Below the pieces are notes generated by a model that saw nothing but the letters and a program-made list of their open reading frames with translations, was not told the origin of the DNA and made no database searches. This document shows positions 1 through 64,000 of a stretch of 64,000 nucleotides of DNA, in pieces; the stretch's first letter is position 1; every line of letters starts with the position of its first letter. The DNA comes from an uncultured cyanobacterium (GTDB taxonomy: Bacteria > Cyanobacteriota > Cyanobacteriia > Pseudanabaenales > Pseudanabaenaceae): assembly GCA_963703315.1 (NCBI GenBank), contig OY969811.1, positions 972,728 to 1,036,727 on the forward strand, given 5' to 3'. Both the position numbers and the translations under genes were made by a program.

Positions 1-1355
1 CCATCAAAACCTTAGATCGAGCCTATGGTATTTACCCAGATCGTGTGGATTTATTGGAGCCATTACTAAAGTTACTCACATCCAAGAAAATGGAAGTAGA
101 AGCTTCGATCGCATCCCGTCAGTTTGCGCTTAACTATCCAGAACATCCCGATGCTGCTAAGTATAAGAAGTTGGCTGATGATTACATGAATCAGTTCATC
201 AATGATTTTAAGAATGATTCGCTAGTTACGTCAATTCTTTCTGGCGATCGCAAAGTCATTGAGCAAATTTTTAAAGGAGAATCTGGATTTGGTGAGGAGA
301 ATGCAGCAGATTTAAAGAAAGGTCTATCTTTAGTCGATGATCCTAAACTTACCGAATATATTAATAGAATTGGACAGAAGTTAGCCAAGCTCTCAGGTCG
401 AGATGATTTTAAGTATGAGTTCTATATCGTACAGGATAACTCTCTCAATGCCTTTGCCTTACCTGGAGGGAAGATCTTCATTAATACAGGCACGATCGCT
501 GATATGGAATCTGAAGCAGAGTTAGCAGGTATCCTCAGCCATGAAATTGCTCATACAGTCTTTTCCCATAGTTATCTAAAAGTTATTACCGACACGAAGG
601 CGAGACTTCTCAAAAAAGTGGGACTGATTAACACAGTTCTCGAATATCTCAAGCCAGAATTTGGATTTAGCCGATCGCTGGAACAACAAGCCGATTTTCT
701 AGGAACTCGCATTCTCGCATCGGCTGGCTATTCTGCCGATGGCTTGTATCGTGTATTTGAAAGATGGCGTGGTTATGAGAAAGATCGCAAGACAGGCTGG
801 CTAGATACGCATCCTGCATCTTCAGAGCGTGTACGATATTTGCAAGAAGCTGTCCAGAATCGCAACTACAACCGCTATTCCATAGAGAATATCGAAGCTC
901 TAATTGCGGCGCGTGGAGCATTTTGCAAGTCAGAAGTCAAAAAAGATCAACCCGTTCCTACTTCCGCGATCGCTACGCCAAATCCCAGTGATAAGAAGCC
1001 AGTTTTAGGTCAAGTATCTGTGGTAGCAGGGCAAACTAACGATAATGTGAGCATTAACATCAATGGAGGTAAGGTTGAGTCGAGCGGTCGTTACATCCTG
1101 AATGTGGAAATTATCAACAATAGTAAAGAACCCTTTGGATTTGTGCCTATATTTGTGGAAGTAACCAATGCAGAAGGAAAGAAAGTGTCGGCACAGTTCA
1201 TCAGTGCGTCTGGCAAAAACCTAGTGAATGCAGGAGAAACAGCCAAAGCAACCCTTTCAATTTTCCGCCAACCTTGGCGAGATGGTGATCAAGGTTTAGT
1301 CTGGAAAATCACTGAAAACACTGGTGGAGGTCGAGTATTTCGGATTCCGTTCTAA
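1..1355 (+). CDS. M48 family zinc metalloprotease with a C-terminal beta-rich extension; 5' end lies outside the window
   Basis: HEIAH (HExxH), NAFALPGG, EQQAD and THP motifs. The frame is open from position 3 (IKTLDRAYGIYPDRVDLLEP), so the listed start at 45 is not the true start. Confidence 0.85.
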   Translation, partial: IKTLDRAYGIYPDRVDLLEPLLKLLTSKKMEVEASIASRQFALNYPEHPDAAKYKKLADDYMNQFINDFKNDSLVTSILSGDRKVIEQIFKGESGFGEENAADLKKGLSLVDDPKLTEYINRIGQKLAKLSGRDDFKYEFYIVQDNSLNAFALPGGKIFINTGTIADMESEAELAGILSHEIAHTVFSHSYLKVITDTKARLLKKVGLINTVLEYLKPEFGFSRSLEQQADFLGTRILASAGYSADGLYRVFERWRGYEKDRKTGWLDTHPASSERVRYLQEAVQNRNYNRYSIENIEALIAARGAFCKSEVKKDQPVPTSAIATPNPSDKKPVLGQVSVVAGQTNDNVSININGGKVESSGRYILNVEIINNSKEPFGFVPIFVEVTNAEGKKVSAQFISASGKNLVNAGETAKATLSIFRQPWRDGDQGLVWKITENTGGGRVFRIPF

Positions 1356-1360
1356 TTTGC

Positions 1361-1395
1361 TTTAAAAAAGCCTTGCAAAGCAAGGCTTTTTTAAA
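1361..1395. terminator. Bidirectional terminator-like hairpin TTTAAAAAAGCCTTGC-AAA-GCAAGGCTTTTTTAAA
   Basis: Perfect 16-bp stem with A/T tracts, 5 nt after the M48 stop. Same core stem as 24161-24188. Confidence 0.75.
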
Positions 1396-1416
1396 TTATT
1401 TACTTCGATTTAATAC

Positions 1417-1453
1417 TTGCGATCGGCTTGAGAAGATAGATTGTTAATGCGAT
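1417..1453 (+). repeat. 37-bp direct repeat, copy 1 (left of GmrSD)
   Basis: TTGCGATCGGCTTGAGAAGATAGATTGTTAATGCGAT is 36/37 identical to 3415-3451. Confidence 0.95.
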
Positions 1454-1603
1454 CAAGTTTGAATTAGAGTAAAATCTGCGGTAATTTGCCCTTAAATAAC
1501 GAAACTAAATCACAGTTGTGTTATAAATTTTATAATTGTGAAGCTTAAGAATGCGGTATCCAATTTTTCAAGCATCAATAAATTAAACTTTCAGGAATCT
1601 TAA

Positions 1604-3322
1604 ATGTCATTTCAAATCCCAATCACTATTTCTGCTGCAATTAAAAATATTGAAAATAACCAATATTTACTTCCTGCTATTCAACGTGAATTTGTGTGGA
1701 GCCACGAAAAAATAGAATGGTTGTTTGATTCAATAATGAGAAATTATCCCATAAGTTCATTTTTGTTTTGGCGGGTTGAAGGTGACACTAGGAGAGACTA
1801 TAAGTTTTATCAATTCCTTAAAAATTTTAAGCAACGGTACGCAACTCATAATAACGAGTTCTCAACCACTGGTCACAACGATTTTACAGCAGTGCTTGAC
1901 GGTCAGCAACGTTTGACATCTCTTTATATAGGACTTTGTGGAAGTTATGCATACCGAACACCAAGACTCCATGAAGAAAATAATGAGCGCGTCTATCCAA
2001 CTAGACACCTATATTTGAATATTGAGAATCCGTTAGAAAATGAGGAAGATGGAAGAGATTTTGAATTTAAGTTTTTGAAGAAAAAAGAATTTGAGTCAAA
2101 CAAAGCAAAGTGGTTTAAGGTTTCTGAAATTCTCGCTCTTGCGGATGATTTTGAGTTCAATAGATATCTTGATAATCACAGTCTAAAAACAAATGAATTT
2201 TCATATAGAACTCTGGCGACGTTAAAGAATGTAATTCACTCAAAGCCAACCATAAACTTCTTCCTCGAAACAGAGCAAAGTCTTGATAAAGCGCTGAACA
2301 TTTTCATAAGAATAAACAGTGGGGGTGAACCACTAAATTTTTCAGATTTGCTCATGTCCATTGCTGTGGCTAATTGGAAAAGCAAAGATGCACGAAAAGA
2401 AATTCATACACTGGTCGATAACGTCAGAGAAAAAGGATTTTCAATTTCAAAAGATTTCATCTTGAAGACTTTTTTGTATCTGTACAGCAAAGACATTAAA
2501 TTTAAGGTTACAAATTTCTCAAAAGAAAATGCCAAGGAGTTTGAAAACGAATGGGATAAAATTCGAGATGCAATCCTTTCGGTATTCGATCTTGTAAGAT
2601 CATTTGGATTTTCTGATTCGACATTAACATCAAAAAATGCGTTGATTCCAATAATTTACTACATTTACCATAAAAATATATACAAAGACTTTCACACCAA
2701 AATTGCATATGAAAGCGATAGAAATACCATTAAAAAATGGCTCCACGTGGCTTTGGTTAAGCGAATTTTTGGCGGGACATCGGATAGTGTTCTTAGTCAA
2801 ATTCGCAGGGCATTCACTAGCGATGTATCGATAGCAGCTATTGAATCCCATACTCTAGGATTTCCTGTAAGTAGCATCAATGAAAACACAAAAAAAGATA
2901 TGGGGATTACGGATGAATTCATCACAGACATCTTACTGACCCAAAAAGATGACATGTATGCCTTCTCTATATTGGCATTGTTATATCCGAATCTTGACTA
3001 TAAAAACAACGACTTCAATAAAGATCATATACATCCAGCGAATAAGTTCGGCGACCTTTCAGTTGCTGACAAAGAAAAATATGGATGGGCGACTTACAAC
3101 TCTATTTTGAATCTTCAAATGCTGGATGCTAATGAGAACAAGTCAAAACAGGATAAAGATCTGTTAACTTGGGTCAATTTACAATTAGAGAAACAAGATC
3201 GATTCATATTTCTGAACAGCCATTTGATTCCAGATGTTAGCTTTGAAATTAAGGATTTCGGATCATTTATTGAAGCTCGAAGATTCATCTTGATTGACAA
3301 GCTTAAACAGATTTTGAGTTAA
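1604..3322 (+). CDS. GmrSD-family (DUF262 + DUF1524/HNH-like) putative modification-dependent restriction protein
   Basis: LPAIQREFVW, DGQQRLTSL and FIRINSGG (DUF262 motifs); C-terminal DHIHP...LNLQMLDANENKSK (HNH-like). I found no GCGATCGC in the gene. Confidence 0.88.
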   Translation: MSFQIPITISAAIKNIENNQYLLPAIQREFVWSHEKIEWLFDSIMRNYPISSFLFWRVEGDTRRDYKFYQFLKNFKQRYATHNNEFSTTGHNDFTAVLDGQQRLTSLYIGLCGSYAYRTPRLHEENNERVYPTRHLYLNIENPLENEEDGRDFEFKFLKKKEFESNKAKWFKVSEILALADDFEFNRYLDNHSLKTNEFSYRTLATLKNVIHSKPTINFFLETEQSLDKALNIFIRINSGGEPLNFSDLLMSIAVANWKSKDARKEIHTLVDNVREKGFSISKDFILKTFLYLYSKDIKFKVTNFSKENAKEFENEWDKIRDAILSVFDLVRSFGFSDSTLTSKNALIPIIYYIYHKNIYKDFHTKIAYESDRNTIKKWLHVALVKRIFGGTSDSVLSQIRRAFTSDVSIAAIESHTLGFPVSSINENTKKDMGITDEFITDILLTQKDDMYAFSILALLYPNLDYKNNDFNKDHIHPANKFGDLSVADKEKYGWATYNSILNLQMLDANENKSKQDKDLLTWVNLQLEKQDRFIFLNSHLIPDVSFEIKDFGSFIEARRFILIDKLKQILS

Positions 3323-3445
3323 GCAGACATTCGCAATGCCCCTGTGATCACATTCTATACAAAACTTGGTGTGCGTGAAGATGAGCTTCATTTTGACATT
3401 GCTGTTGATAGTAATTGCGATCGCCTTGAGAAGATAGATTGTTAA
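3323..3445 (+). pseudogene. 3' remnant of an AAC(3)-I-like GNAT acetyltransferase
   Basis: In frame after the GmrSD TAA it reads ADIRNAPVITFYTKLGVREDELHFDIAVDSNCDRLEKIDC*. This resembles the AAC(3)-I C-terminus ([27 protein letters not shown]). No 5' part or start codon. Confidence 0.7.
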
Positions 3446-3451
3446 TGCGAT
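3415..3451 (+). repeat. 37-bp direct repeat, copy 2 (right of GmrSD), starting at a perfect HIP1
   Basis: TTGCGATCGCCTTGAGAAGATAGATTGTTAATGCGAT. Confidence 0.95.
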
Positions 3452-3640
3452 GACTTTTTGGCTGTTGAAATGGAGAATTAGGCGATTTTGTTTCGGGGAG
3501 ATCAGACAAGATAAACGGCTCAATGCTTTTAATGACAGGTGTTTCAGAGATCGAAGACCTCCGAGGCTAAAACTATTGCACATCAAGAATTTCAGCTATT
3601 TAAGCTAAAGCAACTTCCCGAAACACCTATTGAGCCAATA

Positions 3641-5410
3641 TTAAAATGGATTAGCCGATATAGAAAAATAAATCCCATTTTCTTGTAAAGTTTTTTTCTC
3701 CGCCGAAATACGACTCAGGGGAATCCCAAAATCGAGTCGGATAGTGAGGCGATCGCTTATCTGTAAGCGCAATCCTGTACCTAATGCGGTCAAAGTGCTT
3801 GGATCAGGGTTGGTATTAGCTTGATGATTCCATACTGTACCAAAATCAAAGAATGGTACAACCTGTAAAAGTCCGCTAATTTCAGGAATCCGCAATATAG
3901 GAATCCGCACCTCGGCAGATAAAAGCAATCCATTATCGCTCAGCAGAGCATCTTGTCGATATCCTCGCAGGTTGTCTTGACCACCAATACTAATTTGTTC
4001 CTGTGACAAAAGTGGGCGATCGCTCAGTTGCAGATCGGCACGCAAAAATAACAGAGTTTCGGGGGCCAGCAGACGCACATATTGAGTTTGCCCGCGCCAT
4101 GCCAAAAATTGACTATCGGGAGATACATTATTGATCGTCGCGCCGAGCGCATTAATCCCTAAACTTAGTTGCGATCGCATCGCCAATACTTCTTCAGCAC
4201 TGCGTTGCACATATTCTTGAAAAAAGCGCAGCGCTGTAACTTTGGTCTGACCATCAGCATCAGCACCAAGGGAAGGAAAAGCAATTGTGCCGCCTAGTAA
4301 TGAGGCTGTACTTTGACGATGGCTCAGGGTTAAGCCTAGTGCCACATCTTGAGCAATAGTTTGAAAAATGGGTTGGCGGATTGTCAGTTCGTAATTTCGA
4401 GAATTAGAGGCAATATCGAGAATATTAAAAGGAGTTTCAATCACATTACTAGCAGAAGTTCCAAAGTTAAAGCTGATAGTTCCATTATAAGGATTGAAGG
4501 GAATTGTATAACTCGCATCAAAAGCATTACTACCGTTAGTATTGCTATATGAGAGACTTAGGCGATCGCCTAATCCTGCTAGATTTGCCTCGACAAGTTG
4601 GATTTGGCGACGCTCAGAGCCGACACTGGGAGTCCGACTATTATCAAAAGTAATTGGTATGTTAAAGGTTGGAGCCTCAGTCACCTTGATTTCTAAGTTA
4701 TTTAATCCCGCTTGCAAACTGGGGGACAAATTTGCCGATATGCTCTCAATTAGGGGATTAATTTGTAATAGTTGTAATGCTTCGAGTAGACGAGTACGGT
4801 TTAGAGGTTTCCCAGTGGCGATCGCTATTCGTGATTGAATATAGCCTGAATTAAGCCTGTTCAATCCTGTGACCTTAATTTCATCCAATCCTCCCTCAAT
4901 AACCTGAATCTTGACTATTCCTGTTTGTAAGTCCTGTTCTGGCAAATACGCCCCAGAGGTAATATAACCTCGCTCTAAATAAAGCTCTGTAATTTTAGTT
5001 CTAACTTGAAATAGTTCAATAATAGAAATTGGTTTGTTGGTATAGGATTTAGTAATATTCTCTAGTTCCTGATTGCTAAAAACACTGCTACCAATCACTT
5101 CAAACTTTTTAACTACAATCAATTCAGAATTGCTGTTGCTCGGAATTTGTGGAGATTGGGAATTTTCTAGATTTGGAAGAGTAAATAGACTGTCAGGAGC
5201 AGGCAGTTTAGACGGTTCAGTTGGGGTTTTAGGCGTAACTTTGGGAGCGATATCATTAGGAATTACTAAATTGCGTGGGATCGAGTTAGTTTGAGCAGCG
5301 ATCGCTTGAGGATAAGCATTAAATGCGATCGCGCTCAGTAGCACAACAATAGTATTTTTTTTGTCTTTAAATGTACAGATATACGCATACCATACTTTCA
5401 CAATAACCAC
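3641..5410 (-). CDS. ShlB/FhaC/HecB-family (TpsB) outer-membrane secretion/activation protein
   Basis: Signal-like N-terminus, POTRA segment (FEVIGSSVFS...ITELYLERGYITSG), IGGQDNLRGY loop-6 motif, and terminal F of a beta-barrel (YFSISANPF). Confidence 0.9.
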   Translation of the reverse strand: MVIVKVWYAYICTFKDKKNTIVVLLSAIAFNAYPQAIAAQTNSIPRNLVIPNDIAPKVTPKTPTEPSKLPAPDSLFTLPNLENSQSPQIPSNSNSELIVVKKFEVIGSSVFSNQELENITKSYTNKPISIIELFQVRTKITELYLERGYITSGAYLPEQDLQTGIVKIQVIEGGLDEIKVTGLNRLNSGYIQSRIAIATGKPLNRTRLLEALQLLQINPLIESISANLSPSLQAGLNNLEIKVTEAPTFNIPITFDNSRTPSVGSERRQIQLVEANLAGLGDRLSLSYSNTNGSNAFDASYTIPFNPYNGTISFNFGTSASNVIETPFNILDIASNSRNYELTIRQPIFQTIAQDVALGLTLSHRQSTASLLGGTIAFPSLGADADGQTKVTALRFFQEYVQRSAEEVLAMRSQLSLGINALGATINNVSPDSQFLAWRGQTQYVRLLAPETLLFLRADLQLSDRPLLSQEQISIGGQDNLRGYRQDALLSDNGLLLSAEVRIPILRIPEISGLLQVVPFFDFGTVWNHQANTNPDPSTLTALGTGLRLQISDRLTIRLDFGIPLSRISAEKKTLQENGIYFSISANPF

Positions 5411-5848
5411 TTCCAGCTTTCGCTAAAAAACTAGTAGACTGACTTGTATTTTATTATCTATTTTTCTTTTATAACTATCTCAATGATGAGTGCAAAGTCA
5501 CTCCAAGCGTAATACTTGAAGTTCCTTGAATAGACAAGAGAACGATTCAGATTATCTTGTGACATATACTTTAAGATATAGGTAGAATAATTTATAATTC
5601 ATCCACAACATTAATATGTAAGTTGTTAGTAAAATACTGCAAAACTGTATGCCTTTTGAGTGAATGCTAAAATCGAGATTTTTAAATTTGTTCTGGTTGA
5701 TCTTATCTCTATTAGCCTCTTTTTTACATACCCAACTTCACAATTTATTACACTTTGCCCAAATGTTTAATGGCTAATTGATCATGTAGATATACTAATC
5801 ACTCTAGAATGTTATTTTATTGTTTGCTAAAATCAACCTAACTAAGCT

Positions 5849-6469
5849 GTGATCAGAAATATTATGCAAGCAACTGTAATTGATGCCGAAATACAACAAG
5901 AACTTGAGCCACAAATTCGGCTCTGGTCGATCGCTGATTATCACCAAATGATTGAAGCAGGAATTTTAGATGAAGATGATCGCGTAGAACTTTTGGAAGG
6001 AAAAATTGTTTGTAAAAATTTTCAAAGTCTATTTCGGGCATCTAGCATACAGCGCAGCAGTAATTTTCTGTTTAACTTACTAAGCGATCGCGCCGAAATT
6101 CGTGTGCAGTTACCCGTGATTTTAGGCAATGACTCCGAGCCAGAGCCAGATCTTGCCATCGTGAGATTTGACAACCATGAATATTCCTTTAGACATCCTG
6201 AAGTAGCTGATATTTATTTGTTAATTGAAGTTGCCGATTCAACTATTGCTAAAGATCGCAAGCAAAAAGCGCGTATCTATGCCAAAAATCAGATTTTAGA
6301 ATATTGGATTCTCGATTTGCAAAAGCGACAGGTTTATGTTTTTCGTCAGCCCGAAGAAAGTGTTTATCGCGAAGAATTGATTCTGAATAGCAGTGATAGT
6401 ATCGCCATGCAAGCATTTCCTGATGTGGCGATCGCTTTAGATGCTATGTTTCCTATTGCACAAAATTAA
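5849..6469 (+). CDS. Uma2 (DUF820) family endonuclease-fold protein; ATG 5864 is an alternative start
   Basis: RVELLEG, SEPEPDLAIV, LLIEVADS, KARIYA and EYWILDL motifs. Confidence 0.88.
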   Translation: MIRNIMQATVIDAEIQQELEPQIRLWSIADYHQMIEAGILDEDDRVELLEGKIVCKNFQSLFRASSIQRSSNFLFNLLSDRAEIRVQLPVILGNDSEPEPDLAIVRFDNHEYSFRHPEVADIYLLIEVADSTIAKDRKQKARIYAKNQILEYWILDLQKRQVYVFRQPEESVYREELILNSSDSIAMQAFPDVAIALDAMFPIAQN

Positions 6470-6481
6470 CTAAATATTCCT

Positions 6482-7306
6482 ATGGCTGCACCTTGGGCGG
6501 GAGAACTAGAATTAGAATTTATCAAGCGGAATCAACAAACCGTATTAACCCGTAATTACACCGTAGCACCTTGGAAAATTCAGCGATCGCTCTATCCAGA
6601 AGGTGATGAGGTTTGCCATTGCATCTTGCTTCATACCGCAGGTGGTCTAGTGGGCGGCGATCGCCTATCTGCAAAAATTCATTTACAACCCCATACTCAA
6701 GCCCTAATTACCACGGCAGCCGCCAGCAAGATCTATCGCAGCACAGGTGCAGAATCCCTACAAAATCTCCATATTCACATCGATGAAGGTGCAAGTTTAG
6801 AATGGTTTCCTCAAGAAACGATCGCCTTTGCTGAATCAAATTATCGCCAAACTACAAGAATTGACTTGGCGGCAAATGCAACCTGTACTCTATGGGAAAT
6901 CGTCAGGTTTGGGCGCACCGCAAGGGGCGAAAAATTTCTCGATGGCAATTGGCGATCGCATACAGAAGTATGGCGCGATCAAAGCCCTTTATGGATTGAT
7001 CGGCAATATCTCAATGGAAATTCGGAAATGTTAGGAAGTCCTAATGGATTAAATAACTATGCGATCGCTGCAAGCTTTATCTTTGTCGGCGCACAAGTTG
7101 AACCTGAATTAATTACACAGATTCGTTCTACTTGGGAACAGGGTAATTATCAGGGAGTCTCAGGAGTGACGCGATCGCTATGTGGTTTGGTTTGCCGCTA
7201 CTGCGGCAACTCGTCTAGCGATGCGCGTAAATGGTTTCAGCAAATTTGGCAGCTTTTGCGTGTATCCTATAGGGATAGAGCAATATGCGTACCCAGAGTT
7301 TGGTAA
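6482..7306 (+). CDS. ureD: Urease accessory protein UreD
   Basis: HTAGGLVGGD, TTAAASKIY and LEWFPQETI motifs; directly upstream of ureA. Confidence 0.93.
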   Translation: MAAPWAGELELEFIKRNQQTVLTRNYTVAPWKIQRSLYPEGDEVCHCILLHTAGGLVGGDRLSAKIHLQPHTQALITTAAASKIYRSTGAESLQNLHIHIDEGASLEWFPQETIAFAESNYRQTTRIDLAANATCTLWEIVRFGRTARGEKFLDGNWRSHTEVWRDQSPLWIDRQYLNGNSEMLGSPNGLNNYAIAASFIFVGAQVEPELITQIRSTWEQGNYQGVSGVTRSLCGLVCRYCGNSSSDARKWFQQIWQLLRVSYRDRAICVPRVW

Positions 7307-7312
7307 TTATCT

Positions 7313-7615
7313 ATGCAGCTTACGCCTCAAGAAAAAGATAAATTATTGATTTTCACGGCTGCCCTGTTAGCGGAACGACGCAAAGCCAAAGGACTTAAGT
7401 TAAATTATCCTGAAGCGATCGCTTTTATAACTGCCGAGATTATGGAAGGGGCAAGGGAAGGTCGCACGGTTGCGGAATTGATGTCTTACGGCGCAACTTT
7501 ACTCACCCGCGATGATGTAATGGAAGGTATCCCCGAAATGATCCATGATGTGCAAGTTGAGGCAAATTTTCCCGATGGAACCAAACTTGTCACAGTACAT
7601 AATCCAATTCGCTAG
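7313..7615 (+). CDS. ureA: Urease gamma subunit
   Basis: [11 protein letters not shown]...LNYPEA...[14 protein letters not shown]. Confidence 0.98.
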
Positions 7616-7636
7616 CCTGAGCTATGGAGGTCTGAG

Positions 7637-8281
7637 ATGATTGCGATCGCAATGCCCCAAAAACAACAAAAACAAACAGAGTTAGAACAGAAACTAACCT
7701 TTGAGCAGTTTCTAAAAATTTATCCTGAATATGGACATTATGAACTTATTGATGGTGAGCTAGTTGAGATTTTTGAAATGGCATTTACATGCAATCATGA
7801 CGATGTTGGAGAGTTTATCGATAGACGTTTTTATAGTGAAGTCGAACGATTAGCTCTTAACTATGTCATTAAGAGAGCAGTTCCCATAAGAAGCATCGAC
7901 CAAGACGGAAATGAGCGTGGGCGTGTACCTGACTTAAGTGTGATTGATGCGACATCTTGGCGCTCTAATCGTAGTGACTATAAAGGATTTCGCGACAAAA
8001 TTCAGTTAGCTGTTGAAGTAGTTTCTACAAACTGGGAAGATGATTATGTTGACAAGTTTGAAGAATATCAACGCTTGGGCATTTCTGAATATTGGATTGT
8101 AGATTATTTAGCGATCGCTAGTCGTGAGTTTCTTGGTAATCCTAAGATCCCCACTGTGTTTGTTAATTTACTAGATGAAAATGGTAAATATCAAACAACT
8201 AAATTTACAGGAGATGACAAAATTATTTCACAGACTTTTCCTGAACTAAATTTAACTGCGGCAGAAATCTTAAACATCTAA
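7637..8281 (+). CDS. Uma2 family protein inserted between ureA and ureB
   Basis: YELIDGELVE, RVPDLSV, LAVEVVS and KFEEYQRLGISEYWIVD motifs. Confidence 0.9.
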   Translation: MIAIAMPQKQQKQTELEQKLTFEQFLKIYPEYGHYELIDGELVEIFEMAFTCNHDDVGEFIDRRFYSEVERLALNYVIKRAVPIRSIDQDGNERGRVPDLSVIDATSWRSNRSDYKGFRDKIQLAVEVVSTNWEDDYVDKFEEYQRLGISEYWIVDYLAIASREFLGNPKIPTVFVNLLDENGKYQTTKFTGDDKIISQTFPELNLTAAEILNI

Positions 8282-8297
8282 GAATGGAGGCTAAATT

Positions 8298-8609
8298 ATG
8301 ATTGCTGGTGAAATCATTACCCAAGAAGGGGATATTGAATTAAATGCTGGGCGCGAAGTGATTACGCTCAAGGTTGCCAATTCAGGCGATCGCCCGATCC
8401 AAGTTGGCTCGCATTATCACTTTTATGAAACTAATCGAGCGCTGATATTCGATCGTGATCGCGCCAAAGGCACACACCTTGATATTCCTGCGGGGACTTC
8501 GATCCGCTTTGAACCAGGGGATGAGAAGGAAGTAAATCTAGTTCCCTATGTGGGTACTCGTGAGATTTATGGATTTAATGCTTTAGTAGAAGGCAAATTG
8601 GAGAATTAA
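8298..8609 (+). CDS. ureB: Urease beta subunit
   Basis: [13 protein letters not shown]...[13 protein letters not shown]. Confidence 0.98.
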
Positions 8610-8613
8610 ACAA

Positions 8614-10326
8614 ATGAGTTATAGAATGTCTCGTCGCGCTTATGCAGAAACCTATGGCGCAACCGTTGGTGATAAAGTTCGCTTAGCCGATACCGAATTA
8701 TTTATTGAAGTGGAACGCGACTACACCACCTATGGCGATGAAGTAAAATTTGGTGGTGGTAAGGTGATCCGTGATGGTATGGGGCAATCACCAATTACTA
8801 ATGTCAATGGAGCCGTTGATGTCGCGATTACCAATGCTTTAATTCTCGACTGGTGGGGCGTAGTGAAGGCAGATGTGGGGATTAAAGATGGCAAGATTGT
8901 AGCGATCGGGAAGGCGGGAAATCCTTACATTCAAGATAATGTCAATATCATTATCGGTGCGGGTACAGAAATCATCGCAGGAGAAGGAAGGATTCTCACC
9001 GCAGGCGGCATTGATACGCATATCCATTTTATCTGTCCACAACAAATTGAAGTAGCGATCGCCTCAGGCATTACGACAATGATCGGTGGCGGGACTGGCC
9101 CTGCCGTTGGCACAAATGCGACCACTTGCACCCCTGGTCCTTGGAATATGTACCGTATGTTGCAAGCCGCCGATGCTTTCCCGATGAATTTAGGATTTCT
9201 TGGTAAAGGTAATAGCAGCAAGCCTGAAGGCTTGGTTGAGCAGGTGGAAGCGGGTGCGATCGGGCTAAAACTTCATGAGGATTGGGGAACGACTCCCGCC
9301 ACGATTGATACTTGTTTAGGGGTTGCCGATGAGTACGATGTGCAGGTTGCTATTCACACCGACACGCTCAACGAAGCGGGATTTGTGGAAGATACGATCG
9401 CAGCTTTCAAAAATCGTGTGATCCATACCTATCACACCGAAGGTGCGGGTGGTGGTCACGCTCCCGACATTATCAAGATTTGCGGTGAAGCGAATGTTCT
9501 TCCCTCTTCCACAAATCCCACTCGTCCCTACACTTTAAATACTCTTGATGAACATCTGGATATGCTGATGGTCTGTCACCATCTCGATCCTAGCATTCCT
9601 GAAGATGTTTCCTTTGCAGAATCAAGAATCCGTCGCGAAACGATCGCTGCTGAAGATATTCTCCATGATATCGGCGCGTTTAGTATGATTTCTTCCGATT
9701 CGCAAGCAATGGGAAGAGTCGGTGAAGTAATCATTAGAACTTGGCAAACTGCCCACAAAATGAAAGTGCAGAGAGGGGTTCTCTCTAGTCCTGAAAGTAC
9801 TAGAGCCGACAATTTCCGCGCTCAGCGCTATGTGGCAAAATACACCATCAATCCCGCGATCGCGCATGGTATTTCTGAATATGTCGGTTCCATTGAAGTT
9901 GGTAAAATTGCTGATCTCGTTCTCTGGCATCCTGCCTTTTTTGGCGTAAAGCCTGAAATGGTTCTAAAGGGTGGATTTATTGCATGGTCACAGATGGGCG
10001 ATGCCAATGCCAGCATTCCCACACCGCAGCCTGTGTATATGCGTCCGATGTTTGGTAGCTATGGCGGTGCTATCGCGCCCACATCCTTTACTTTTATTTC
10101 TCAAGTTGCAATGGAGCGAGGTATTCCCAGTCAATTAGGACTCAAGAAACAAGTACTTACGGTTAAAGGAACTCGTAACATCAGCAAACGAGACTTAAAG
10201 CTCAATGATGCTTTACCAGTAATGGAAGTCGATCCAGAGACTTATGAAGTTAGAGCCGATGGTGAATTATTGACCTGTGAGCCAGCTTCTGTGTTGCCGA
10301 TGGCACAGCGATATTTCTTGTTTTAA
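8614..10326 (+). CDS. ureC: Urease alpha subunit
   Basis: [26 protein letters not shown] and [12 protein letters not shown] motifs. Confidence 0.99.
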
Positions 10327-10357
10327 GATAGCGGTGATCTCCTTAAGGTTTCAAAGA

Positions 10358-10398
10358 ACTGATTTTTTGAGGTGGCGAAGCCACCTCAAAAAATCAGT
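10358..10398. repeat. Intergenic hairpin, perfect 19-bp stem, GC-GAA-GC loop
   Basis: ACTGATTTTTTGAGGTGGC-GAA-GCCACCTCAAAAAATCAGT. Confidence 0.9.
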
Positions 10399-10463
10399 GA
10401 TGATTGATATAAGATGAAACTAGGCATACCGTGATTTTCCTATAGGCGATCGCACCTGCTTCC

Positions 10464-12422
10464 ATGTCATTCAAAATTCACGACGACACAATTAACCAAG
10501 TTAACCAACGCTCAGATATTGTCGATATCGTTTCTGAGCGAGTTGTGCTACGCAAAAGTGGGGCAAATTTTCGGGGAGCTTGTCCTTTTCACAATGGTAC
10601 AAATGCTACAGCGCTGACGGTGAATCCATCGCGGCAGATGTATCACTGCTTTAACTGTGGGGCAGCAGGTGGGGCAGTCAAATTTTTGATGGAGATCGAT
10701 AAGCGATCTTTTTCTGATGTAGTTTTGGATTTGGCGAAACGCTATAACGTTCCCATTCAAACTGTCGAACCAGAGAAAGCGAAAGAAATTCAGCGTCAAA
10801 TCTCCCATCGCGATCGCCTTTATGAAGTGATGGCATTGACGACAAGTTTTTATCAGCACGCACTCTATGCACCGCAGGGACGCGAGGCTCTGTCGTATCT
10901 CACCGAAAAGCGGCAAATGAGCAAAGAGACAATCCAGAAATTTCAACTGGGTTACGCGCCTGCGGGTTGGGAAACCCTGATGGGATATCTGGTGCAGCAA
11001 AAGCAGATTCCTGTAAGTTTGGTAGAAGAAGCAGGGCTAGTCGTTCCGCGTAAAACTGGGAATGGATTTTACGATCGCTTTCGCGATCGCCTCATGATTC
11101 CGATTCATGATACTCGTGGGCGGGTGATTGCCTTTGGTGGTCGCTCCCTTGGTGATGAGGAACCCAAATATTTAAACTCCCCTGAAACGGAACTCTTCAG
11201 CAAGGGGACAGTTCTCTTTGCGATGGATAAGGCGCGAGATGAAATTGCTAAGTCCGATCAAGCAATTGTTGTAGAGGGATATTTTGATGCGATCGCTTTG
11301 CATCAAGCAGGAATTAGCCAAGCGATCGCCACAATGGGAGTCGCGCTCAATGCTGACCAAATGAAGCAGTTATTGCGTTATACGGAATCGAAAAATGTAA
11401 TTTTAAATTTTGATGCCGATAAAGCAGGAATTACGGCGGCGGAAAAAGCGATCGCAGGTTTTAAAGAATTAGTTTTTAATGGAACTGTACAATTACGGGT
11501 TTTGACAATGCCCGATGGCAAAGATGCCGATGAATATCTCAAACAACATAGTGCGGATGCTTATCGCGATTTGCTCAAAAATGCACCACTATTTTTGGAT
11601 TGGCAAATCGATCAAATCCTCTCAGGTCAAGATCTTAATCAAGCCGATCGCTTTCAAAAGAGCAGTCAAGCGATCTCGCAATTGCTGAACAATCTACCCG
11701 TCGATTCCTTCTTTCGCACCCATTACATCCATACTTCTGCTCAAAAACTATCTCAAGGTAATTCCTATCTTGCATTGCGCCTAGAACAAGATCTTCGTCG
11801 TCAATTACGCAATACACGCTGGAATAGTAACAAGCCTGCTCCATCCCTGACTACAACCACAAATTCGCTGCATATTGCCGAAACTCAACTTCTGCAAATC
11901 TATCTGCATTTTCCCCAACATCGTGCATATTTATATCAAGAGATTGCTGAAGAAGAAAACATTGAATTTACACAATCCAATCACCGCTATCTCTGGCAAA
12001 CAATTCTCAATCTGCTCCAATCTAATAAAACTTCCCTTGCTGCCGAAGAACCCTACCCCGATCATCTAGTTCAACAATTACAGATTCTCTGTGCTGAGCA
12101 AGAAGAAGTGGCTCAGCAGTTACAGCATTTACTCTGGCTCGATGAAAACTCGCGCATTGGTTTATTACGTCCTCAAATTGTTGTCAGAACGGCGATCGCC
12201 AAAATCCAATACATCATGTGTGAGAAGCATGAAAAGGACTGGTTAAGCAAATATCAAAGTATTGATGTGATTGCTAATCCCGCCTTTGGTTATGAATGTC
12301 AAGCCAAAGTTAAAGAGGCAAGGCAACGTAAAGCTGAAATTCGTAAACAGATTGAAGTTAATTATCTTGATCTCTCTGGTACTGGTACTAATACGAATGA
12401 GAAGAACATTATCGAGTTTTAA
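10464..12422 (+). CDS. dnaG: DNA primase
   Basis: Zn finger CPFH...CFNC, PKYLNSPET, and TOPRIM VVEGYFD / FDAD motifs. Confidence 0.97.
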   Translation: MSFKIHDDTINQVNQRSDIVDIVSERVVLRKSGANFRGACPFHNGTNATALTVNPSRQMYHCFNCGAAGGAVKFLMEIDKRSFSDVVLDLAKRYNVPIQTVEPEKAKEIQRQISHRDRLYEVMALTTSFYQHALYAPQGREALSYLTEKRQMSKETIQKFQLGYAPAGWETLMGYLVQQKQIPVSLVEEAGLVVPRKTGNGFYDRFRDRLMIPIHDTRGRVIAFGGRSLGDEEPKYLNSPETELFSKGTVLFAMDKARDEIAKSDQAIVVEGYFDAIALHQAGISQAIATMGVALNADQMKQLLRYTESKNVILNFDADKAGITAAEKAIAGFKELVFNGTVQLRVLTMPDGKDADEYLKQHSADAYRDLLKNAPLFLDWQIDQILSGQDLNQADRFQKSSQAISQLLNNLPVDSFFRTHYIHTSAQKLSQGNSYLALRLEQDLRRQLRNTRWNSNKPAPSLTTTTNSLHIAETQLLQIYLHFPQHRAYLYQEIAEEENIEFTQSNHRYLWQTILNLLQSNKTSLAAEEPYPDHLVQQLQILCAEQEEVAQQLQHLLWLDENSRIGLLRPQIVVRTAIAKIQYIMCEKHEKDWLSKYQSIDVIANPAFGYECQAKVKEARQRKAEIRKQIEVNYLDLSGTGTNTNEKNIIEF

Positions 12423-12467
12423 AATGCTATAAGCTATAACAATCCCATTAGTTTAATTTTAAATCTA

Positions 12468-13052
12468 ATGAAACAAGCGATCGCCAATCTAGAATTAGCT
12501 AACCCCAAAGCTTTGACAGATCAAGAATTTATGTCACTGCCTGAAAATGACAATCTTTATGAATATGTGGATGGAGAGCTAATTGTTGGGGCAAATTCAG
12601 GTGTAGAGCATGGCTATTTAGCACTTACTCTCGGATATTTTTTGACTGGCTTTGTGCGTACTCATAAGCTCGGTGTGACTTGCGACTCCAGTACCGCGTT
12701 TAAAATGAAAACGGGCAATAAGCGATCGCCTGATCTTGCGTTTATTGCTAAAGAACGGTTGCAAGGATTAAAGCGCTTACCAAAAGGATTTTTTGATGGC
12801 GCTCCTGACTTAGCTGTAGAAATTATTTCTCCCAATAATACGTTTGAGGAAATCCATAACAAATTAGTAGAATATTTTGAAAATGGAACTCGCTTAGTAT
12901 GGGTAATCTTACCCGATAAAGAATGTGTATTGGTTTACCATAAACCTAAACCATCAAAGCTTTTGCAGTTAGAAGATAATCTTGATGGAGAAGATGTTAT
13001 TCCTAATTTTAGTCTTCCCTTATCAGAAATATTTCAAGAGTTATCTTTTTAA
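12468..13052 (+). CDS. Uma2 family protein
   Basis: YEYVDGEL, RSPDLAFI, APDLAVEIISP and YFENGTRLVWVI motifs. Confidence 0.92.
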   Translation: MKQAIANLELANPKALTDQEFMSLPENDNLYEYVDGELIVGANSGVEHGYLALTLGYFLTGFVRTHKLGVTCDSSTAFKMKTGNKRSPDLAFIAKERLQGLKRLPKGFFDGAPDLAVEIISPNNTFEEIHNKLVEYFENGTRLVWVILPDKECVLVYHKPKPSKLLQLEDNLDGEDVIPNFSLPLSEIFQELSF

Positions 13053-13056
13053 CTGT

Positions 13057-14250
13057 TTATTGATTAAATTTAAGTAACCAACCGATCGCCGCGCCAGCAA
13101 TTACTAACCAAGCAGAATTAACTTTAGGGAACTTGAGGAGAATGAGCAAACTCGCGATCGCCATAATAATTGTCCAAATATCAACTAAAGTTCCGCGACC
13201 TAATTCCCATGCTACGGCTGCCATCAAGCCAATGGAAGCGGCATTTACACCATCGAGAAATCCTGCTGTCCAAGTCGATTTGCGTAACTTTGAGACAAAG
13301 GGATTAATTAACGGAACCAAAATAAATGCTGGTAAAAAGATGCCAATTGTGCCAGCGATCGCCCCTAAATTTCCTGCCACCAGATAGCCGATAAATGTCG
13401 CGGTGGTAAACAAAGGACCTGGAGTAAACTGCCCGATCGCCACTGCATCTAATAGCTGTTGGGAAGTTAGCCAATGGGTGCGATCGACAAATTCTTGCTG
13501 CACAAAGGCTAACAATACATAACCGCCACCATAGAGAACGGAACCAATTTTGAGAAAACTGAGAAATACGGCTGTCCAAGTTTTGGGATGTGCTTCAGCA
13601 GCAATAGTAGCTAAAGGAAAAGGGAAAAAAGAAAAGGGGAAAAATATACTGGGTAGGAATTTATTGGATTTGTTGAACTTAAGATTGTGAACTAAAGATA
13701 CGACAAGTCCTGCGCCTAACATCAGGGCAATTTCGTTGATTCTGAGAAAATAGAGTGCTAATACTAAAATTCCTACGCTCCAAGTTGGAATATCTTTTAA
13801 GGCTGATCGCCCTAATTTCCATAATGCTTGGACGATAATCGCAATAATGACTGGCTTCACCCCATACAGCAGCCAACCCACAGCAGGGATAGTTTGATAC
13901 TCCACATAAACCACTGCTAATCCCCACACCAGCAGCATTGCAGGAATAATAAAACTTGCTCCTGCCACGATTGCGCCTAACACTCCTGCCTGTTCTAATC
14001 CCACATGAATCACTAACTCCGTTGAGTTAGGACCTGGAATCAAATTGCTAATACTGAGCAGATCCAGTAACTTCTCACGACTTAACCATTGACGTTGCTG
14101 CACTACCTCCCGTTCTATTTGAGCGATATGAGCAGCAGGACCACCAAAGGCGATCGCACCTAATTTACTAAAAACAACTGCTAAATCCCACAATTTGGCT
14201 TTGAGATGTAACGGCTCTAGTTCTAAATCTTTTTTTGTATACTCAGGCAT
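13057..14250 (-). CDS. chrA: Chromate efflux transporter (CHR family, long form)
   Basis: FGGPAAH, PGPNS, YGGGYVL and GQFTPGP repeats in two homologous halves. Confidence 0.93.
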   Translation of the reverse strand: MPEYTKKDLELEPLHLKAKLWDLAVVFSKLGAIAFGGPAAHIAQIEREVVQQRQWLSREKLLDLLSISNLIPGPNSTELVIHVGLEQAGVLGAIVAGASFIIPAMLLVWGLAVVYVEYQTIPAVGWLLYGVKPVIIAIIVQALWKLGRSALKDIPTWSVGILVLALYFLRINEIALMLGAGLVVSLVHNLKFNKSNKFLPSIFFPFSFFPFPLATIAAEAHPKTWTAVFLSFLKIGSVLYGGGYVLLAFVQQEFVDRTHWLTSQQLLDAVAIGQFTPGPLFTTATFIGYLVAGNLGAIAGTIGIFLPAFILVPLINPFVSKLRKSTWTAGFLDGVNAASIGLMAAVAWELGRGTLVDIWTIIMAIASLLILLKFPKVNSAWLVIAGAAIGWLLKFNQ

Positions 14251-14300
14251 ATTTTTTGAAAATTAGGTGCGACATACTGGGATTGCATCAATAGTCGATA

Positions 14301-14349
14301 GAGCTTTTGTAGCTGCCAATCGCTTTCTGGATTGGCAGCTATAAAACTC
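14301..14349. repeat. Imperfect intergenic inverted repeat (~20-bp arms, 8-nt loop)
   Basis: GAGCTTTTGTAGCTGCCAATC-N8-GATTGGCAGCTATAAAACTC, between divergent genes. Confidence 0.7.
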
Positions 14350-14451
14350 AAACAAATCATCTAATAGTTAATTGCAGATGAGCATACACAAAGACTTATA
14401 CTTTTTGCAGGTATCCCAGAATACTAAATAGCTTTTGCCTAAATTACAGAT

Positions 14452-15027
14452 ATGGTAGATTCGCTCAATTCACAGTCAGTACAGCATTTACAAACTTCAG
14501 CAAGTTCGGATTTGGAGCTATGTCGTCAGCCTGAGCCGATGTTTTATTACTTTGCTTATGGGTCTTGTATGTGTCCTGTGGATTTGAAGCGATCGCTTGG
14601 TGAGACAGCCCATCATTATGTGGTGGGGGTAGCACGTTTGAGTGGTTACAAACTTGGTTTCTATTACCGATCGCCCCATCGTGATTGCGGTTGTTTAGAT
14701 ATTGTCAGAGATCCAAATTCTTATGTAGAAGGGGTTTTGTATTGTCTACCGATGCGGCTAAGCGATCGCCTAGATATTCGTGAAGATGTATCGAGGGGCG
14801 GCTATCAACATGAACTGATCACGGTGACTGTTGGCAAAGATACTTATACAAATGTCAGAACTTATAGCGTGGTTAATAAGCTCTCACGCGAACTAGCTCC
14901 CAATGATTGGTATTCCAATGTAGTTTTGCGTGGTGCTTCTACCTGTGGATTAACGGAAAAATATTTCTGGCAGTTGTTCTATCACATTTATCGATTGCAG
15001 TCCTATCATCAACGTCAATATGGATAG
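14452..15027 (+). CDS. Gamma-glutamylcyclotransferase (AIG2/GGCT-like) family protein
   Basis: YYFAYGSCM, VEGVLY, LDIRE and PNDWY motifs. Confidence 0.85.
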   Translation: MVDSLNSQSVQHLQTSASSDLELCRQPEPMFYYFAYGSCMCPVDLKRSLGETAHHYVVGVARLSGYKLGFYYRSPHRDCGCLDIVRDPNSYVEGVLYCLPMRLSDRLDIREDVSRGGYQHELITVTVGKDTYTNVRTYSVVNKLSRELAPNDWYSNVVLRGASTCGLTEKYFWQLFYHIYRLQSYHQRQYG

Positions 15028-15028
15028 G

Positions 15029-15084
15029 AATAGTGCGGCGAAGCCGCACTATTATTTATAGTGGCGCAAAGCGCCGCTATAAAT
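15029..15084. repeat. Two tandem hairpins (GC-GAA-GC and GC-AAA-GC loops) between convergent genes
   Basis: AATAGTGCGGC-GAA-GCCGCACTATT followed by ATTTATAGTGGCGC-AAA-GCGCCGCTATAAAT. Confidence 0.85.
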
Positions 15085-15094
15085 GCTATAAATC

Positions 15095-16225
<1,131 letters not shown>

Positions 16226-16279
16226 TTACAATCCTTAATTTATCTACAGATGCAAACAGCCTCTAATTGTATCGCACAA

Positions 16280-17203
16280 TCATTGAGAAGATTTTAATCG
16301 ATTGCCTAAGCTGCGGTAATAGATTGTGCCAACGATCGCAAAAAATATGACGTAGGCGATCGCTTGTACTAGATAAAGCTTATCGGTATAACCGAATAGG
16401 GAACTAAGAATTACCCCCGGAAACTTTTCGGCGGGGAGGACTTTACTGGTATTCCAGACCATATTGCCAAGGATGCAGGAATGCTCACGGGCAAAATGCT
16501 CGTAATAGAAACAAATAGCTTCAGACTTGCGATCGCTTTGGGAGAGAATCCGTAAAGCCGTATCAAAATGTCCGAGGGCAGAAATTACTAGACCAGAGAC
16601 AATCGATAGCAGCATAAAGCCCATAATTTTGAAAAAGGCGCGGATATTGATTTGGATACCAAATTTAAATAGGGCGATCGCGATTAAAGTAGCTGCACCA
16701 ATGCCACTAATCGCTCCGAGGGCTGGCATAAATCCTTCTTGGAACTTGGCAGAAATAAATAAAACAACTTCAAAACCTTCGCGCAAAATCGCAAACAGAA
16801 TTAGTCCAAAAATTCCTAAGCCTGCTTTTTTACCTTTACCTAAAACGTTATTTAACGATCCTTCGATTTCCCCCTTCATAGCCCGACTCTGTTTGGTCAT
16901 CCAGATCAACATCCATGTCAGCATGGCGATCGCCGCAACACTAAATAGACCTTCGAGTAATGGCTCAAATACTGCCGATAGTTCGGGGTTGCTCGTACCA
17001 ACACTTTGCATGAACAAATTAAATAGAATACCGACGATCGCACTAATTACGAGTCCAATACCAATACCTGCAAATACCCATTTATTAAGATGCGATCGCT
17101 TAGCACGTTTGAGATATGCCATGACAATACCAATTACCAGCGCGGCTTCGACACCTTCACGCAAGGTAATCACAAAAGTAGGAAGAGTTAAACTAAAGTC
17201 CAT
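16280..17203 (-). CDS. FTR1/EfeU-family iron permease
   Basis: Two REGxE motifs (LREGVEA, LREGFEV) in a multi-TM protein. Confidence 0.93.
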   Translation of the reverse strand: MDFSLTLPTFVITLREGVEAALVIGIVMAYLKRAKRSHLNKWVFAGIGIGLVISAIVGILFNLFMQSVGTSNPELSAVFEPLLEGLFSVAAIAMLTWMLIWMTKQSRAMKGEIEGSLNNVLGKGKKAGLGIFGLILFAILREGFEVVLFISAKFQEGFMPALGAISGIGAATLIAIALFKFGIQINIRAFFKIMGFMLLSIVSGLVISALGHFDTALRILSQSDRKSEAICFYYEHFAREHSCILGNMVWNTSKVLPAEKFPGVILSSLFGYTDKLYLVQAIAYVIFFAIVGTIYYRSLGNRLKSSQ

Positions 17204-17232
17204 AAAGTTTTTAGATAAAAATTTTTTCTTAT

Positions 17233-17269
17233 CCCCCTCTCCCCTAGGGAGAGAGGCTAGGGGTGAGGG
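17233..17269. repeat. Cyanobacterial CCCCTCTCCC..GGGAGAGG..GGGGTGAGGG repeat; reverse-oriented relative at 37192-37222
   Basis: Sequence similarity between the two sites; internal hairpin. Confidence 0.7.
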
Positions 17270-17271
17270 TC

Positions 17272-18345
17272 TTAGGATTTTGCATAAACCTTAGCAGCAG
17301 CTTGTTCGTTGCCCTTAATCAGTTCCGACATATCCGCAACCGAAAGCACAGGTTTGTCTGGGGCGATCGCACTAGGATAGGCTGACTTGAGTTTTGCCAA
17401 ACTTGCCGTGAATTGTTTATGAGATTCAGGATGTTCCTTTTCCATTGTTGACGCAATGTTTTTATACAACTGCTCGACATAAATTGTGAAACCGCGTGAA
17501 TCTTGATATTCGATGATTTCTTTGATTTTGTCATTAGCGATCGCCGCCTGATATTCTGTACCCGCCGTATCGAGAATCGTATTAATCACTTGCAGTGCCA
17601 GCTTTGGTGATTGGCGTTGGGTTTCAGGAATTGCGGCGATCGCGGCATCAATACTAGCCATTGCTTCATTATATTTCGCAGCAATACTTGGATCGGTCGG
17701 CTTAGACTTAACCAACTGCTGCAAATCCATCAACACTTGCTTAAATTCTTTGACATTACGCTCCTTCAATTGACCTTCGACATCCGCATAAATTTCTTCC
17801 ACAGGATGCTCGATGTGAGGGAGCGCTTGGTCAGGTTTTTGAAGATCCAGCAATTCCTTTGCCACAATCATGTGACCTTTCATCAAACCCAACTTAGTTA
17901 AATAGTCAACATCCTTAGCTTCACCTGTTAGCACCACAGTTTCTGTGCCAACCATATCCTTGATTTGGTCAAACTGTGCCGCAGTTACCACCTTCTTTGT
18001 AACTAAATCTTCAGCCTTGGTATAGGGACGCGCCGCCTGAATCTTGTTAGATAAGCCCGCTATTCCTAACTTTGCTTCAACCTTATCTAGCTCCGATAGG
18101 ATCGCTTCATTGATATTGATCTTATTTTTGGTATGACCACTCATGCCATCTTTGTGAGACTTACTCTTAGGCTTAGATTCACTAATCGCAACAGGTGAAG
18201 TCGGACTAGTTGCAGTTGGAGTGTTAGTACAGGCAGAGATGGCGATCGCACCAACTAAAGAGAGTATGAATAACATCAAAAATGCTTTGGTCTTAAATAA
18301 AAACTGCACTAAAGATTTAAATAACTTGGTGATGATTGCGAGCAT
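17272..18345 (-). CDS. Putative lipoprotein with a helix-hairpin-helix domain and a His/Glu-rich helical domain (FTR1-associated)
   Basis: Lipobox-like ISAC, KININEA...RPY HhH-like segment, and MKGH, HIEHPVEE and EYQDSRGF motifs. Confidence 0.75.
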   Translation of the reverse strand: MLAIITKLFKSLVQFLFKTKAFLMLFILSLVGAIAISACTNTPTATSPTSPVAISESKPKSKSHKDGMSGHTKNKININEAILSELDKVEAKLGIAGLSNKIQAARPYTKAEDLVTKKVVTAAQFDQIKDMVGTETVVLTGEAKDVDYLTKLGLMKGHMIVAKELLDLQKPDQALPHIEHPVEEIYADVEGQLKERNVKEFKQVLMDLQQLVKSKPTDPSIAAKYNEAMASIDAAIAAIPETQRQSPKLALQVINTILDTAGTEYQAAIANDKIKEIIEYQDSRGFTIYVEQLYKNIASTMEKEHPESHKQFTASLAKLKSAYPSAIAPDKPVLSVADMSELIKGNEQAAAKVYAKS

Positions 18346-18385
18346 GAAGATAAATAAAAGATGAATAAATAGATAATTGCTAGGT

Positions 18386-18450
18386 AATGCAACTAATTTG
18401 CAATAACTAATTTAAATCTATTAGAACATAAACTTGCAAATAATTTGCAA
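18386..18450. promoter_or_regulatory. Candidate metal-regulator (Fur-like) operators upstream of the lipoprotein-FTR1 genes
   Basis: TTGCAAA-TAA-TTTGCAA at 18434-18450 (7-3-7), a related TGCAAC-TAA-TTTGCA near 18388, and the palindrome CTATTTGCAAATAG at 19513-19526 upstream of the MCO. Confidence 0.5.
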
Positions 18451-18451
18451 T

Positions 18452-18506
18452 AAAGAACCAAATTTTTGTAGCGCGGCTTTGCCGCGCTACAAAAATTTGG
18501 TTCTTT
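18452..18506. repeat. Hairpin, perfect 26-bp stem, GC-TTT-GC loop
   Basis: AAAGAACCAAATTTTTGTAGCGCGGC-TTT-GCCGCGCTACAAAAATTTGGTTCTTT. Confidence 0.9.
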
Positions 18507-19503
18507 ACCCCGCCACTACATCAAACAACCCCATACAGCCAGCCTCCGCGATCGCATCTTGGTGCGGATGAAACATATATTTGCCCGTAAACCGATAGGT
18601 CAACTCTAAAATATGACGCTCGGCTGTCCCCATTGTAATTACGTCGGTTTCTTCGCTAGGAGTCATGCTGCGTCCTGTGCGATAGACCTGAAACATATTG
18701 GCATGGACATGAAATGTCGCCACAGGGTCAAACTCAATCATATTAAGGACATATAGGCGCAATAACTGATTTTGCTGCACTGCGATCGGTTGTTGCATAT
18801 AGAAATGAGGCAAACCATTGAAGGCATACATCTCATTACGTCCATCCCCATCAATGTCATATCCCGCCATGATTAACACCATTTCATCGGCAGGAGGTCG
18901 CGGCGTAGGTGGATCGATAATGAACATCCCGTACAAGCCCTTACCAATATGCCGTGTTACTGGTTCCACATGACAATGATATAAATGCACACCATAAGGC
19001 ATTGCATCAAATTCATAAATAGTCGCCGCTCCATTGCGAATCGGCTTTACGCCATCCATCTCTGAGGGGTGTTCGCCATGAAAATGCAACGAGTGCGAAT
19101 GTCCTCCCTGATTAGCAAAAGCAATCCTAATGCGATCGCCTTCTGTCGCTCTTAACGTCGGACCTGGTACGCGATCATTTACATTCCAAGTAATAAAATC
19201 CGTAGAAGCATTTAACTTAACTGTTTTACTTCTAGCAGTTAGTTCAAACTCGCGCACCATGCGCCCATTTTCTTGAGTAACCTTGCCATAATCAAATTCT
19301 CGCAAAGCGGCGATCGGATTGAGTCCACTAGTTTTAATGCGTTCCTGTGAGGCAGCACTAAGATTCATCGGCGGAATCATTACCTTTTTAGGCGTATTGC
19401 TTGCAGATTTATTTGTAACTATGGGACTACAGGCGATCGCGCCTCCCAGCAGTCCCATACTACCAAGACCCCACTCTAATATTTTTCTACGCTGCCGATC
19501 CAT
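18505..19503 (-). CDS. Two-domain multicopper oxidase with a Tat-like signal
   Basis: QRRKIL signal; HSLHFH, LYHCH, TFHVH and MFHPH copper motifs. Confidence 0.92.
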   Translation of the reverse strand: MDRQRRKILEWGLGSMGLLGGAIACSPIVTNKSASNTPKKVMIPPMNLSAASQERIKTSGLNPIAALREFDYGKVTQENGRMVREFELTARSKTVKLNASTDFITWNVNDRVPGPTLRATEGDRIRIAFANQGGHSHSLHFHGEHPSEMDGVKPIRNGAATIYEFDAMPYGVHLYHCHVEPVTRHIGKGLYGMFIIDPPTPRPPADEMVLIMAGYDIDGDGRNEMYAFNGLPHFYMQQPIAVQQNQLLRLYVLNMIEFDPVATFHVHANMFQVYRTGRSMTPSEETDVITMGTAERHILELTYRFTGKYMFHPHQDAIAEAGCMGLFDVVAG

Positions 19504-19645
19504 TAACTCTAGCTATTTGCAAATAGTTCTTATTTAGGTTAACAGATTGCATAGGTATTTTAAGAATCTCAACGTTTTACAGCGATCACCCTGCAATTGA
19601 GCTTTACTCAAGATATAGAAAATTTTTAAATAAGGGTCTAACACT

Positions 19646-20479
19646 ATGGTTCAACAAATTTTATTAGCTGTCGATGGTTCAGGGCGATCGCGCGAAATGA
19701 TGAATATACTTCTAGCCCTGCCGAACTTTCAAAGTTCACAAATCAATATTCTGCACGTTATTCCCAACTCAACTACGTCGGAAAGCATCACTGAATATCG
19801 CCTTGCAGGTGAAAAGATTATCGACAGAGAAATCAAAAATTTGCGCTTGGCTTCGGGTAATACCACCGTATCCCTGCTCAAAGAAGGTGAGCCTAAAGAT
19901 GTTGTTAGCAAAGTTGCCGAAGAATTGAAAGCTGACCTGCTGATTATGGGATCGCGGGGGATGGGTCGTTTACAAGCAATTTTGGCAAACTCGGTCAGTC
20001 AATATGTTTTCCAACTGTCTGATGTGCCGATGCTCTTGATTAAAGACGACGTATATATCAAAACCATCCGTAGTGTCATGGTGTCGGTTGATGGCTCGGC
20101 TGCTTCTAAAGAAAGCCTCGATCTAGCAATTAAACTTGTTAGTGGTGCTAAGGATGTGGAAATTTTCTTAACAAGAGTTGTTAAACGCAAGGACGATGCA
20201 AATGCCACCACTGACCCTGTTCTCGCAGAAGCTAGCGCGAAACTTAAGCGTCTCAATATTCCAAGCCGATCCTTTATTGGTGCTGGGGATGTCGGTAAAG
20301 AACTTGTGAGACTTGCGGATGAATCTAATGCGAGTTTGCTACTGGTTGGTTCTGCCGATCGCCGTCCTTCGATCGCCCGTAACTTACCTGACCTCGATCG
20401 CTTATTGGGTGCATCAGTTTCTGACTATGTGCGGGTTAATGCCACTGTTCCCGTGTTGCTAACTCGCACGGTTGAATAA
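19646..20479 (+). CDS. Tandem-domain universal stress protein
   Basis: Two USP domains (LAVDGS...IMGSRGMG; VSVDGS...LVGS). Confidence 0.92.
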   Translation: MVQQILLAVDGSGRSREMMNILLALPNFQSSQINILHVIPNSTTSESITEYRLAGEKIIDREIKNLRLASGNTTVSLLKEGEPKDVVSKVAEELKADLLIMGSRGMGRLQAILANSVSQYVFQLSDVPMLLIKDDVYIKTIRSVMVSVDGSAASKESLDLAIKLVSGAKDVEIFLTRVVKRKDDANATTDPVLAEASAKLKRLNIPSRSFIGAGDVGKELVRLADESNASLLLVGSADRRPSIARNLPDLDRLLGASVSDYVRVNATVPVLLTRTVE

Positions 20480-20480
20480 A

Positions 20481-20515
20481 AAAATATGTGAGGCGCTTTG
20501 CGCCTCACATATTTT
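20481..20515. terminator. Bidirectional hairpin, 16-bp stem, GC-TTT-GC loop
   Basis: AAAATATGTGAGGCGC-TTT-GCGCCTCACATATTTT between convergent genes. Confidence 0.8.
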
Positions 20516-21257
20516 CATTAATGCCAAGCGATCGCAGTTTTGCTAACAATAACTCCACCTGTTTTTGTGATTCATCAGCCCTTTGACTTTCAGCATCAGC
20601 CCTGCGCCTCTCGATACTAGCCATTTGCCTCTCAATCTCGGTTTGTTCCTCAAGACTGAGATAGCGATCGCCGCGTTCATCAAACCAGCTTAAAACTTCA
20701 CGCCGCAAAGGATCGGTGGGTAATACACAGCGTCCAATTCCTAAGCCGATCTCTGGCATCCATAGGGGTTCGCCGATTTGTAATTGGTAAGCTCCATCAA
20801 CTAATTTATAAACCTCAAAGGGCAAATGTCCATCACGCCGCCAGAACTCAGGATTATAAATCACATAATATTTCACGCCCAACTTACGATAAATCTCTAG
20901 CTTTTCCTCGTACTCATCGTTATAGCTATGAGACACCATTTCCAAAGTCAAGATCGGTGCGGTAAAGTTCTCTTCCCACATCACATAACTCTTGCGAGAC
21001 TTTCCGCGCTTACGTCTTTCCACACCTAAGCTCAAGAATCCATCAGGAACTACAGGTACTCTAGGACTTACCCCTGTATTGTGATATATGCCCATATCCG
21101 CGCCAAAGTACCAATCATCGCGACTTTTCCAGATATATTCCAGTAGGAATAGTAGTAAATTGGGTACAAAATTCTGATCTTCGTTATCCACAGGAATATC
21201 ATCGGAATCGGGTAATTCGTCACTGGTGGGCAGATGTTGGCGATCTATTTGCAGCAT
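20505..21257 (-). CDS. Uma2 family protein (coiled-coil C-terminal type)
   Basis: LPTSDELPDSDD, VVPDGFLSLG, LEMVS and KLEIYRKLGVKYY motifs. Confidence 0.9.
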   Translation of the reverse strand: MLQIDRQHLPTSDELPDSDDIPVDNEDQNFVPNLLLFLLEYIWKSRDDWYFGADMGIYHNTGVSPRVPVVPDGFLSLGVERRKRGKSRKSYVMWEENFTAPILTLEMVSHSYNDEYEEKLEIYRKLGVKYYVIYNPEFWRRDGHLPFEVYKLVDGAYQLQIGEPLWMPEIGLGIGRCVLPTDPLRREVLSWFDERGDRYLSLEEQTEIERQMASIERRRADAESQRADESQKQVELLLAKLRSLGINENM

Positions 21258-21395
21258 CGGTTAACCCCAAAAGTATCCTAGCTATTTACTCGTATTATAT
21301 AGGTATGTATCGGCGGCGCGAAGCGCTGCTTATTTTAGTTAGCTTTGCAGGCATAATCGGAAACTGTGCTTTCAAAATTTACGTCCTAGCAATTT

Positions 21396-23660
21396 ATGAA
21401 ATCGCCACAACCCCCTTCCCCACCATCGCAGCCTAAGCCTCCTAAATCTAAGTTGATGACCCAGATTAATCAACTGACGCAGGTGGTTAATGGTGTTTTA
21501 AAAATTAATCCCAAAGAGCGTGTCCCTAAGTTAGAAGTTCGCCGATCGCAAAAGGATCAGCCCGAAATATATGACTTGGTAGGCGATCGCTACATATTAG
21601 GACGTAGTACCAGCAAATGCGATATAGTCGTGCAAACGCCCCTTGTCAGCCAAGTTCACGCCCAATTAGTTCGCGATCGCACCCAAAAGAAAGCCCAGTT
21701 TATTCTTCAAGATCAAGACTCAACTAATGGTATTTATCGCAGCAATAAGCAGCGTTTAAAATCCGTGCCATTAAAGCACAACATGAAAATTACGCTGGGC
21801 CCGCCCGAACTCGCGGAAGCTGCCACAATTCGCTATCTCAATCCGCCACCTTGGTATATTCGCACGGTGCAGTATACGGGGATTGGTATTGGCGCGATCG
21901 CAGGGATGATGATTTTAGCGATCGGTTATGAATTGGGGCGTGTCCCTGATCTCAAGCCTCTACCCGTTACCCAACAAGGACCTGTGGAAGTATTGGCTGG
22001 TGATGGCGTTAAGCGCCTCGATCCAACGGATATAGCAAATCATACGGAATATGGCAGTTTTGCGGAATTTGGGAAATTCATTCCCGCCGCCGTGATTGCC
22101 TCTGAAGATACTTCTTTTTATTGGAATATTGGGGTTGATCCTGTGGGGGTGGTGCGGGCGATCGTCACCAATGTTCGCAGTCGCGGTGAGCGCTTAGAAG
22201 GTGCTAGTACGATTACGCAGCAATTAGCACGGAATTTGCTAGGCAAAACCTATGTGGGAACCGATGACTCCGCAGGGCGCAAATGGCGTGAGGCGGCGGC
22301 GGCGATCAAACTCACATTTACCTACAACAAGGAAGAGATTCTCCGTTTATATCTCAATCGTGCCTATACAGGTAATGGGGTGTATGGCTTTAAGGATGCT
22401 GCCAAACTATATTTTGGGAAAGAAGCTTCAGAACTAAATCTCTCAGAAGCCGCTACCCTCGTGGGTTTATTACCTTCTCCTGAACTAATCAATCCCTTTA
22501 AAAATAAGAACTTAGCGATCGAATATCGCGATCGCATTCTCAATCGCATGGCAGAGTTGGGAATGATTACCGATAAGGATGCGGATCGAGCAAGGCGATC
22601 GGTACTCATTCTCAATGAAGCGGCGAAAACTAAGCTGCAAGGCTCCGTTGCCCCCTATTACTACAGTTATGTCTTTGAAGAACTGCAAGAGATTCTCGGT
22701 GATAACTTTGCCAAGGAAGGCAATGTGATTGTCGAGACTAATCTCGATCTTGCTATGCAAAAGGCTTCCGATGAGGCACTGCGGGATGCTGTTGCGCGTG
22801 ATGGTGACAGCTATGGATTTAGTCAAGGGGCGATCGTCACGGTGAATGCTAGCGATGGTTCACTGTTAGCCATGACGGGTGGAGTCAATTACCAAGCCAG
22901 TCAATTTAATCGCGCCTCCCAAGCCTTGCGCCAACCAGGGTCAACTTTCAAGTTATTTAGCTATGCTGCCGCCGTCGATCGCGGTATTTCGCCGAGTACT
23001 GCTTTTTCTTGTAGTGGCTTCTCTGGGGTTGTTGGCTGTCATAATGGCGGTAGTGGGGCGATCGATATGTATCGCGGCTTTGCTCTGTCGGAAAACGTGG
23101 TGGCGTTACGAGTAGCCGAGAGCGCAGGACTGGATAATGTTGTAAAAATGGCAAAAAACTTAGGGATCACTGCCAAGCTTGACGCTTCTAGCAATATGGT
23201 ACTGGGCGGTAATGAGGTGAAAATCTTAGAAATGGCAGGAGCCTACGCTACGGTGGTCAATGAGGGTAAATACATCAAGCCCCATGCGATCAAACGGATT
23301 CTCGATAGTGCCGATTGTCAAAATCCTAAAGATCGAAAAACCTGTCGCGTTATTTTTGATGCCAGTACTTTTATCAAGCCCCGTCAGGCGATCGATGCAG
23401 GGGTGGCAAGTACGATGGTCGATATGATGCGCGGTGTAGTGCAGTATGGTACGGGGCGATCGGCGGCAATTCCGCAGGGAACTGTGATTGGTAAAACGGG
23501 AACTACTGACGAAGGACGCGATCTCTGGTTTATCGGTGCTGTGCCTAGACGCAACCTTGTCACAGCAGTCTGGCTAGGCAATGATGAAGGGGTAACTAGA
23601 GGCTCAAGTGCAGTCGCTGCACAGGTTTGGGGTGATTATATGCGGCAAGCGGTACGCTAG
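21396..23660 (+). CDS. Class A penicillin-binding protein with an N-terminal FHA domain
   Basis: FHA (YILGRS..CDI...VSQVHA...STNG), transglycosylase (SED, GASTITQQL), and transpeptidase (RQPGSTFK, KTGT) motifs. Confidence 0.92.
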   Translation: MKSPQPPSPPSQPKPPKSKLMTQINQLTQVVNGVLKINPKERVPKLEVRRSQKDQPEIYDLVGDRYILGRSTSKCDIVVQTPLVSQVHAQLVRDRTQKKAQFILQDQDSTNGIYRSNKQRLKSVPLKHNMKITLGPPELAEAATIRYLNPPPWYIRTVQYTGIGIGAIAGMMILAIGYELGRVPDLKPLPVTQQGPVEVLAGDGVKRLDPTDIANHTEYGSFAEFGKFIPAAVIASEDTSFYWNIGVDPVGVVRAIVTNVRSRGERLEGASTITQQLARNLLGKTYVGTDDSAGRKWREAAAAIKLTFTYNKEEILRLYLNRAYTGNGVYGFKDAAKLYFGKEASELNLSEAATLVGLLPSPELINPFKNKNLAIEYRDRILNRMAELGMITDKDADRARRSVLILNEAAKTKLQGSVAPYYYSYVFEELQEILGDNFAKEGNVIVETNLDLAMQKASDEALRDAVARDGDSYGFSQGAIVTVNASDGSLLAMTGGVNYQASQFNRASQALRQPGSTFKLFSYAAAVDRGISPSTAFSCSGFSGVVGCHNGGSGAIDMYRGFALSENVVALRVAESAGLDNVVKMAKNLGITAKLDASSNMVLGGNEVKILEMAGAYATVVNEGKYIKPHAIKRILDSADCQNPKDRKTCRVIFDASTFIKPRQAIDAGVASTMVDMMRGVVQYGTGRSAAIPQGTVIGKTGTTDEGRDLWFIGAVPRRNLVTAVWLGNDEGVTRGSSAVAAQVWGDYMRQAVR

Positions 23661-23663
23661 TTA

Positions 23664-23694
23664 AAGAGAATGGGTGCGAAGCACCTATTCTCTT
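23664..23694. terminator. Hairpin with GC-GAA-GC loop after the PBP gene
   Basis: AAGAGAATGGGTGC-GAA-GCACCTATTCTCTT (one G-T pair). Confidence 0.7.
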
Positions 23695-23839
23695 AATGTA
23701 AAAAGTTTTGCCAAAAGCGCTTGACGACTGCCATAGGTGCTGTAGTATTGATTCCGTCTAATTGATTGAAACGGTGATTTACACCAATCCAATCCTGAAA
23801 AATTACGTCTTAATTTCAAGCGACATAGGAGCTACATTT

Positions 23840-24118
23840 GTGAATAAAGGTGAACTAGTAGATGCGATCGCCGAAAAGGTATCCGTATCCAAGAAGAATA
23901 TTGAAGTGATCGTTACTGCTGCCCTCGAATCAATTGTTGATGCTGTGGCTGATGGCGATCGCGTTACTTTAGTTGGCTTTGGTTCGTTCGAGCCTCGCGA
24001 ACGTCAAGAGCGTGAAGGACGCAACCCTCGCACTGGCGAAAAAATGATCATCGCTGCTACTCGCGTTCCTGCTTTCTCTGCTGGTAAGCAATTCAAAGAA
24101 AAAGTAGTGGAAGAATAG
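23840..24118 (+). CDS. hup: DNA-binding protein HU (GTG start at 23840)
   Basis: MNKGELVDAIA...GFGSFEPRER..REGRNPRTGE...PAFSAGK; AGGAG RBS upstream of the GTG. Confidence 0.96.
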   Translation: MNKGELVDAIAEKVSVSKKNIEVIVTAALESIVDAVADGDRVTLVGFGSFEPRERQEREGRNPRTGEKMIIAATRVPAFSAGKQFKEKVVEE

Positions 24119-24160
24119 ACAAATTTATTAAAGTTGCATAAATTGCAATTTCTAAGCATG

Positions 24161-24188
24161 AAAAAGCCTTGCGATCGCAAGGCTTTTT
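24161..24188. terminator. Palindromic terminator with HIP1 at its centre
   Basis: AAAAAGCCTTGCGATCGCAAGGCTTTTT is a perfect 28-bp palindrome. Confidence 0.8.
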
Positions 24189-24248
24189 TACTTTATCTAG
24201 ATTTTTCTAAGTGTTTATAGTTTCGATCAATATTTGAATATGTTGCTA

Positions 24249-24962
24249 TTAGTCAAATAGTTTTAAAAATTCTTTGAGTTCACCTAAAGCAGGATGTTCA
24301 AAATCCCAAATATGTAGTTTATTTGTCATTACATAATCAAAACCTGACATACTGCATTTTCTCCCAGCCTGCTCATTCTCCTCACCAATGCAAGTATCAA
24401 ACCGCAAATAGTTACTAACCCAAAATTTATCGAAATCTTTTTGACTAATTGATTCACTACTAAGTTTTTCTACACAGGTTTTCCATGCTTCAAGACAGTC
24501 GGCTTTTGGTGATGGTTGTGATTTAATTGATTTTAGTAATGTTTCTAATTCACCTTTACCGTTGATATTAACAAAATAGCAAGCTATCTGAAGAGAAAAT
24601 AGTTTTTGGTCAGATGCAACAAAAGAAATATTTATAAAACTGTTGATTCTTTCAATCTTATCTTGCTGTAATTGAGGAAAGATGCTTTTAATTGCATTAT
24701 TTATAAGATCAAACTTTTCTTCTTGAGAATTATCTGCATCTAAAATTATGCCAACCTTAGAGATATCGTTGTTTTCAGCAGCAGCCTTTATATCTCCTAA
24801 TTCACCTTTTAGAGAGGATAAACTTAACCCTCCCAAAGTCATATAATCATTATCAGATAGATTTATTTCGAGAATCTCTATGTTATGAATATTGAGATAA
24901 TTTACAAGAGATTGAATAAAGATTTTATCGTTTTTACTTTCAACAATTATACGGTTACTCAC
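24249..24962 (-). CDS. DUF3226-like TOPRIM-fold protein; probable GTG start at 24962 overlapping the ATPase stop
   Basis: IIVESKND (TOPRIM Glu), GIILDAD (DxD), GELETLL and WDFEHP motifs. Confidence 0.75.
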   Translation of the reverse strand: MSNRIIVESKNDKIFIQSLVNYLNIHNIEILEINLSDNDYMTLGGLSLSSLKGELGDIKAAAENNDISKVGIILDADNSQEEKFDLINNAIKSIFPQLQQDKIERINSFINISFVASDQKLFSLQIACYFVNINGKGELETLLKSIKSQPSPKADCLEAWKTCVEKLSSESISQKDFDKFWVSNYLRFDTCIGEENEQAGRKCSMSGFDYVMTNKLHIWDFEHPALGELKEFLKLFD

Positions 24963-26031
24963 CTCTAACTCTCCTATCATGAGACAAGCTATATTCAAGC
25001 GTTTCTATGTCACGTTTAATACCAATGATCTGCCCAGTTTTAATACTTCGAGCCATCTCAAAATGTGCAGCTAAATCACTAAATTCACTTTCTAATCCAA
25101 CTTTAGTAAATGCTGTAAGCATTTCCAAACTATGAGTAGTAGCAAATATTTGTACATTAAATTCTTGGGCTAAGTGAAATAATACTCTCCATAAACTAGT
25201 TTGATTAGTATAGTGAATCCCATTTTCTATTTCGTCTATGAGCAATATATTGCTATTGTTATTAACTATCGAAAGAATAATAATGGCAATCCTATTAATA
25301 GCATCTCCAAATAAAGGCAAAGGTAATCTTTTTTCATTATTGCGCGTTAAATAAAGCATAGGACTTCCTATGCCAAAATACTCAATTAAATCTATAGATG
25401 AATCAACAATCCTCAATCCATTCAACACTTCTTTTTCTCTATAATTAAGCCTAGCTTTATCATATTCATCTGCGATTTGCTGTTGAGAAAATACAAAACT
25501 AGATGGTATGAATGGGATATCATCTTTTCCTAAAGGCTTAAATCCATTTCCTAGAATACCTTGTTTATTAGCTATCAACTTACCTTTGAATGTTGTATCT
25601 TTGTTGATAACAGATTCTATTTGTATAGCAGATGATCTAGCAGACAAAGAATTTATATGTCTGGTAGTATCAATTAAGTTGTTTGATTCTATTAAGTTAT
25701 CATCATCAATTTCGACAAAAAAACTATTAGTCTGAGCGCTAATAGTTTTAGTATTAGTCTGAATAGAAATTGTCTTTGATTTATCTTGACTAAAAAACAA
25801 ATAATCCCAAGCTCTTTCAGGTAAGGTTTTGTCCAACTCTTCAGATTCATGACGATAACCCTTAAGAGATGCTAGTGTCTCTGGGTACGGAGAGCCGCCT
25901 AAAAGTAAAGCTTCTAGAAGTGCTGTTTTGCCTGCGTTATTTTTGCCAGTGATGAGATTGACGGTTTTAAAACCAGAGATTGAGGTGTTTTCAAAGCATC
26001 TAAAGTTTTGGATTGAGATATCTCTGATCAT
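24955..26031 (-). CDS. ABC-type AAA ATPase (AAA_15/AAA_21 family)
   Basis: Walker A GKNNAGKT, Walker B LLIDEIENGIH, H-loop ATTHS; no TM segments. Confidence 0.9.
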   Translation of the reverse strand: MIRDISIQNFRCFENTSISGFKTVNLITGKNNAGKTALLEALLLGGSPYPETLASLKGYRHESEELDKTLPERAWDYLFFSQDKSKTISIQTNTKTISAQTNSFFVEIDDDNLIESNNLIDTTRHINSLSARSSAIQIESVINKDTTFKGKLIANKQGILGNGFKPLGKDDIPFIPSSFVFSQQQIADEYDKARLNYREKEVLNGLRIVDSSIDLIEYFGIGSPMLYLTRNNEKRLPLPLFGDAINRIAIIILSIVNNNSNILLIDEIENGIHYTNQTSLWRVLFHLAQEFNVQIFATTHSLEMLTAFTKVGLESEFSDLAAHFEMARSIKTGQIIGIKRDIETLEYSLSHDRRVRGE

Positions 26032-26131
26032 GGATTTTATTGCCTAGACATTACAAAATATTTTAATCTGAAAACAAGAAAGGGCAGCGCATGGCACTAC
26101 CCTTTTAATTGCTGGAAATAGCGATCGCAAT

Positions 26132-26572
26132 CTATAGGAAAACCCACATGAGCAATATACCTAAGAGCGAACCAGCAACAACTTGGGCGGGTGTATGACC
26201 TAACAACTCTTTGAGGGGATCATGCTCTTCCTCAAATACTTCCACCATGATTTGATTGAGAACCTTAGCTTGCTTACCTGCGGCGCGGCGAATACCTGCG
26301 GCATCGTACATGACGATAAACGCGAAAACTGTGGCGATCGCAAACTGTGGTGTGTCCCATCCTTGAGTGCGACCAATTCCTGTCGCCAATGCCGAAACTA
26401 AAGCCGAATGCGAACTAGGCATTCCCCCTGTTTCAAAGATCACCTTCGGTCTGATTTTGCCGAACTGAGCTAACTCAATAAATAATTTGAGGATTTGGGC
26501 AGTCAGGCTAGAACATAGAGCAATTAGCAGAACTTGGTTATCGAGGATTTCGCCAACAGGATGGATGTTCAT
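26132..26572 (-). CDS. Divergent PAP2 family protein (DUF212)
   Basis: GGMPSSHSA, VMYDAAGIRRAAG and LGHTP motifs. Confidence 0.92.
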   Translation of the reverse strand: MNIHPVGEILDNQVLLIALCSSLTAQILKLFIELAQFGKIRPKVIFETGGMPSSHSALVSALATGIGRTQGWDTPQFAIATVFAFIVMYDAAGIRRAAGKQAKVLNQIMVEVFEEEHDPLKELLGHTPAQVVAGSLLGILLMWVFL

Positions 26573-26631
26573 ATCAATTGCAACAGTTATTAGGGTAAGA
26601 ATTAAGGTAAAAAATAGTTGGAGAATACAGT

Positions 26632-27534
26632 CTAGTTTTTCCGAGCAGTGATGTAATCAGCAAGAGCCATAAGAGGTAAAGCTGCATCACCATAACTTAC
26701 CAGTTGAGCTTTTGCCTGTTCTACCAAGTCTTGAGCTTTTTGCTGCGAAACCTCGATTCCCCATAGGCTAGGATAAGTAACCTTTTGGGCAGCAAGATCT
26801 TTACCAGCAGTTTTGCCAAGCTCTTCAGTAGTAGCAGTGATATCGAGAATGTCATCAATGATTTGAAAAGCTAAACCGATATTATTAGAATAAGTGGATA
26901 AACGCTGAATGTCGGTATCATTTGCACCTGCTAGCAATGCTCCACAGATGACACAGGACTCTAGCAAAGCGGCTGTTTTATGAAGGTGAATGAAGGTGAG
27001 TGTATCCGCAGTCACATCGGGCTTACCCTCACATTCTAAGTCAACTACCTGTCCTCCCACCAAACCCGTCGCCGCTACTGCATGACCAAGATGGGCGATC
27101 GCTTTCAAAACTCTTTCCGCAGGTACACCTTTAGTTTGAGCAGCAATAAATTCAAAGGCATAGGCAAGTAAGGCATCCCCCGCCAAAATTGCAATATCAT
27201 CACCATAAACCTTGTGATTAGTCGGCTTGCCGCGTCGAAAATCGTCATTGTCCATCGATGGCAAATCGTCATGGATTAAGGACATGGTATGTACCATTTC
27301 CATCGCACAGGCAGTGGGCATTGCCCAAGAACGATCGCCACCGAGCAGTTCACAGGCGGCAAGACAGAGGATTGGACGTAAACGCTTGCCACCAGCCATC
27401 AGCGAGTAGCGCATGGATTCATAAATTTTTTCGGGATAGGTAACAGCGATCGAAGCATCAAGGGCTGCCTCAACCTCCTGCTTGAGATCGCGTAAATACT
27501 TATCTAAATTGAATGCGACGGTTGGTGATGGCAT
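26632..27534 (-). CDS. crtE: Geranylgeranyl diphosphate synthase
   Basis: [15 protein letters not shown] (FARM), QIIDDILD (SARM); the usual cyanobacterial crtE-DUF212 pairing. Confidence 0.95.
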
Positions 27535-27633
27535 GGCTTAGCAATAATTTCGACAATAATTTAATGTCAGAACTTAGGGCAAAATTTCTGACTACATCCA
27601 GAATGTATATTATGCAATGACTTGCGATCTATA

Positions 27634-27690
27634 CCCTAAGATTTTATTGATTTCACCGCCTACGGCGGTGAAATCAATAAAATCTTAGGG
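27634..27690. repeat. Hairpin, perfect 27-bp stem, TAC/GTA loop
   Basis: CCCTAAGATTTTATTGATTTCACCGCC-TAC-GGCGGTGAAATCAATAAAATCTTAGGG. Confidence 0.9.
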
Positions 27691-28554
27691 GGTAAAAAAC
27701 TTTTGCTTGTAGCTCAAAAGGGTGTTGTGTAGAAGCATGGTTACGGTCATAGGACCAACTCCTCCCGGCACAGGGGTAATGTGGGAGGCAACTTCGCTGA
27801 CACTGGCATAGTCTACATCGCCTACTAAGCGCGATTTACCTTCATTGTCGGTGATACGGTTAATTCCCACATCGATAACTACAGCATTAGGCTTGAGCAT
27901 CTCGGCAGTCACAAATTCAGGTCTACCGATCGCTGCAATTAAAATATCAGCTTTGCGGGTAATTTCGGCAAGATTTTTGGTGCAGGAATGGGCGATGGTG
28001 ACAGTGGCATTTTCTTCGAGTAGCATTAGGGCGACGGGCTTACCCACTAGAATGCTGCGACCGATCACCACGGCATTTTTGCCAGCAATATCAATTTCGG
28101 CTTCGGCTAATAACTCCATCACTCCCGCAGGTGTGCAACTCCGTAAGCCTGATTCACCTCGCGCCAGTTTACCTAAGTTATTGGGATGCAAACCATCGGC
28201 ATCTTTGTCAGGATCAAGGCGATTTAAGAGGGCGATCGCATCAAATTTGTCGGGCAAAGGCAACTGAATCAAAATGCCATCAACGCGATCATCGGCATTT
28301 AATTCATCAATAACTTGCTCTAGTTCAGTTTGCGTAACGCTTGCAGGAAAATGTTTGCCAAAGGAGGCAATCCCCGCTTTATGACAGGCTGTTTCTTTGT
28401 TTTTGACATAGGCGGCACTAGCAGGATTGTCCCCCACCATCAGCACGGCTAGCCCCGGAGGACGACCATACTTCGGTTGCAATTGCGCGACTTCTTCGGC
28501 GATCGCCTTTTGCATTTTTTTTGCAAGGGCTTTGCCATCAATAATTATTGCCAT
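27685..28554 (-). CDS. folD: Methylenetetrahydrofolate dehydrogenase/cyclohydrolase
   Basis: [23 protein letters not shown] and [11 protein letters not shown] motifs. Confidence 0.97.
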
Positions 28555-28643
28555 AGACTGCTATAAAGTTTTACTTTGCGATCGTTACCTACTATCTAAA
28601 CGATTGTATCCCTTGATGTGAAATGATGGCGATTGCTTAGGAT

Positions 28644-28682
28644 TTAGGTTGATTAATTAGGTTGATTAATTAGGTTGATAAA
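28644..28682 (+). repeat. 13-bp tandem repeat x3 (TTAGGTTGATTAA)
   Basis: Two perfect units and one degenerate unit overlapping the start region of the lipid kinase. Confidence 0.85.
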
Positions 28683-28683
28683 C

Positions 28684-29652
28684 ATGAAACCAGAATCTAT
28701 GTGTTTGATTTTTAATCCTGTCGCTGGTCAAGGCAATCCTGAACAAGACTTGGCATTAATTAAGTCAATTCTCGAACCTGCGATCGCCTTAGATGTGCAG
28801 ATGACCACCCCTGATATCAGCGCTGCCGAACTTGCCAAAAAAGCAGTGGAACTTGGGGCGACTGCCCTGATTGCTTCGGGCGGTGATGGCACGCTCTCCG
28901 CCGTAGCCGATGCTTTAATTGGTAAAAATATTCCCTTGGGGATTATCTCGCGAGGAACAGCAAATGGTTTTGCCAATGCGTTAGGACTACCAACGGCGAT
29001 CGCTCCTGCCTGTGAAAGCATCTTGGCAGGACATACTCGCATCGTTGATGCGGCGCTCTGTAATGGTTTGCCGATGCTGCTACTAGCAGGTATTGGCTTT
29101 GAAGCGGAAACAGTGAAAAATGCAGGTCGAGAAGTTAAAAATTGGTTAGGCATATTAGCTTATGTCGCGGCTGGGATCGAGCAGTTGGGGAAGATGGAAC
29201 AGTTTGATGCCGAAATCGAAACTGAAGATAAAATAATTACAGTTACCGCCGCTGCCTTGACGATCGCTAATGCGGCTCCACCCACATCGATTTTGGCTCA
29301 GGGTGTTGCTGGTGTGATTTTTGATGATGGACTTTTAGATTTGACGATTGTAGCGACCAAATCTAAAGCTACAGCGATCGCCGCTTCCTTTGAGTTACTA
29401 ACTTCGGCTTTGAGTGGCGAAGCGGTTAATCATCCTGATATTGGCTATCTGCGTGCCAAGAGCTTTAAAGTTAAAACAAATCCTCCCCAACGTGTAGTTT
29501 TGGATGGAGAAATTATTGGTCATACTCCCATTGAAGTAAAATGCATTCCCAATGGATTAGTCATATTTGCGCCTCAAACTGAACCAACACAGCTTGAGGA
29601 AAAGCTTGAAGGTTTGCCAAATCTAACGGTTACGCTCAAAGAGAATATGTAG
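28684..29652 (+). CDS. YegS/BmrU-family lipid (diacylglycerol) kinase; TTG 28675 is an alternative start
   Basis: FNPVAG, GGDGT, GTANGFA and LDGE motifs. Confidence 0.9.
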   Translation: MKPESMCLIFNPVAGQGNPEQDLALIKSILEPAIALDVQMTTPDISAAELAKKAVELGATALIASGGDGTLSAVADALIGKNIPLGIISRGTANGFANALGLPTAIAPACESILAGHTRIVDAALCNGLPMLLLAGIGFEAETVKNAGREVKNWLGILAYVAAGIEQLGKMEQFDAEIETEDKIITVTAAALTIANAAPPTSILAQGVAGVIFDDGLLDLTIVATKSKATAIAASFELLTSALSGEAVNHPDIGYLRAKSFKVKTNPPQRVVLDGEIIGHTPIEVKCIPNGLVIFAPQTEPTQLEEKLEGLPNLTVTLKENM

Positions 29653-29653
29653 G

Positions 29654-29807
29654 TAGGACTTACGCAAACTAACCAAGAACTCAAGTTCTTGGCTTAAAGC
29701 TAAAGTCAGCTAAAGCAGACTAAAAAGGTTACTCTGATCAACCCGTTTCAACGGGTTTAAGCTTTCAGCCCGCAATTTATTGCAGGGCTACTGCTGCGTA
29801 AGTCGTA
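29654..29807. mobile_element. MITE-like element with AGGACTTACGCA terminal inverted repeats; supplies the last codons of hypD
   Basis: TAGGACTTACGCA ... TGCGTAAGTCGTA (12/13 IR) with internal hairpins. A lone right-hand end occurs at 50677-50688. Confidence 0.7.
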
Positions 29808-30897
29808 AGGCGAGATGGCTGTGGTGATAATAGGCAGCACAAGCACCTTCAGACGAAACCATTGGTGCGCCGAGGGGACGTTCTGGGTTACAGGCTTTGC
29901 CAAAGCTAGGACATTCATGAGGTTTGCGAGTTCCTTGCAAGATTAAACCGCTAATACAGAGGTCAGATTCATGGGTATCTGGAGAACTCTCATCACAGTT
30001 AAAGCGTTTCTGAGCATCAAAACTGGCATATTTCTCTCTTAATTTCAGTCCACTTTGAGGAATTTCGGTGAGTCCGCGCCATTGTCGAGAGGTGGGTGCA
30101 AATACCTCCTGTATCATAGCGATCGCCTGTTGATTCCCCTCTCTTTTGACCGAACGCGCATATTGATTTTCTACTTCTGCTTTGCCTGACTCTAATTGCT
30201 TAATGCATAGATAAATCCCTTGCAAAATATCTATTGGTTCAAAACCTGTAACGACGATCGGTATTTGATATTGCTGAGCGATCGCCTCATATTCGCTATA
30301 TCCCATCACCGTGCATACGTGACCAGCCGCGAGAAATCCCTGCATGGTATGGTCAGGATTACTGAGAATTGCTTCCATTGCGGGTGGAACAAGGACATGG
30401 GCGCAAAGAATTGAAAAGTTATCTAAGCCTAATTGGGATGCTTGGGCGATCGCGAGGGCAGTAGTCGGCGCAGTGGTTTCAAAGCCAACTGCGAAAAATA
30501 CGACTTGGCGATCGCGATGTTGTTGAGCTAACTTGACCGCATCCAGAGGCGAATAAACTATGCGAATGTCGGCTCCTGAAGCTTTGGCGCTTAACAGGTC
30601 ATTGGTACTGCTAGGAACGCGCAACATATCCCCAAAGGAGCAGAAAATAACGTTGGGTTGGGCGGCGATTTTGATTGCTTGATCGATTAAATGAATGGGA
30701 GTAACACAGACAGGGCAACCCGGTCCGTGAATGAGAGTGATTTCTGAAGGAATCAAACGATCAATGCCATGTTTGACAATGGAGTGGGTTTGTCCACCAC
30801 AGATTTCCATTAATGTCCAAGCACGGGTCGTAATCGCGGCGATCGCCTCTGCATATTTGTTAGCCAGTTGGCGATCACGGTATTCGTCAATATATTT
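29788..30897 (-). CDS. hypD: Hydrogenase maturation protein HypD (probable start ATG 30897)
   Basis: [21 protein letters not shown] and PMVSSEGAC motifs. Confidence 0.97.
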
Positions 30898-30956
30898 CAT
30901 CGCAGTTATTCCATCATGAACTTTAGGTGGCTTGGCAACACGAAGTGTTGCCAAGC

Positions 30957-31178
30957 CTAATTGATGCGTTGCAAATCTAGTAAGGTTTGGGCTGTTTCTT
31001 CAGGGTCAACAATGGAGATGGCGACACCTGCGTGAATAATTGCATAATCACCGATCTCGGCTTCGGGAAGATAAGCAAGATTTACTTCTTTGACAACACC
31101 ACTAAAACTAACTTTGCCCGATCGCATCAAGTCTTCTCCTTGAATGGAAAGAATTTTGCCAGGGACTGCTAAACACAT
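30957..31178 (-). CDS. hypC: Hydrogenase chaperone HypC
   Basis: MCLAVP...HAG. Confidence 0.96.
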
Positions 31179-31234
31179 AGATTTGACCTCTTTAATTGAC
31201 TTTTAGATGATGGGCAGCACTTTGCGCCGCCATC

Positions 31235-33586
31235 CTACATTAATTCGCGTAATGCTGCCATAATCTGTCCTGCGGTAATACCTCCATCATTGGGTGGTAT
31301 CTGTTGATGGGTATAGGGTTGAAAGCCTAATTGACGTAATTTAGACATTGCTCTTTCCGTTAAATATCGATTTTGGAAACAGCCACCTGTGAGGACAATT
31401 TGAGCAATACCAGCTTGTTGGGCTACAGTCACCATCATTTCCACTAAAGAGTTATGAAATTTAGTAGCAATTATAGAAGTTGCGATTTGTTTTTGCCTAT
31501 CTTCTAAGATAGATTGAATTAGGTTTGACCAGTCAATTTCGCCGTCATTCTTAACTATTGGATATAGCATTTCACAGTCTAGTGAAGTATGGGATTGTTT
31601 CCCCGTCGAAGGCGGGAAAGCATGACATATTTGTTCTAAGACGATCGCCGCTTGACCTTCAAAGCTGGCAATTTGACAGATACCCAAGAGTGAAGCCACC
31701 GCATCAAATAGTCTACCGATACTTGAAGTTTGGGGGATATGTTTCTGATTGGTTAATAAAGTTTTCCAGATTACTAATTCGGAACTTGTGAAGGATTGCA
31801 AAGGTGGTAAATCTAAATCCCAGAGACGATCGCCAAATATTTCCCAGAGCATACCTAAAGCCACACGACGCGGTTCTTTAGCCGCTTTGTCTCCACCTAG
31901 TAAGGGAAATTTGCGTAAATGCGCTACTCGTTCAAAACTGCGATCAGTGATTTTCAAAAATTCTCCCCCCCAGATTGTGCCATCAGTGCCGTAGCCAGTA
32001 CCATCCCAAGCAATTCCTAACACAGGTGGTTGCAGTTGATGGTCAGCCATACCAGCGAGAACATGGGCGTAATGATGCTGCACAGGTATTAAGGGAACTT
32101 GTAAAGATTGCGATAATTGCTGGGCATATTGGCTAGAGAGATAATCGGGATGAGTATCACAGGCGATCGCTTCAGGTTGAAATTCGTAAGCTTCACTCAA
32201 ATGCTGAATAATCCGTTGAAAATGCTCGAAAGCTTTCGTTGTTTCTAGATCACCAATATGTTGACTCAGAATTATCGAATTATTGATAGAAATAGCGATC
32301 GCATTTTTGAGATGTCCTCCCAATGCCAAAATATTTTTCATTGGAGTTGATTCACAAAGTGAATCAACTCCAATCCTAATTGGTAAAGGCGCATACCCCC
32401 TTGCCCTCCGCAAAATCACGGGGTGATCGCCGATCACCCTCACCACTGAATCATCCACAGGTTGAGCGATATCGCGATTATGCACCAGAAACAAATCAGC
32501 GATATTTCCTAAACTAGCGATCGCCTCTTGATTATCAATACAAATCGGCTCATCGGAAAGATTGCCACTTGTCGCCACAATGGGCGCTTGTAATTCTGCC
32601 ATTAACAAGTGGTGAAGCGGTGTATAGGGCAGCATGACACCGATATAGGCATTATCATCAGAGATAAGGGGCTTAAGACTCTTGTTTAACTTCTGTAAAA
32701 GCACAATCGGCGCTTCAGGAGATTGTAATAACTTTGCTTCTAAAGCTGAAACTTGGCAATCTTGTTGAATGCTTTCTAAATTGGGATACATCAGCGCAAA
32801 AGGCTTGTGGGGGCGATGTTTGCGTTGGCGGAGTTGGGCGATCGCCTCTAGACTATTTGCATCTACTACCAACTGAAAACCGCCTAAACCTTTAATTGCG
32901 AAGATTTTTCCAGTTCTAATTCCTTCAACTGTAGCTAATAGAGCCTGATTGCCTGTAGCTAAGATTTTGCTTTGAGCATCCCAAAGTTCGAGACTAGGGC
33001 CACAGAGAGAACAAGCATTTGGTTGGGCATGAAAGCGCCGAGCTAGGGGATTGTCATATTCGGCTTGGCAATCAGCACACATTTGGAACTTCTGCATCGT
33101 CGTATTGTGGCGATCGTAGGGCAGAGCTTTGATGATGCTATAGCGCGTTCCACAGTTAGTACAGTTGGTAAATGGATAGCGATCGCGCCGATTATGAGGG
33201 TCAAAAATATCATGCAGACAATCTGCACAGGTTGCTAAATCAGGAAGAATTACCGCCGTTTTGAGATGGGATTTATTGGAAGATTCTAGATCGGATTCTA
33301 CAATCTCAAAGCTTTGATAATGAACAGGTTCGCGCCATTGCCTGACGATGCTATGAATTTGCGATCGCGCAGGTTTCTCCTTTGGCAACCGTTCTAGAAA
33401 TAAATCTAAGGTTTGCTGATTTCCCTCGACGGCGATCGCCACTCCTTGAGCATTATTATTCACCCAGCCCCTGAGATGTAATTCCGTTGCCAGACGATAG
33501 ACAAAGGGACGAAAACCCACTCCTTGTACTGCCCCAGAAATATCTAGATGTAGACATTTGATCTGCTGGCTTGGCTCAAGTTCCAT
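31235..33586 (-). CDS. hypF: Carbamoyltransferase HypF
   Basis: Acylphosphatase domain (GAVQGVGFRP), two CxxC-x18-CxxC Zn fingers, KGLGG, HHYAH and PPNDGG. Confidence 0.97.
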   Translation of the reverse strand: MELEPSQQIKCLHLDISGAVQGVGFRPFVYRLATELHLRGWVNNNAQGVAIAVEGNQQTLDLFLERLPKEKPARSQIHSIVRQWREPVHYQSFEIVESDLESSNKSHLKTAVILPDLATCADCLHDIFDPHNRRDRYPFTNCTNCGTRYSIIKALPYDRHNTTMQKFQMCADCQAEYDNPLARRFHAQPNACSLCGPSLELWDAQSKILATGNQALLATVEGIRTGKIFAIKGLGGFQLVVDANSLEAIAQLRQRKHRPHKPFALMYPNLESIQQDCQVSALEAKLLQSPEAPIVLLQKLNKSLKPLISDDNAYIGVMLPYTPLHHLLMAELQAPIVATSGNLSDEPICIDNQEAIASLGNIADLFLVHNRDIAQPVDDSVVRVIGDHPVILRRARGYAPLPIRIGVDSLCESTPMKNILALGGHLKNAIAISINNSIILSQHIGDLETTKAFEHFQRIIQHLSEAYEFQPEAIACDTHPDYLSSQYAQQLSQSLQVPLIPVQHHYAHVLAGMADHQLQPPVLGIAWDGTGYGTDGTIWGGEFLKITDRSFERVAHLRKFPLLGGDKAAKEPRRVALGMLWEIFGDRLWDLDLPPLQSFTSSELVIWKTLLTNQKHIPQTSSIGRLFDAVASLLGICQIASFEGQAAIVLEQICHAFPPSTGKQSHTSLDCEMLYPIVKNDGEIDWSNLIQSILEDRQKQIATSIIATKFHNSLVEMMVTVAQQAGIAQIVLTGGCFQNRYLTERAMSKLRQLGFQPYTHQQIPPNDGGITAGQIMAALRELM

Positions 33587-33590
33587 ACTC

Positions 33591-33689
33591 AGTAGTTGTC
33601 CAAAATAAATTATCCAAACCCGTAAAGTTGCGCCCCGCAGGGGCGCAACTTTACGGGTTTGGGTTTGTAATTAATTACGTCCATCTACT
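33591..33689. mobile_element. ~100-bp MITE-like element (AGTAG...CTACT ends) with a perfect 21-bp internal hairpin
   Basis: Hairpin 33616-33660 with GCA loop; ends resemble 40317-40421 and 42887-42988. Confidence 0.7.
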
Positions 33690-34427
33690 TTACTCGCTGA
33701 CCTTTTCTGCTAAGGCTTTGCGAGCAACCTGAGTGACATAGACGGTAACAGCAACAGTGGCGAACAACCCAATAATCCGAACTGCCCATTTAATATTGCT
33801 GTCAGTGGGTTGACCATCACTCCCAATTCTGGCGAGATCTCCTGCGAGGGAGCCAATGTAAACATACATTACCGTCCCCGGAAGCATACCGATAGAAGCT
33901 AAGGCATAGTCTTTAAGGGTGACTCCTGCTATACCAAAGGCATAGTTGAGTAAGTTAAAAGGAAATACAGGAGAGAGGCGAGTTAATAAAACGATTTTGA
34001 AGCCTTCATCGGCTACAGCCTTGTCGATCGCCGCAAACTTTTGATTGTCAGCAATTTTTTGGCTGATCCAGTCGCGTGCCAAATAGCGTCCGACCAGAAA
34101 AGCAGCGATCGCGCCTAAAGTTGCACCGATAAATACATAAATCGAACCAAGAACTACGCCAAATAGGACACCCGCCCCTAAAGTGATCACTGAACCTGGT
34201 AAAAAAGCAACAGTGGCGACGATGTAAATGACGATAAAAGCTAGACCACCTGCATAGCCCAAACTCTCAACCCATTGCAAAGCCACACGCAATAGATCTT
34301 GCGGGTTGAAGCTTAAGGTGGGCGTTTCGGCAAAGGCAGGAGACGCTATGAATATCCAAGCGATCGCCACTAATGTTAGGCAAATTAGGGATCTCCCTAA
34401 AATAACTGCGATTTTATTGATCAGCAT
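33690..34427 (-). CDS. TVP38/TMEM64 (VTT/SNARE-associated) membrane protein
   Basis: FLPGS, AFLVGRYL, RLSPVFPFN and GMLPGT motifs. Confidence 0.92.
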   Translation of the reverse strand: MLINKIAVILGRSLICLTLVAIAWIFIASPAFAETPTLSFNPQDLLRVALQWVESLGYAGGLAFIVIYIVATVAFLPGSVITLGAGVLFGVVLGSIYVFIGATLGAIAAFLVGRYLARDWISQKIADNQKFAAIDKAVADEGFKIVLLTRLSPVFPFNLLNYAFGIAGVTLKDYALASIGMLPGTVMYVYIGSLAGDLARIGSDGQPTDSNIKWAVRIIGLFATVAVTVYVTQVARKALAEKVSE

Positions 34428-34439
34428 AGTTCTTTGCCT

Positions 34440-34461
34440 TCTATTTGCTTTCTATTTGCTT
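34440..34461 (+). repeat. 11-bp tandem repeat x2 (TCTATTTGCTT) in the arsM-TVP38 spacer
   Basis: Seen directly in the sequence. Confidence 0.8.
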
Positions 34462-34467
34462 TCTAAA

Positions 34468-35436
34468 TTAGCAACAGCCGCCGCCGTTATAGTGCCAAGT
34501 GGAATCGGTAATTATCACTTCGTTAGGAAATTTCGTTGCCAGATTAAGGGCTGTTTTATCACAGACAGCGATCGGGTTACCTCGAATCAAACTATGACCT
34601 GCGCGATCGTCAAAAATTTCTTCCTGACCATTATAAATAGCAGTCTTGCCCGTAAAAATGCAAGCACCATCCTCAGGAATGGGAACTTTAAAAGATACGG
34701 AATCCAAGCTCTCTAATAACAAGGGAGTATCTAATTGGAATGTTTGGGTATCGAGTAAGCGATAGGGGCGACGAGCGCGAATTTCTACCTGTCCAAAACC
34801 TGCATCCACGAGATGTTGTGTATATTCTGTATAGGTCATGGCTCCAGAGAGACACATGGCTCTTAGACGTTCATCGGCTTGTAAATGACTAGGGATGGGA
34901 CGAGTAGCGATCGGATCGCTCATGATTAATCTACCCTTAGGTTTTAACACTCGATAGACTTCTTTTAAAGCCCGTTTTAAATCATCAGGTTCAAAAATAT
35001 TAAATAGACAATTTTGGGCAACCACATCAACCGAAGCATCGGCAACAGGCAGGTTAAAAGCATCACCATCAAGAATTTTTACAAAATCAGGATTAAACCA
35101 TTCATTTTCTTGGGCAGCTAATTCTAAATTGCGAGTGGCGGCTTCTCTCATCGCAGCGACTGGCTCGATCGCAATTACGCCAGCAGGACGACGACAGAAG
35201 TAAGCAAATTGCAATGCCTCTAACCCACCACCGACACCAATATAAAGCACGGTTGGTGAACCAGTTAATTCGGTTGGATGAATGGTTGTACCGCAGCCAT
35301 AGTTCATTTGCTGAATAATTGCAGGGATCTTGAGATTCGGAAACTGTAAAGGTGGCGTACTAATACAGCACAAACCAACTTGAGGCGTAGTGGCAGCAGC
35401 AGCATAAAATTCGGCTGTAGTTTCGAGATAGCTCAT
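34468..35436 (-). CDS. arsM: Arsenite S-adenosylmethionine methyltransferase (arsenosugar-type ArsM); probable start ATG 35436
   Basis: GLCC, NYGCG, SAM motif YIGVGGG, QNCLFN, MCLSGA, and C-terminal GGGCC. Confidence 0.85.
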   Translation of the reverse strand: MSYLETTAEFYAAAATTPQVGLCCISTPPLQFPNLKIPAIIQQMNYGCGTTIHPTELTGSPTVLYIGVGGGLEALQFAYFCRRPAGVIAIEPVAAMREAATRNLELAAQENEWFNPDFVKILDGDAFNLPVADASVDVVAQNCLFNIFEPDDLKRALKEVYRVLKPKGRLIMSDPIATRPIPSHLQADERLRAMCLSGAMTYTEYTQHLVDAGFGQVEIRARRPYRLLDTQTFQLDTPLLLESLDSVSFKVPIPEDGACIFTGKTAIYNGQEEIFDDRAGHSLIRGNPIAVCDKTALNLATKFPNEVIITDSTWHYNGGGCC

Positions 35437-35583
35437 GTTTCCTAATCGGTAGTTGTACAATGGAGACGCATTATATCTGTCTTTGTTTTGGTTATATCAC
35501 TATATAGTAGTATAGCTATGCCTAAGTACAATTAAGATATAATATACGCAAATGATTAAAGTTTTGCCTCTAATACTATTACT

Positions 35584-35940
35584 ATGTCTCTACCTCCTGC
35601 CGCCTTAACTCAAGTTGCTGATTACTTCAAAGTGCTATCAGAACTCAGCCGATTGCAGGTCTTGTGTTCTCTCAAGGCTGGTTCCAAAAATGTCACAGAA
35701 ATTATGGAAGAAACGGGATTGGGGCAAGCTAATGTATCTAAGCATTTGAAGATACTTTCACAAGCGGGAATCGTTTCGCGGACACCTCAAGGGGTAAGCG
35801 TGTATTACGAAATTGTGCAACCATTTATTTTTGATTTGTGTGAATTAGTAAGCGATCGCCTCTCCATTCGCTTGCAAGAACAATCGCAACAGTTAAAACA
35901 GTTAGAAGGCTTACGGCATTCTACAACCAGCAACAATTAG
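35584..35940 (+). CDS. ArsR/SmtB family transcriptional regulator
   Basis: FKVLSELSRLQVL...ANVSKHLKIL...GIV winged helix; divergent from arsM. Confidence 0.92.
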   Translation: MSLPPAALTQVADYFKVLSELSRLQVLCSLKAGSKNVTEIMEETGLGQANVSKHLKILSQAGIVSRTPQGVSVYYEIVQPFIFDLCELVSDRLSIRLQEQSQQLKQLEGLRHSTTSNN

Positions 35941-35964
35941 TAAAGCAAATAGTAAAGCAAATTT

Positions 35965-37170
35965 ATGAATCATGTACTAATTGGCATATCTGGAGGAATT
36001 GCTGCTTATAAGGTTTGTGAAGTTGTTTCCAGTTTGGCAAAGCGCGGTATTGAAGTGCGAGTCATCCTCACGCGATCAGCCTCAGAATTCGTGACTCCAC
36101 TCACTTTCGCCACCCTTTCCCGTCAACCTGCCTATACTGATGCTGATTTTTGGCAACCGAGCAATGGTAGACCTTTGCATATTGAACTTGCAGAATGGGC
36201 AGATGTGATCCTATTAGCGCCAATGACCGCTAATACCTTAGCGAAGGTAGCACATGGATTTGCCGATAACTTACTCACCAATACTTTACTGGCGGCTAAT
36301 TGTCCGATTCTCTTTGCACCAGCGATGAATACGACCATGTGGCTACAGCCCACTGTCCAAGAGAACTGGCGCAAAGTTTTGACTTTCTCTAACTATAAAG
36401 CGATCGCCCCGACTGATGGTATTCTTGCCTGCGATGCTGTCGGTACTGGACGGATGGCAGAACCAGAAATAATTTTGGAATATATTGAATCTTTTCTCTT
36501 TACTAAAGGCAAACAAGATTTAAAGGGAAAACAAGTTTTAGTTAGTGCAGGGGGAACTCGCGAATTTATCGATCCCGTGCGCTTTATTGGCAATCCCTCA
36601 ACGGGAAAACAGGGGGTAGCGATCGCTAAAGCGGCAATACATCGCGGTGCAAAGGTGGTACTGGTAAAGGCTGGAGATTTAGCAATTAATCCTGAAATGG
36701 AACTGCAAACCATTAATGTCAGATCTGCTCAGGAAATGCAGGAAGTAATGCAAATGGCTTTTCCGATAGCAGACATGACGATCGCTGCCGCCGCCGTTGG
36801 TGATGTGCGATCGCAATTACAAAGCGATCGCAAGTTACCAAAATCGGAACTTCCCTTAAATCTAGAACTGGAATATATTCCTGATATTATTGCCGATCTG
36901 GCAACTCGTAAGCGTGCAGATCAGATATTGGTAGGCTTTGCGGCTCAAACTGGAACCGAGTCAGAGATTGTCGCCGCCGCAAAGGATAAGTTAGTCCGCA
37001 AAGGTTTGGATGCGATCGCGGCTAATGCGGTGAATAGTTCTCAAACTGGATTTGGGACAGATACTAATCAAGCAACATTCATTAACAAACATGGAAATAT
37101 TGTATCAACGCCTCTCTGCTCTAAGTTAGAGATTGCTCATCGCCTATTCGATACCTTATTATACGAGTAG
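35965..37170 (+). CDS. coaBC: Bifunctional PPC decarboxylase / PPC synthetase
   Basis: GGIAAYK, APMTAN, PAMN, GTGRM and DPVRFIGNPSTGKQG motifs. Confidence 0.96.
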   Translation: MNHVLIGISGGIAAYKVCEVVSSLAKRGIEVRVILTRSASEFVTPLTFATLSRQPAYTDADFWQPSNGRPLHIELAEWADVILLAPMTANTLAKVAHGFADNLLTNTLLAANCPILFAPAMNTTMWLQPTVQENWRKVLTFSNYKAIAPTDGILACDAVGTGRMAEPEIILEYIESFLFTKGKQDLKGKQVLVSAGGTREFIDPVRFIGNPSTGKQGVAIAKAAIHRGAKVVLVKAGDLAINPEMELQTINVRSAQEMQEVMQMAFPIADMTIAAAAVGDVRSQLQSDRKLPKSELPLNLELEYIPDIIADLATRKRADQILVGFAAQTGTESEIVAAAKDKLVRKGLDAIAANAVNSSQTGFGTDTNQATFINKHGNIVSTPLCSKLEIAHRLFDTLLYE

Positions 37171-37264
37171 GCAAAGCTCTACTACTATCTGCCCTCACCC
37201 CCCAGCCCCCTCTCCCGCAAGGCTAGAAGTGAGGGTATTAGCCCAAATCAGGAATCAAAACTAT

Positions 37265-37489
37265 ATGCAAGAAGATGAAAGTAAACAACGCCTAAATCTG
37301 GAAATGGAGACCATGAGTATTAATAGACTCACTGACTTAGGCAACCTTGCTGTATCCGCAGGCTTAATTGCTGGGCATGGATTTCATGGCGGCAAGTATG
37401 AGATTTTAAGACAAGGAAAAGTGATCTTGTTACCAGTTAATGAAGCAGAAGTCTATCTAGAGCAACTCCTCCAAACTCTACAATCATGA
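37265..37489 (+). CDS. Small hypothetical protein overlapping (ATGA) the ATPase start; start uncertain (37265 or later)
   Basis: LTDLGNLAVSAGLIAGHGFHGGKYEIL core looks protein-like; 4-nt overlap with the next gene. Confidence 0.6.
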   Translation: MQEDESKQRLNLEMETMSINRLTDLGNLAVSAGLIAGHGFHGGKYEILRQGKVILLPVNEAEVYLEQLLQTLQS

Positions 37490-39522
37490 CTCTATCGCCT
37501 GAGCGGTCTATCAATAGCCCTGATTGGTTAACTATCAGTCAAACCGATCTATTTGCGGCGATCGCTAAAATTCGCCATGCCTTAGAACAGAAGTTAGATG
37601 ATCGCAAGGATGAAGTTTTAGTTGATCAAGGTATCTCTCTAGCTCAAAATCCATATCAAAATAAACAGCAAACAAATCAATTTGATAGCCATCTCAATCA
37701 ATTGTGTGCAAGCTTGAGTCTTTCTAATTTTGAAAGAGGGGTTTTACTGTTATGTGCAGGAATGGAGTTTGACCCGAGTTGGGGATTGCTTTGTGCGGAG
37801 GTGGCGAATGACTCCAAACAGAACTATCCCACTTTTAGTCTAGCGATGACAGTACTAGAGCATTCTGATTGGACAGCATTATCCCCCGCTTCTCCCCTGC
37901 GTCGATGGAATTTAGTGGAAATTGGTGCAGGGAATGCACTGACTTCTAGTCCCTTAAGGATTAACGAGAGAATCCTGCATTATCTCATGGGCGATCAACA
38001 TCTTGATGAACGTCTGCTCAATCTTTTGGAACCGATAGATGCGAAATCAGTACAGATTGCATCCCATCATGAAATCACAAATCAGGCGATCGCCACTTGG
38101 GTAAATAGTGCAGAGTCCCAAATCGAAAGCTTACCGATCCTGCAACTATGTGGTGAAGATATCTCTAGCAAAATGGCGATCGCATCGGCTATTTGTGTTG
38201 ATGTAGGCTTAACACTATATAAAGTCCCTGCCAATCTGCTTCCCCATGATTTAACTAATCTTCAGTTAATTGCTCAGCTATGCGATCGCGAATATATGCT
38301 CAATGATATTGCGCTATTACTGGACTGCGATCGTGATGAAGCCCCAAATCAACAGCAGGATATGGCGATCAGTCATCTGAGTGAGATTCTCAAATGTCCG
38401 ATGATAATTAGTAGTCAAACTCGCCGCCGTCAACACCAACGCACCATCATTACCTTTGATGTGCGATCGCCTTCTGTAAATGAACAACAGATATTATGGC
38501 AAGAAGCTTTAAAGGATCTGGATAGCGACATTCAAGCTTCGCTCAATGGCTCCATTAATGAACTTGTCTCTTATTTCAATCTCTCACCCACCCATATCTA
38601 TAACGCCTCCCTCAAAGCCAAAAGCTCACACCAAAAATCTGACTCGTCCTTGCCAAACCATAGCTTCCATCAATCCCTCTGGAATGCCTGTCGCGCTCAG
38701 TCCCGTCCTCGTCTTGATGAGCTTGCCCAAAGCGTCGAAACCACCGCAACTTGGGAAGATTTGATTTTGCCGTCTAAGGAAAAATTTGTCCTCCATGACA
38801 TTGCCGCCCATGTCCGTCAACGCTTAACTGTCTATGAGAAATGGGGATTTGCAGGTAGGAGTAGGCGTGGCTTAGGCATTAGCGCTCTGTTTGCAGGCAC
38901 AAGTGGCACTGGGAAGACAATGGCAGCAGAAGTATTAGGTAATGAGTTACAGCTTGATGTCTACCGCATTGATCTTAGTTCTGTAATTGATAAATATATT
39001 GGTGAAACCGAAAAGAATCTCAAACGTATTTTTGATGCGGCGGAAGGTGGTGGTGTGATTCTGCTATTTGATGAAGCTGATGCTCTATTTGGAAAGCGCA
39101 CTGAAGTTAAGGATAGTCACGATCGCCATGCTAATGTCGGTGTGAGTTACTTGTTACAAAGAATGGAAGCCTATCGAGGTTTAGCCGTATTAACGACAAA
39201 TCTCAAAAATTCTCTCGATCAAGCCTTCTTACGGCGCTTACGGTTTGTAATTCAGTTTCCCTTTCCTGATGCTGAGCAACGCGCCGAAATTTGGCGTAGG
39301 GCTTTTCCTAAGCAAACACCAACATTGGATCTAGACTATCTAAAACTTGGTAAGCTCAGTGTTGCTGGTGGAAATATTAAGAATATTGCCCTAAATTCTG
39401 CTTTTATTGCGGCGGATCACAATGAACCTGTGCAGATGAAGCATATTTTGCAAGCTGCCAAGATTGAATATACTAAGCTCGAAAAACCGATGATGGATAC
39501 AGAAATCAAAGGATGGGTTTAG
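37486..39522 (+). CDS. AAA+ ATPase of the Afp15/Pvc15-like (contractile injection system-associated) type
   Basis: N-terminal LSNFERGVLLLCAG...PTFSLA...SPLRINERILHYL; Walker A GTSGTGKT, Walker B LLFDEADALFGKR, and FLRRLRF SRH. Confidence 0.8.
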   Translation: MTLSPERSINSPDWLTISQTDLFAAIAKIRHALEQKLDDRKDEVLVDQGISLAQNPYQNKQQTNQFDSHLNQLCASLSLSNFERGVLLLCAGMEFDPSWGLLCAEVANDSKQNYPTFSLAMTVLEHSDWTALSPASPLRRWNLVEIGAGNALTSSPLRINERILHYLMGDQHLDERLLNLLEPIDAKSVQIASHHEITNQAIATWVNSAESQIESLPILQLCGEDISSKMAIASAICVDVGLTLYKVPANLLPHDLTNLQLIAQLCDREYMLNDIALLLDCDRDEAPNQQQDMAISHLSEILKCPMIISSQTRRRQHQRTIITFDVRSPSVNEQQILWQEALKDLDSDIQASLNGSINELVSYFNLSPTHIYNASLKAKSSHQKSDSSLPNHSFHQSLWNACRAQSRPRLDELAQSVETTATWEDLILPSKEKFVLHDIAAHVRQRLTVYEKWGFAGRSRRGLGISALFAGTSGTGKTMAAEVLGNELQLDVYRIDLSSVIDKYIGETEKNLKRIFDAAEGGGVILLFDEADALFGKRTEVKDSHDRHANVGVSYLLQRMEAYRGLAVLTTNLKNSLDQAFLRRLRFVIQFPFPDAEQRAEIWRRAFPKQTPTLDLDYLKLGKLSVAGGNIKNIALNSAFIAADHNEPVQMKHILQAAKIEYTKLEKPMMDTEIKGWV

Positions 39523-39550
39523 AACTTCTCGCGCTACGTGCGATAAGTTT

Positions 39551-39934
39551 TCACTTATCCTGTTCTAAATACTTTTTACCCCAAAGATGCATGGCATCAA
39601 GGACAGGTTGTAAGGTTCTGCCCAAAGCTGTGAGGGAATATTCCACTTTGGGCGGTACTTGCATATAAACTTCACGATGAACTAAACCATCCCGTTCCAT
39701 TTCCCGCAATTGTTGAGTCAGCATTTTTTGGGTGATGCCGTGCAAATTACGATGCAATTCACCAAAGCGCTTTGTACCACTAAATAATTCATGCAAAATC
39801 AAAACTTTCCAGCGACCACCGATCGCCTCTAGGGTTGCTTCGACAGGACAACTAGGGCGATCGCTCTGGTACGCAGCGCTACAGTCTACTTCAGTCAGAG
39901 GTTCGAGAATAAAAGTATCCAGATATTTTTCCAT
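39551..39934 (-). CDS. HxlR-family winged-helix regulator
   Basis: CPVEATL..IGGRWK...RFGEL...ITQKMLTQQLREME...PPKVEYSLT. Confidence 0.94.
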   Translation of the reverse strand: MEKYLDTFILEPLTEVDCSAAYQSDRPSCPVEATLEAIGGRWKVLILHELFSGTKRFGELHRNLHGITQKMLTQQLREMERDGLVHREVYMQVPPKVEYSLTALGRTLQPVLDAMHLWGKKYLEQDK

Positions 39935-39945
39935 AGTATCTTTTT

Positions 39946-39976
39946 GGTATGTACCTTACAAAAAAGTGCATACTTT
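39946..39976. promoter_or_regulatory. Candidate HxlR operator between hxlR and the CDGSH gene
   Basis: Paired imperfect palindromes GGTATGTACC and AAAGT-GCAT-ACTTT in the divergent promoter. Confidence 0.45.
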
Positions 39977-40050
39977 ACTTAAAGAGTGTAAGTCAATTAT
40001 AGTGATTTGCATACCTGATTTGTTAACAACCAACGCATTTGGACAAAATA

Positions 40051-40299
40051 ATGAGTGAATCCCCAAGTAATCCGAAGATCGTTGACAAAAAGCCTGTTGT
40101 TTTGGAACTTGAGCCAAAAACTTACTACTGGTGTACCTGTGGTGAATCAACCAATCAACCCTATTGTAACGGCGCACATAAAGGCACAGGATTTACTCCT
40201 CTTGCTTTTGAAGTAACAGAAACGAAGAAGGTTGCTCTTTGCCTATGCAAGCATACAGAGAGAGCACCATTCTGTGACGGTACACACACTAAGCTGTAA
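40051..40299 (+). CDS. CDGSH iron-sulfur domain protein (two motifs)
   Basis: WCTCGES.NQPYCNGAH and LCLCKHT..APFCDGTH. Confidence 0.92.
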   Translation: MSESPSNPKIVDKKPVVLELEPKTYYWCTCGESTNQPYCNGAHKGTGFTPLAFEVTETKKVALCLCKHTERAPFCDGTHTKL

Positions 40300-40316
40300 A
40301 AGACATTGTTTCAGTT

Positions 40317-40421
40317 AAGTACCTCGGCTTAATAAAACCAAGAACCCAAATAAGCGGAATCGCCCGCTTCGCGGGCGATTCCGCTTATTTGGGTTTTATA
40401 TTTAATTATGCCTACCTACTT
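40317..40421. mobile_element. MITE-like element (AAGTA...TACTT ends) with a perfect 25-bp hairpin, GC-TTC-GC loop
   Basis: Hairpin 40343-40395; right flank GGGTTTTATATTTAATTATGCCTACCTACTT. Confidence 0.72.
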
Positions 40422-40498
40422 AGCTGTGGTGAGGGCGAAGACCTTGCCACAACTAGATCCTAAAAATTTCTATAAAGTTAATTCTCAGGAGAATCATT

Positions 40499-41197
40499 AT
40501 GCTTACTATTCGCAAATCAGAAGAAAGAGGTCATGCAAATCATGGTTGGCTTGATAGTTACCATACCTTCTCTTTTGCTAGTTATTACGATCCACAGCAT
40601 ATTGCTTTTCGCTCACTGCGGGTAATTAATCAAGACCAAATAGCTGGTGGGAAAGGATTTGGAACCCATCCCCATCGTGATATGGAAATTATTACCTATA
40701 TGCTCGATGGTGCTTTAGAACATAAAGACAGCATGGGCAATGGTTCTGTTATTCGGGTTGGTGATGTCCAAAGAATGAGCGCAGGTACTGGGATTACCCA
40801 TAGCGAGTTTAATCCTTCGGCAACTGAAACTGCTCATTTATTGCAGATCTGGATTTTGCCAAATCAAGAAGGTGTGAAGCCTAGTTATGAGCAAATCTCT
40901 TTTACAAGAGAAGAGAAGCTTAACCAATTGCGACTAATTGCTTCGCCCGATGGACGCGATCGCTCGGTTACGATTTACCAAGATGCCTATATCTATGCTT
41001 CGATTCTCGAAGATGGGGCAGAAGTGACGCATCTAGTCAATCAAAATCGCTATGCTTGGATACAGGTAGCTAGAGGTAGTGTATTAATAGGCGATCGCCT
41101 ATTAACTGGTGGTGATGCGATCGCTAGCGATCAGGCTGGTGATTTAAAATTGATTGCTCAAGGTAGTGCTGAAGTTCTAGTATTTGATCTAGCTTAA
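40499..41197 (+). CDS. Pirin family protein (YhhW-like)
   Basis: SYHTFSF, GFGTHPHRDMEI, MSAGTGITHSE and LQIW motifs. Confidence 0.94.
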   Translation: MLTIRKSEERGHANHGWLDSYHTFSFASYYDPQHIAFRSLRVINQDQIAGGKGFGTHPHRDMEIITYMLDGALEHKDSMGNGSVIRVGDVQRMSAGTGITHSEFNPSATETAHLLQIWILPNQEGVKPSYEQISFTREEKLNQLRLIASPDGRDRSVTIYQDAYIYASILEDGAEVTHLVNQNRYAWIQVARGSVLIGDRLLTGGDAIASDQAGDLKLIAQGSAEVLVFDLA

Positions 41198-41243
41198 TTT
41201 ATTTTAAAGAAGTGCGGCTAAGCCGCACTTCTTTAAAATAAAT
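41197..41243. terminator. Hairpin, perfect 22-bp stem, GC-TAA-GC loop
   Basis: ATTTATTTTAAAGAAGTGCGGC-TAA-GCCGCACTTCTTTAAAATAAAT. Confidence 0.8.
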
Positions 41244-41271
41244 CGTAAAACATTTAGAGACTGAATAACCT

Positions 41272-42372
41272 GTGGGCGCAAGTAATCAAACTAATAGCAA
41301 CAAACCAAAGATTGTGTTAACAGGTGGCGGCACGGGTGGTCATGTTAGCCCTAACCTTGCTTTAATCCCATCACTTGAAGCTGATGGCTGGACAATTGAA
41401 TATATTGGCTCTCAGGAAGGGATTGAGAAACAATTAGTCGCAGAGGTGGGGATTCCCTATCACGGTATTTCGTCAGGAAAGTTACGGCGTTATTTTTCTT
41501 GGCAGAATTTCATCGATCCTTTTAAAGTGATTAAAGGGATATTCGATGCTTATTTTGCGATCGCCAAAATCAAGCCTCAAGTAGTATTTTCTAAAGGTGG
41601 TTTTGTCACGGTTCCTGTGATTTTTGCGAGTTGGTTGCAACGGATTCCTGTAGTTATCCATGAGTCTGACTTCTCTTCGGGCTTAGCCAACCGCTTATCG
41701 ATTCCCTTCGCCAAAAAAGTATGTGTGACATTTCCCGAAACGGTTAAGCATTTAGCGAAATATGCCAACAAGGTCAAGCATACAGGCTTACCCATCCGAT
41801 CCGACATTCTCAAAGGTAATGCGGAAAAAGGTCGAGAATTTTGTGATTTTAATCAAGATTTACCAATTATATTTGTAGTTGGTGGTAGTACTGGTTCCGC
41901 TAAAATCAATCAAGCAGTACGTTCTATTTTAGATGTGCTTACGCAAAGCTATCAAGTAGTTCATGCCTGCGGTAAAGGAAATCTTGATATTAATCTAAAA
42001 GATTATCCAAACTATCAACAATTTGAATATTTGGGGAAAGAATTAGCCGATGTTTTAGCATCTGCTGATTTGGTTGTGTCGCGATCGGGGGCTAATGCTG
42101 TGTTTGAGTTTCTGACTTTACGCAAACCTAATTTATTGATTCCTCTATCCAAATTGTCTAGTCGCGGTGATCAGATTCTCAATGCGAAGTCTTTTCAATC
42201 TCGTGGTTATAGTGCCGTTCTCTTTGAAGAGGATCTGACTAGTGAGAGTTTATTAAAAGCGATCGCCGATCTCGATAGTCGGCGTGATGAGTACATTCAG
42301 AATATGCATCAAAGTGAAGATGCGAATGCGATCGCCCAAATTGTTACTTTACTCAAAGAATTTAAGCATTAG
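41272..42372 (+). CDS. murG: Lipid II N-acetylglucosaminyltransferase MurG
   Basis: GGGTGGH, SGKLRRY, IHESD, GGSTGS and RSGA motifs. Confidence 0.9.
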   Translation: MGASNQTNSNKPKIVLTGGGTGGHVSPNLALIPSLEADGWTIEYIGSQEGIEKQLVAEVGIPYHGISSGKLRRYFSWQNFIDPFKVIKGIFDAYFAIAKIKPQVVFSKGGFVTVPVIFASWLQRIPVVIHESDFSSGLANRLSIPFAKKVCVTFPETVKHLAKYANKVKHTGLPIRSDILKGNAEKGREFCDFNQDLPIIFVVGGSTGSAKINQAVRSILDVLTQSYQVVHACGKGNLDINLKDYPNYQQFEYLGKELADVLASADLVVSRSGANAVFEFLTLRKPNLLIPLSKLSSRGDQILNAKSFQSRGYSAVLFEEDLTSESLLKAIADLDSRRDEYIQNMHQSEDANAIAQIVTLLKEFKH

Positions 42373-42392
42373 AGGGATGCACAGTAAAAGAT

Positions 42393-42423
42393 TTTAGTGG
42401 CGCGGCGAAGCCGCGCCACTAAA
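42393..42423. repeat. Hairpin, 14-bp stem, GC-GAA-GC loop
   Basis: TTTAGTGGCGCGGC-GAA-GCCGCGCCACTAAA between convergent genes. Confidence 0.85.
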
Positions 42424-42441
42424 TATCTGGTTCTTTATAGT

Positions 42442-42780
42442 TCAAGAAATCCTTTCTATTTCCATTAAAATTCGATCAAAGATACTTCTTAAAGTTATTT
42501 TTTCAATAGGAACTATATTTGGCATTGCGTCTGGCTCACCCAAAGAATTACTGTCTAAGAAAAGGCAAGTCTCATTATCGTCCATTAGCCATTCAACTTG
42601 TAATGATTCCTCGCGATCGCCTAATTCGCTTTGATGTCCCTCACGAAATTCCAGAACCACGTCTGACTTGTAGCCTTCAACAGGGATAAACGCAGTTAAC
42701 TTAGCGTGATAGCGGAGGTCAAAATCAACAGGGTATCCAAGATTTATTAAAGCTTGCTCTACGAGAGCAAAGGTAGCCAT
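42442..42780 (-). CDS. Hypothetical acidic protein (112 aa)
   Basis: Sole ORF filling the gap; no motif recognised. Confidence 0.6.
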   Translation of the reverse strand: MATFALVEQALINLGYPVDFDLRYHAKLTAFIPVEGYKSDVVLEFREGHQSELGDREESLQVEWLMDDNETCLFLDSNSLGEPDAMPNIVPIEKITLRSIFDRILMEIERIS

Positions 42781-42886
42781 ATTTCACTAAACCTATGTAA
42801 ATACATACTAAAAGCTTAACATCGTGTGAGAGTATTTTTTCTTGTCAAAAATTCGTCTATAATTCTGTTGATAGCCTAACAAAACT

Positions 42887-42988
42887 AAGTAGCTAAGCAT
42901 AATTAAAAATCAAAACTAAAACCTGTGGCGCACGCTGTCCGTGCGCCACAGGTTGTGGGGTTTTATATTTAATAGCGCCCAGCTACTT
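42887..42988. mobile_element. MITE-like element with AAGTAGCT...AGCTACTT termini and a 15-bp internal hairpin
   Basis: 8-bp perfect terminal IR; hairpin 42920-42954; flank shared with 40317-40421. Confidence 0.75.
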
Positions 42989-43045
42989 ATCAGTCAAAAT
43001 TATCAGTTGTTAATTCAGCGCAAAGCTTTATAAATTATCCCTTAA

Positions 43046-43762
43046 GTGACTATGGAAGTCTTGATTTTTTTTGCCACTCTTTGGGTGCTTTGGCTAATCA
43101 GTTCGCGTTGGTGGAAACGTCAGATTATTTTACCTTTGGCGATTATTGGACTAATTTATGTAATTATCACCTCTCCCGTCGGACTTACCCTAGTCAATCA
43201 AGGATTAACGTTTACAATTCCTCAAGACTCTGGTGAGAAAGTTGATGCAATCGTTGTTTTGGGAAGAGGTGCTTCACTGCGTCCTGAGCGGGTAGAATTA
43301 GCTGCTGAACTTTGGAAACAGGAACGCGCACCGATAATTTTTATTAGTGGGATGCTAGATGCAGAAGAAATAATTGCAGACTTGCAAGGGTATGGAATTT
43401 CTAAATTGAAACTAAGTGGTGAACGTTGCTCTCAGAATACTGAAGAGAATGCTCAATATACGACAGCAGTGCTTTATCCTCAAGGCATTAAAAAAATCTT
43501 ACTTATAACAGATTCGCCTCATATGCTGCGATCGCGAACCCTATTCCAAAATTATGGGTTTCAGGTTGTTTCTTACCAACTTCCTTTGACTGAACAATGG
43601 AGTGCTAATCAACAACTCATAGCTATGCTAAGAGAATATGCAGGTTTGATGAGTTATCATTGGCAAGGTCGTTTTCGCCAACGTACCCCAGACGAGATTA
43701 CAAATCCATCGGAACAAGTTAAATATCGCCTAAAGGAATGGAATTGTTACCTAAAGTCCTAA
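43046..43762 (+). CDS. YdcF/DUF218 family protein
   Basis: DAIVVLG, FISG, SQNTEENA, LITDSPHMLRS and REY motifs. Confidence 0.9.
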   Translation: MTMEVLIFFATLWVLWLISSRWWKRQIILPLAIIGLIYVIITSPVGLTLVNQGLTFTIPQDSGEKVDAIVVLGRGASLRPERVELAAELWKQERAPIIFISGMLDAEEIIADLQGYGISKLKLSGERCSQNTEENAQYTTAVLYPQGIKKILLITDSPHMLRSRTLFQNYGFQVVSYQLPLTEQWSANQQLIAMLREYAGLMSYHWQGRFRQRTPDEITNPSEQVKYRLKEWNCYLKS

Positions 43763-43809
43763 TTAAAAACCTATGGCGCACGCTGCGCGTGCGCCAGATA
43801 CTAACTATC

Positions 43810-43837
43810 AAAACAAGGGGCTTAAGCCCCTTGTTTT
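43810..43837. repeat. Perfect 28-bp palindrome AAAACAAGGGGCTTAAGCCCCTTGTTTT; degenerate copy near 46457-46478
   Basis: Seen directly; the two copies flank the radical SAM gene. Confidence 0.8.
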
Positions 43838-43842
43838 AAGAA

Positions 43843-46410
43843 TTACCGCATTGATTCGCGATGGACTTTGACTAATTTAATTTCATCCTCTTCTATTAAA
43901 TACTTATTCATCATGTAGACCACATACTCAGGCTTGAGATTGCTGTCGGGTTTACAACTACCCATAAAATGGATGGTGGGCAGTTCAGGATCAGGATTGA
44001 TCACGTTAATCGTAAAAATGCGATCGCGTAATTCAATCATTTGATCACGACCTGATTTGGACTTCTTCGGCATTTGGATCGAAGTTGCCGCTAAGACGCA
44101 GTAACTGGCTCCCTCTAGTAAATCCATAATGTCCGCCGCATTGCGCTCTTTAGGCGTGATGAAAGCACAGGTAAGCGTATACTCAGCAACCTCTAGCATT
44201 GCATCTAAAGAAGGCGCATTTACAGGTACTTCCTCGATCGCATAGATCGGCAAGTCAGCATCTAGTTCTTCTTGGAAACGCTGTTGAAAATCCTCGACAG
44301 GAATTACCTTAGTTAGCTCAAAATCCACAAACTCAGCACTGCTAGTTTGACCAAGAGGCAAAGCCTTCGCGATGGAAATGCGGGGTAATGGATTAAAGCC
44401 TTCCGTATGGGCAACGGGTAACGCCGCCCGCCTAGCCGCCCGTTGGAAGAATCGATAGAGATCCAAATGGGAAATTAAACTCATGTCGCCAAGCTTGCCA
44501 AACTTGAGGCGAATACGCTGCACTCTTGGCGGCACGATCGGTTTCTCTAGGGAAATGGGTGGTACTTCGGGCGGTGGGATGACTTCATTATGTCCAAATT
44601 CAGGTCCACAGACACCACACTCTGAGCAACCACCAAAGGAACAATCGGGAATTACTTGCGCCGCGATCGCCCTTTCCCAATCTTCGATCAGCCATTGCTT
44701 ATCAATCCCTGTATCAATGTGATCCCAAGGCAGAGGCTCGGACATTTTTAGTGATGGCGTATCCCAGACTAAACCTGCTTCAGCGATCGCCTGCGTCCAT
44801 GCCCCAAAAGCTTTCTCCGTATTCTCAAACCATGAGTCAAATCCTGCCCCCAGTTGCCATGCGCGATACAGCACCTTACCAAGACGGCGATCGCCACGCC
44901 CGACAAAATCCTCCATCGCACTGATGCGAACCTCGGTATAGTTGACCTTCACGCCACTCAAGCGGCGAAACTCTTGACGTAATAATTTCTGCTTCCGCAC
45001 AAATTCGCCACTAGAAACAGTATGCCACTGGAAAGGAGTATGGGGCTTGGGCGTGAAGTTAGAAATAGTCAAGTTAAAGGAAATCTTCTTCCGTCCCTTT
45101 TGCGAACATTCCTGTTGCAACCATTCCACTGTATTCACAATACCAATTACATCTTCATCGGTTTCTGTGGGTAAACCAATCATGAAATAGAGTTTGACCT
45201 TATCCCAACCTTCTGTATATGCAGTTTTAATCCCTTGCAATAGCTCATCATCAGTCAAGCCCTTATTAATCACATCCCGCAAGCGCTGTGTACCTGCCTC
45301 TGGTGCAAAGGTTAAGCCCTGTTGCCGACCATCACCACTACGCAGCATATGCGCTATGTTCTCATCAAAGCGATCGACTCTTTGACTCGGCAATGAGAGG
45401 GTAACGTGTTCATCTTTAAAGCGATTCTTAATCTGGACTCCCACCGATGGCAAAGCAAGATAATCAGAACAAGAGAGGGAAAGTAAAGAGAACTCATTAT
45501 AACCAGTTTCTCTGATTGCTTTCTCAATCGTATCGACCACTTTCTCTGGATCAACATCACGGGCAGGACGGGTCAGCATCCCCGGTTGGCAGAATCGACA
45601 GCCTCGCGTACAGCCGCGCCTGATTTCGATGGTTAAGCGATCGTGTACAGTTTCCACTAAAGGAACTAAGCCGATACTATGCTCAGGCATGGGAGTGGCG
45701 ACACGACGCAGGGCGCGAGGGGAAACATTACTACGATTGGGAGTGATTGCGCCTGTTTTCTCATCCATGTCGTAGAATTCGGGTACATAAACTCCATTTA
45801 CCTCATTGGCAAGATCAAGAAGAGTTTCGCGGCGAGGTTTCCCTGCGAGTTTGGCAGCTTTAATGACTTCCCCAATTTCAGGCAATAACTCTTCACCATC
45901 ACCAAGGGCAAAGAAATCGAAAAAGTCCGCATAGGGTTCGGGATTAGAAGTCGCCGTCTGTCCTCCTGCAAAGATTAATGGACATTCTTCAATGCTTAAT
46001 TCACTACGTTCTTGCCATGTCATCGGAATATTGGCAAGATCAAACATTTCGAGAACATTGGTTGCGCCTAGCTCATAGCTGAGACTAAAGCCTAAAATGT
46101 CAAATTCCCGCAGCGATCGCTTGGACTCCACGGCAAACAAATCCGTTTTAGTTTCGCGTAACTTTGTTGAGAGATCAGATGCTGGTAAATAGGCGCGATC
46201 GCATAGCTGACCATCTTTAGAATTAATAATGCTGTAAAGGATGATATGCCCCAAGTTGGACGCACCTACCTCATAGATTTCGGGATAGGTAAGCGACCAA
46301 CGCACGATCGCCTGATCCCAAGGTTTATGCACTGCGCCAAACTCGTTGCCTAAATAACGAGCAGGTTTGAGGATTTCGGAGTTAAGTAACTGTTCTACGG
46401 GTACAGGCAT
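43843..46410 (-). CDS. B12-binding radical SAM protein fused to a DUF2344-like domain (TIGR03960/TIGR03936-type)
   Basis: KPARYLGNE, RRGCTRGCRFC (CxxxCxxC), KLYFMIGLP, and C-terminal RIRLKFGK...ISHLDL..F.RA.RRA. Confidence 0.9.
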   Translation of the reverse strand: MPVPVEQLLNSEILKPARYLGNEFGAVHKPWDQAIVRWSLTYPEIYEVGASNLGHIILYSIINSKDGQLCDRAYLPASDLSTKLRETKTDLFAVESKRSLREFDILGFSLSYELGATNVLEMFDLANIPMTWQERSELSIEECPLIFAGGQTATSNPEPYADFFDFFALGDGEELLPEIGEVIKAAKLAGKPRRETLLDLANEVNGVYVPEFYDMDEKTGAITPNRSNVSPRALRRVATPMPEHSIGLVPLVETVHDRLTIEIRRGCTRGCRFCQPGMLTRPARDVDPEKVVDTIEKAIRETGYNEFSLLSLSCSDYLALPSVGVQIKNRFKDEHVTLSLPSQRVDRFDENIAHMLRSGDGRQQGLTFAPEAGTQRLRDVINKGLTDDELLQGIKTAYTEGWDKVKLYFMIGLPTETDEDVIGIVNTVEWLQQECSQKGRKKISFNLTISNFTPKPHTPFQWHTVSSGEFVRKQKLLRQEFRRLSGVKVNYTEVRISAMEDFVGRGDRRLGKVLYRAWQLGAGFDSWFENTEKAFGAWTQAIAEAGLVWDTPSLKMSEPLPWDHIDTGIDKQWLIEDWERAIAAQVIPDCSFGGCSECGVCGPEFGHNEVIPPPEVPPISLEKPIVPPRVQRIRLKFGKLGDMSLISHLDLYRFFQRAARRAALPVAHTEGFNPLPRISIAKALPLGQTSSAEFVDFELTKVIPVEDFQQRFQEELDADLPIYAIEEVPVNAPSLDAMLEVAEYTLTCAFITPKERNAADIMDLLEGASYCVLAATSIQMPKKSKSGRDQMIELRDRIFTINVINPDPELPTIHFMGSCKPDSNLKPEYVVYMMNKYLIEEDEIKLVKVHRESMR

Positions 46411-46413
46411 AGA
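46305..46413 (-). repeat. 109-bp direct repeat, copy 1 (functional 5' end of the radical SAM gene)
   Basis: 102/109 identical to 50486-50594 by hand alignment. Confidence 0.95.
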
Positions 46414-46518
46414 TGTTTTTCAAAATTTGATCTAGCTTTATTTTACATTGGCATAGACAAGAGGCTTAAGACCCTCGTTAATCAAAGGTTCACTAAGCTG
46501 TAATTGTATTCATTTCTC

Positions 46519-47085
46519 TTAAAATGTCACATCTTCATAAAGATCGGCAAATTTCCCTTCAAAGTTGATGCTCGACAATTGGAAACTGTCTTGCTCTCCA
46601 GAGTATGACTTCAAGAACCAAACACCTTCTTCGTTGCGGCGAAAACAATCAAGGCGTTGACGTTTGGTGTTGACTAGAACATATTCTTCTAGAGTTTCTA
46701 TTTGTTGATAATCAGCAAATTTGTCACCGCGATCAAATGCTTCTGTAGACTTTGATAGAACTTCGATAATTAGTTTAGGATATCTCTTTTGATTTTGTGA
46801 TTGGATATCTCTAGGATCGCAAGTCACCATCACATCTGGATAATAAAAGCGGTTTAATGAATCGATTCTCGCTTTCATGTCAGAAATATAAACACGACAG
46901 CCTGATCCTCGTAAATGATTACGAATCATCATAAAAGCATTACTTGCGATCGTGACATGAGTATCGTTTGCGCCAGCCATTGCATAAACATATCCATCGA
47001 TATATTCGTGTTTAATTGCGCTTTGTTCTTCCATTTCGAGATATTCGTCTGGAGTTATGTAATCAAATTTTGGTGTGGCAATCAT
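46519..47085 (-). CDS. Uma2 family protein
   Basis: KHEYIDG, YYPDVMVTCD, LIIEVLS and DRGDKFADY motifs. Confidence 0.93.
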   Translation of the reverse strand: MIATPKFDYITPDEYLEMEEQSAIKHEYIDGYVYAMAGANDTHVTIASNAFMMIRNHLRGSGCRVYISDMKARIDSLNRFYYPDVMVTCDPRDIQSQNQKRYPKLIIEVLSKSTEAFDRGDKFADYQQIETLEEYVLVNTKRQRLDCFRRNEEGVWFLKSYSGEQDSFQLSSINFEGKFADLYEDVTF

Positions 47086-47113
47086 ATTTAGTTACTTATA
47101 GTTTTTGATTAGT

Positions 47114-47173
47114 TATAGCTGTCGCCAGTCTTGTTAGAACATAAAACCAAAAAAGCAAGTGACTACAGCTATA
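47114..47173. mobile_element. Short MITE-like element (TATAGCTGT...ACAGCTATA) lacking the internal hairpin
   Basis: 9-bp terminal IR; left end matches TATAGCTGTCGCCA at 56939. Confidence 0.65.
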
Positions 47174-47202
47174 TCTAAGAATAATGAAATCAGGGGCATA
47201 GC

Positions 47203-47256
47203 GCGATCGCCATATAGCGCTTTTAGCTCTCGATTGAGTTCGTTAAGTACTAGCAT
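47203..47256 (-). pseudogene. Remnant of a second MNT gene 5' end, similarity ending at HIP1
   Basis: 47203-47249 is 42/47 identical to 47887-47933; it reads LNELNRELKALYGDR versus LNELKRELQALYGDR. Confidence 0.8.
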
Positions 47257-47260
47257 AGTT

Positions 47261-47638
47261 TTATTGCTCATTCAAAATTTTCTCTACTTCGCCAATAAAA
47301 TCTTTTGCTTTCTCTAAAAGCACTTCTGCTTCAGCTAATGTTCCCGTAAAGTCTGCATCATAGTCACTCAATTGTCTTAGCTCGTAAGCATCGCTTAATA
47401 TTTTTGCCCATTCGGGAGAGAATTTTCCTGTCTTCACAAAATGCTGTCCAAATAGGCGAATTGTACCTTTATGTGTGGAAGTATCTAGGTTTTGGGATAG
47501 CAATAAAGCTTTGGTTGCGTAATATATGGAATAATAGGAACGCGAGAGGTAAGTGCGATAACGCTCACGCTCTAATAAAAGTTCTGCTATTTCTAGTTCT
47601 TCTAGAGATAAAGAAAATAGTTTTTTATGTTCGTTCAT
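47261..47638 (-). CDS. HEPN domain protein (MNT-HEPN pair)
   Basis: SRSYYSIYYATKALL, THKG and RQLSDY (Rx4-6Y/H-type) motifs. Confidence 0.9.
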   Translation of the reverse strand: MNEHKKLFSLSLEELEIAELLLERERYRTYLSRSYYSIYYATKALLLSQNLDTSTHKGTIRLFGQHFVKTGKFSPEWAKILSDAYELRQLSDYDADFTGTLAEAEVLLEKAKDFIGEVEKILNEQ

Positions 47639-47964
47639 AATTCAATTCCTTCTTTTCTAATATTTCTTAAAAACTCAACATCTCTTTTGCTGAAGTCTTC
47701 TTCGGTGACAGGGATAATAGAGACAAGTTCATCACGTTCTAGTAATATTTTGACACGCAGGTTGGACATATAGGAGATCTCTTGTACTTGAGATACGGGG
47801 CTTTTGAGTACGGCTAGTAAGTCAATATCTGAGTCTGGAGTGGCTTCGCCTCTGGCGTGGGAACCAAATAGAATTAATTTAACAAGGCGATCGCCATATA
47901 GTGCTTGCAACTCTCGCTTGAGTTCGTTAAGTATTGGAGTAATGCTCGTTAAAGTGGTAGTCAT
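47635..47964 (-). CDS. Minimal nucleotidyltransferase (MNT)
   Basis: LFGSHARG...SDIDL; ATGA overlap with the HEPN gene. Confidence 0.92.
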   Translation of the reverse strand: MTTTLTSITPILNELKRELQALYGDRLVKLILFGSHARGEATPDSDIDLLAVLKSPVSQVQEISYMSNLRVKILLERDELVSIIPVTEEDFSKRDVEFLRNIRKEGIEL

Positions 47965-48141
47965 TTTCTAAGGAAAGTAACGATAAAATTCTTTGCGGTG
48001 TAATGTGCGGATGACTTCTACTGTGTTACCCGAAATTTCTATGCCAATGCGATAGTCACCTACTCGAATACGATAACGGGTTGAATATCCTTGCATGGCT
48101 TTAATATTCGGTAGTTCCTGCAAGTTCTGAGCTTCAGGCAA

Positions 48142-49434
48142 TAGGGCAACCGCACACGTTTCTTAACAAACTAGCGAACATTTCTTAACGAGGAAAAAAG
48201 GGAGAAACGGGAGAATTGAGGATATTTAGAAAGATAAGTCCAAAATGCTAGCAACAGTCAGTCCCGTCGGATTAATCGAAACCCACTTTGGGAACTTGCA
48301 AGATCCCAGAGCAGCACACAGTATCCTGCATAAGCTACTCGACATATTGATAATCACGATTTGTGCAGTGATCTGTGGAGCCGATAACTTCGTAGCAATC
48401 GCCGAATATGGCAAAGAGAAAGAAGAATGGTTAAAGACATTTTTGGAATTAGCAAACGGCATACCGTCAGTAGATACATTCGAGAGATTATTTGCGAGAC
48501 TGAAGCCAGAAGCATTGCAAAAAAGCTTTATTAGCTGGATGGAAGCAGTCCATGAATCCACCGACGGAGAATTGATAAACATAGATGGCAAAACCCTGAG
48601 AGGAGCAAAGGAAGCAGGAAATTCGCGTAGTCTGATTCATATGGTGAGTGTGTGGTCAGCATCACAACATTTGGTATTGGGACAGCAAAAAGTGGACGAG
48701 AAATCCAATGAAATAACAGCGATTCCATCATTGCTAAAAATGTTAGCGATACGAGGTTGTGTGGTGAGCATAGATGCAATGGGATGTCAGACCGAAATCG
48801 CGAAAACAATCATCGAAGAGGGAGCAGATTATGTGTTAGCACTGAAAGGCAATCAAGGTAATCTCCATAAAGATGTGCGTGAACTATTTACCTCTGCACG
48901 AGAACAGAACTTCAAAAATATTGAACATCAGTTCTATGAAACGGTTGAGAAAGGACATGGGCGCATTGAAACTCGTCGCTATTGGACAATGGGTAATACC
49001 GAATACTTAATCGGTGCAGAGAAATGGATAGGTTTGAAAAGTATTGGTATGGTTGAATCAGAGCGCATTATAAATGGAATTATTTCTACTGAGCAGCGAT
49101 ACTATCTGCTTAGTCTTGAGAGTGATGTCCACAGATTTTCCCAATCTGTCAGAAATCACTGGAGTATTGAAAATCAACTACATTGGATTCTTGATGTTGG
49201 TTTTGGTGAAGATGCTTCGCAATCCTGCCGAGGCTATATTGCCGAAAACTTGGCTGTTATACGTCATATCAGTTTAAATTTGTTGTCAAGAGATAAAAAC
49301 AGTAAGGTCGGTGTCAAGACAAAACGTCTTAAAGCTGGCTGGAACAACAACTATCTTAAGGATATCCTGAGTACCTTAAACATAGTCGCTGTCTAAATCT
49401 CGTTAATTGTTAAGAAACGTGTGCGGTTGCCCTA
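48142..49434 (+). mobile_element. ISAs1-family insertion sequence (1293 bp)
   Basis: Perfect 28-bp TIR (TAGGGCAACCGCACACGTTTCTTAACAA) and 10-bp TSD CTTCAGGCAA at 48132-48141 and 49435-49444. Confidence 0.97.
48245..49396 (+). CDS. ISAs1 family DDE transposase (intact ORF)
   Basis: DPR...H.L, IDGK, KSNEITAIP, IDAMGCQ, LKGNQ, GHGRIE and HWSIEN.LHW.LD motifs. Confidence 0.97.
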   Translation: MLATVSPVGLIETHFGNLQDPRAAHSILHKLLDILIITICAVICGADNFVAIAEYGKEKEEWLKTFLELANGIPSVDTFERLFARLKPEALQKSFISWMEAVHESTDGELINIDGKTLRGAKEAGNSRSLIHMVSVWSASQHLVLGQQKVDEKSNEITAIPSLLKMLAIRGCVVSIDAMGCQTEIAKTIIEEGADYVLALKGNQGNLHKDVRELFTSAREQNFKNIEHQFYETVEKGHGRIETRRYWTMGNTEYLIGAEKWIGLKSIGMVESERIINGIISTEQRYYLLSLESDVHRFSQSVRNHWSIENQLHWILDVGFGEDASQSCRGYIAENLAVIRHISLNLLSRDKNSKVGVKTKRLKAGWNNNYLKDILSTLNIVAV

Positions 49435-49541
49435 CTTCAGGCAAGGTTGTAAAGGCAATTTCAGAGATGCGTTGATATACTGATGTGCCTTTCAGATTTT
49501 TGAGATCTTTCAAAAATGACTGACGATAATTCACTTCCATT

Positions 49542-49757
49542 TTAATCCTCTAAAAAAGCTAGAGCTTCTGCATGGGAGTAAAGAGGAGTTTTTTTACCTT
49601 CATCCATTGCTTTATTGAGACAATAATCTTCTATAGCTTCGCTAAGGTCTTCTAGGGAGGCGTTATCAATGGGTAGGAGTTGTCTCCAAATTGCGATGGG
49701 GATGACAACGGCGGTTGTTTGTCCTTCTTTGTTAGTTAGATATTCAAGGTCTAGCAT
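49542..49757 (-). CDS. Putative antitoxin upstream of relE
   Basis: 71-aa acidic protein (EGQTTAVVIPI...IEDYCLNKAMDE) whose stop is 1 nt before the relE ATG. Confidence 0.8.
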   Translation of the reverse strand: MLDLEYLTNKEGQTTAVVIPIAIWRQLLPIDNASLEDLSEAIEDYCLNKAMDEGKKTPLYSHAEALAFLED

Positions 49758-49847
49758 GATTGACTCTCTTGTTGATGTTTTTGTGTAAACTTTCTTTTAT
49801 TTTATAACTTTAGCTAAGGGCGATCGCTTAGTCATGTATTTACAAAA

Positions 49848-50330
49848 TTACGGGAATGGAAAGCCTCCATGTTTGGTAATAATTTGATCGATGTCGCTCA
49901 TGATCTCGATGGTTTCTCCCAAGATGGAAATGATGTTTTGATAATGAAAGAGGTCGTCAAAGCTGAGTTCGCGTCCTCCCACATACCAGCGAAATTCTAA
50001 ATGATCCGTTAAAATCAAATTCCCTAAAGCATTAAAATAACGCTGCATTTGGTTCTTCTTTTCCAAACTTTTTAGCGAAATTCCAATATCCTTAGCCTCA
50101 AGATGTCCAACCTCTAACGCCCCCTGTCCAATCCAAAAATCTGGCGCACCGCAAGCAATCTGCTTCGGCTCATTCACCGCCAAAATATCATTACCAAAAG
50201 ACTCAAGCAATCTCTTCAACGCAGGACGATAGGTATGCTCCGTTGCATTCCCCTTTTGATAAATCTGCGTCACATCTTGCAAATAAGCTTGAATTTGATT
50301 AGTCATTATGTTAGTTGTAGAACCACTCAT
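49848..50330 (-). pseudogene. Internally deleted type ISP/IIG-like restriction-modification gene (N- and C-termini fused in frame)
   Basis: N-terminal ATEHTYRP..GAPDF..LEAK..TDHLEFRWY is joined to the C-terminal-type GRELSFDDLFHYQNII..LGETIEIM. No MTase motifs. Confidence 0.75.
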
Positions 50331-50474
50331 ATCAAAACCCTGCTTATCTTTAGCTCATATTCTAAAGCGGTGTCATTTATACTATGACCTAAACTCGAAA
50401 TATATCATTCAAATCTAGTTTAGCCTTTCTACCTGACTATTTGCTGAATATAGCGATCGCTAATCTATTCATCA

Positions 50475-50594
50475 TCAATACCAAGCGATCGCCTGATCCC
50501 AAGGCTTATGTACTGCGCCAAACTCGTTACCCAGATAACGGGCAGGTTTGAGGATTTCGGAGTTAAGTAACTGTTCTACGGGTACGGGCATAGA
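50475..50594 (-). pseudogene. Truncated duplicate 5' end of the radical SAM gene (35 identical codons, then AWY*); direct repeat copy 2
   Basis: ATG 50591; homology ends at GCGATCGC 50485-50492; all 7 differences are synonymous. Confidence 0.95.
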
Positions 50595-50654
50595 GTTTCA
50601 TCAATTTTTGAGCTATGTGTATTTTACATTTAGCGCGATCGCGATTAGTTATAA

Positions 50655-50799
50655 TCATCCCAATGCCAGATGTTTTTGCGTAAGTCCTGAATTTAATAAC
50701 GGTAGCGTAAACGAAAAAGTACTACCTTTCCCAAGAGTACTCTCGACCCAAATTTTACCTTCATGTTGTTCAACGATTTTACGACAGATGGTGAGCAAT
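50655..50799 (-). pseudogene. C-terminal HATPase_c fragment of a sensor histidine kinase
   Basis: [32 protein letters not shown], preceded by an in-frame TGA. Confidence 0.8.
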
Positions 50800-50966
50800 C
50801 AGAAATCCCCATAACTGGTTGGATGAACTGGCTTCATTTTGTTGATGGGAATTCAGATTTTGCAGAATTGGCACAATCATTTTGGGCTGATTTTTTTGCG
50901 CGATTTGGAACTCTTACGTTTAGACATGAATTGATTCTACGCTTACATCGCTTTGCGCTCAAATCC

Positions 50967-51003
50967 AAAACCGAAAGGGTTGCTTTGCAACCCTTTCGGT
51001 TTT
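50967..51003. terminator. Hairpin, 17-bp stem, GC-TTT-GC loop, after pcyA
   Basis: AAAACCGAAAGGGTTGC-TTT-GCAACCCTTTCGGTTTT. Confidence 0.8.
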
Positions 51004-51004
51004 C

Positions 51005-51733
51005 TTATGCTATTGAGTCAAATAACATTGAAGTCATATAACGATCAGCCCATTCTTCACCAAAGGACTTTTCGAGAACTCGCCGAGTTTTATCGTTTTG
51101 TTGTTGCTTAGCGCAATAATATTGCTGACCTGCGATCGCATTGGCAACATCCGTTTCAGAAGTTAATGGCTCGATGTTGTTAGCAATCTGACAATGAATA
51201 GTCAAAAAATCTTGAACTCTTTGCAAAAATGCTGCTTCTTCCTCGGCTCCTATAGGGCGAACAAATAAACAAAACTCAGAAAAAATATCTGCCCATTCAG
51301 GTAGAGCGCGAGGATTTGTAAATTCTATATTTTTTAAGTTGGCTAAGCTCTGTTGGTAATTAGGAGGTAAAGATTTTTCTCGATTACTAGGTGATAGATC
51401 GGCGATCGCAGCGCTAATTCCTCCACGTCCTCCTACAATATCTGCCCCAAAAATTGGTAAGGCATACTCAGGATTGGGGAACATGACACAATGCAAAATA
51501 TCTAAGCCATTACCCACCTGAGCTAGCTCTAGATGCAGCTTGCGAAATTGCTTGGTTTGATAACAACAATTTTCAATTACTAACTTCTCTCCCTCTAAAT
51601 GCCCTTCAATGTAGCCTAAGCCTTCTGGGATAATATATGGCTCAAGACTTAGATGATTTTTCCAAATTTCTTCAATGGAGTTAGCTAGTTTCTGAATTAA
51701 ATGATGTTGGCGAGTTCGCAATGATGATGACAT
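51005..51733 (-). CDS. pcyA: Phycocyanobilin:ferredoxin oxidoreductase
   Basis: [26 protein letters not shown] and [16 protein letters not shown] motifs. Confidence 0.97.
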
Positions 51734-52328
51734 AAAACTTTTTATCTAAAATCAACTAAATAAACTAATAAATTAAAGGGAGAAACAATATATTTGCTTT
51801 GTTAGTAAGTATTCCTAGTTTTGAATATCGTCTAAAAAAGCTTCAATGCTTCAATTAGACAATCAAAATAAGGTACTAATGCAGTTTGCTGCTCTAGCTG
51901 TAGTCGCTTGAGACTGTCGATTTTGATGCTTGTTAAACCAAGAATCATAGCATCAAGAGGTACTTGTAGCTCTTGGTAAAGTTGCTGCATCAGCGATTCT
52001 AATCATTGCATCTTTAGTTTTTCATGCCTAGACCCTTAGCTGAGATTCATGAAATGTAATGGTAAATGGCACTGGTCAGTTAATTATGGTTCTCGCCAAC
52101 GCGAGTATAGACTTCATCTCGATGGTCATATCTGAACCTGCGGGGGCAGTGAGATTCCATTGCTGAGTCTTTGCATAAATTGACCAATGCCCTATTTGAA
52201 AAAATTAGGCAAAAAACGGCTTGATATAGCACATCTCTATATTGTTAATCTGTCACTATTCTTTTGAGGTATGAAAAGCTGTATATTGGCTAAAGTGACA
52301 CATTTATAGATAAAAAACTTAAAAAGCC

Positions 52329-53396
52329 TTGATAGCAACTCCCGTTAAACCAACGACAAGACGACCTGTATTTCCTTTCACCGCCGTGATCGGACAGGAA
52401 GAGATGAAGCTCGCCCTGTTGCTCAACGTCATCGATCCGAAAATCGGTGGAGTAATGGTCATGGGCGATCGCGGTACAGGCAAATCCACCACTGTTCGCG
52501 CCCTAGCCGACCTCCTACCCGAAATTGAAGTTGTCGCTGATGATCCCTTTAGCAGCCATCCCACTGACGGAGACCTGCAAAGTGAAGAAGTTCGCCAACG
52601 CATTGCCAATGGCGAAAAGCTACCAGTTACCACCAAACAAGTAATCATGGTGGACTTGCCCCTCGGTGCAACCGAAGACCGTGTGTGCGGCACAATTGAC
52701 ATCGAAAAAGCACTATCCGAAGGGGTGAAAGCTTTTGAAGTCGGACTACTTGCCAAGGCAAATCGAGGCATTCTCTACATTGATGAAGTCAATCTCCTTG
52801 ACGACCATCTCGTCGATGTGTTGTTAGACTCCGCCGCATCTGGTTGGAATACCGTTGAACGTGAAGGGATTTCCATCCGTCACCCTGCTCGCTTCGTCCT
52901 AGTTGGTTCAGGCAACCCTGAAGAAGGCGAGTTACGTCCACAATTGCTCGATCGCTTCGGTATGTATGCCGAAATTAAGACTGCGCGAGATCCTGAATTG
53001 CGTTTACAAATAGTCGAAAATCGCACCACCTTTGATAACAATCCCCACGGGTTTCTATCTGAAAAGTCTGAGCAACAATCCGAAAAGCAAAATCAAATCG
53101 TGAGAGCGCAGACTATTCTCAATGATGTCAATATCGATCGCGATCTACGTCTCAAAATCTCCACAGTTTGCGCTGACTTGAATATTGATGGTTTGCGTGG
53201 TGATATTGTGACCACCCGTGCAGCTAAGGCTTATGCAGCTTCGGAAGGTCGGAAAGAAGTCGAAGTAGATGATATCAAAGCCGTAATTGGTCTCTGCCTA
53301 CGTCACCGTCTTCGCAAAGATCCTCTTGAATCCATTGATTCTGGCTACAAAGTTCTCAAAACCTTCAATCAAGTATTTGGTATTGAGGAAGAATAG
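52329..53396 (+). CDS. chlI: Magnesium chelatase ATPase subunit I
   Basis: GDRGTGKST, LPLGATEDRVCG, YIDEVNLL and DGLRGD motifs. Confidence 0.97.
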   Translation: MIATPVKPTTRRPVFPFTAVIGQEEMKLALLLNVIDPKIGGVMVMGDRGTGKSTTVRALADLLPEIEVVADDPFSSHPTDGDLQSEEVRQRIANGEKLPVTTKQVIMVDLPLGATEDRVCGTIDIEKALSEGVKAFEVGLLAKANRGILYIDEVNLLDDHLVDVLLDSAASGWNTVEREGISIRHPARFVLVGSGNPEEGELRPQLLDRFGMYAEIKTARDPELRLQIVENRTTFDNNPHGFLSEKSEQQSEKQNQIVRAQTILNDVNIDRDLRLKISTVCADLNIDGLRGDIVTTRAAKAYAASEGRKEVEVDDIKAVIGLCLRHRLRKDPLESIDSGYKVLKTFNQVFGIEEE

Positions 53397-53404
53397 AAGT
53401 TATT

Positions 53405-53430
53405 GGGGGGCAATTTATGAATTGTCCCTA
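53405..53430. repeat. Degenerate GGGGCAATT(C/T)ATGAATTGCCCCTAC REP-like palindrome; half copy near 63092
   Basis: Seen directly after chlI and after pnp. Confidence 0.6.
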
Positions 53431-53518
53431 CTTCTTAAAACGCCTGAAGCAAGTTGTGGCAAGAATCGCCATAACTTGCTTCTGTTTTTTGTCATCACAA
53501 GACTAGCGACAGCTATAT

Positions 53519-53803
53519 ATGGAAGAATATAGATGGAATGATGAGAAAAATAGGTATTTACGGCAAACAAGAAATATTTCTTTTGAGGATATAGTCGAAG
53601 CCATTGAAAATGGTCAGATACTTGGAATAGTTGGAACATCAAGTCTAGAAAAGTATCCAAATCAGTCTGTTATAATTGTTAGAATTAAAGACTACGTTTA
53701 TTGTGTTCCTTTTATCAAAGATGGCTCTGTAACTTTTTTAAAGACTATTTTTCCTAGTCGAAAAATGAAAAAAAGATTTCTAGGAGATCAAGAGGATGAA
53801 TAA
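53519..53803 (+). CDS. BrnT-like toxin
   Basis: YRWNDEKN...RNISFEDIV...YVYCVPF...FLKTIFPSRK. Confidence 0.85.
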   Translation: MEEYRWNDEKNRYLRQTRNISFEDIVEAIENGQILGIVGTSSLEKYPNQSVIIVRIKDYVYCVPFIKDGSVTFLKTIFPSRKMKKRFLGDQEDE

Positions 53804-54113
53804 CTTGAACTTTGACAATATGAATATTGATGAACTTACTATCTCTCTCCAGTTAGATCAAGAAGAACGGGATTTACTAGAAAGTATAGAAAATAATGAA
53901 TGGGTCAGTATTCTTGATGAAAAAGAAGAAATAAAACGTTTACAGGAAATGGCTATAAGTCAGATGGCTAGACAAAAGATCGAAGTTCAGATGTCAATAC
54001 AGGATACTGATAAGATCAATGGTTTGGCTAATCAACTTGGTAAATCTGTATCTAGTTTTGCTCAAGATATTCTTCATAAATATTTGAAAGGTGAACTAGT
54101 CGAGAAAACGTAG
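53796..54113 (+). CDS. Cognate antitoxin (C-terminal RHH/CopG-like)
   Basis: 8-nt overlap with the toxin; LDQEERDLLESIE...ILHKYLKGEL. Confidence 0.8.
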   Translation: MNNLNFDNMNIDELTISLQLDQEERDLLESIENNEWVSILDEKEEIKRLQEMAISQMARQKIEVQMSIQDTDKINGLANQLGKSVSSFAQDILHKYLKGELVEKT

Positions 54114-54115
54114 TT

Positions 54116-54230
54116 TATAGCAAAGCAAGAGTTGGTTAGTCCAAACTAAAACCCAAGAAGCGAGTTGCGGCGCGGAGCGCCGCAACTCGCCTTCTGGTTT
54201 TGTGTCCTAAGCAAAACTTTTTTTGCTATA
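54116..54230. mobile_element. MITE-like element (TATAGCAAA...TTTGCTATA) with an internal GC-GGA-GC hairpin
   Basis: 9-bp terminal IR; hairpin 54148-54201 is related to 56973-57023. Confidence 0.72.
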
Positions 54231-54253
54231 CAAAATACTTGTGTTTAGTCTTG

Positions 54254-55264
54254 TCAAGAAAAATGCTGAAAAGCCGATCGCATTTCTAATCCATCAATTT
54301 GATCGCCTTCGATAATTTCACCAATAATTGCGGCATTAGGCAATTGATGAACAAAGGCTTCTGCTAATTTCAAGGGCATACATAAAACCAATTCAAAGTC
54401 TTCACCACCATATAAGACCCAATCTAAGGCGCGATCGCCTGCTAAAGTTCTGACGGCTTGATGAATTGGTAGCGATCGCCAAAATATTTTGGCTCCAACT
54501 TTACTGGCTCGACAAATTTGGATGATCGCATCGGCGAGTCCATCACTACTATCCATTCCTGCGATGGGAAAAGCACCTAGGTGATTATGTTGTTTGAGAA
54601 GTTGATGCAAAAGGGCGATCGCATCAAAACGGGGAATTGGTCGCTGATGACAACGACAAATTGCTTTTACTAATTCTTCACCAGCGACAATACGGTTACC
54701 AATTCTTAATGGAGCTAATAGCTTCTCTTTTAAGTTTTGATTAAATAGAATTTCTAAACCTGCTCTGGAAAGTCCATGTTTTCCTGTTATCACAATCACA
54801 TCACCAACTCGCGCCGTATGTCTTTGCATGACTTGATTTTGATGAACTTGTCCAAATGCTGTCACCGAGAAAGTGCGAATTGGCGATCGCACCGTATCAC
54901 CACCAACTAATTCTGTACCGTAGGTTTGTAAACATTCACTAAAGCCCCGATATACACCTTCAATCCAGCTAATTTCTGTATCAGGTGGCAATCCTACCGA
55001 CATGACTAAACCCCAAGGCTTTGCCCCCATTGCTGCCAAATCTGATAAGTTTACAGCCGCTGCTCGCCAACCGACATCTTCAGGACTAGTAGTGCGATCG
55101 CTAAAATGCACACCATCGATCAACATATCGGTAGTCACGACTATCTGATGCTCGGACAAAGTTGCCCCCATCACCGCCGCATCATCACCGACCACCTCAC
55201 TACAATATTGCCGAAATATTTTCAGCAATCCTTGCTCACCTAAATTTTTGATCGTTTTTGTCAT
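54254..55264 (-). CDS. thiL: Thiamine-monophosphate kinase
   Basis: GDDAA, TTDMLIDGVHF, NLSDLAAMG, DSSDGL and GGEDFEL motifs. Confidence 0.96.
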   Translation of the reverse strand: MTKTIKNLGEQGLLKIFRQYCSEVVGDDAAVMGATLSEHQIVVTTDMLIDGVHFSDRTTSPEDVGWRAAAVNLSDLAAMGAKPWGLVMSVGLPPDTEISWIEGVYRGFSECLQTYGTELVGGDTVRSPIRTFSVTAFGQVHQNQVMQRHTARVGDVIVITGKHGLSRAGLEILFNQNLKEKLLAPLRIGNRIVAGEELVKAICRCHQRPIPRFDAIALLHQLLKQHNHLGAFPIAGMDSSDGLADAIIQICRASKVGAKIFWRSLPIHQAVRTLAGDRALDWVLYGGEDFELVLCMPLKLAEAFVHQLPNAAIIGEIIEGDQIDGLEMRSAFQHFS

Positions 55265-55303
55265 CTGTAGAGACTGATAGCACTGAGTATCCTCTTAAGA
55301 AAA

Positions 55304-55510
55304 TTAAGAAGACTGCTCCAGTTTTTGTTTAATTAAACTTTCAATTTCTGGAAGATCAGCTATTGACTGAGGCATAGCAAAGGTTGCTGGTGATGCACTC
55401 ACTGTAAAGCGATCAACAAATATCCGAAATGCGTCTTTGTCACTGGGATGAGCAATGACATAAGCGCGTAACTCTTTCTTAGTCATTGTGTTGAAATCGA
55501 GCTTAATCAC
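55304..55510 (-). CDS. DUF6887-like small protein (GTG start overlapping the upstream stop)
   Basis: FNTMTKKELRAYVIAHPSD.DAF. Confidence 0.7.
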   Translation of the reverse strand: MIKLDFNTMTKKELRAYVIAHPSDKDAFRIFVDRFTVSASPATFAMPQSIADLPEIESLIKQKLEQSS

Positions 55511-55680
55511 AAAAACCTCCAAAGACCATTCCGATAAATTTCTATTTCTATATTATCGCCAGCCAGTATGAATATATTGCCTGTCCGTTCATCTAGACGT
55601 AATAGGAAAATGGGAGTAAAAGTGTTTGTCAAAGATTGGCATAATATGACACATATAATGCTTTGTTCGGAAGTGGGCAA
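55507..55680 (-). CDS. DUF6888-like small protein, 57 aa, absent from the ORF track
   Basis: TTG start; MPTSEQ...LCQSLTNTFTPIFLLRLDERTGNIFILAGDNIEIEIYRNGLWRFL*; GTGA overlap with the next gene. Confidence 0.72.
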   Translation of the reverse strand: MPTSEQSIICVILCQSLTNTFTPIFLLRLDERTGNIFILAGDNIEIEIYRNGLWRFL

Positions 55681-55753
55681 AATTGATAAACCTCATGAGA
55701 TTTAAATGTAGAAAGTGACCTAAGCTCACTTTCTACATTTGGTAATTAATACT

Positions 55754-56812
55754 TTAAGGATAGAAAGTGAGCTTAGGTAAAGCTAATGACTCTTCCCAAC
55801 CCATCATGATGTTCATACATTGCACCGCTTGGGCGGCTTGACCTTTCATCAGGTTATCGATCGCTGAAACTACGATTACACGTCCTGTCCGCTCATCAAC
55901 CTCCACACCCAGATAACAGAGATTTGTGCCTAGCGCCCATTTCGTCTGCGGGAAGATATTTTTTGGTAAAACCTGCACCCATTCGGAATTGCGATAAAAA
56001 GATTTGTAAATAGTTAACACATCTTCCTTAACCAGTCCGGGGTCACGCAATTTGGCATATACCGTTGAAAGAATGCCACGAATCATCGGGATCAGATGTG
56101 GTGTGAATTGCACTAATACCTCTTGTCCAGCCAGATCACTGCAAATTTGTTCAATCTCAGGGGTATGTCGATGACTAGCAATACCATAAGCTGCGAGAGA
56201 GCCATCAGCTTCGGCGAGTAATAGGTTAGTTTTGGGTTGACGACCACCACCCGATGTACCTGATTTTGCATCAATGATAATCGTACTAGGCTCAACTAAG
56301 CCCTGTTTGAGCAATGGCTGTAACGCTAGCAAACTTGCCGTAGGATAGCAACCTGCACAACCTACAAGATCAGCAGTGGCAATGCGATCGCGATAAATTT
56401 CTGGTAAGCCATATACAGCTTTGGCATTAACCTCAGCATCAGTACGCGCCTCCTTATACCAAGATTCATAAACTTGCAGATCGGTGAATCGATAATCGGC
56501 GGAAAGATCAAGCACTTTACATCCCTTAGCGAGTAACCGTGGTGCAATTTTGCTAGCAAGACCATTAGGCAGGGATAAAAAGACGATTTTGGCGCGATCG
56601 GCGATCGCTTCAGGCTCCAGATTTTCGATTGGTAAATTCACTGCATGGGCGATATGCGGATAGAGATCAGCAAAATTTTGCCCGACAGAACCACTCCCAC
56701 CCATATAGGTAATATCCACCAATGGATGCTCTAGTAGCAATCGCACCAACTGGATACCACCATAACCCGATGCACCAATAATACCTACGGGGACGCGATT
56801 CTGTGCGCTCAT
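55754..56812 (-). CDS. argC: N-acetyl-gamma-glutamyl-phosphate reductase
   Basis: GASGYGG, DLSADYR, AGCYPT, SGTSGGG and DNLMKGQA motifs. Confidence 0.97.
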
Positions 56813-56938
56813 AAACTTACTCCACCAAAATATTGAAAATACTCATGGAAAATGCTTTCCGAGTTTGCGAAAACAACTTAGCATAAGCTAGGTGTCTAAA
56901 CTCAATTCGTGCCTTAAAGCACTATGTTTTTATAGCAA

Positions 56939-57044
56939 TATAGCTGTCGCCATTTGTATTAAAACAAATCAAAACCCAAGAAGTGAGTTGCGCCGCGAAG
57001 CGGCGCAACTCACTTCTTGGGTTCTGACTGGTGACAGCGATCGC
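56939..57044. mobile_element. MITE-like element with a perfect 24-bp GC-GAA-GC hairpin; right end replaced at a HIP1 site
   Basis: Left end TATAGCTGTCGCCA; hairpin 56973-57023; right end TGGTGACAGC runs into GCGATCGC 57037-57044. Confidence 0.7.
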
Positions 57045-57681
57045 AAAAAATTTGTGGCAGAGAACTAGAATCAATTTTTGTGGCGCGACAAAGCTGCACC
57101 ACAAAAAATTAGTTTTTTCAAGATATTATTCTCAAACCAAAAAATAATGATGTAATAAGTCTCCCTATATCTATTTTGAGTTTAAGAAATCACCTATGTG
57201 GGTGAAGAAGTATATCTTTAATTAGTGTGACATTTAGATAAAATGAACATTCAAAAATAATGTCTTACCATGCATATCCTCACGATATACAGTATTTTTG
57301 TAATTAAAAAATTAGCCTGCCATCAATTTGCAGACTTCGTGGAATAACTAAATAACTTTGAGCGAAAGCCAACCTAAAACAACTGACTAACTTTAATTTC
57401 AGTAGAATCCTTATAGATAAGTCAGATATTAGAATCATTCCTTTCATATTTCCATGTATTTACTATATGACTATCAATCTATATCGATAGACTTTTGCAA
57501 ATTGCGATGAAGTTTTTAAAGATATTTTTTTAATTTTGTTGAATATTTTGTTCAATATGTTTAAAAATGTACGAGAATAAGAAAGTAATTCTATGCGAGT
57601 TAAAATCCATAGTTTTGCAGATCTTCTTCTGCTTTTGCAGAGAAGTCTTAGTTTTGAAATATTGAAATTCCTGATAATCCT

Positions 57682-58074
57682 ATGACAGACACTGTAACTT
57701 CTCCTTTAACAGGAAAGGCGCTTCTTCAAAAAGCGAAAGAGCTAAATAACTTGCCTAAGCGTGAGCAAGCTAAAAAATGTGGGTATTTCACTCGCGGTAA
57801 AGATGGGGTAGACCGCGTTAATTTGACTGAATTTTATGAAGCAGTACTTGCGGCTAGAGGATTTGCGATTAACCCTGAACAGAATAAAGATGGGCGCGGT
57901 CGTGAACCTACGTTTCGGGTTAGCGTTCATAAAAATGGACAAATTGTCATTGGTTCTACCTATACAAAATCAATGGGTTTAAATGAAGGTGATGAGTTTG
58001 AAATCAAGCTAGGATACAAGCATATTCACCTGATTCAGTTGAATAATGATCAGGCATCGGAAAGCGAAGAGTAA
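57682..58074 (+). CDS. Cyanobacterial AbrB-like regulator (cyAbrB, CalA-like)
   Basis: PLTGKALL..AKKCGY..NLTEFYEA..GRGREPTFRVSVHKNGQIVIG..GDEFEIKLG. Confidence 0.93.
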   Translation: MTDTVTSPLTGKALLQKAKELNNLPKREQAKKCGYFTRGKDGVDRVNLTEFYEAVLAARGFAINPEQNKDGRGREPTFRVSVHKNGQIVIGSTYTKSMGLNEGDEFEIKLGYKHIHLIQLNNDQASESEE

Positions 58075-58291
58075 GTAAATATCTAGATTAAATCTCTATT
58101 GGATAAGGTCGAAGGTAATATCCTATAGAGTAAAATTTTCGATCTTAAAATCTTAAATTTTCATTATTCAGAGATGATTTAATCAGAAATTTTTAGCGAG
58201 AAAACTTATACTGATCGTTGGGGGGATAGTTTAGTTTTCTCGCTGTTTTTATTTTGATGTTTTGATGTGTTTGGATTTCTAGGTTTTTTCT

Positions 58292-59086
58292 ATGCAACTA
58301 GTCGATACCCATGTGCATATTAATTTTAAGGACTTTCAGTCTGATCTTGAAGCAGTGCGCGATCGCTGGTTACATAATGGTGTGACTAGACTTGTCCATT
58401 CCTGTGTCAGTCCTGATGAGTTTGAGCAAATTCAGGCGATCGCTGATCGATTTCCTGAAGTAAGTTTTGCGGTTGGTTTGCATCCCTTAGATAAGAATTT
58501 GAATACGGCGGGTTGGCATCCTGAAATTGGCGATCGCATCAAGTCTTTGGCGATTAGTGATCAGAGGGTGGTAGCGATTGGGGAAACGGGTTTAGATTTT
58601 TTTAAATCAGATAGTAAAACCGCTCAAATCGAGGCTTTTAAGTCGCAATTAAGAACGGCGCGATCGCTAAACTTGCCCGTGATTATCCACTCCCGTGAAG
58701 CTGCTGTGGCAACTCGTGAAGTTTTGCAAGAAATTAATGCGGAATCACCTGAGCAGTCTATTCGGGGCGTGATGCATTGTTGGGCGGGAAATCCTGAAGA
58801 AACACAATGGTTTGTGGATTTAGGAATGTATATCAGTTTTAGTGGCGTGGTCACTTTTAAGAATGCCCATGATTTGCATGAATCAGCAAAAATTGTACCA
58901 AGCGATCGCCTTTTAGTCGAAACAGATTGTCCATTTCTCGCGCCTATCCCCAAGCGCGGCAAGCGTAACGAGCCAGCTTATGTGCTGCACGTAGCCGAGA
59001 GCGTGGCAAAGTTGCGGAATGTGGAGCTAGAAACTTTGGCAACCCAAACAACTAATAATGCTTTTACGTTGTTTGCGCTTTCTTAA
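58292..59086 (+). CDS. tatD: TatD family hydrolase
   Basis: DTHVH, GLHP, IGETGLD, IHSRE, HCW and ETDCP motifs. Confidence 0.94.
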
Positions 59087-59098
59087 TTTTTGTTCACC

Positions 59099-59149
59099 CA
59101 AACCTAAAGAAGAAAGGAGCGCAAAGCGCTCCTTTCTTCTTTAGGTTTG
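59099..59149. terminator. Hairpin, perfect 24-bp stem, GC-AAA-GC loop
   Basis: CAAACCTAAAGAAGAAAGGAGCGC-AAA-GCGCTCCTTTCTTCTTTAGGTTTG. Confidence 0.8.
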
Positions 59150-59164
59150 TTATAAAATTAGCTT

Positions 59165-60301
59165 ATGCAAATATACCTCGACCATAGTGCGACTACTCCA
59201 GTGCGTCCAGAAGTCATCGACTTGATGGCGGAAGTTATGCGATCGCAGTGGGGCAATCCCTCCAGTCTCCATTGGTGGGGCGAACGATCAACTATGGTGA
59301 TTGAGCGATCGCGCTTACAAGTAGCAAGTCTGATTAATGCTGATCCTGAGGGAATTATCTTCACTTCAGGCGGCACAGAGTCCGACAATATGGTGCTGAT
59401 GGGAATTGCGCGACAATACCGCACACCACAGCATATAGTCATTTCCTCAGTTGAGCATTCCGCCGTACGCTTGCCCGCCCAGTATTTAGAACAATATGGT
59501 TGGGAAATTACTCGTCTGCCCGTAGATCGACAAGGCAGGGTTTCTCCGCAAGATCTAGCGCGATCGCTCCGTCCCAATACTGTACTTGTATCGATCATCA
59601 CGGCTCAAAATGAAGTGGGTACGATTCAGCCCGTTGAAAAACTAGGGCAAATTTGCCGTAATGCCGATGTCCTATTTCACACTGATGCTGTACAAGCGAT
59701 CGCCAAAATGCCCATTGATGTGCAAGCGATGCCGATTGACTTGCTCTCTCTGTCAGCCCATAAGTTTTATGGCACACAGGGCATCGGAGCGCTGTACATC
59801 AATCCTGTAACTACCAAAAAGCGATCGCTGATCCCTTTTCTGCAAGGTGGTGGACAAGAGCGTGGTTATCGGTCAGGTACACAGGCAGTAGCCGCGATCG
59901 CAGGTTTAGGTCTAGCGGCAGAATTTGCCGAAAAAGAATTAGTTTCAGAATCTACACGACTCACTAAATTGCGCGATCGCTTATACACATTACTCGCCGA
60001 TATTCCCGATCTCATACCCACAGGCATAATGGGCAACGCGAGATTACCTAACCATCTCAGCTTTTATCACAAATCTATCGATGGTCGTCGCCTCGTGCGT
60101 GAAATGAATTACGCAGGGATCGCCATTAGTTCTGGTTCTGCTTGTAGTAGTGGTGCGATCGAGCCAAGTCAAATTTTATTAGCAATGGGATATTCCCAAG
60201 CAGAAGCAAGAAATAGTATCCGCCTTACGCTTGGCAAATCTAACAATGAAGCCGATATTGAATGGACATCCTTAGCCATCCACCAAATTCTTGGTCGCTA
60301 G
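59165..60301 (+). CDS. IscS/NifS-like cysteine desulfurase
   Basis: YLDHSATT, HTDAVQ, SAHKFYG (PLP Lys) and SSGSACSS motifs. Confidence 0.93.
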   Translation: MQIYLDHSATTPVRPEVIDLMAEVMRSQWGNPSSLHWWGERSTMVIERSRLQVASLINADPEGIIFTSGGTESDNMVLMGIARQYRTPQHIVISSVEHSAVRLPAQYLEQYGWEITRLPVDRQGRVSPQDLARSLRPNTVLVSIITAQNEVGTIQPVEKLGQICRNADVLFHTDAVQAIAKMPIDVQAMPIDLLSLSAHKFYGTQGIGALYINPVTTKKRSLIPFLQGGGQERGYRSGTQAVAAIAGLGLAAEFAEKELVSESTRLTKLRDRLYTLLADIPDLIPTGIMGNARLPNHLSFYHKSIDGRRLVREMNYAGIAISSGSACSSGAIEPSQILLAMGYSQAEARNSIRLTLGKSNNEADIEWTSLAIHQILGR

Positions 60302-60340
60302 CCATAAAAAAGTCGGCGCAACGCGCCGACTTTTTTATGG
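60302..60340. terminator. Bidirectional hairpin, 18-bp stem, GC-AAC-GC loop
   Basis: CCATAAAAAAGTCGGCGC-AAC-GCGCCGACTTTTTTATGG. Confidence 0.8.
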
Positions 60341-60724
60341 AACCACCAATACAGGACAAGGTGATAGATTAATCACTTTTTGACTAACACTACTACCATC
60401 AGGATGCTCGTCAGTCAGGCTCATTCCCCGCGAACCCATCACAATTAAGTCTGCATTAATCTCATCAGCAAAGTCACAAATCACAAAGGCAGCTTTACCG
60501 TCAGTAACTTTGGTTTTTACAGAAATGCCCACCTCAGAGAAGTAGGACTCTATTTCCTTGATCAAATTTTGAGATGACGCGCGATCGCTTTCGGAAGCAT
60601 CAGCACTATTCACCGATAGCACATACAACTGCGCCTGATATTTTTGGATGAGATCGATCGCTACAGCTACAGCTTGGCGGGTTTCTTGGCTTCTGTTTAA
60701 AGGAAATAAAACAGTTTTAAACAT
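60335..60724 (-). CDS. Universal stress protein
   Basis: FKTVLFP...ADLIVMGSRG...SVSQKVINLSPCPVLVV. Confidence 0.93.
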   Translation of the reverse strand: MFKTVLFPLNRSQETRQAVAVAIDLIQKYQAQLYVLSVNSADASESDRASSQNLIKEIESYFSEVGISVKTKVTDGKAAFVICDFADEINADLIVMGSRGMSLTDEHPDGSSVSQKVINLSPCPVLVVP

Positions 60725-60942
60725 AATTCCTACCTAACACTGCAATTCGGATATTAGATTTTGTATCTGAGAAAGGGTGATTTTCTGAGATACATTTTAA
60801 TTTTAATAATCTAGAGGCGATAAAGATTGAAATTTCTTAATTTTTAACATGGCATCACACAGCAAAGCAACAGACCTTACTACATCAGTGCTAACATTGC
60901 GAGATATATAAAGAAAAAAGTCAAAACGGAAGAAGATTATAG

Positions 60943-63087
60943 ATGGATGCCGTAACAAAAATCATCCCTTTTTATGGCAGGGAAATTAAATTAAGAATTG
61001 GCACGTTTGCCCCTCAAGCTGGTGGCTCAGTATTAGTCCAGTGTGGGGAAACTGCAATCTTAGTGACAGCGACCAGAGGTCCTGCTCGTGACGGTGTAGA
61101 TTTTGTACCACTGCTTGTTGATTACGAAGAACGGTTATATGCAGCAGGACGTATCCCCGGTGGGTTCTTGCGTCGTGAAGGTCGTCCGCCCGAAAAGGCA
61201 ACTCTCACTTGCCGTCTGATCGATCGCCCCATGCGTCCTTTGTTCCCCAATTGGTTGCGTGACGATGTGCAAATTGTCGCGACCACGATGGCGATCGACG
61301 AAAAAGCCCCACCCGACGTTTTAGCGGTAACAGGGGCATCGATCGCTGCCTTAATTGCAGGGCTACCCTTTATGGGACCAATGGCTGGCGTACGTGTCGG
61401 TTTAGTTGGTGATGAATTTATCATCAATCCCACTTACGCAGAAGTAGAAGCAGGTGATCTTGATCTAGTAGTTGCTGGTACTGCCGAGGGGATCATCATG
61501 GTAGAAGCTGGGGCTAATCAATTGCCAGAATCCGACATGATCGAAGCGATCGACTTTGGTTATGAAGCAGTACTAGAACTGATCAAAGCCCAACATGATT
61601 TACTGCAAGAGATGGGTCTCGCATTACCTGAAATTATTGCTCCTGAAGCCGACCTCACTTTAGAAAACTTTATTACTGACACAGTCAAAGATAAAGTTGC
61701 TCAAGTGGTTGCTAGTTGCGAGAAAGATCGCAATGTCCGCGATGCTGCCCTTGATGCGATCAAAGCTGAGCTTGTAGAGGCGATCGCGGCTTTACCTGAT
61801 GAAGATCCTGTGAAGTTGGTAGCTGACAAAAAAGTGGTCAGCGCTACTTACAAAGAACTCACCAAAAAGCTGATGCGCTTGCAGGTAATCGAGCAGAATG
61901 TGCGGATCGACGGACGCAAGCTCGACGAAGTGCGCCCGATCTGGACAGAAGTTGGTGTCTTACCGCGTGTGCATGGTAGTGGCTTATTCAATCGGGGCTT
62001 GACTCAAGTATTGTCGATCGCTACCCTTGGTACTCCGGGGGATGCTCAAGAAATGGACGATCTGCATCCTGATGCTAAGAAGCGCTATATGCACCACTAC
62101 AACTTCCCACCCTATTCTGTGGGTGAAGCCAGACCAATGCGATCGCCTGGTCGCCGCGAAATTGGTCATGGAGCTTTAGCCGAACGCGCCCTTTTACCTG
62201 TACTACCTTCTAAAGCTGAATTTCCTTACATCCTGCGAGTTGTGTCAGAAGTTTTATCTTCTAATGGCTCGACCTCAATGGGTTCTGTTTGCGGTTCAAC
62301 CCTTGCGCTGATGGATGCAGGTGTGCCGATTACCAAGCCCGTAAGCGGTGTGGCGATGGGTCTGATCAAAGAAGGCGATGAAGTTCGCATTCTTACCGAT
62401 ATTCAAGGTATTGAAGACTTCCTTGGCGACATGGACTTTAAGGTGGCAGGTACAGACACAGGCATTACCGCTTTGCAAATGGACATGAAGATCACCAGTA
62501 TCTCTATGGACACAGTGCGATCGGCAGTCACCCAAGCCAAAACTGGTCGCTCCCACATTATGGAAAAAATGTTGGAATTGCTCCCTGCACCAAGACCACA
62601 GCTTTCGCCCTATGCACCACGCTTGCTAACGATTCGGATCGATCCTGAACAAATCGGCATGATCATTGGACCTGGTGGTAAAAACATCAAGGGCATCACT
62701 GAAGAGACAGGAGCCAAGATCGACATCGAAGACGATGGCACGGTCATGATTTCGTCGATGAGTGGTGAAGGTGCGCTCAAAGCCAAGCGCATCATCGAAA
62801 ACATGACTCGTCGTGTCGGTTCTGGTGATGTTTATCTCGGTAAGGTCACCCGCATTATTCCGATTGGTGCATTTGTCGAGTTCCTACCTGGTAAGGAAGG
62901 AATGGTACATATTTCTCAGTTGGCAGAAGGTCGTGTCGGCAAGGTCGAAGATGAAGTTGCTGTTGGCGATGAAGTCTTAGTGAAAATTCGTGAAGTTGAC
63001 AATCGCGGACGCTTTAACCTGACTCGTCTCGGTATTCACCCCGATGAAGCTACTGCGGCTCGTGCGGCGGCGGCGGCTAACGTCTAA
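60943..63087 (+). CDS. pnp: Polyribonucleotide nucleotidyltransferase
   Basis: [22 protein letters not shown] and DFKVAGT motifs, plus KH and S1 domains. Confidence 0.98.
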
Positions 63088-63119
63088 AAAAGTAGGGGCA
63101 ATTTAAGATCGCTAGATGT

Positions 63120-63169
63120 AAAAAAGCGATCGCCTATTCATCAAAAGATGAATAGGCGATCGCTTTTTT
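63120..63169. terminator. Bidirectional terminator with a HIP1 in each arm
   Basis: AAAAAAGCGATCGCCTATTCATC-AAAA-GATGAATAGGCGATCGCTTTTTT between convergent pnp and ndhF. Confidence 0.85.
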
Positions 63170-63195
63170 TGGTTATTCAAAAGTTAAGTCAGAGA

Positions 63196-64000
63196 CTAAA
63201 TCGAACTCACGATTACAAAACCGAGAACACCAATAAAAATGACGAGAGCATAGAATTGCGCTTTGCCATTTTCAAAGTACTTTAAGCCTTCGCCACTAAC
63301 AACAGTCACAAAACCAGCAAGGTTAACTACGCCATCGACGATTTTGGCATCAACTTCTAACACTTGACGGGCTAGGCGGCGGGAACCAATTACAAAGATC
63401 GCTTCGTAAATTTCGTCAATGTACCATTTGTTCTTCGATAGCTTGTAGAGAGGTTGAATGGATTTGGCGATCGCACTGGGATCGATTTTCTTTTGCATAT
63501 ACATCAAAATTGCTAGAGAAATCCCAATCAAACCAATACCAATCGAACTTCCACCCATTAATAGAAACTCAGGAGTGAAGCCTTCAACAGGTACTTCGGT
63601 AATTTTCTCCGAAGGGGCATGGATAAAGTACTCGAAGTAATTACCCAAGGGCGTACCAACCAGACCAACTAGCATCGAAGGAATCGCCAATGCCATTAAC
63701 GGGAAGGTCATTGTAATAGGCGACTCATGGGGCTTGCTAGCATGATGATGTCCATGACCATCATCTTTTGCTTGTTCCTTACCAACAGAGTTTTCTGCCT
63801 TGACTGCGGCAACTAGCTTCTTGTCCGTACCGCGAAAATCACCTTCAAAAGTGGTGAAGTACATACGGAACATATAGAAAGCCGTGATCCCCGCCGTCGC
63901 AAAGCCGATCGCCCAAAGTGCAGGATTAGCTTTGAAAGTAGAAGCGAGAATTTCATCCTTTGACCAGAAACCAGCAAAGGGAGGAATCCCACTAATTGCA
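63196..64000 (-). CDS. ndhF: NAD(P)H-quinone oxidoreductase subunit 5 (NdhF1), 3' part; runs off the window
   Basis: GIPPFAGFWSKDEIL, YMFRMYFTTFEG, PHES and KWYID motifs; frame open to 64000. Confidence 0.95.
   Translation of the reverse strand, partial: AISGIPPFAGFWSKDEILASTFKANPALWAIGFATAGITAFYMFRMYFTTFEGDFRGTDKKLVAAVKAENSVGKEQAKDDGHGHHHASKPHESPITMTFPLMALAIPSMLVGLVGTPLGNYFEYFIHAPSEKITEVPVEGFTPEFLLMGGSSIGIGLIGISLAILMYMQKKIDPSAIAKSIQPLYKLSKNKWYIDEIYEAIFVIGSRRLARQVLEVDAKIVDGVVNLAGFVTVVSGEGLKYFENGKAQFYALVIFIGVLGFVIVSSI

Follow-up and report, generated by a model that had tools for sequence, protein, structure and literature searches.

What is a lone restriction gene doing between two nearly identical direct repeats in a cyanobacterial chromosome, and are those repeats the private scar of one insertion or something more general? 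The question is raised by the left end of the window, a 64,000-nucleotide stretch of an uncultured Pseudanabaenaceae genome (contig OY969811.1, positions 972,728 to 1,036,727). The original prediction was of a recently acquired anti-phage cassette that could be excised by recombination between its repeats. The explanation that we consider probable, though by no means certain, is a joint one: a BrxU-type gene lies in a repeat-bounded cassette, the boundaries are units of a genus-wide, HIP1-capped family, and cassettes are swapped at these units by homologous recombination. The novelty is the repeat, not the gene. The features of the locus are as follows.

3 to 1355, forward strand: peptidase gene of the M48 family, which is conserved and anchors the slot on its left (Pfam Peptidase_M48, 5e-29)
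1361 to 1395, forward strand: predicted intrinsic terminator hairpin of the M48 gene, a 16-bp stem followed by a T run
1417 to 1453, forward strand: left repeat, a B-type unit with a near-HIP1; the resident copy of the site, its 5' part present at the orthologous position in genomes G013 and G020
1454 to 1540, forward strand: 'D' leader, with promoter-like TTGAAT (1459 to 1464), 17 nt and TAATTT (1482 to 1487)
1545 to 3322, forward strand: foreign core, the open reading frame plus at most about 60 nt upstream, with DNA homology to non-cyanobacterial contigs
1604 to 3322, forward strand: restriction gene, an open reading frame of 572 amino acids (Pfam, PADLOC HEC-05, PDB 7P9K)
3326 to 3424, forward strand: remnant of a GNAT acetyltransferase gene, its last 33 codons (DIRNAPVITFYTKLGVREDELHFDIAVDSNCDRL), running into the right repeat
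3415 to 3451, forward strand: right repeat, a B-type unit with a true HIP1 at 3417 to 3424
3489 to 3645, no strand assigned: MITE-like element of about 150 nt with inverted ends GTTTCGGGGAG / CTTCCCGAAAC, the right neighbour of the cassette and outside it
3641 to 5410, reverse strand: ShlB/FhaC-type outer-membrane transporter gene, the right flank (Pfam ShlB, 7e-34; POTRA_2, 1.5e-23)

The gene belongs to a known family, within which it is unremarkable: it is homologous over its full length to BrxU, a type IV restriction enzyme. The PADLOC model HEC-05, which is BrxU (bioRxiv 10.1101/2024.01.29.577857), matches residues 1–571 of the 572 (E = 1.2e-210, 699 bits), and BrxU itself (PDB 7P9K) aligns with residues 4–569 (E = 3.3e-103, 349 bits). 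The original assignment to the DUF262 plus HNH (GmrSD) type stands: an HMM search gives GmrSD_N/DUF262 (PF03235) at 6.6e-33 and, with GmrSD_C/DUF1524 (PF07510) scoring 17.2 bits, under the 23-bit cut-off, the C-terminal His-Me/HNH region is recognized through its alignment with BrxU along its entire length, to residue 569. The N-terminal motifs are IQREF (26–30), WLFDS (39–43) and DGQQR (99–103), followed by FIRINSGG (234–241), DHIHP (474–478) and NLQMLDANEN (503–512). QR, DGQQR and DHIHP are all intact; the counterpart of DHIHP in BrxU is DHIYP, and the downstream N...N is conserved. The BrxU of the Escherichia fergusonii plasmid pEFER (PDB 7P9K/7P9M) is likewise a single polypeptide, of about 575 amino acids, alignable end to end, in which a helical linker joins an N-terminal DUF262 (QR, an RLFDS-like motif that is WLFDS here, DGQQR) to a C-terminal His-Me finger. 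In contrast to BrxU, the gene here is encoded alone instead of beside a BREX system and sits in a cyanobacterial cassette, and the host DNA is probably 5mC-methylated at HIP1.

The target, originally called unknown, is partly predictable because BrxU, the closest solved relative, cleaves DNA with 5mC, 5hmC or glucosyl-5hmC, and in vitro also fully 5mC-substituted DNA (PMC12409352). A specificity of the 572-residue enzyme for modified cytosines would be in keeping with this relationship. Three intact C5 cytosine methyltransferases are encoded by the host and, because BrxU cleaves 5mC DNA, both specificity and activity are best regarded as putative; the case raises the question of how the HIP1 methylation of the host is compatible with a type IV enzyme active on 5mC. 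By homology, the N-terminal DUF262 NTPase would sense modified DNA and license the C-terminal His-Me (HNH) nuclease, which would degrade phage DNA bearing modified cytosines, a methyltransferase partner being unnecessary. As originally noted, no methyltransferase gene lies near the cassette; its neighbours are the M48 peptidase gene and the ShlB/FhaC-type gene.

Several lines of sequence evidence indicate a foreign origin of the gene, from outside the cyanobacteria, and so bear out the original view of an acquired gene. It was found in only 4 of 71 Pseudanabaenaceae genomes, its G+C content is low (0.34 versus 0.42), and in a phylogenetic tree it pairs with the copy of P. biceps (support 100/100) within a group of proteobacterial and metagenome sequences. 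The P. frigida and G018 copies stand apart from this pair. Neither A, B or C units (the unit types are described below) nor other flanking direct repeats surround the more distant Pseudanabaena copies of G059 and G018, which were therefore acquired differently. The enclosed gene had also been described as HIP1-free, and it is: CGATCG occurs zero times versus 5.7 expected, and the gap around the gene spans 2,451 bp (genome positions 973693–976144). As a sign of foreignness, however, this is weak, and we have downgraded it from strong evidence because HIP1-free gaps of at least 1,990 bp cover 18% of this genome.

The cassette is a composite in which the stretch from about 1545 to 3322 alone is foreign. 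DNA homology of this core begins between 1545 and 1605 and stops at or before 3326; blastn matches reach 77–83% to metagenome contigs, which are HIP1-free and non-cyanobacterial, and 75% to Methylobacter. An exact-match scan of the metagenome contigs for the cassette leader gave no matches. The remaining parts are Pseudanabaena-derived, namely the 5' leader (1454–1540) and the 99-nt tail of a GNAT gene (3326–3424). An intact GNAT gene in the main array of this genome (L008:15896-16378) aligns at its 3' end with this tail, which is likewise present in P. biceps. We picture a foreign open reading frame, with at most about 60 nt of upstream DNA, that would have been embedded in a Pseudanabaena cassette frame. 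The frame opens with a B-type repeat and a leader that bears a promoter; after the gene come the last codons of the GNAT gene that was displaced and, to close the frame, another B-type repeat.

The same repeat-to-repeat unit occurs in P. biceps at a different locus with about 92% DNA identity, compared with 80–85% for core genes of the two species. The homology covers 1427–1573 and 1585–3440, begins directly after GCGAT and stops inside the repeats.

The two repeats of the window are as first described: 36 of 37 positions are identical between the left copy (TTGCGATCGGCTTGAGAAGATAGATTGTTAATGCGAT) and the right copy, which has C at position 10 as its sole difference, and the copies enclose a single intact gene at 1,998 bp start to start. 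The window contains exactly two occurrences of a 27-nt core, where none is expected (100 shuffles); beyond the 37 nt the likeness weakens, to 88% over 50 nt. Both copies end in GCGAT and both contain a HIP1-related octamer, the true HIP1 in the right copy and a near-HIP1 (GCGATCGG, 1419–1426) in the left, but the octamer begins at base 3 instead of at base 1 as had been stated. The larger revision concerns what the repeats are. They are neither private to this cassette nor an ordinary att duplication; each is one copy of a unit that is found throughout the genus and marks off the cassettes of arrays.

This family comprises HIP1-capped units of 30–33 nt, of types A and B, and a type C of 41–42 nt. 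Unit matches occur in 45 of 71 Pseudanabaenaceae genomes (zero for a reversed control pattern) and hundreds of times across the genus, and the sequence is conserved across four genera with at most 3 mismatches in 34 nt. This genome has eight copies, six of them co-oriented in a single 16-kb array, and its arrays lie at 0.974 and 2.73 Mb. Arrays are built of co-oriented units, including A/B tandems with a period of 63, and the intervening cassettes, 0.6–8 kb long, carry small accessory, toxin–antitoxin and defence genes; open reading frames in arrays run with the units more often than against them (162 versus 72). Cassettes are shuffled at these repeats. The ends of homology blocks between arrays fall at units about five times above chance (115 of 329 ends within 60 nt of a unit; random mean 23.6, maximum 39 in 1,000 trials), and a clean 3-kb repeat-to-repeat indel separates genomes G005 and G013, its junction lying within the 3' half of one B unit.

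The slot downstream of the M48 gene is a core-gene-anchored defence hotspot. Orthologues of the M48 gene in G002, G009, G013 and G020 have about 80% DNA identity and keep the terminator hairpin, the last sequence common to all orthologous loci. Beyond it, this genome (G000) has BrxU, G002 has an OLD-family nuclease between repeat clusters (PADLOC Old, 6e-32), G020 has Lamassu LmuC, LmuB and LmuA (6e-67, 6e-134 and 4e-39) and G013 has a solo repeat and the start of an IS630. Because G013 and, in truncated form, G020 have the repeat at the orthologous position, the left repeat is ancestral to the site. The points of divergence vary by species (after GAGATA, after GTTAAT or after GCGAT); they fit homologous recombination or later decay, but imprecise events would leave the same traces. 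Defence hotspots beside conserved core genes have been described for E. coli, Pseudomonas and Vibrio. The present slot resembles them in holding differing systems in different species, and differs in that only the left flank is conserved, the right border being formed by repeat units instead of a second core gene, and in having neither an integrase nor a tRNA target.

Homologous recombination at the HIP1-dense repeats is the most likely mechanism. Cassettes would enter, leave and swap by RecA-type recombination between HIP1-dense units, a step that natural transformation probably precedes and in which a dedicated integrase would not be involved. Both transformation and recombination become more efficient in the presence of HIP1, which acts in a Chi-like manner (bioRxiv 10.1101/2024.09.10.611283; PMC13756078). 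At this locus the cassette would have entered at the repeat already resident at the M48 site, and it would be lost again, with a single repeat left behind, if the two copies recombined. Such excision, as originally proposed, is plausible at this locus, and the indel between G005 and G013 is a parallel in two other genomes. One detail complicates the picture. Both repeats of the window have the resident-type 5' end TTG...CTTGAG, whereas the copy of the P. biceps cassette and the array copy have TAG...CTTTAG; a simple reciprocal exchange with a donor resembling P. biceps does not predict this, and a donor of the same variant, later gene conversion or another mechanism is therefore needed. Exact copies of the resident-type variant are present in G008 and G062.

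Other readings of the units have to be weighed against homologous recombination. They could be sites for a dedicated site-specific recombinase that is encoded elsewhere in the genome and acts in trans, in the way that IMEX elements depend on XerCD, which would make the system a true but unrecognized analogue of the integron. The conservation of the units across four genera, their strict co-orientation within arrays and the sharp edges of cassettes, seen where P. biceps homology starts at GCGAT and at the indel junction, would all suit such an enzyme. We nevertheless consider it unlikely, though not negligible: a comparison of 22 arrays showed no recurrent recombinase inside or next to them, the three PF00589 tyrosine recombinase matches of this genome (1.754, 1.755 and 4.368 Mb) are all distant from arrays, the units have no internal dyad and the within-repeat breakpoints at the M48 site differ among species. 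An IS1-like open reading frame beside the first repeat of the main array (L008:8425-9420), which has no Pfam match, was considered as a recombinase and rejected; it interrupts a RelE/ParE-type toxin cassette, the 3' end of which resumes after it. A canonical integron cassette or CALIN, with the repeats as attC sites, is very improbable. Sedentary chromosomal integrons and CALINs such as the Vibrio superintegron (PMC4889954) likewise consist of long co-oriented arrays in which accessory, toxin–antitoxin and defence cassettes, parted by a repeat of one family, are shuffled between genomes at the repeats. However, the present arrays have no IntI, and the units lack the imperfect R''/L''/L'/R' hairpins. 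The attC reading was rejected because single-stranded folding of both strands gave trivial 8-bp HIP1–HIP1 stems only. An Rfam search of 8 kb of the main array (E up to 1) returned nothing. The unit core, GTTGATG or GTTAATG, does not fit GTTRRRY, and HIP1-capped units of 30–33 nt, often in A–B tandems of period 63, and cassettes that in some cases have their own promoter are also at odds with an integron.

The units may instead serve primarily in expression, because about a fifth of B and C units are fused to a promoter-like leader. They would then be portable promoter-upstream, translation-stop or RNA-stabilizing elements comparable to REP/BIME, with recombination incidental and the coincidence with cassette borders a by-product. 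The leader (TTGACN, 17 nt, TAATTT) follows 11 of 55 terminal clusters that end in B or C, none of 66 that end in A and 23 of 6,600 random positions (0.35%); moreover, the A and B consensus sequences jointly give stop codons in all three frames, and pairs of HIP1 can form 8-bp stems. Yet tandem A–B–A–B runs occur without a promoter, the leader is missing from 80% of terminal B and C units, and the reading leaves unexplained both the homology-block ends at units and the repeat-to-repeat indel, so that we judge it unlikely as the primary role. The REP/BIME elements of enterobacteria are likewise short, lie between genes, frequently form tandem clusters and are substrates for rearrangement, and deletions at the Synechococcus smt locus are reportedly bounded by HIP1. 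The units here, in contrast, are direct, non-palindromic except for the HIP1 caps, and delimit mobile cassettes; no RAYT gene lies near them, the single PF01797 (Y1 transposase) match being at 0.349 Mb, far from unit clusters. Scarcely credible, finally, is a transposon target-site duplication or a chance repeat. Two copies that are 36/37 identical and both of resident type might suggest a duplication, but 37 bp far exceeds known target-site duplications, the cassette contains neither a transposase nor terminal inverted repeats, the B copies on the two sides of the P. biceps cassette clearly differ from each other, the repeat occurs hundreds of times across the genus, and the chance expectation for the pair in the window is zero.

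Taken with homologous recombination as the preferred mechanism, these observations allow a broader proposal, which we regard as possible but doubtful: Pseudanabaena may run an integrase-free cassette platform in which HIP1-capped tandem units are dedicated joints that favour DNA uptake and recombination, and the ordinary recombination machinery of the host captures, shuffles and discards cassettes for defence, toxin–antitoxin and detoxification functions, some of them equipped with a portable promoter. If so, part of the 30-year-old HIP1 puzzle would gain a concrete function, and the platform would be a second, mechanistically distinct kind of integron. Repeats that act as integrase-free joints would explain the turnover of defence genes in naturally competent, polyploid cyanobacteria, would tie the reported Chi-like, uptake-enhancing effects of HIP1 to a genomic function and could be used directly as landing pads when Pseudanabaena or related cyanobacteria are engineered. 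By itself the gene is only one more member, from a cyanobacterium, of the well-studied BrxU/GmrSD family, and its context carries more weight. The locus is a small, tractable case of cassette gain, with one gene, two near-identical repeats and a one-repeat orthologous site in relatives.

In at least 12 genomes of the genus the D leader recurs between a B- or C-type unit and a gene, the genes being unrelated to one another, and a promoter scan places a second promoter-like site in the copy at this locus (1509–1536). A structured RNA was considered and rejected: RNAalifold predicts no pairs, and the CTGCGGT/ACCGCAG inverted repeat is 79% paired, with no compensatory changes and not above shuffles. 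Because these tests gave no support, we treat the element merely as a conserved promoter-like leader.

On the right flank, ShlB orthologues in relatives lie elsewhere and are not syntenic with the M48 gene. The idea that the right repeat is native to this flank was rejected, as there are zero units near the ShlB orthologues in five relatives. The MITE-like element between the right repeat and the ShlB gene occurs three times in this genome, and the genus as a whole has many copies.

Two near-identical direct repeats (36 of 37 positions, 1,998 bp apart in the window) enclose a single intact ORF and no HIP1 octamer (GCGATCGC), which confirms the original prediction on these points. The gene was also said to lack a methyltransferase partner, and none is encoded near the cassette. 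The locus is laid out as follows.

3–1355, M48 peptidase gene, left flank, with its own terminator hairpin at 1361–1395
1417–1453, left direct repeat, with near-HIP1 GCGATCGG, ending in GCGAT
1454–1540, promoter-like leader ('D leader'): TTGAAT, 17 nt, TAATTT
1604–3322, plus strand, ORF of 572 amino acids
3326–3424, GNAT acetyltransferase gene remnant (last 33 codons)
3415–3451, right direct repeat, with true HIP1 at 3417–3424, ending in GCGAT
3641–5410, opposite strand to the ORF, ShlB/FhaC-type gene, right flank

The 27-nt core of the repeat has exactly two occurrences in the window, where none is expected. G+C content between the repeats is 0.34, compared with 0.42 for the whole window, and CGATCG is absent where 5.7 occurrences are expected. 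Because HIP1-free gaps of comparable size cover 18% of the genome, freedom from HIP1 alone is weak evidence. A roughly 150-nt MITE-like element with inverted ends (GTTTCGGGGAG / CTTCCCGAAAC) occupies window positions 3489–3645. The genome that holds the window (G000) has three copies, 89% identical (the others at C1:888729–888884 and C1:1092424–1092565 of the chromosome contig), and there are many in other Pseudanabaena genomes, with at least ten in G016.

Of the two domains predicted for the 572-aa protein, the N-terminal one was recovered (Pfam GmrSD_N/DUF262, 6.6e-33), whereas GmrSD_C/DUF1524 scored under the Pfam cut-off. The PADLOC HEC-05 models match the whole protein (E 1.2e-210), the crystal-structure protein 7P9K/7P9M matches across residues 4–569 (E 3.3e-103), and the QR, WLFDS, DGQQR, FxxxN and DHIHP motifs are all found. 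HEC-05 is BrxU, a GmrSD-family type IV enzyme of E. fergusonii (Payne and colleagues, bioRxiv 10.1101/2024.01.29.577857), which cleaves DNA containing glucosyl-5hmC, 5mC or 5hmC in an ATP-dependent manner (PMC12409352). These end-to-end matches and motifs therefore make the gene a new member of a known and characterized family, and its protein would be expected to have BrxU-like activity.

Three intact C5 cytosine methyltransferases are encoded in G000, so HIP1 is probably 5mC-methylated in the host. BrxU degrades fully 5mC-substituted DNA (PMC12409352). HIP1 occurs once per 557 bp in G000. Dcm-positive E. coli, in which methylated sites have a density similar to that of HIP1 in G000, tolerates BrxU, which makes host tolerance of the enzyme plausible despite HIP1 methylation.

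The homologue is carried by 4 of the 71 genomes of the family: G000, P. biceps O153 (G058, 90% amino acid identity), P. frigida (G059, 72%) and G018 (71%). Homologues with 70–84% identity come from Methylobacter, Thiorhodococcus, Marinobacter, Desulfobulbus, Sulfuricurvum, Pseudomonas and HIP1-free metagenome contigs. In a maximum-likelihood tree, the proteins from the window and P. biceps pair (100/100) and, with one cyanobacterium-like metagenome contig, are nested among non-cyanobacterial homologues; the P. frigida and G018 copies sit on separate branches elsewhere. The gene is thus an ordinary, horizontally acquired family member, and the acquisition originally proposed is supported by both its rarity and its nesting. 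DNA homology to the non-cyanobacterial contigs starts between 1545 and 1605 and ends at the stop codon; the imported piece therefore comprises the ORF and at most about 60 nt upstream. Elsewhere in the family, the BrxU-like proteins of Marinobacter sp. SS8-8 (L057) and Desulfobulbus rhabdoformis DSM 8777 (L061) are 100% identical although they come from different phyla, an identity that indicates very recent cross-phylum transfer.

The remainder of the inter-repeat interval is Pseudanabaena sequence. An intact GNAT gene lies elsewhere in G000 (L008:15896–16378 of an extracted locus; Pfam Acetyltransf_1, 2e-18), and its stop codon falls within another repeat copy. In at least 12 genomes of the genus, leaders related to D stand between a repeat of this kind and an unrelated gene. 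The array copy at C1:2738362 has the order GNAT end, repeat, D leader. Circularly permuted, this corresponds to the arrangement in the window (repeat, D leader, gene, GNAT tail, repeat), as would be expected if a circle had integrated at the repeat or if a tandem had recombined there. In P. biceps, the cassette, including the GNAT tail, has other neighbours (Uma2-family genes, with hemA nearby). Homology with the window covers 1427–1573 and 1585–3440 at about 92%, with both limits inside the repeats, which diverge more than the interior. Between the two species, core genes reach only 80–85% identity, and the cassette has therefore moved between lineages, or between loci, since the species diverged. 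A cyanobacterium-like metagenome contig (L120, Ga0105045_10100092, positions 40–180) has a BrxU gene of 84% identity, preceded by another HIP1-capped unit and a D-type leader, but lacks the GNAT tail; the association of leader and gene therefore predates the G000/P. biceps cassette.

Of most interest in this locus are the repeats, which tie it to a genus-wide cassette system and a defence hotspot. The repeat is not private to the window: G000 has six further copies of the 37-mer, all on one strand of a 16-kb stretch at 2.73 Mb. A degenerate pattern finds it in 45 of 71 family genomes (4 of 12 genera; maximum 38 copies per genome), whereas a reversed control pattern matches none of the 71. Three types of HIP1-capped unit can be distinguished: type B, the canonical 30-nt unit bounded by HIP1 (GCGATCGCCTTTAGAAGATAGATTGTTGAT(GCGATCGC)); type A, of 33 nt (GCGATCGCCTAGAAATCACGACTCACAGTAATA), which alternates with B at a tandem period of 63; and type C, of 41–42 nt, which shares its 3′ half with B. 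Spacings of successive CGATCG in arrays peak sharply at 30 and 33, and G000 has 28 unit matches compared with 0 for reversed controls. The D leader comes after 11 of 55 terminal B/C units, none of 66 terminal A units and 0.35% of random positions. Its conserved form, joined directly to the 3′ HIP1 of B/C units, is TTGACT, 17 nt, TAATTT, then ...TAAACCGCAATTGCG (window 1454–1540, L064, L074, L077, L079, L083, L094, L096, L100, L107, L108 and others). Covariation was sought in the CTGCGGT/ACCGCAG inverted repeat around its −10 box and none was seen, which favours an operator over an RNA stem.

We surveyed 22 array segments from 10 genomes. Units of one array share a single orientation and are separated by cassettes of 0.6–8 kb, with 162 ORFs co-oriented with the units and 72 opposite. 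Contents include toxin–antitoxin pairs, HNH/Uma2 nucleases, GNAT, DUF1993, SDR, HxlR/LysR/TetR regulators and ATPase pairs, with no recurrent recombinase among them. Neighbouring cassettes differ from genome to genome, and 115 of 329 ends of homology blocks common to arrays lie within 60 nt of a unit (23.6 expected from random placement; maximum 39 in 1,000 trials). Repeat-to-repeat gain or loss, as originally envisaged, has one clean example: in G005 a 177-aa-gene cassette abuts the GNAT cassette at a single ...ATTGTTGGTGCGAT, whereas G013 has, between the same borders, two extra cassettes (3 kb) between two B copies.

The slot downstream of the M48 gene holds different defence genes in different genomes.

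G000: BrxU
G002: IS110-type insertion, Uma2 gene, B-A-C-B cluster, 562-aa OLD-family ATPase-nuclease (PADLOC Old, 6e-32), A-B-A-B-A-B-A cluster
G020: Lamassu LmuC, LmuB and LmuA (6e-67, 6e-134 and 4e-39), with degenerate A and B units at its end, then core genes

The left repeat is ancestral to this site. In G013, one repeat copy (TTGCGATCGCCTTGAGGAGATGGATGTTAAT) directly follows the conserved M48 terminator, and then an IS630-type gene starts; G020 keeps the first ~22 nt of the repeat, and G002 and G009 diverge earlier than either. Right flanks are not syntenic, and in relatives the ShlB orthologues have no units close by.

A canonical integron is excluded. The three tyrosine-recombinase matches in G000 are all distant from the arrays, as is its one Y1 transposase; units fold only via their HIP1 caps rather than into an attC-type structure, lack a GTTRRRY core and have no Rfam match. 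The Pseudanabaena system is integron-like and genus-wide, yet integrase-free, and full-text searches turned up no publication that describes these units or reports cyanobacterial cassette arrays lacking an integrase. We favour a reading in which cassettes would be exchanged by homologous recombination at the HIP1-dense units following natural transformation. In Synechococcus PCC 7002, integration efficiency rises up to ~100-fold when the homology arms contain HIP1, particularly methylated HIP1, and the authors draw a parallel between HIP1 and both Chi and an uptake signal (bioRxiv 10.1101/2024.09.10.611283; PMC13756078).

At the M48 site, the points of divergence within the repeat vary, which fits homologous recombination better than a fixed crossover. 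A recombinase acting in trans on the units is a less likely alternative. The D leader looks like a portable promoter, and units that serve mainly in expression are likewise a less probable reading. Both the recombination mechanism and present-day mobility are inferred. Both window repeats have the resident-type 5′ end (TTG...CTTGAG), which would need either a donor with this variant, exact copies of which occur in G008 and G062, or later gene conversion.

Beyond the window, two minus-strand A-type units 319 bp apart (C1:1092060–1092379) adjoin a MITE copy and may be another mini-cassette. The main array starts with a RelE/ParE-type toxin cassette into which is inserted a 331-aa ORF (L008:8425–9420; C1:2730424–2731419) that is IS1-type transposase-like, with an N-terminal zinc-finger-like motif (CPHC...CKEC) and no Pfam match. 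Arrays of three genomes share a two-gene cassette encoding a 411-aa ATPase-like and a 196-aa protein (L096:10013–11816, L099:9271–11050, L102:11754–13515), possibly an ATPase-plus-small-partner defence pair. Six loci (L091, L097, L098, L099, L102 and L104) have a conserved multi-gene block in or beside their arrays, with genes for TetR-like, HlyD-like (393 aa) and permease-like (390 aa) proteins and for an ABC ATPase among its members, so that entire efflux operons can form a cassette.

Follow-up and report, generated by a model that had tools for sequence, protein, structure and literature searches.

HIP1 (GCGATCGC) is among the most over-represented oligomers in bacteria and its role has been disputed since 1995, with proposals ranging from a recombination site or a Chi-like site to an uptake signal and a by-product of mismatch repair. 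The window analysed here, a stretch of 64,000 nucleotides from a Pseudanabaena chromosome, raises this question in a specific form: an earlier note had listed six cases in which remnants or module edges appeared to end at HIP1, and had proposed the octamer as a general joint for the gain and loss of defence and TA genes. The window contains 144 HIP1 sites (one per 444 bp), all correctly placed in that note, against 0.84 expected in shuffles; the whole chromosome of 4.57 Mb contains 8,231.

As a general statement the proposal is not supported. Of 58 repeat ends taken from the window without selection, 2 are no more than 5 nt from HIP1 (null 4.1%) and 5 are no more than 10 nt away (null 6.4%). 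Across the genome, HIP1 is not enriched at the ends of dispersed two-copy repeats, duplications of at least 150 nt show no HIP1 effect, and the ends of IS elements and MITEs are depleted near the octamer. In this genome, the bare octamer is not a general breakpoint. By contrast, a narrower version, in which sequences ending in HIP1 flank small TA and defence modules, is borne out by one class of repeat: among low-copy direct repeats with copies less than 12 kb apart, 163 of the 547 ends genome-wide are at most 5 nt from HIP1 (29.8%, with 3.2% in a null of local shifts), an approximately tenfold enrichment.

For local repeats of 30–60 nt the proportion of ends at HIP1 is 37% (null 2.8%), and for those of 60–150 nt it is 13.6% (null 3.3%). 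Both copies carry HIP1 at the same edge in 41 pairs at 17 loci, although the ends are not independent, one array of alternating units supplying 13 of the 41 pairs. Identity over the 30 nt outside the HIP1 edges is 27%, the random level, indicating that the breaks are sharp. The 17 loci are rich in TA genes and hold PIN, MazF, PemK, HicA, ParE, HigB/HigA, MNT/HepT, DUF4160 and GmrSD, with a second GmrSD_N gene among them. HIP1 pairs spaced 26–33 nt apart are in modest excess (158 observed, 113 expected). A repeat built from HIP1 to HIP1 must end at HIP1, so the enrichment proves an architecture and not a mechanism.

Table 1. Features of the window and of the junction units (positions are those of the window).
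Feature	Position	Strand	Remarks
Left beta unit	1419..1454	+	near-HIP1 GCGATCGG, 22-nt spacer CTTGAGAAGATAGATTGTTAAT, half-HIP1 GCGATC; cassette DNA next
GmrSD-type gene (GmrSD_N/DUF262)	1604..3322	+	Pfam 6.6e-33
Cassette 3' tail	3323..3416	+	conserved
Right beta unit	3417..3452	+	HIP1 GCGATCGC, 22-nt spacer, degenerate HIP1 GCGATGAC
HIP1	24171..24178		loop of hup terminator hairpin; not a cassette joint
AAA_15/AAA_21 ATPase and DUF3226 pair	24249..26031	-	32.5% GC, without HIP1
HIP1	26121..26128		between DUF212 stop codon and terminator
Radical SAM, copy 1	46305..46449	-	functional 5' end of 35 codons, with leader of 39 nt
Variable island	46450..50484		4 kb
Uma2 (island)	46519..47085
MNT gene 5' remnant	47203..47249	-	cut exactly at HIP1 common to both copies
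HEPN (island)	47261..47638
MNT (island)	47635..47964
Parent segment in intact MNT gene	47887..47933	-	begins at HIP1 47887
IS (island)	48142..49434		seven identical copies in genome
ORF (island)	49848..50330
Radical SAM, copy 2	50485..50642	-	displaced 5' fragment, G050/G003-like allele, HIP1-to-HIP1
MITE	56939..57044		inverted-repeat family TATAGCTGTCGCCA; last 4–5 nt of right repeat replaced or overlapped by HIP1 57037–57044
Alpha unit			GCGATCGCC-TAGAAATCACGACTCACAGTAATA, 33 nt
Beta unit			GCGATCGCC-TTTAGAAGATAGATTGTTGAT, 30 nt

Three of the six listed cases, the radical SAM duplicate, the MNT remnant and the GmrSD repeats, prove exact, and the other three do not (Table 1). All three exact cases are local low-copy direct repeats, and every such repeat in the window other than MITE copies (3 of 3) has an edge at HIP1 or near-HIP1. 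The radical SAM duplicate is a stronger case than had been claimed, being bounded by HIP1 on both sides (50485–50492 and 50635–50642). Copy 2 (50486–50630) is 88% identical to copy 1 (46305–46449), which carries ACGATCGCC at 46304–46312 as do its orthologues; in seven species the radical SAM gene has ACGATCGCC at the position of the left joint, and in the remnant this has become GCGATCGCC. The homology of copy 2 to the G050-type upstream region ends at HIP1 50635. A crossover within the microhomology CGATCGC would account for the left joint. Homology-facilitated illegitimate recombination, which de Vries and Wackernagel reportedly described in 2002 in naturally transformable bacteria, would yield such an arrangement through one-sided homology and 3–10 nt of GC-rich microhomology, with the island and a new allele of the 5' end preceding the old 5' end that they displaced, and CGATCGC as the joint. 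This process is not known to act at HIP1 in cyanobacteria, however, and would not alone account for conserved tandem unit families.

The MNT remnant ends at HIP1 47203 as had been noted: GCGATCGCC opens both copies, and to its left they are no more alike than random sequence. Both this joint and that of the radical SAM duplicate lie within coding sequence, fall in HIP1 or its CGATCG core and leave a single octamer, the pattern of HIP1-mediated illegitimate recombination. The Uma2 and HEPN/MNT modules of the island between the radical SAM copies are found separately in many Pseudanabaena genomes.

The GmrSD repeats begin, as reported, at HIP1 3417 and near-HIP1 1419, with similarity starting approximately 8 nt before the octamer. 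The region 966–3417 is HIP1-free and the GmrSD gene is low in GC. The protein shares 90% amino acid identity with its counterpart in P. biceps and 70–80% with proteins of Methylobacter, Thiorhodococcus, Pseudomonas and others; the gene was acquired horizontally. In P. biceps (G053) the cassette is 92% identical and lies in another context, the shared DNA running from the left to the right beta unit; identity decays inside the right unit, not precisely at HIP1, and is absent past its terminal HIP1-like octamer. This decay fits homology-driven exchange, with no proven role for HIP1 itself. The 3' tail of the cassette has a homologue (85% identity) in the main array, where it forms the 3' end of a GNAT cassette (genome positions 2738270–2738398), and the tail of the GmrSD and GNAT cassettes also occurs in four other genomes (G006, G044, G055 and G048).

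The ATPase/DUF3226 pair does occupy a HIP1-free gap of 1,950 nt, but its edges are not at the flanking octamers: the left edge is at 24247–24249 (the DUF3226 stop) and the right at approximately 26076–26084, placing the joints some 40–70 nt from the nearest HIP1. The octamer at 26121 is present in the conserved DUF212 3' region of four genomes that lack the cassette at this site (G002, G007, G015 and G037), so it belongs to the core DNA and is not a joint. The pair itself moves as a module. HIP1 paucity is a marker of horizontal gene acquisition (Elhai et al. 2012, PMC3497702), which explains the HIP1-free interiors of this pair and of the GmrSD cassette, with their low GC and foreign relatives; such paucity concerns the composition of the cargo and not the joints. 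The element at 56939 is a true MITE, but it has not lost its right end at HIP1 57037, the octamer instead overlapping the end of a nearly complete right repeat. Its family avoids HIP1, which occurs within 40 nt outside 1 of 85 ends. The lone MITE end at 50677 is 35 bp from HIP1 50635, too far to count as a positional coincidence.

Among the repeats that do end at HIP1 is a dedicated class of short junction repeats with a defined anatomy. Each junction unit consists of HIP1 and a spacer of 18–26 nt, closed by the next HIP1; units are single or in tandem and are oriented like the genes, and their sequences vary from locus to locus on a constant architecture. The main Pseudanabaena family, which is specific to the genus, has two alternating units, alpha and beta, in each of which HIP1 is followed by about 22 nt. 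The beta unit is present in 43 of 48 Pseudanabaena genomes, clustered, co-oriented and often at 63-nt spacing, whereas a reversed control pattern gives 0–1 matches per genome; in a scan at class level, Pseudanabaena was the sole match among 100 sampled genera. Tandem runs reach 12 units and differ between species in number and order. Units lie directly 3' of stop codons and 30–170 nt before the next start codon. Terminal units retain 5–7 nt of HIP1 before unique DNA begins, in many cases after GCGAT, GCGATC or GCGATCG.

In ten Pseudanabaena species (20 array loci and L025) the same cassettes are found beside different neighbours, and, as in integrons and CALIN, the arrays are rows of small cassettes, most of them co-oriented, that vary in content from one relative to another. 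In comparisons between species, the nearest genomes being 73–92% identical, 44% of the ends of cassette homology are inside unit runs or no more than 10 nt away from them (null 5%), although the runs account for 4% of the DNA, and 27% are at most 5 nt from HIP1 (null 4.9%); for ends that are not in recognised unit runs the proportion at HIP1 is 9.6% against 3.1%. The cargo is broader than the defence and TA genes to which the earlier note had confined it, and includes GNAT, SDR, methyltransferase, TetR and LysR genes as well as TA genes and small genes of unassigned kind. No tyrosine recombinase (PF00589) is encoded near the arrays in G000, G002, G040 or G037, where all matches are far off, and the 25 families most often found among 150 array ORFs include none.

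Gupta and colleagues are said to have found, in 1993, that part of the smt locus of Synechococcus PCC 6301 was lost in a HIP1-associated deletion. As cited in PMC4390886, HIP1 has been tied to site-specific and illegitimate recombination: Robinson et al. (1997) reported excision between HIP1 sites, and Akiyama et al. (1998) recombination of a plasmid in PCC 7002. The radical SAM, MNT and unit-end joints resemble these in lying in the HIP1/CGATCG core with one HIP1 remaining, but the earlier reports concern single events at bare HIP1 in laboratory constructs or mutants, and not conserved repeat families in natural arrays. Kamoku and Nielsen (2024, bioRxiv 10.1101/2024.09.10.611283) described homology- and methylation-dependent integration stimulated by HIP1 in PCC 7002. 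This Chi-like effect offers a reason why short HIP1-bearing homology could be a favoured crossover site for incoming DNA; that study used engineered plasmid transformation, with no natural junction repeats or arrays, whereas ours concerns the distribution of end points. Small dispersed repeats (SDR) of Nostoc insert inside HIP1, which for SDR5 is a precise target (Elhai et al. 2008, as cited in PMC4390886). SDR and REP/BIME elements are likewise short, non-coding intergenic repeats, SDR being cyanobacterial. We rejected REP/BIME with RAYT as an identity for the units, which lack a GTAG-tagged hairpin and are clustered, not dispersed; the sole Y1 transposase gene (PF01797, 348969–349250) is remote from the arrays. 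A CRISPR array was rejected, since the alpha and beta spacers both recur from locus to locus and from species to species, with genes placed between the runs, and so was a MITE, since the units have no inverted termini and occur in this genome mainly in one array with few solo copies.

Several other readings of these data have to be weighed. It is very unlikely that the coincidences reflect chance and selection, with some edges hitting a frequent octamer and only those being listed: this is adequate for the ATPase/DUF3226 and MITE cases, half of the six cited, and agrees with the near-null unselected window ends and the unenriched dispersed two-copy repeats, but the 30% against 3% among local direct repeats argues strongly against it for that class, as do the exact local repeats of the window and units in 43 genomes with clean controls. 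A regulatory or structural origin is unlikely. On that account the units would be pieces of promoters, operators, terminators or small RNAs carried along with the cassettes, HIP1 would arise by genome-wide substitution pressure with no recombination role, and edges would coincide because both are intergenic. Their position after stop codons and before starts, co-oriented with the genes, speaks for it; two adjacent HIP1 sites can form a stem of 8–9 bp, core terminators in the window also hold HIP1 (24171), and HIP1 spreads by point substitution (Robinson 1997, as cited in PMC4390886). However, for most units the folding energy does not beat that of shuffled sequences (z between -0.01 and -2.1, with a single run at -5.7), and an Rfam search of the units, CRISPR included, found no match. 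Tandem runs of variable number and order would also be unusual for promoters or terminators, between-species homology breaks within the runs, and the radical SAM and MNT joints are in coding sequence.

We also consider unlikely an integron-like system, in which a dedicated recombinase of unrecognised kind would act on HIP1-spacer-HIP1, perhaps as a folded hairpin of single-stranded DNA like that of attC sites, and cut within HIP1. Chromosomal integrons, and CALIN, which are attC clusters without an integrase (Cury et al. 2016, PMC4889954), share with the arrays described here their rows of small, co-oriented and mostly promoter-less cassettes, species-variable content with TA, GNAT and small-gene cargo, and a short recurring site. 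As with attC, unit sequence varies by locus on a constant architecture, and the start of unique DNA inside HIP1 in many terminal units would suit such cleavage. The arrays have no IntI, a lack that CALIN share by definition, and the lack of PF00589 genes near the arrays of four genomes counts against a dedicated enzyme. The joint inside HIP1 shifts between 5 and 7 nt, not falling at one fixed base as in attC, and identity decays within units; these are weakly folding direct repeats framed by a palindromic octamer, without inverted R''/R' cores. We rejected attC sites proper (R''-L''...L'-R', GTTRRRY core), the nearest motifs, GTTGATG and GTTAATG, not fitting.

The agent is thus a set of dedicated HIP1-framed junction repeats, with occasional microhomology joints, and not every HIP1 octamer. 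Our preferred reading, to which we give about an even chance, is that these short repeats border small accessory cassettes as portable recombination joints. The units would supply 30–100 nt of portable homology, and ordinary RecA-type recombination, following natural transformation or between chromosome copies, could then add, remove or exchange whatever DNA two unit runs enclose. HIP1 may frame the units partly by favouring crossover, by analogy with its Chi-like effect in Synechococcus PCC 7002; we infer both this pathway and any stimulation by HIP1 or its methylation. The octamer could also provide 7–8 nt of microhomology for occasional illegitimate joints, leaving HIP1-to-HIP1 fragments such as the displaced radical SAM 5' end and the truncated MNT gene. 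More tentatively, and with real doubt, we suggest a cyanobacterial integrase-free cassette platform, in which HIP1 and its methylation direct crossover to lineage-specific HIP1-spacer-HIP1 joints and in which TA, anti-phage and accessory modules, among them a proteobacterial GmrSD, are captured, shuffled and discarded.

These results bear on a 30-year-old question by telling apart two claims that tend to be run together: in this genome ordinary HIP1 sites do not mark rearrangement breakpoints, and HIP1-framed unit repeats mark the borders of mobile accessory cassettes. The alpha and beta units provide a defined natural substrate on which a recombination role for HIP1 is testable by mutating eight bases. 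They suggest a route by which defence and TA modules, foreign genes included, may be slotted into cyanobacterial chromosomes without integrases, which is relevant to defence-island annotation and to cyanobacterial engineering. If the integrase-free platform is real, HIP1 would gain a concrete function in genome plasticity.

HIP1, the palindromic octamer GCGATCGC, occurs 144 times in the window (C1:972728-1036727), where dinucleotide shuffles predict 0.84 sites. The complete Pseudanabaena genome (4,565,174 bp, 42% GC) has 8231 of them (1.8 per kb); the median distance between neighbours is 359 nt, and 310 HIP1-free gaps exceed 1900 nt. HIP1-to-HIP1 gaps below 20 nt are strongly depleted genome-wide (56 observed versus 174 expected), and pairs 26-33 nt apart are in modest excess (158 versus 113 expected), with peaks at 27, 30, 31 and 33 nt. 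Published work ties HIP1 to recombination, both site-specific and illegitimate (Akiyama 1998 and Robinson 1997, as cited in PMC4390886). In Synechococcus PCC 7002 it is reported to stimulate integration in a Chi-like, homology- and methylation-dependent manner (bioRxiv 10.1101/2024.09.10.611283), and a 2026 study links it to horizontal transfer by phylogenetic correlation, with cassettes and islands unmentioned (PMC13756078). Our literature search found no paper on Pseudanabaena that describes junction repeats framed by HIP1 or arrays of cassettes.

An earlier note on this DNA listed six cases of module edges at or near HIP1, three of which are exact. The radical SAM gene has its 39-nt leader and first 35 codons in two copies with 88% identity, at 46305-46449 (copy 1, the gene's own) and 50486-50630 (copy 2, displaced), and copy 2 is flanked by HIP1 not only at 50485-50492, where the note had placed its end, but also at 50635-50642. 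In an alignment of seven orthologous loci, the left joint reads CACGATCGCC in copy 1 and most orthologues (genomes G007, G003, G034, G042 and G002; G-numbers denote other Pseudanabaena genomes) and AAGCGATCGCC in copy 2, placing the left junction within the CGATCGC common to both partners. On the right, copy 2 matches a leader of the G050 type (…TATTTTACATTTAGC) up to HIP1 50635 and diverges beyond it, and copy 1 runs on into a flank common to G006 and G007. The displaced fragment therefore extends from one HIP1 to another. The MNT remnant (47203-47249) and its parent within the intact MNT gene (47887-47933) both open with GCGATCGCC, and similarity to the left of this octamer is at random level. 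The third exact case is the pair of repeats flanking the GmrSD cassette (1411-1460 and 3409-3458), which carry the claimed octamers, GCGATCGG at 1419 and GCGATCGC at 3417.

Features of the window and the main repeat array, with window coordinates unless marked C1 (chromosome) or L025 (the locus holding the main array)
Feature	Position	Strand	Description
ATPase/DUF3226 pair	24249-26031		32.5% GC; inside a 1950-nt HIP1-free gap
Radical SAM gene	43843-46410	minus	Pfam assignment
Uma2 gene	46519-47085		Separate module in dozens of Pseudanabaena contexts
HEPN/MNT pair	47261-47964		Separate module in dozens of Pseudanabaena contexts
IS	48142-49434		DDE_Tnp_1 transposase; seven identical genome copies; 95% identity in G006
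Main array	C1:2731700-2748100 (L025:2700-19100)		Outside the window; ~17 kb; cassettes punctuated by alpha/beta units

Several species have Uma2 upstream of their radical SAM gene, making this site a recurrent insertion spot. In no relative does the radical SAM gene stand beside the 51005-51733 gene, as it would in an ancestral empty site of the island. The IS within the island lacks HIP1 at both ends, and its empty site is seen in G048 with an overlap of ~10 nt.

The remaining edges fared less well. The ATPase/DUF3226 pair does lie in a HIP1-free gap between HIP1 24171 and 26121, but its joints are elsewhere. The DUF212 3' region, including HIP1 26121, is common to the window and to genomes without the pair here (G002, G007, G015 and G037), and in G007 the shared region reaches ~26076. 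Where G009 and G007 carry the pair at other sites, homology extends to ~26084 on the DUF212 side and as far as the DUF3226 stop codon (24247-24249) on the other, with no HIP1 at the pair's own edges in either genome. HIP1 24171 itself forms part of the hup terminator loop. Related metagenome strains have the pair at this site too. Metagenome contigs with an identical DUF212 protein carry it at 75-94% identity, and the middle of the ATPase gene (25470-25752 of 24955-26031) is unalignable in three diverged contigs, which suggests a hypervariable segment of a defence-type ATPase. The two MITE cases are negligible. The element at 56939, said to lose its right end at HIP1 57037, still has, ahead of that site, 10 of the first 11 bases of the right inverted repeat, and the lone MITE end at 50677 is 35 bp from HIP1 50635. 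Only 1 of 85 genomic ends of the 56939 family has HIP1 within 40 nt outside, ruling out targeting of HIP1 by the MITE; elements of the family begin with TA, consistent with a TA target.

HIP1 as such does not act as the general joint that the earlier note had proposed. In a genome-wide self-BLAST, repeat ends as a whole are rarer near HIP1 than random positions (1.2-1.4% versus 3.3% within 5 nt), and the set is dominated by high-copy MITE and IS ends (0.2-0.3% versus 2.4%). Neither strictly two-copy dispersed repeats nor repeats of at least 400 nt are enriched in this comparison. In an unselected list of 29 repeat regions in the window, 2 of 58 ends are within 5 nt of HIP1 (null 4.1%), both belonging to copy 2 of the radical SAM duplicate. 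Taken as one class, the self-BLAST repeats show no or weak enrichment and would have meant outright rejection; they needed to be split into local and dispersed, low-copy and high-copy, and by length.

Because the three exact cases are all low-copy, same-strand direct repeats 0.7-4.2 kb apart, we searched the genome for that class by comparing every 12-kb tile with itself. Of 547 ends from the resulting 151 low-copy pairs (30-400 nt, identity of 85% or more), 163 (29.8%) are no more than 5 nt from HIP1, versus 3.2% (sd 0.7%) when positions are shifted locally by 60-600 nt. Enrichment peaks at repeat lengths of 30-60 nt (37% versus 2.8%), is smaller at 60-150 nt (13.6% versus 3.3%) and is absent from direct repeats of at least 150 nt. 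HIP1 stands at the same edge of both copies in 41 pairs at 17 loci, the latter being the safer count since end points within one family depend on one another. All of the commonest other 8-mers are flanking sequence of HIP1 (ATCGCC..) and hence do not provide independent controls. Gradual decay of longer homologies, with alignments anchored on a conserved HIP1, would produce similar ends, but ungapped identity in the 30 nt past HIP1-flush edges is 27%, against 25.5% for random pairs. The edges are therefore sharp breaks and the decay artefact is ruled out. The common architecture is HIP1, 18-26 nt, HIP1, with a spacer sequence that varies by locus; such a repeat must end at HIP1, so what the enrichment demonstrates is this architecture and its association with the borders of cassettes, and not the enzymology. 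At the repeat loci, small modules stand in rows (PIN, MNT/HepT, PemK/MazF, HicA, ParE, HigB/HigA, DUF4160, DUF29 and DUF433), with a second GmrSD_N gene among them. Further mini-arrays of 33-120-nt HIP1-framed direct repeats, at genome C1:1211738-1213131, 3470045-3471895 and 4514356-4522341, separate TA pairs (DUF4160/DUF2442, VapC, RelE-like, HicAB and HigBA) and a second GmrSD_N gene.

Further copies of the GmrSD repeat are all on one strand, and nearly all of them are at genome 2731.7-2748.1 kb. In this main array the GmrSD-type repeat, or beta unit (GCGATCGCC-TTTAGAAGATAGATTGTTGAT, 30 nt), alternates with an alpha unit (GCGATCGCC-TAGAAATCACGACTCACAGTAATA, 33 nt), and unit runs sit directly 3' of stop codons between mostly co-oriented accessory genes (HNH, GNAT, DUF1993, TauE, HSDR_N-like, NUDIX, Uma2 and LysE). 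The beta pattern is found in 43 of 48 Pseudanabaena genomes, clustered and co-oriented within clusters, often at 63-nt spacing, versus 0-1 matches per genome for a reversed control pattern. Pseudanabaena was the sole match among 100 genera sampled in a class-level scan. Twenty array loci from ten species contain runs of 1-12 units, and their 150 cargo ORFs include GNAT (7), AAA_21 (7), SDR (6), methyltransferases (5), TetR (5), LysR (4) and Uma2 (4), as well as ABC/HlyD.

The units do not have the defining features of integrons, REP/RAYT elements or CRISPR arrays. No recombinase family is among the 25 commonest cargo families of the 150 ORFs, no tyrosine recombinase gene lies near arrays in four genomes, and the genome's only gene for a Y1 transposase maps to 349 kb. 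Single-strand folds of the units are mostly no better than shuffles, and an Rfam search of the units gave no match. Elsewhere in the window, 8769-9055 (minus strand) matches Rfam 5_ureB_sRNA (116 bits, E 1e-29) inside a 570-aa ORF (8614-10326), probably reflecting conserved coding sequence and not an sRNA gene.

Pseudanabaena species representatives have at best 73-92% DNA identity to the source genome (closest G006 and G002) and are strongly rearranged; BLAST blocks against these two terminate at ORF ends. Exact-protein look-ups gave no alternative contexts, yielding either no match or short contigs in which the context was unchanged. The inter-genome comparison is accordingly one of specific cassettes among species representatives. 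The closest match to the GmrSD protein is in P. biceps O153 (G053), where the cassette is 92% identical in another context: upstream is an alpha unit in P. biceps and a core-gene terminator in the window. Shared DNA starts in the left beta unit, taking in the half-HIP1 GCGATC before the cassette-specific leader, and homology fades inside the right beta unit, with none past the unit's terminal HIP1-like octamer. Relatives of the protein at 70-80% identity occur in Methylobacter, Thiorhodococcus, Pseudomonas, Marinobacter and others, which together with the HIP1-free, low-GC body mark GmrSD as recently imported, in agreement with published use of a scarcity of HIP1 to recognise horizontal transfer (PMC3497702). 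Between the right beta unit and a ShlB/FhaC-type gene (3641-5410) lies a 150-nt dispersed repeat (3488-3644), which is probably a MITE and is present many times over in most Pseudanabaena genomes.

When arrays are compared across species, 16% of cassette-homology ends (HSPs of 200 nt or more with identity of 75% or more) fall inside HIP1 (null 2.1%) and 27% within 5 nt of it (null 4.9%). Alpha/beta runs make up 4% of the DNA, and 44% of ends are in or within 10 nt of them (null 5%); the excess at HIP1 remains outside recognised runs (9.6% versus 3.1%). One cassette is preceded in three species by an alpha unit, by a GNAT 3' end plus HIP1, and by that GNAT 3' end plus a degenerate octamer. Terminal units before unique DNA commonly retain GCGAT, GCGATC or GCGATCG, indicating that the joint is within the octamer at no fixed base. 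Cutting and ligation by a CGATCG-specific endonuclease would fit the left joint of the radical SAM duplicate but not terminal units such as GCGATC/AAAC and GCGAT/TACC (joint at the slash), and is rejected.

The data establish the unit architecture and the end-point statistics, show that species carry common cassettes in differing contexts, and reveal no linked integrase. The units may serve as portable homology for RecA-type exchange, to which HIP1 would contribute as a crossover-favouring site or as microhomology, a reading supported by the published work on HIP1 recombination (PMC4390886) and on stimulation in PCC 7002 (bioRxiv 10.1101/2024.09.10.611283). As to HIP1 as the joint for defence and TA modules, HIP1-framed repeats do border them, at the 17 loci and in the cross-species ends, but HIP1 alone is not the joint and other accessory cargo is bordered too. 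The earlier note's observation is partly confirmed and its interpretation partly supported: in this lineage, HIP1-framed junction repeats and occasional HIP1 microhomology joints do border TA, defence and other accessory cassettes.

Follow-up and report, generated by a model that had tools for sequence, protein, structure and literature searches.

Perfect triloop palindromes in a Pseudanabaenaceae cyanobacterium: mobile elements and gene-end hairpins probably maintained by template switching between their arms

Introduction

The window analysed here, a stretch of 64,000 nt from the genome of an uncultured cyanobacterium of the Pseudanabaenaceae, contains many intergenic hairpins with long, nearly flawless stems and loops of three nucleotides. 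Their stem sequences mostly differ from locus to locus. The initial annotation listed 17 of these hairpins and proposed that one arm is re-copied from the other, or that selection acts at the DNA level.

Hairpins of the window

All 17 listed hairpins were confirmed at their coordinates. Fourteen are perfect over 11-27 bp, and three contain mispairs (15054-15084, 23665-23693 and 54149-54201). The loops likewise have 3 nt, although a 1-nt loop is an alternative reading at 41197. Additional hairpins or remnants were found at 30929, 32340, 42920, 43774, 43810 and 63120. Of 18 hairpins in the window that were compared with long ORFs, 17 have a stop codon no more than 44 nt away. Relatives elsewhere in the genome were found for 8 of the window's 15 perfect hairpins. 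The following features are given in window coordinates, without strand.

1361..1395, hairpin, perfect 16 bp, loop AAA, A-tract/T-tract type, 6 nt past the stop of ORF 3-1355
10358..10398, hairpin, perfect 19 bp, loop GAA, unique stem, 32 nt past the ureC stop; inverse architecture (T-tract 5', A-tract 3')
15029..15084, two adjoining hairpins in a convergent-gene spacer: 15029-15053 (11 bp, loop GAA) and 15054-15084 (14 bp, loop AAA, one T:G mispair)
18451..18507, hairpin, perfect 27 bp, loop TTT, member of the 78-copy family F; its outer TTA is the stop codon of ORF 18505-19503(-)
20481..20515, hairpin, perfect 16 bp, loop TTT, unique stem, fills a convergent-gene spacer
23665..23693, hairpin, 13 bp with one G:T mispair, loop GAA, 5 nt past a stop codon
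27634..27690, hairpin, perfect 27 bp, loop TAC, unique stem, overlaps a stop codon
33614..33662, hairpin, perfect 23 bp, loop GCA, stem related to family A (AACCC...GTTGCGCC)
40312..40426, MITE-B-type shell, terminal repeats TAAGTAG...ATTAAAT..., with a unique core at 40343-40395 (perfect 25 bp, loop TTC) unlike other B-shell cores
41197..41243, hairpin, perfect 22/23 bp, loop TAA (formally 1 nt), begins at the stop codon of ORF 40499-41197
42393..42423, hairpin, perfect 14 bp, loop GAA, family-F-type core (GTGGCGCGGC), convergent-gene spacer
42920..42954, family-B core (AACCTGTGGCGCACG) with a broken closing pair, giving a 5-nt loop
43774-43796, second family-B remnant
50967..51003, hairpin, perfect 17 bp, loop TTT, 2 nt off the stop of ORF 51005-51733(-)
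54116..54230, MITE-A-like copy, 115 bp, ends TATAGC...GCTATA, convergent-gene spacer; family-A core 54149-54201 with the inner 14 bp perfect, loop GGA
56939..57032, one-sided MITE-A shell (TATAGCTGTCGCC...) and, at 56973-57023, a family-A core that is perfect over 24 bp with loop GAA, the sole listed hairpin not adjoining a long-ORF stop
59099..59149, hairpin, perfect 24 bp, loop AAA, near-unique stem, 13 nt past a stop codon
60302..60340, hairpin, perfect 18 bp, loop AAC, fills a convergent-gene spacer
63120..63169, hairpin, perfect 23 bp, 4-nt loop AAAA, HIP1 (GCGATCGC) in each arm

Comparison with genome G006 showed turnover. The site orthologous to 18451..18507 is empty there, the MITE-A-like copy 54116..54230 is missing from the orthologous spacer, and no counterparts of 15029-15053, 15054-15084 or 20481..20515 were found in that genome. 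At the gene end of 59099..59149, in the spacer of 60302..60340 and at the position of 63120..63169, both G006 and G007 carry unrelated hairpins. The G006 counterparts of the hairpins at 10358 and 23665 are less perfect near the loop: the former is related, imperfect and placed further downstream, and in the latter the outer stem is kept and a 7-nt loop replaces the GGGTGC-GAA-GCACCT clamp of the present genome (G000).

Genome-wide census and strand symmetry

A genome-wide inverted-repeat scan for perfect stems of at least 10 bp with a 3-nt loop returned 1,213 hairpins, as against 3 in an order-3 Markov genome of equal length. Stems reach 36 bp. Loops of 3 and 1 nt prevail; only 78 loops have 4 nt, a preference of 15:1 for 3 over 4 nt. 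The closing pair is C:G in 98% of the hairpins and the next pair G:C in 87%, and 84% have a GNA or AAA loop or its complement (GAA/TTC 339, AAA/TTT 336, GTA/TAC 129, GCA/TGC 112 and GGA/TCC 65 of n=1,164). Such hairpins are almost absent from the three other cyanobacterial families sampled. The hairpins make up a population of perfect palindromes in DNA, spread through the genus and each with a GC-(R-N-A)-GC triloop at its tip. The oligonucleotide d(GCGNAGC) is reportedly an extraordinarily stable DNA mini-hairpin, from work ascribed to Hirao and co-workers and, in 1997, to Yoshizawa and colleagues. The present hairpins resemble it in closing with C:G and then G:C, and GC-GNA-GC forms the centre of 55% of them on one strand; they differ from it in that 29% have AAA/TTT.

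The loops are oriented without bias relative to the upstream gene (GAA 88, TTC 87), and single mispairs on the sense strand are of the G:U type in 22 cases and of the A:C type in 28. Loop and mispair statistics are therefore symmetric with respect to transcription, which bears out the proposal of selection or processing at the DNA level. This symmetry of constraint in the sequences suggests that the hairpins may form in DNA in vivo.

Gene ends and terminator architecture

Ninety-six percent of the hairpins are intergenic, mostly just past gene ends. A hairpin is present in 53% of convergent spacers and in about 31% of the spacers called divergent on the basis of crude gene calls. In tandem spacers, 190 of 490 hairpins fall in the decile closest to the upstream stop, compared with 7 in the decile farthest from it. 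A T-tract follows the GC stem in 50% of all hairpins and in 62% of those in convergent spacers; the inverse architecture, with the A-tract on the 3' side, was found in 18%, and no T-tract in 32%. A hairpin stands downstream of ureC in almost every species, mostly with unrelated sequences. Sister species likewise have unrelated hairpins at the same gene ends, and at one end three species have three unrelated ones.

These positions would suit elements acting in RNA, either bidirectional intrinsic terminators or 3'-end stabilisers, with no copying between arms. Perfection would then reflect young insertions together with purifying or compensatory selection on RNA folding. The adjacency to stop codons, the enrichment between convergent genes, the T-tracts and the post-ureC hairpin retained despite sequence turnover all fit this reading, and use in both directions would rule out G:U pairs and thereby imitate symmetry at the DNA level. 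It does not predict that, on the sense strand, hairpins in tandem contexts favour neither GNA loops nor G:U mispairs above A:C ones, nor does it predict the reversed tracts, and no terminator requires stems as long as 25-30 bp. The earlier statement that stems are longer than terminators need is nevertheless partly an artefact, since a bidirectional terminator's A-tract and T-tract make up the outer pairs in half of the hairpins.

Bidirectional intrinsic terminators, as described by Ju et al. (2019) according to PMC12642595, are matched by about half of the hairpins in having a GC-rich stem between an A-tract and a T-tract, in a convergent-gene spacer and a few nucleotides past the stops. The present stems are much longer and perfect, however, with triloops instead of tetraloops and with tracts reversed in 18%. 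Given this 18% and the 32% without a T-tract, not all of the hairpins can be terminators; for roughly half, bidirectional termination or protection of 3' ends is a plausible role. In Synechococcus elongatus canonical terminators end no more than 22% of transcription units (PMC12642595); hairpins at about one third of gene ends would therefore be unusual for the phylum.

Repeat families and an IS630-derived MITE

The stems mostly differ within the window, but the description of them as unrelated fails genome-wide. Most cluster in dispersed repeat families, some copies lying inside repeated shells, and only 284 of 1,164 hairpins, about a quarter, share neither stem nor flanks with any other. Family A forms the core of a MITE of about 113 bp whose ends match those of a resident IS630-family element (960 bp, 4 copies, ends TATAGCTATAGCCAGCTAGGTTAGGACA / ...CCTAACTTGACTGGCTATAGCTATA). 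Families B, C, E and F have TA-bounded shells of their own or are naked palindromes of about 40-57 bp. The 78 copies of family F are nearly all distinct yet paired, and the family is also present across the genus. Comparison between species revealed hairpin sites filled in one and empty in another.

Family A shares with IS630/Tc1-type MITEs, such as the Correia elements of Neisseria and Nezha, a cyanobacterial MITE (Zhou et al. 2008, as reviewed in PMC3184786), the IS-matching terminal inverted repeats, TA at both ends, a noncoding length of about 113 bp, tens of intergenic copies, and sites filled or empty between species. It differs in that a perfect palindrome of non-IS origin takes up more than half of its length, that the core evolves in concert and flips its loop, and that palindromic cores of this type are also found naked and within several unrelated shells.

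Alternatively, the palindromic core could be a very small mobile module in its own right, inserted by some enzyme in either orientation at preferred sites, among them the centres of MITE shells; copies templated by a single arm or by a hairpin intermediate would be born perfect. One type of shell does hold different cores (40312-40426 combines a B-type shell with a unique core), 410 of the 1,164 hairpins are naked repeats without a shell, and the gene end where each of three species has a hairpin unrelated to the others would be accommodated. None of 35 MITE-A shells is empty, however; all carry a core of 52-58 nt in the same register, and core variants within a shell family show graded point differences, not swaps. 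Heterocystous cyanobacteria have small dispersed repeats, SDR4-6 (Elhai et al. 2008, Genome Res 18:1484, as cited in PMC3733652), that are similarly very small, untagged, palindromic and apparently mobile with no known enzyme. The present genus is not heterocystous, and the likeness is one of that description; the evidence below for loop flip-flop and arm conversion comes from the present analysis and not from SDR4-6.

Loop inversion and concerted change of the arms

The MITE shells provided a fixed frame for scoring loop orientation and arm changes. In shell-anchored copies of five families the two orientations occur at about 50:50: GAA/TTC 10/10 in family A, TGC/GCA 18/18 in family B (27/15 by a second method), 15/10 in family C, 5/12 in family D and 7/11 in family E. 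A near-identical MITE-A subfamily also shows loop flips. Ectopic conversion between oppositely oriented copies could be another source of such flips.

Among 31 MITE-A copies the shell accumulated 0.0177 private changes per site. From this rate about 27 unpaired core positions were predicted and 3 were seen, and mirrored variants numbered 18 (5 of them private) against about 0.1 expected. In 41 MITE-B copies, 42 unpaired positions compared with about 123 expected and 34 mirrored variants with about 1.5. Relative to shell divergence, single-arm differences are thus 3-9 times rarer and mirrored double changes 20-200 times commoner. The compensated variants stem partly from amplified subfamilies, which leaves only rough bounds on the conversion rate. 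A CTCT bulge in MITE-B was deleted in three copies, and in one copy a matching AGAG was inserted on the other arm. Orthologues gave the same picture: between G000 and G006 the 27634 hairpin changed at about 10 arm positions, mirrored on both arms, the kind of simultaneous compensatory change for which the initial annotation had advised looking. Its proposal that one arm is re-copied from the other is upheld by the MITE copies, through the single-arm deficit, the mirrored excess, the loop flips and the bulge corrected from the opposite arm. Ordinary decay by single-arm transitions, which had been set against that proposal, does occur (101 hairpins have exactly one mismatch) but is far too rare.

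Read as sequence patterns, flipped loops, concerted arms and bulge removal are signatures of template switching between arms on DNA. Selection of point mutations for RNA folding does not yield an exactly complementary 4-nt insertion opposite a bulge, and it leaves unaccounted for both the 50:50 loop inversion in fixed shells and private mirrored changes at 20-200 times chance with unpaired changes depleted only 3-9 times. An explanation purely at the RNA level is hence unlikely. Insertion of a palindrome in random orientation would be expected to give both loop orientations in a fixed shell, but the bulge correction draws on shell sequence, so that palindrome and shell interact in place; orthologous hairpins persist with mirrored changes, and no candidate enzyme was found, the RAYT being excluded. 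An independently mobile core is on these grounds quite improbable.

The RAYT gene

A profile search found one RAYT gene in the genome (NF047646, 85 bits at a cut-off of 80), with the HuH motif PDHLHG and the Y motif YIKNNP. The hairpins might accordingly form a REP/REPIN system, as substrates that this HUH Y1 transposase cleaves and disperses as single-stranded DNA. RAYT genes are usually single-copy, as here, and the literature describes both RAYT subclasses of cyanobacteria and REPs with a GTAG tag (PMC6006769, PMC3733652). Like the REPs and REPINs of the literature (Nunvar 2010; Bertels & Rainey 2011, PMC3116915; GTAG/CGTC REPs, PMC3733652; TnpA-REP classes, PMC6006769), the hairpins are short, GC-clamped intergenic palindromes, often at gene 3' ends, in hundreds of copies. 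Unlike them, they have perfect stems in place of conserved bulges, form no doublets, and have no GTAG or CGTC tag or other conserved unpaired flank.

The RAYT gene itself is flanked by different, long-loop repeats (GGGGCAGAGCATTCCCG..., GGGTAGAGCATTTGC...; about 20-40 copies), with no triloop hairpin within 3.3 kb. In G006, G013 and G016 an in-frame stop interrupts its orthologue, which is absent from G003, G010 and G012; hairpin density in G006 and G013 is nevertheless similar to that in G000, and G010 and G012 have the hairpin families. Five matches were obtained in G003, at least two of them hairpin copies, and five in G016, at least two to the hairpin segment. Replication-strand bias of the hairpins was not seen, with GC skew uninformative in this genome. 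The RAYT as the enzyme of the hairpins is largely refuted by the other repeats that flank it and by its lack of co-variation with the hairpins across the genus; a REP/REPIN origin is extremely improbable, and the suggested HUH/RAYT substrate is not supported.

Proposed mechanism and related processes

The hairpins are probably mobile palindromes and unique gene-end hairpins that are kept perfect, and flipped, by template switching from arm to arm. Palindromes would be supplied by small non-autonomous mobile elements centred on a triloop palindrome (families A, B, C, E and F) and by unique hairpins at gene ends. DNA synthesis would switch template between the arms, by fold-back of the nascent strand or by a jump to the opposite strand. 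A new single-arm mutation would be either erased or copied onto the partner arm, bulges would be removed and the stem lengthened, and the 3-nt loop would be inverted so often that its orientation becomes random. The GC-GNA-GC mini-hairpin is a likely nucleation point for the switch, which would explain why all families converge on that centre. Hairpins would persist where they are tolerated, just past stop codons and above all between convergent genes. The agent appears to be template switching in replication or repair, not a dedicated enzyme. As a whole account, template switching does not obviously explain the 15:1 loop-length preference, nor the near-absence of the hairpins from the other families sampled; it lacks some lineage-specific factor.

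Quasi-palindrome correction by intra- or inter-strand template switching is said to go back to Ripley in 1982 and to the Lovett laboratory. Genomic evidence that template switching corrects inverted repeats exists for Proteobacteria (Lavi et al. 2018, PMC5941160), and an RNA-hairpin counterpart has been described (PMC8794818). As in that process, imperfect repeats here are made perfect, a change in one arm is either removed or mirrored, bulges are lost by deletion or templated insertion, and no element-encoded enzyme would be needed. The differences are about 1,200 loci in one genome, stems of up to 36 bp, a near-invariant GC-N3-GC centre and saturated loop inversion in mobile-element shells, with the process deduced here from sequence.

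Plastids are descendants of cyanobacteria, and minute inversions in them were reportedly described by Kelchner and Wendel in 1996 and by Kim and Lee in 2005. These small, hairpin-associated inversions of plastid non-coding DNA (reviewed in PMC12371153) likewise reverse-complement a hairpin loop in place, with stem and flanks kept and with frequent recurrence; the present ones differ in affecting a free-living cyanobacterial chromosome, transposable-element repeats and a 3-nt loop constrained to R-N-A. No prior report of hairpin loop inversion in cyanobacteria was found in the searchable literature, exclusive of Elhai et al. (2008). The hairpins of this genome would display a known mutational process at unusual scale and clarity.

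Hairpin census and central motif

The genome under study consists of one contig of 4.57 Mb with 42% G+C and 8,231 copies of HIP1 (GCGATCGC), which identify it as cyanobacterial. The window corresponds to C1:972728-1036727. All 17 hairpins listed for the window in the initial annotation were recovered (17/17). Fourteen were perfect over 11-27 bp, and three contained mispairs (15054-15084, 23665-23693 and 54149-54201). Hairpins are named by their start coordinate in the window. With one exception, the 18 window hairpins checked were located at most 44 nt from the stop codon of a long ORF.

Perfect hairpins with a 3-nt loop and at least 10 bp of stem (triloop hairpins) numbered 1,213 genome-wide, compared to 3 in an order-3 Markov genome of equal length. 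Just 78 hairpins had 4-nt loops. The loop-closing pair was C:G in 98% and the pair beneath it G:C in 87%, and 84% of the loops read GAA, AAA, GTA, GCA or GGA or the complement (GNA or complement 55%, AAA/TTT 29%). The count and the constraint on pairs and loop thus place the hairpins far above chance. Their centre is of the d(GCGNAGC) type, with C:G closing on G:C and a GNA triloop. GC-GNA-GC is the consensus of a very stable DNA mini-hairpin.

No Rfam family covered the hairpins, and the sole Rfam match in the window was 5_ureB_sRNA. A simple terminator scan of window positions 1-20000 returned 21 sites compared to 16.9 in shuffled sequence, detected only hairpins 1361, 15029 and 18451, and was of little use for this class. 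The Rfam match is located as follows:

8614-10326: urease ORF (putative ureC)
8769-9055, minus strand: 5_ureB_sRNA match, 116 bits, full length, antisense in the 5' part of the urease ORF

As this coding region is so conserved, the match probably reflects a seed consisting of antisense urease sequence, not a cyanobacterial sRNA.

Gene-end position and strand symmetry

The hairpins were intergenic in 96% of cases and occupied 53% of convergent, about 33% of tandem and about 31% of called-divergent spacers, the gene calls being crude. Of 490 hairpins in tandem spacers, 190 were in the decile adjoining the upstream stop, compared to 7 in the one farthest from it. The median distance from the stop codon was 13 nt. 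Class counts were taken over the 1,164 hairpins whose stem is 12 bp or longer. A T-tract followed the GC stem in 582, an A-tract was present instead in 209, and 373 had neither. The T-tract type, with a GC stem of 5-16 bp and tracts on both strands, comprised about half of the hairpins (62% in convergent and 44% in divergent spacers). Inverted tracts, including those of family F (see below) and hairpin 10358, accounted for 18%, and 32% had no tract. A subset may plausibly act as terminators or 3'-end protectors. The earlier statement that stems are longer than terminators need was correct in part, as some of the excess is the paired A-tract/T-tract of bidirectional terminators.

In tandem contexts, read in the sense of the upstream gene, GAA loops numbered 88 and TTC loops 87, and purine-type loops summed to 270 compared to 235 complements. 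Single mispairs on the sense strand were of the G:U type in 22 cases and of the A:C type in 28. With these counts balanced, the constraint on pairing and loop is strand-symmetric, in agreement with the proposal of selection or processing at the DNA level. From this symmetry we infer that hairpins or cruciforms would form on DNA in vivo. Loop orientation had no bias along the chromosome; GC skew was unusable for replichore definition.

Repeat families and shells

The stems had been described as unrelated. Clustering resolved most of them into dispersed families, which explain the stem-length modes of 16, 20 and 25 bp.

Families of hairpin cores, with numbers of the two loop orientations in shell-fixed frames
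Family A: arm AAAACCCAAAAGAGAGTTGCGGCGC, 25 nt; GAA/TTC 10/10
Family B: arm CCAAAACCTGTGGCGCACGC, 20 nt; TGC/GCA 18/18 (second method, GCA/TGC 27/15)
Family C: arm AGCTTGTGCCGCCCGC; GTA/TAC 15/10
Family D: arm CAAAACTAAAAATGGC; GTA/TAC 5/12
Family E: arm GGATTGTTTCCCCGCC; GAA/TTC 7/11
Family F: arm TAAAGAACCAGATTTTTTGTGGCGCGGC; 78 copies, among them the 18451 element of the window

Classes of hairpins by repetition of stem and flanks
Flanks repeated on both sides: 158/1,164
Flank repeated on one side: 310/1,164
Naked, stem repeated elsewhere: 410/1,164
Stem and flanks both unique: 284/1,164

Single-linkage clustering of stems plus flanks chained nearly everything and was not used for family counts. 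About 100 hairpins had no BLAST relative; these, too, were triloops, their stems perfect over as much as 31 bp and closed mostly by GC pairs.

Many cores are embedded in a shell, the non-palindromic sequence of a MITE. MITE-A, with a family A core, is non-coding, comprises about 113 bp in the layout TATAGCTGTAGTCAGTTATGTTAGGACAAAACC-arm-loop-arm-ATGTCTTAACTTGCTTGGCTATGGCTATA, and has 35 shell-bearing copies, which cease to resemble each other at the outer TA. Its termini (TATAGCTGTAGTCAGTTATGTTAGGACA / ...GTCTTAACTTGCTTGGCTATGGCTATA) match those of an IS630-family element (PF13358; 960 bp, 4 copies, ends TATAGCTATAGCCAGCTAGGTTAGGACA / ...GTCCTAACTTGACTGGCTATAGCTATA), which itself carries no such hairpin. 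TA starts and ends both elements and may be a target-site duplication, which only an empty site resolved to the base could tell apart from the terminal repeat. MITE-B, with a family B core, comprises about 105 bp with the ends TAAGTAGCTGGGC...GCCCAGCTACTTA. TA-bounded shells were also found in families C and E and in part of F. The mobility of the shells is conventional. Elements in the window and the IS630-family copies are located as follows:

40312-40426: B-type shell around a different, unique core
54116-54230: MITE-A-like copy; the orthologous spacer of G006, a genome of the same genus, is without it
48142-49434: ISAs1/IS4-type IS with a 383-aa DDE_Tnp_1 transposase and terminal repeats GGCAACCGCACACGTTTCTTAACAA
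G000:C1:1063896-1064855 (genome under study) and three further sites, outside the window: IS630-family copies

The four IS630-family copies form two pairs, 98.4% identical between pairs. As the open frame with the PF13358 match has only 181 aa, a split transposase, or one produced by frameshift, may be encoded. The IS of the window, a DDE element, was rejected as MITE partner because its ends are unrelated. At least 7 copies of it are present at 95% identity in G006, compared to 80-90% for housekeeping genes, which suggests recent exchange or activity.

Inversion of loops

Since the shells are asymmetric, the orientation of each copy is fixed. The 35 MITE-A copies, all read in one shell orientation, had the loops GAA/TTC, AAA/TTT, GTA/TAC and GGA/TCC, and flips were seen even inside a near-identical subfamily. 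In the shell-fixed frames of five families, the two orientations occurred at about 1:1. The loop was the most variable part of MITE-A (pi 0.31 compared to 0.045 in the arms) and still R-N-A throughout. We know of no means by which a DDE transposase moving double-stranded DNA could invert a 3-nt loop inside an element; the flips are therefore events separate from transposition. They are fast relative to the sequence divergence of about 1-2%. A search of paralogous sites for flips in situ gave only IS copies next to unrelated hairpins and no duplication that could inform on them.

Concerted evolution of the arms

The shell was used as a neutral clock for 31 copies of MITE-A and 41 copies of MITE-B, the expectation for MITE-A being derived from 0.0177 private substitutions per shell site.

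Core positions in shell-anchored copies, observed and expected
MITE-A, unpaired: 3 observed, about 27 expected
MITE-A, mirrored variants: 18 (5 private) observed, about 0.1 expected
MITE-B, unpaired: 42 observed, about 123 expected
MITE-B, unpaired in the inner 16 bp: 19 observed, about 98 expected
MITE-B, mirrored variants: 34 (8 private) observed, about 1.5 expected

An asymmetric CTCT bulge adjoins the core of MITE-B. It was lost by deletion in three copies, resulting in a perfect stem of 27-28 bp, and in one copy an exactly complementary AGAG was inserted on the opposite arm. Bulge deletion and complementary insertion are the two outcomes expected if one arm is re-synthesised on the other. 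The proposal that one arm is re-copied from the other is supported in MITE shells by the deficit of single-arm changes, the excess of mirrored ones, the inversion of loops and the templated indels.

A private-variant statistic on families ascertained by arm sequence was uninformative, because the variant space saturates, and was replaced by the shell-anchored ascertainment. In copies ascertained by arm sequence and not by pairing, ordinary single-arm transitions were visible, and some mirrored variants marked amplified subfamilies. Single-mispair hairpins numbered 101 genome-wide, 93 of them of the transition type. Decay of the hairpins is real, yet outrun by correction.

Comparison with other cyanobacteria

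Perfect hairpins in sampled sequence of comparison genomes (3-nt plus 1-nt loops)
G006, same genus, 140 kb: 23 + 10
G002, same genus, 80 kb: 25 + 7
G013, same genus, 80 kb: 14 + 6
G021, other family, 80 kb: 0
G024, other family, 80 kb: 1 + 1
G026, other family, 80 kb: 3 + 0

Triloop hairpins occur genus-wide at similar density and are almost lacking in the three other cyanobacterial families sampled. The few perfect hairpins of G026 (extracted loci L046-L049) have a ...GCGC-GTA-GCGC... centre and GGTGG-rich arms; 7 hairpins with 5-nt loops accompany the 3 with 3-nt loops in its 80 kb. As the centre is the same, a weaker form of the phenomenon may exist outside the genus.

In the nearest relatives, genes are only 80-90% identical and synteny is scrambled. 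Orthologous hairpins were compared for compensatory changes, as had been proposed. Hairpin 27634 is kept in G006, where its centre is looser and about 10 arm positions differ, the differences being mirrored between the arms. The related G006 counterpart of 10358 has two mispairs, and that of 23665 has an outer stem and a 7-nt loop compared to the GC-GAA-GC clamp of G000. No counterpart of 15029/15054, 18451 and 20481 is present in G006. The sites of 59099, 60302 and 63120 carry three unrelated hairpins in G000, G006 and the comparison genome G007. In almost all of 23 species a hairpin follows ureC within about 150 nt, and these are mostly unrelated to each other. At this gene end, the presence of some hairpin is conserved while its identity turns over.

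Further features of the window were noted in the same comparison:

12423-13060: segment with ORF 12468-13052 (194 aa), between blocks that are adjacent in G006 (C1 3684489/3684495)
23715-23762 (approximate): 48-nt intergenic stretch CAAAAGCGCTTGACGACTGCCATAGGTGCTGTAGTATTGATTCCGTCT, identical in G000 and G006, in otherwise unalignable intergenic DNA
27585-27625 (approximate): block TCCAGAATGTATATTATGCAATGACTTGCGAT, an intergenic conserved non-coding element of G000, G006 and G007, adjoining the fast-evolving hairpin 27634

As its neighbouring blocks adjoin in G006, ORF 12468-13052 was either gained by G000 through insertion of a gene or deleted from G006. The 48-nt stretch contains TTGACG-17 nt-TAGTAT and is therefore probably a conserved promoter or small-RNA start upstream of ORF 23762-24118. 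Another family of hairpins, whose loops are 4 nt long and whose arms consist of C and T only, was found in G006 (C1, about 153900-154150, and L031 and L032), with the units CCCCTCTCC-CGCA-GGAGAGGGG and CCCCTTCTCC-TGCG-GGAGAAGGGG. Units CCCCCCTT...AAGGGGGG of the comparison genome G001 resemble these. The 4-nt-loop repeats are a class different from the triloop hairpins.

Relation to RAYT

With short palindromes in about 1,200 copies, 96% of them intergenic, the hairpins resemble REP elements, and the genome was searched for RAYT genes as had been suggested. One gene matched NF047646 above the cut-off:

G000:C1:348753-349280 (L013 1285-1815), outside the window: RAYT gene, single copy, with the HuH motif PDHLHG and the Y motif YIKNNP

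The flanks of 1,072 oriented hairpins had no conserved GTAG/CGTC tag in their composition, the commonest flanking tetramers being AACC/GGTT (4-6%). The 3.3-kb RAYT locus contained no triloop hairpin. Its gene is flanked by repeats of another kind, long-loop composites of about 120 nt (GGGGCAGAGCATTCCCG...CGGGAATGCTCTGCCC and GGGTAGAGCATTTGC...GCAAATGCTCTACCCCTAC) with about 20-40 genomic copies. The orthologue is interrupted by an in-frame stop (TGA) in G006, G013 and G016, and G003, G010 and G012 lack the gene. Despite this stop, hairpin density in G006 and G013 is similar to that in G000, and hairpin families are present in the RAYT-less G010 and G012. The idea that the triloop hairpins are a HUH/RAYT substrate was rejected on the missing tag, the non-cognate repeats at the RAYT gene and the hairpins in relatives without an intact one. 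The RAYT gene and its flanking repeats probably constitute a separate, genuine REP/RAYT system.

Proposed origin and maintenance

Template switching between arms is an experimentally established process. The best-supported account combines a supply of palindromes, which would come from mobile elements and from unique gene-end hairpins, with template switching between the arms during DNA synthesis, by which stems would be kept perfect and lengthened and loops flipped. The single-arm deficit, mirrored excess, loop inversion and templated indels all agree with this process. Earlier work has invoked template switching for the maintenance of RNA hairpins (PMC8794818) and, in Proteobacteria, of perfect inverted repeats (PMC5941160). 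In plastid DNA its loop-inverting effect is a familiar one (PMC12371153).

The account leaves the preference for 3 nt, the restriction to the genus and the dispersal of naked hairpins uncovered, and a modest probability is therefore kept for an independently mobile core and for a dedicated enzyme. Tolerance of palindromes through absence of SbcCD was excluded, as SbcD is present as two paralogues. Two genes for SbcD-family nucleases, of about 440 aa and about 390 aa, were found in almost every genome of the genus, compared to a single one scoring above the cut-off in most of the other cyanobacterial families sampled. The second gene may be relevant to hairpin processing. It is conceivable, and in our estimate unlikely, that the genus possesses a dedicated pathway, assisted by an enzyme, in which DNA hairpins or cruciforms capped with GC-(R-N-A)-GC would be recognised, their loops flipped, their arms re-templated and the palindromes extended into unique flanks. 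Candidates for the enzyme would be the genus-specific second SbcD-like paralogue or an unrecognised nuclease or recombinase. Such a pathway would account for why 3-nt loops are preferred 15:1 and why these hairpins are nearly absent from other cyanobacterial families, and gene-end terminators would then be made and renewed by a palindrome generator at the DNA level and not by point mutation.

Implications

The ingredients of the template-switching account are already known: MITEs, REP-like palindromes, quasi-palindrome correction, plastid minute inversions and the GNA mini-hairpin. In the literature searched, which did not cover Elhai et al. 2008, the following appear to be undescribed: the combination of these ingredients, its scale, the convergence of several families on a GC-(R-N-A)-GC centre, and flip-flop and arm conversion measured in the shells of cyanobacterial transposable elements. 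Because the shells provide an internal clock and an orientation frame, flips and arm conversion can be counted rather than inferred. The system offers an unusually clean natural experiment in the formation and upkeep of perfect hairpins.

Plastid minute inversions have long been used, and feared, as phylogenetic markers; the hairpins described here link them to their cyanobacterial relatives. The hairpins are hot spots of non-independent substitutions and will mislead alignment-based RNA covariation tests and SNP-based strain typing. In cyanobacteria, to our knowledge a Rho-less phylum, gene-end hairpins are here supplied largely by mobile palindromes, with quick turnover between species. They bear on transcription termination in this phylum, which is an open question (PMC12642595). 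The data show concerted evolution, on DNA, of about 1,200 loci in one bacterial chromosome, and the GC-GNA-GC motif is favoured on DNA whichever strand is transcribed.
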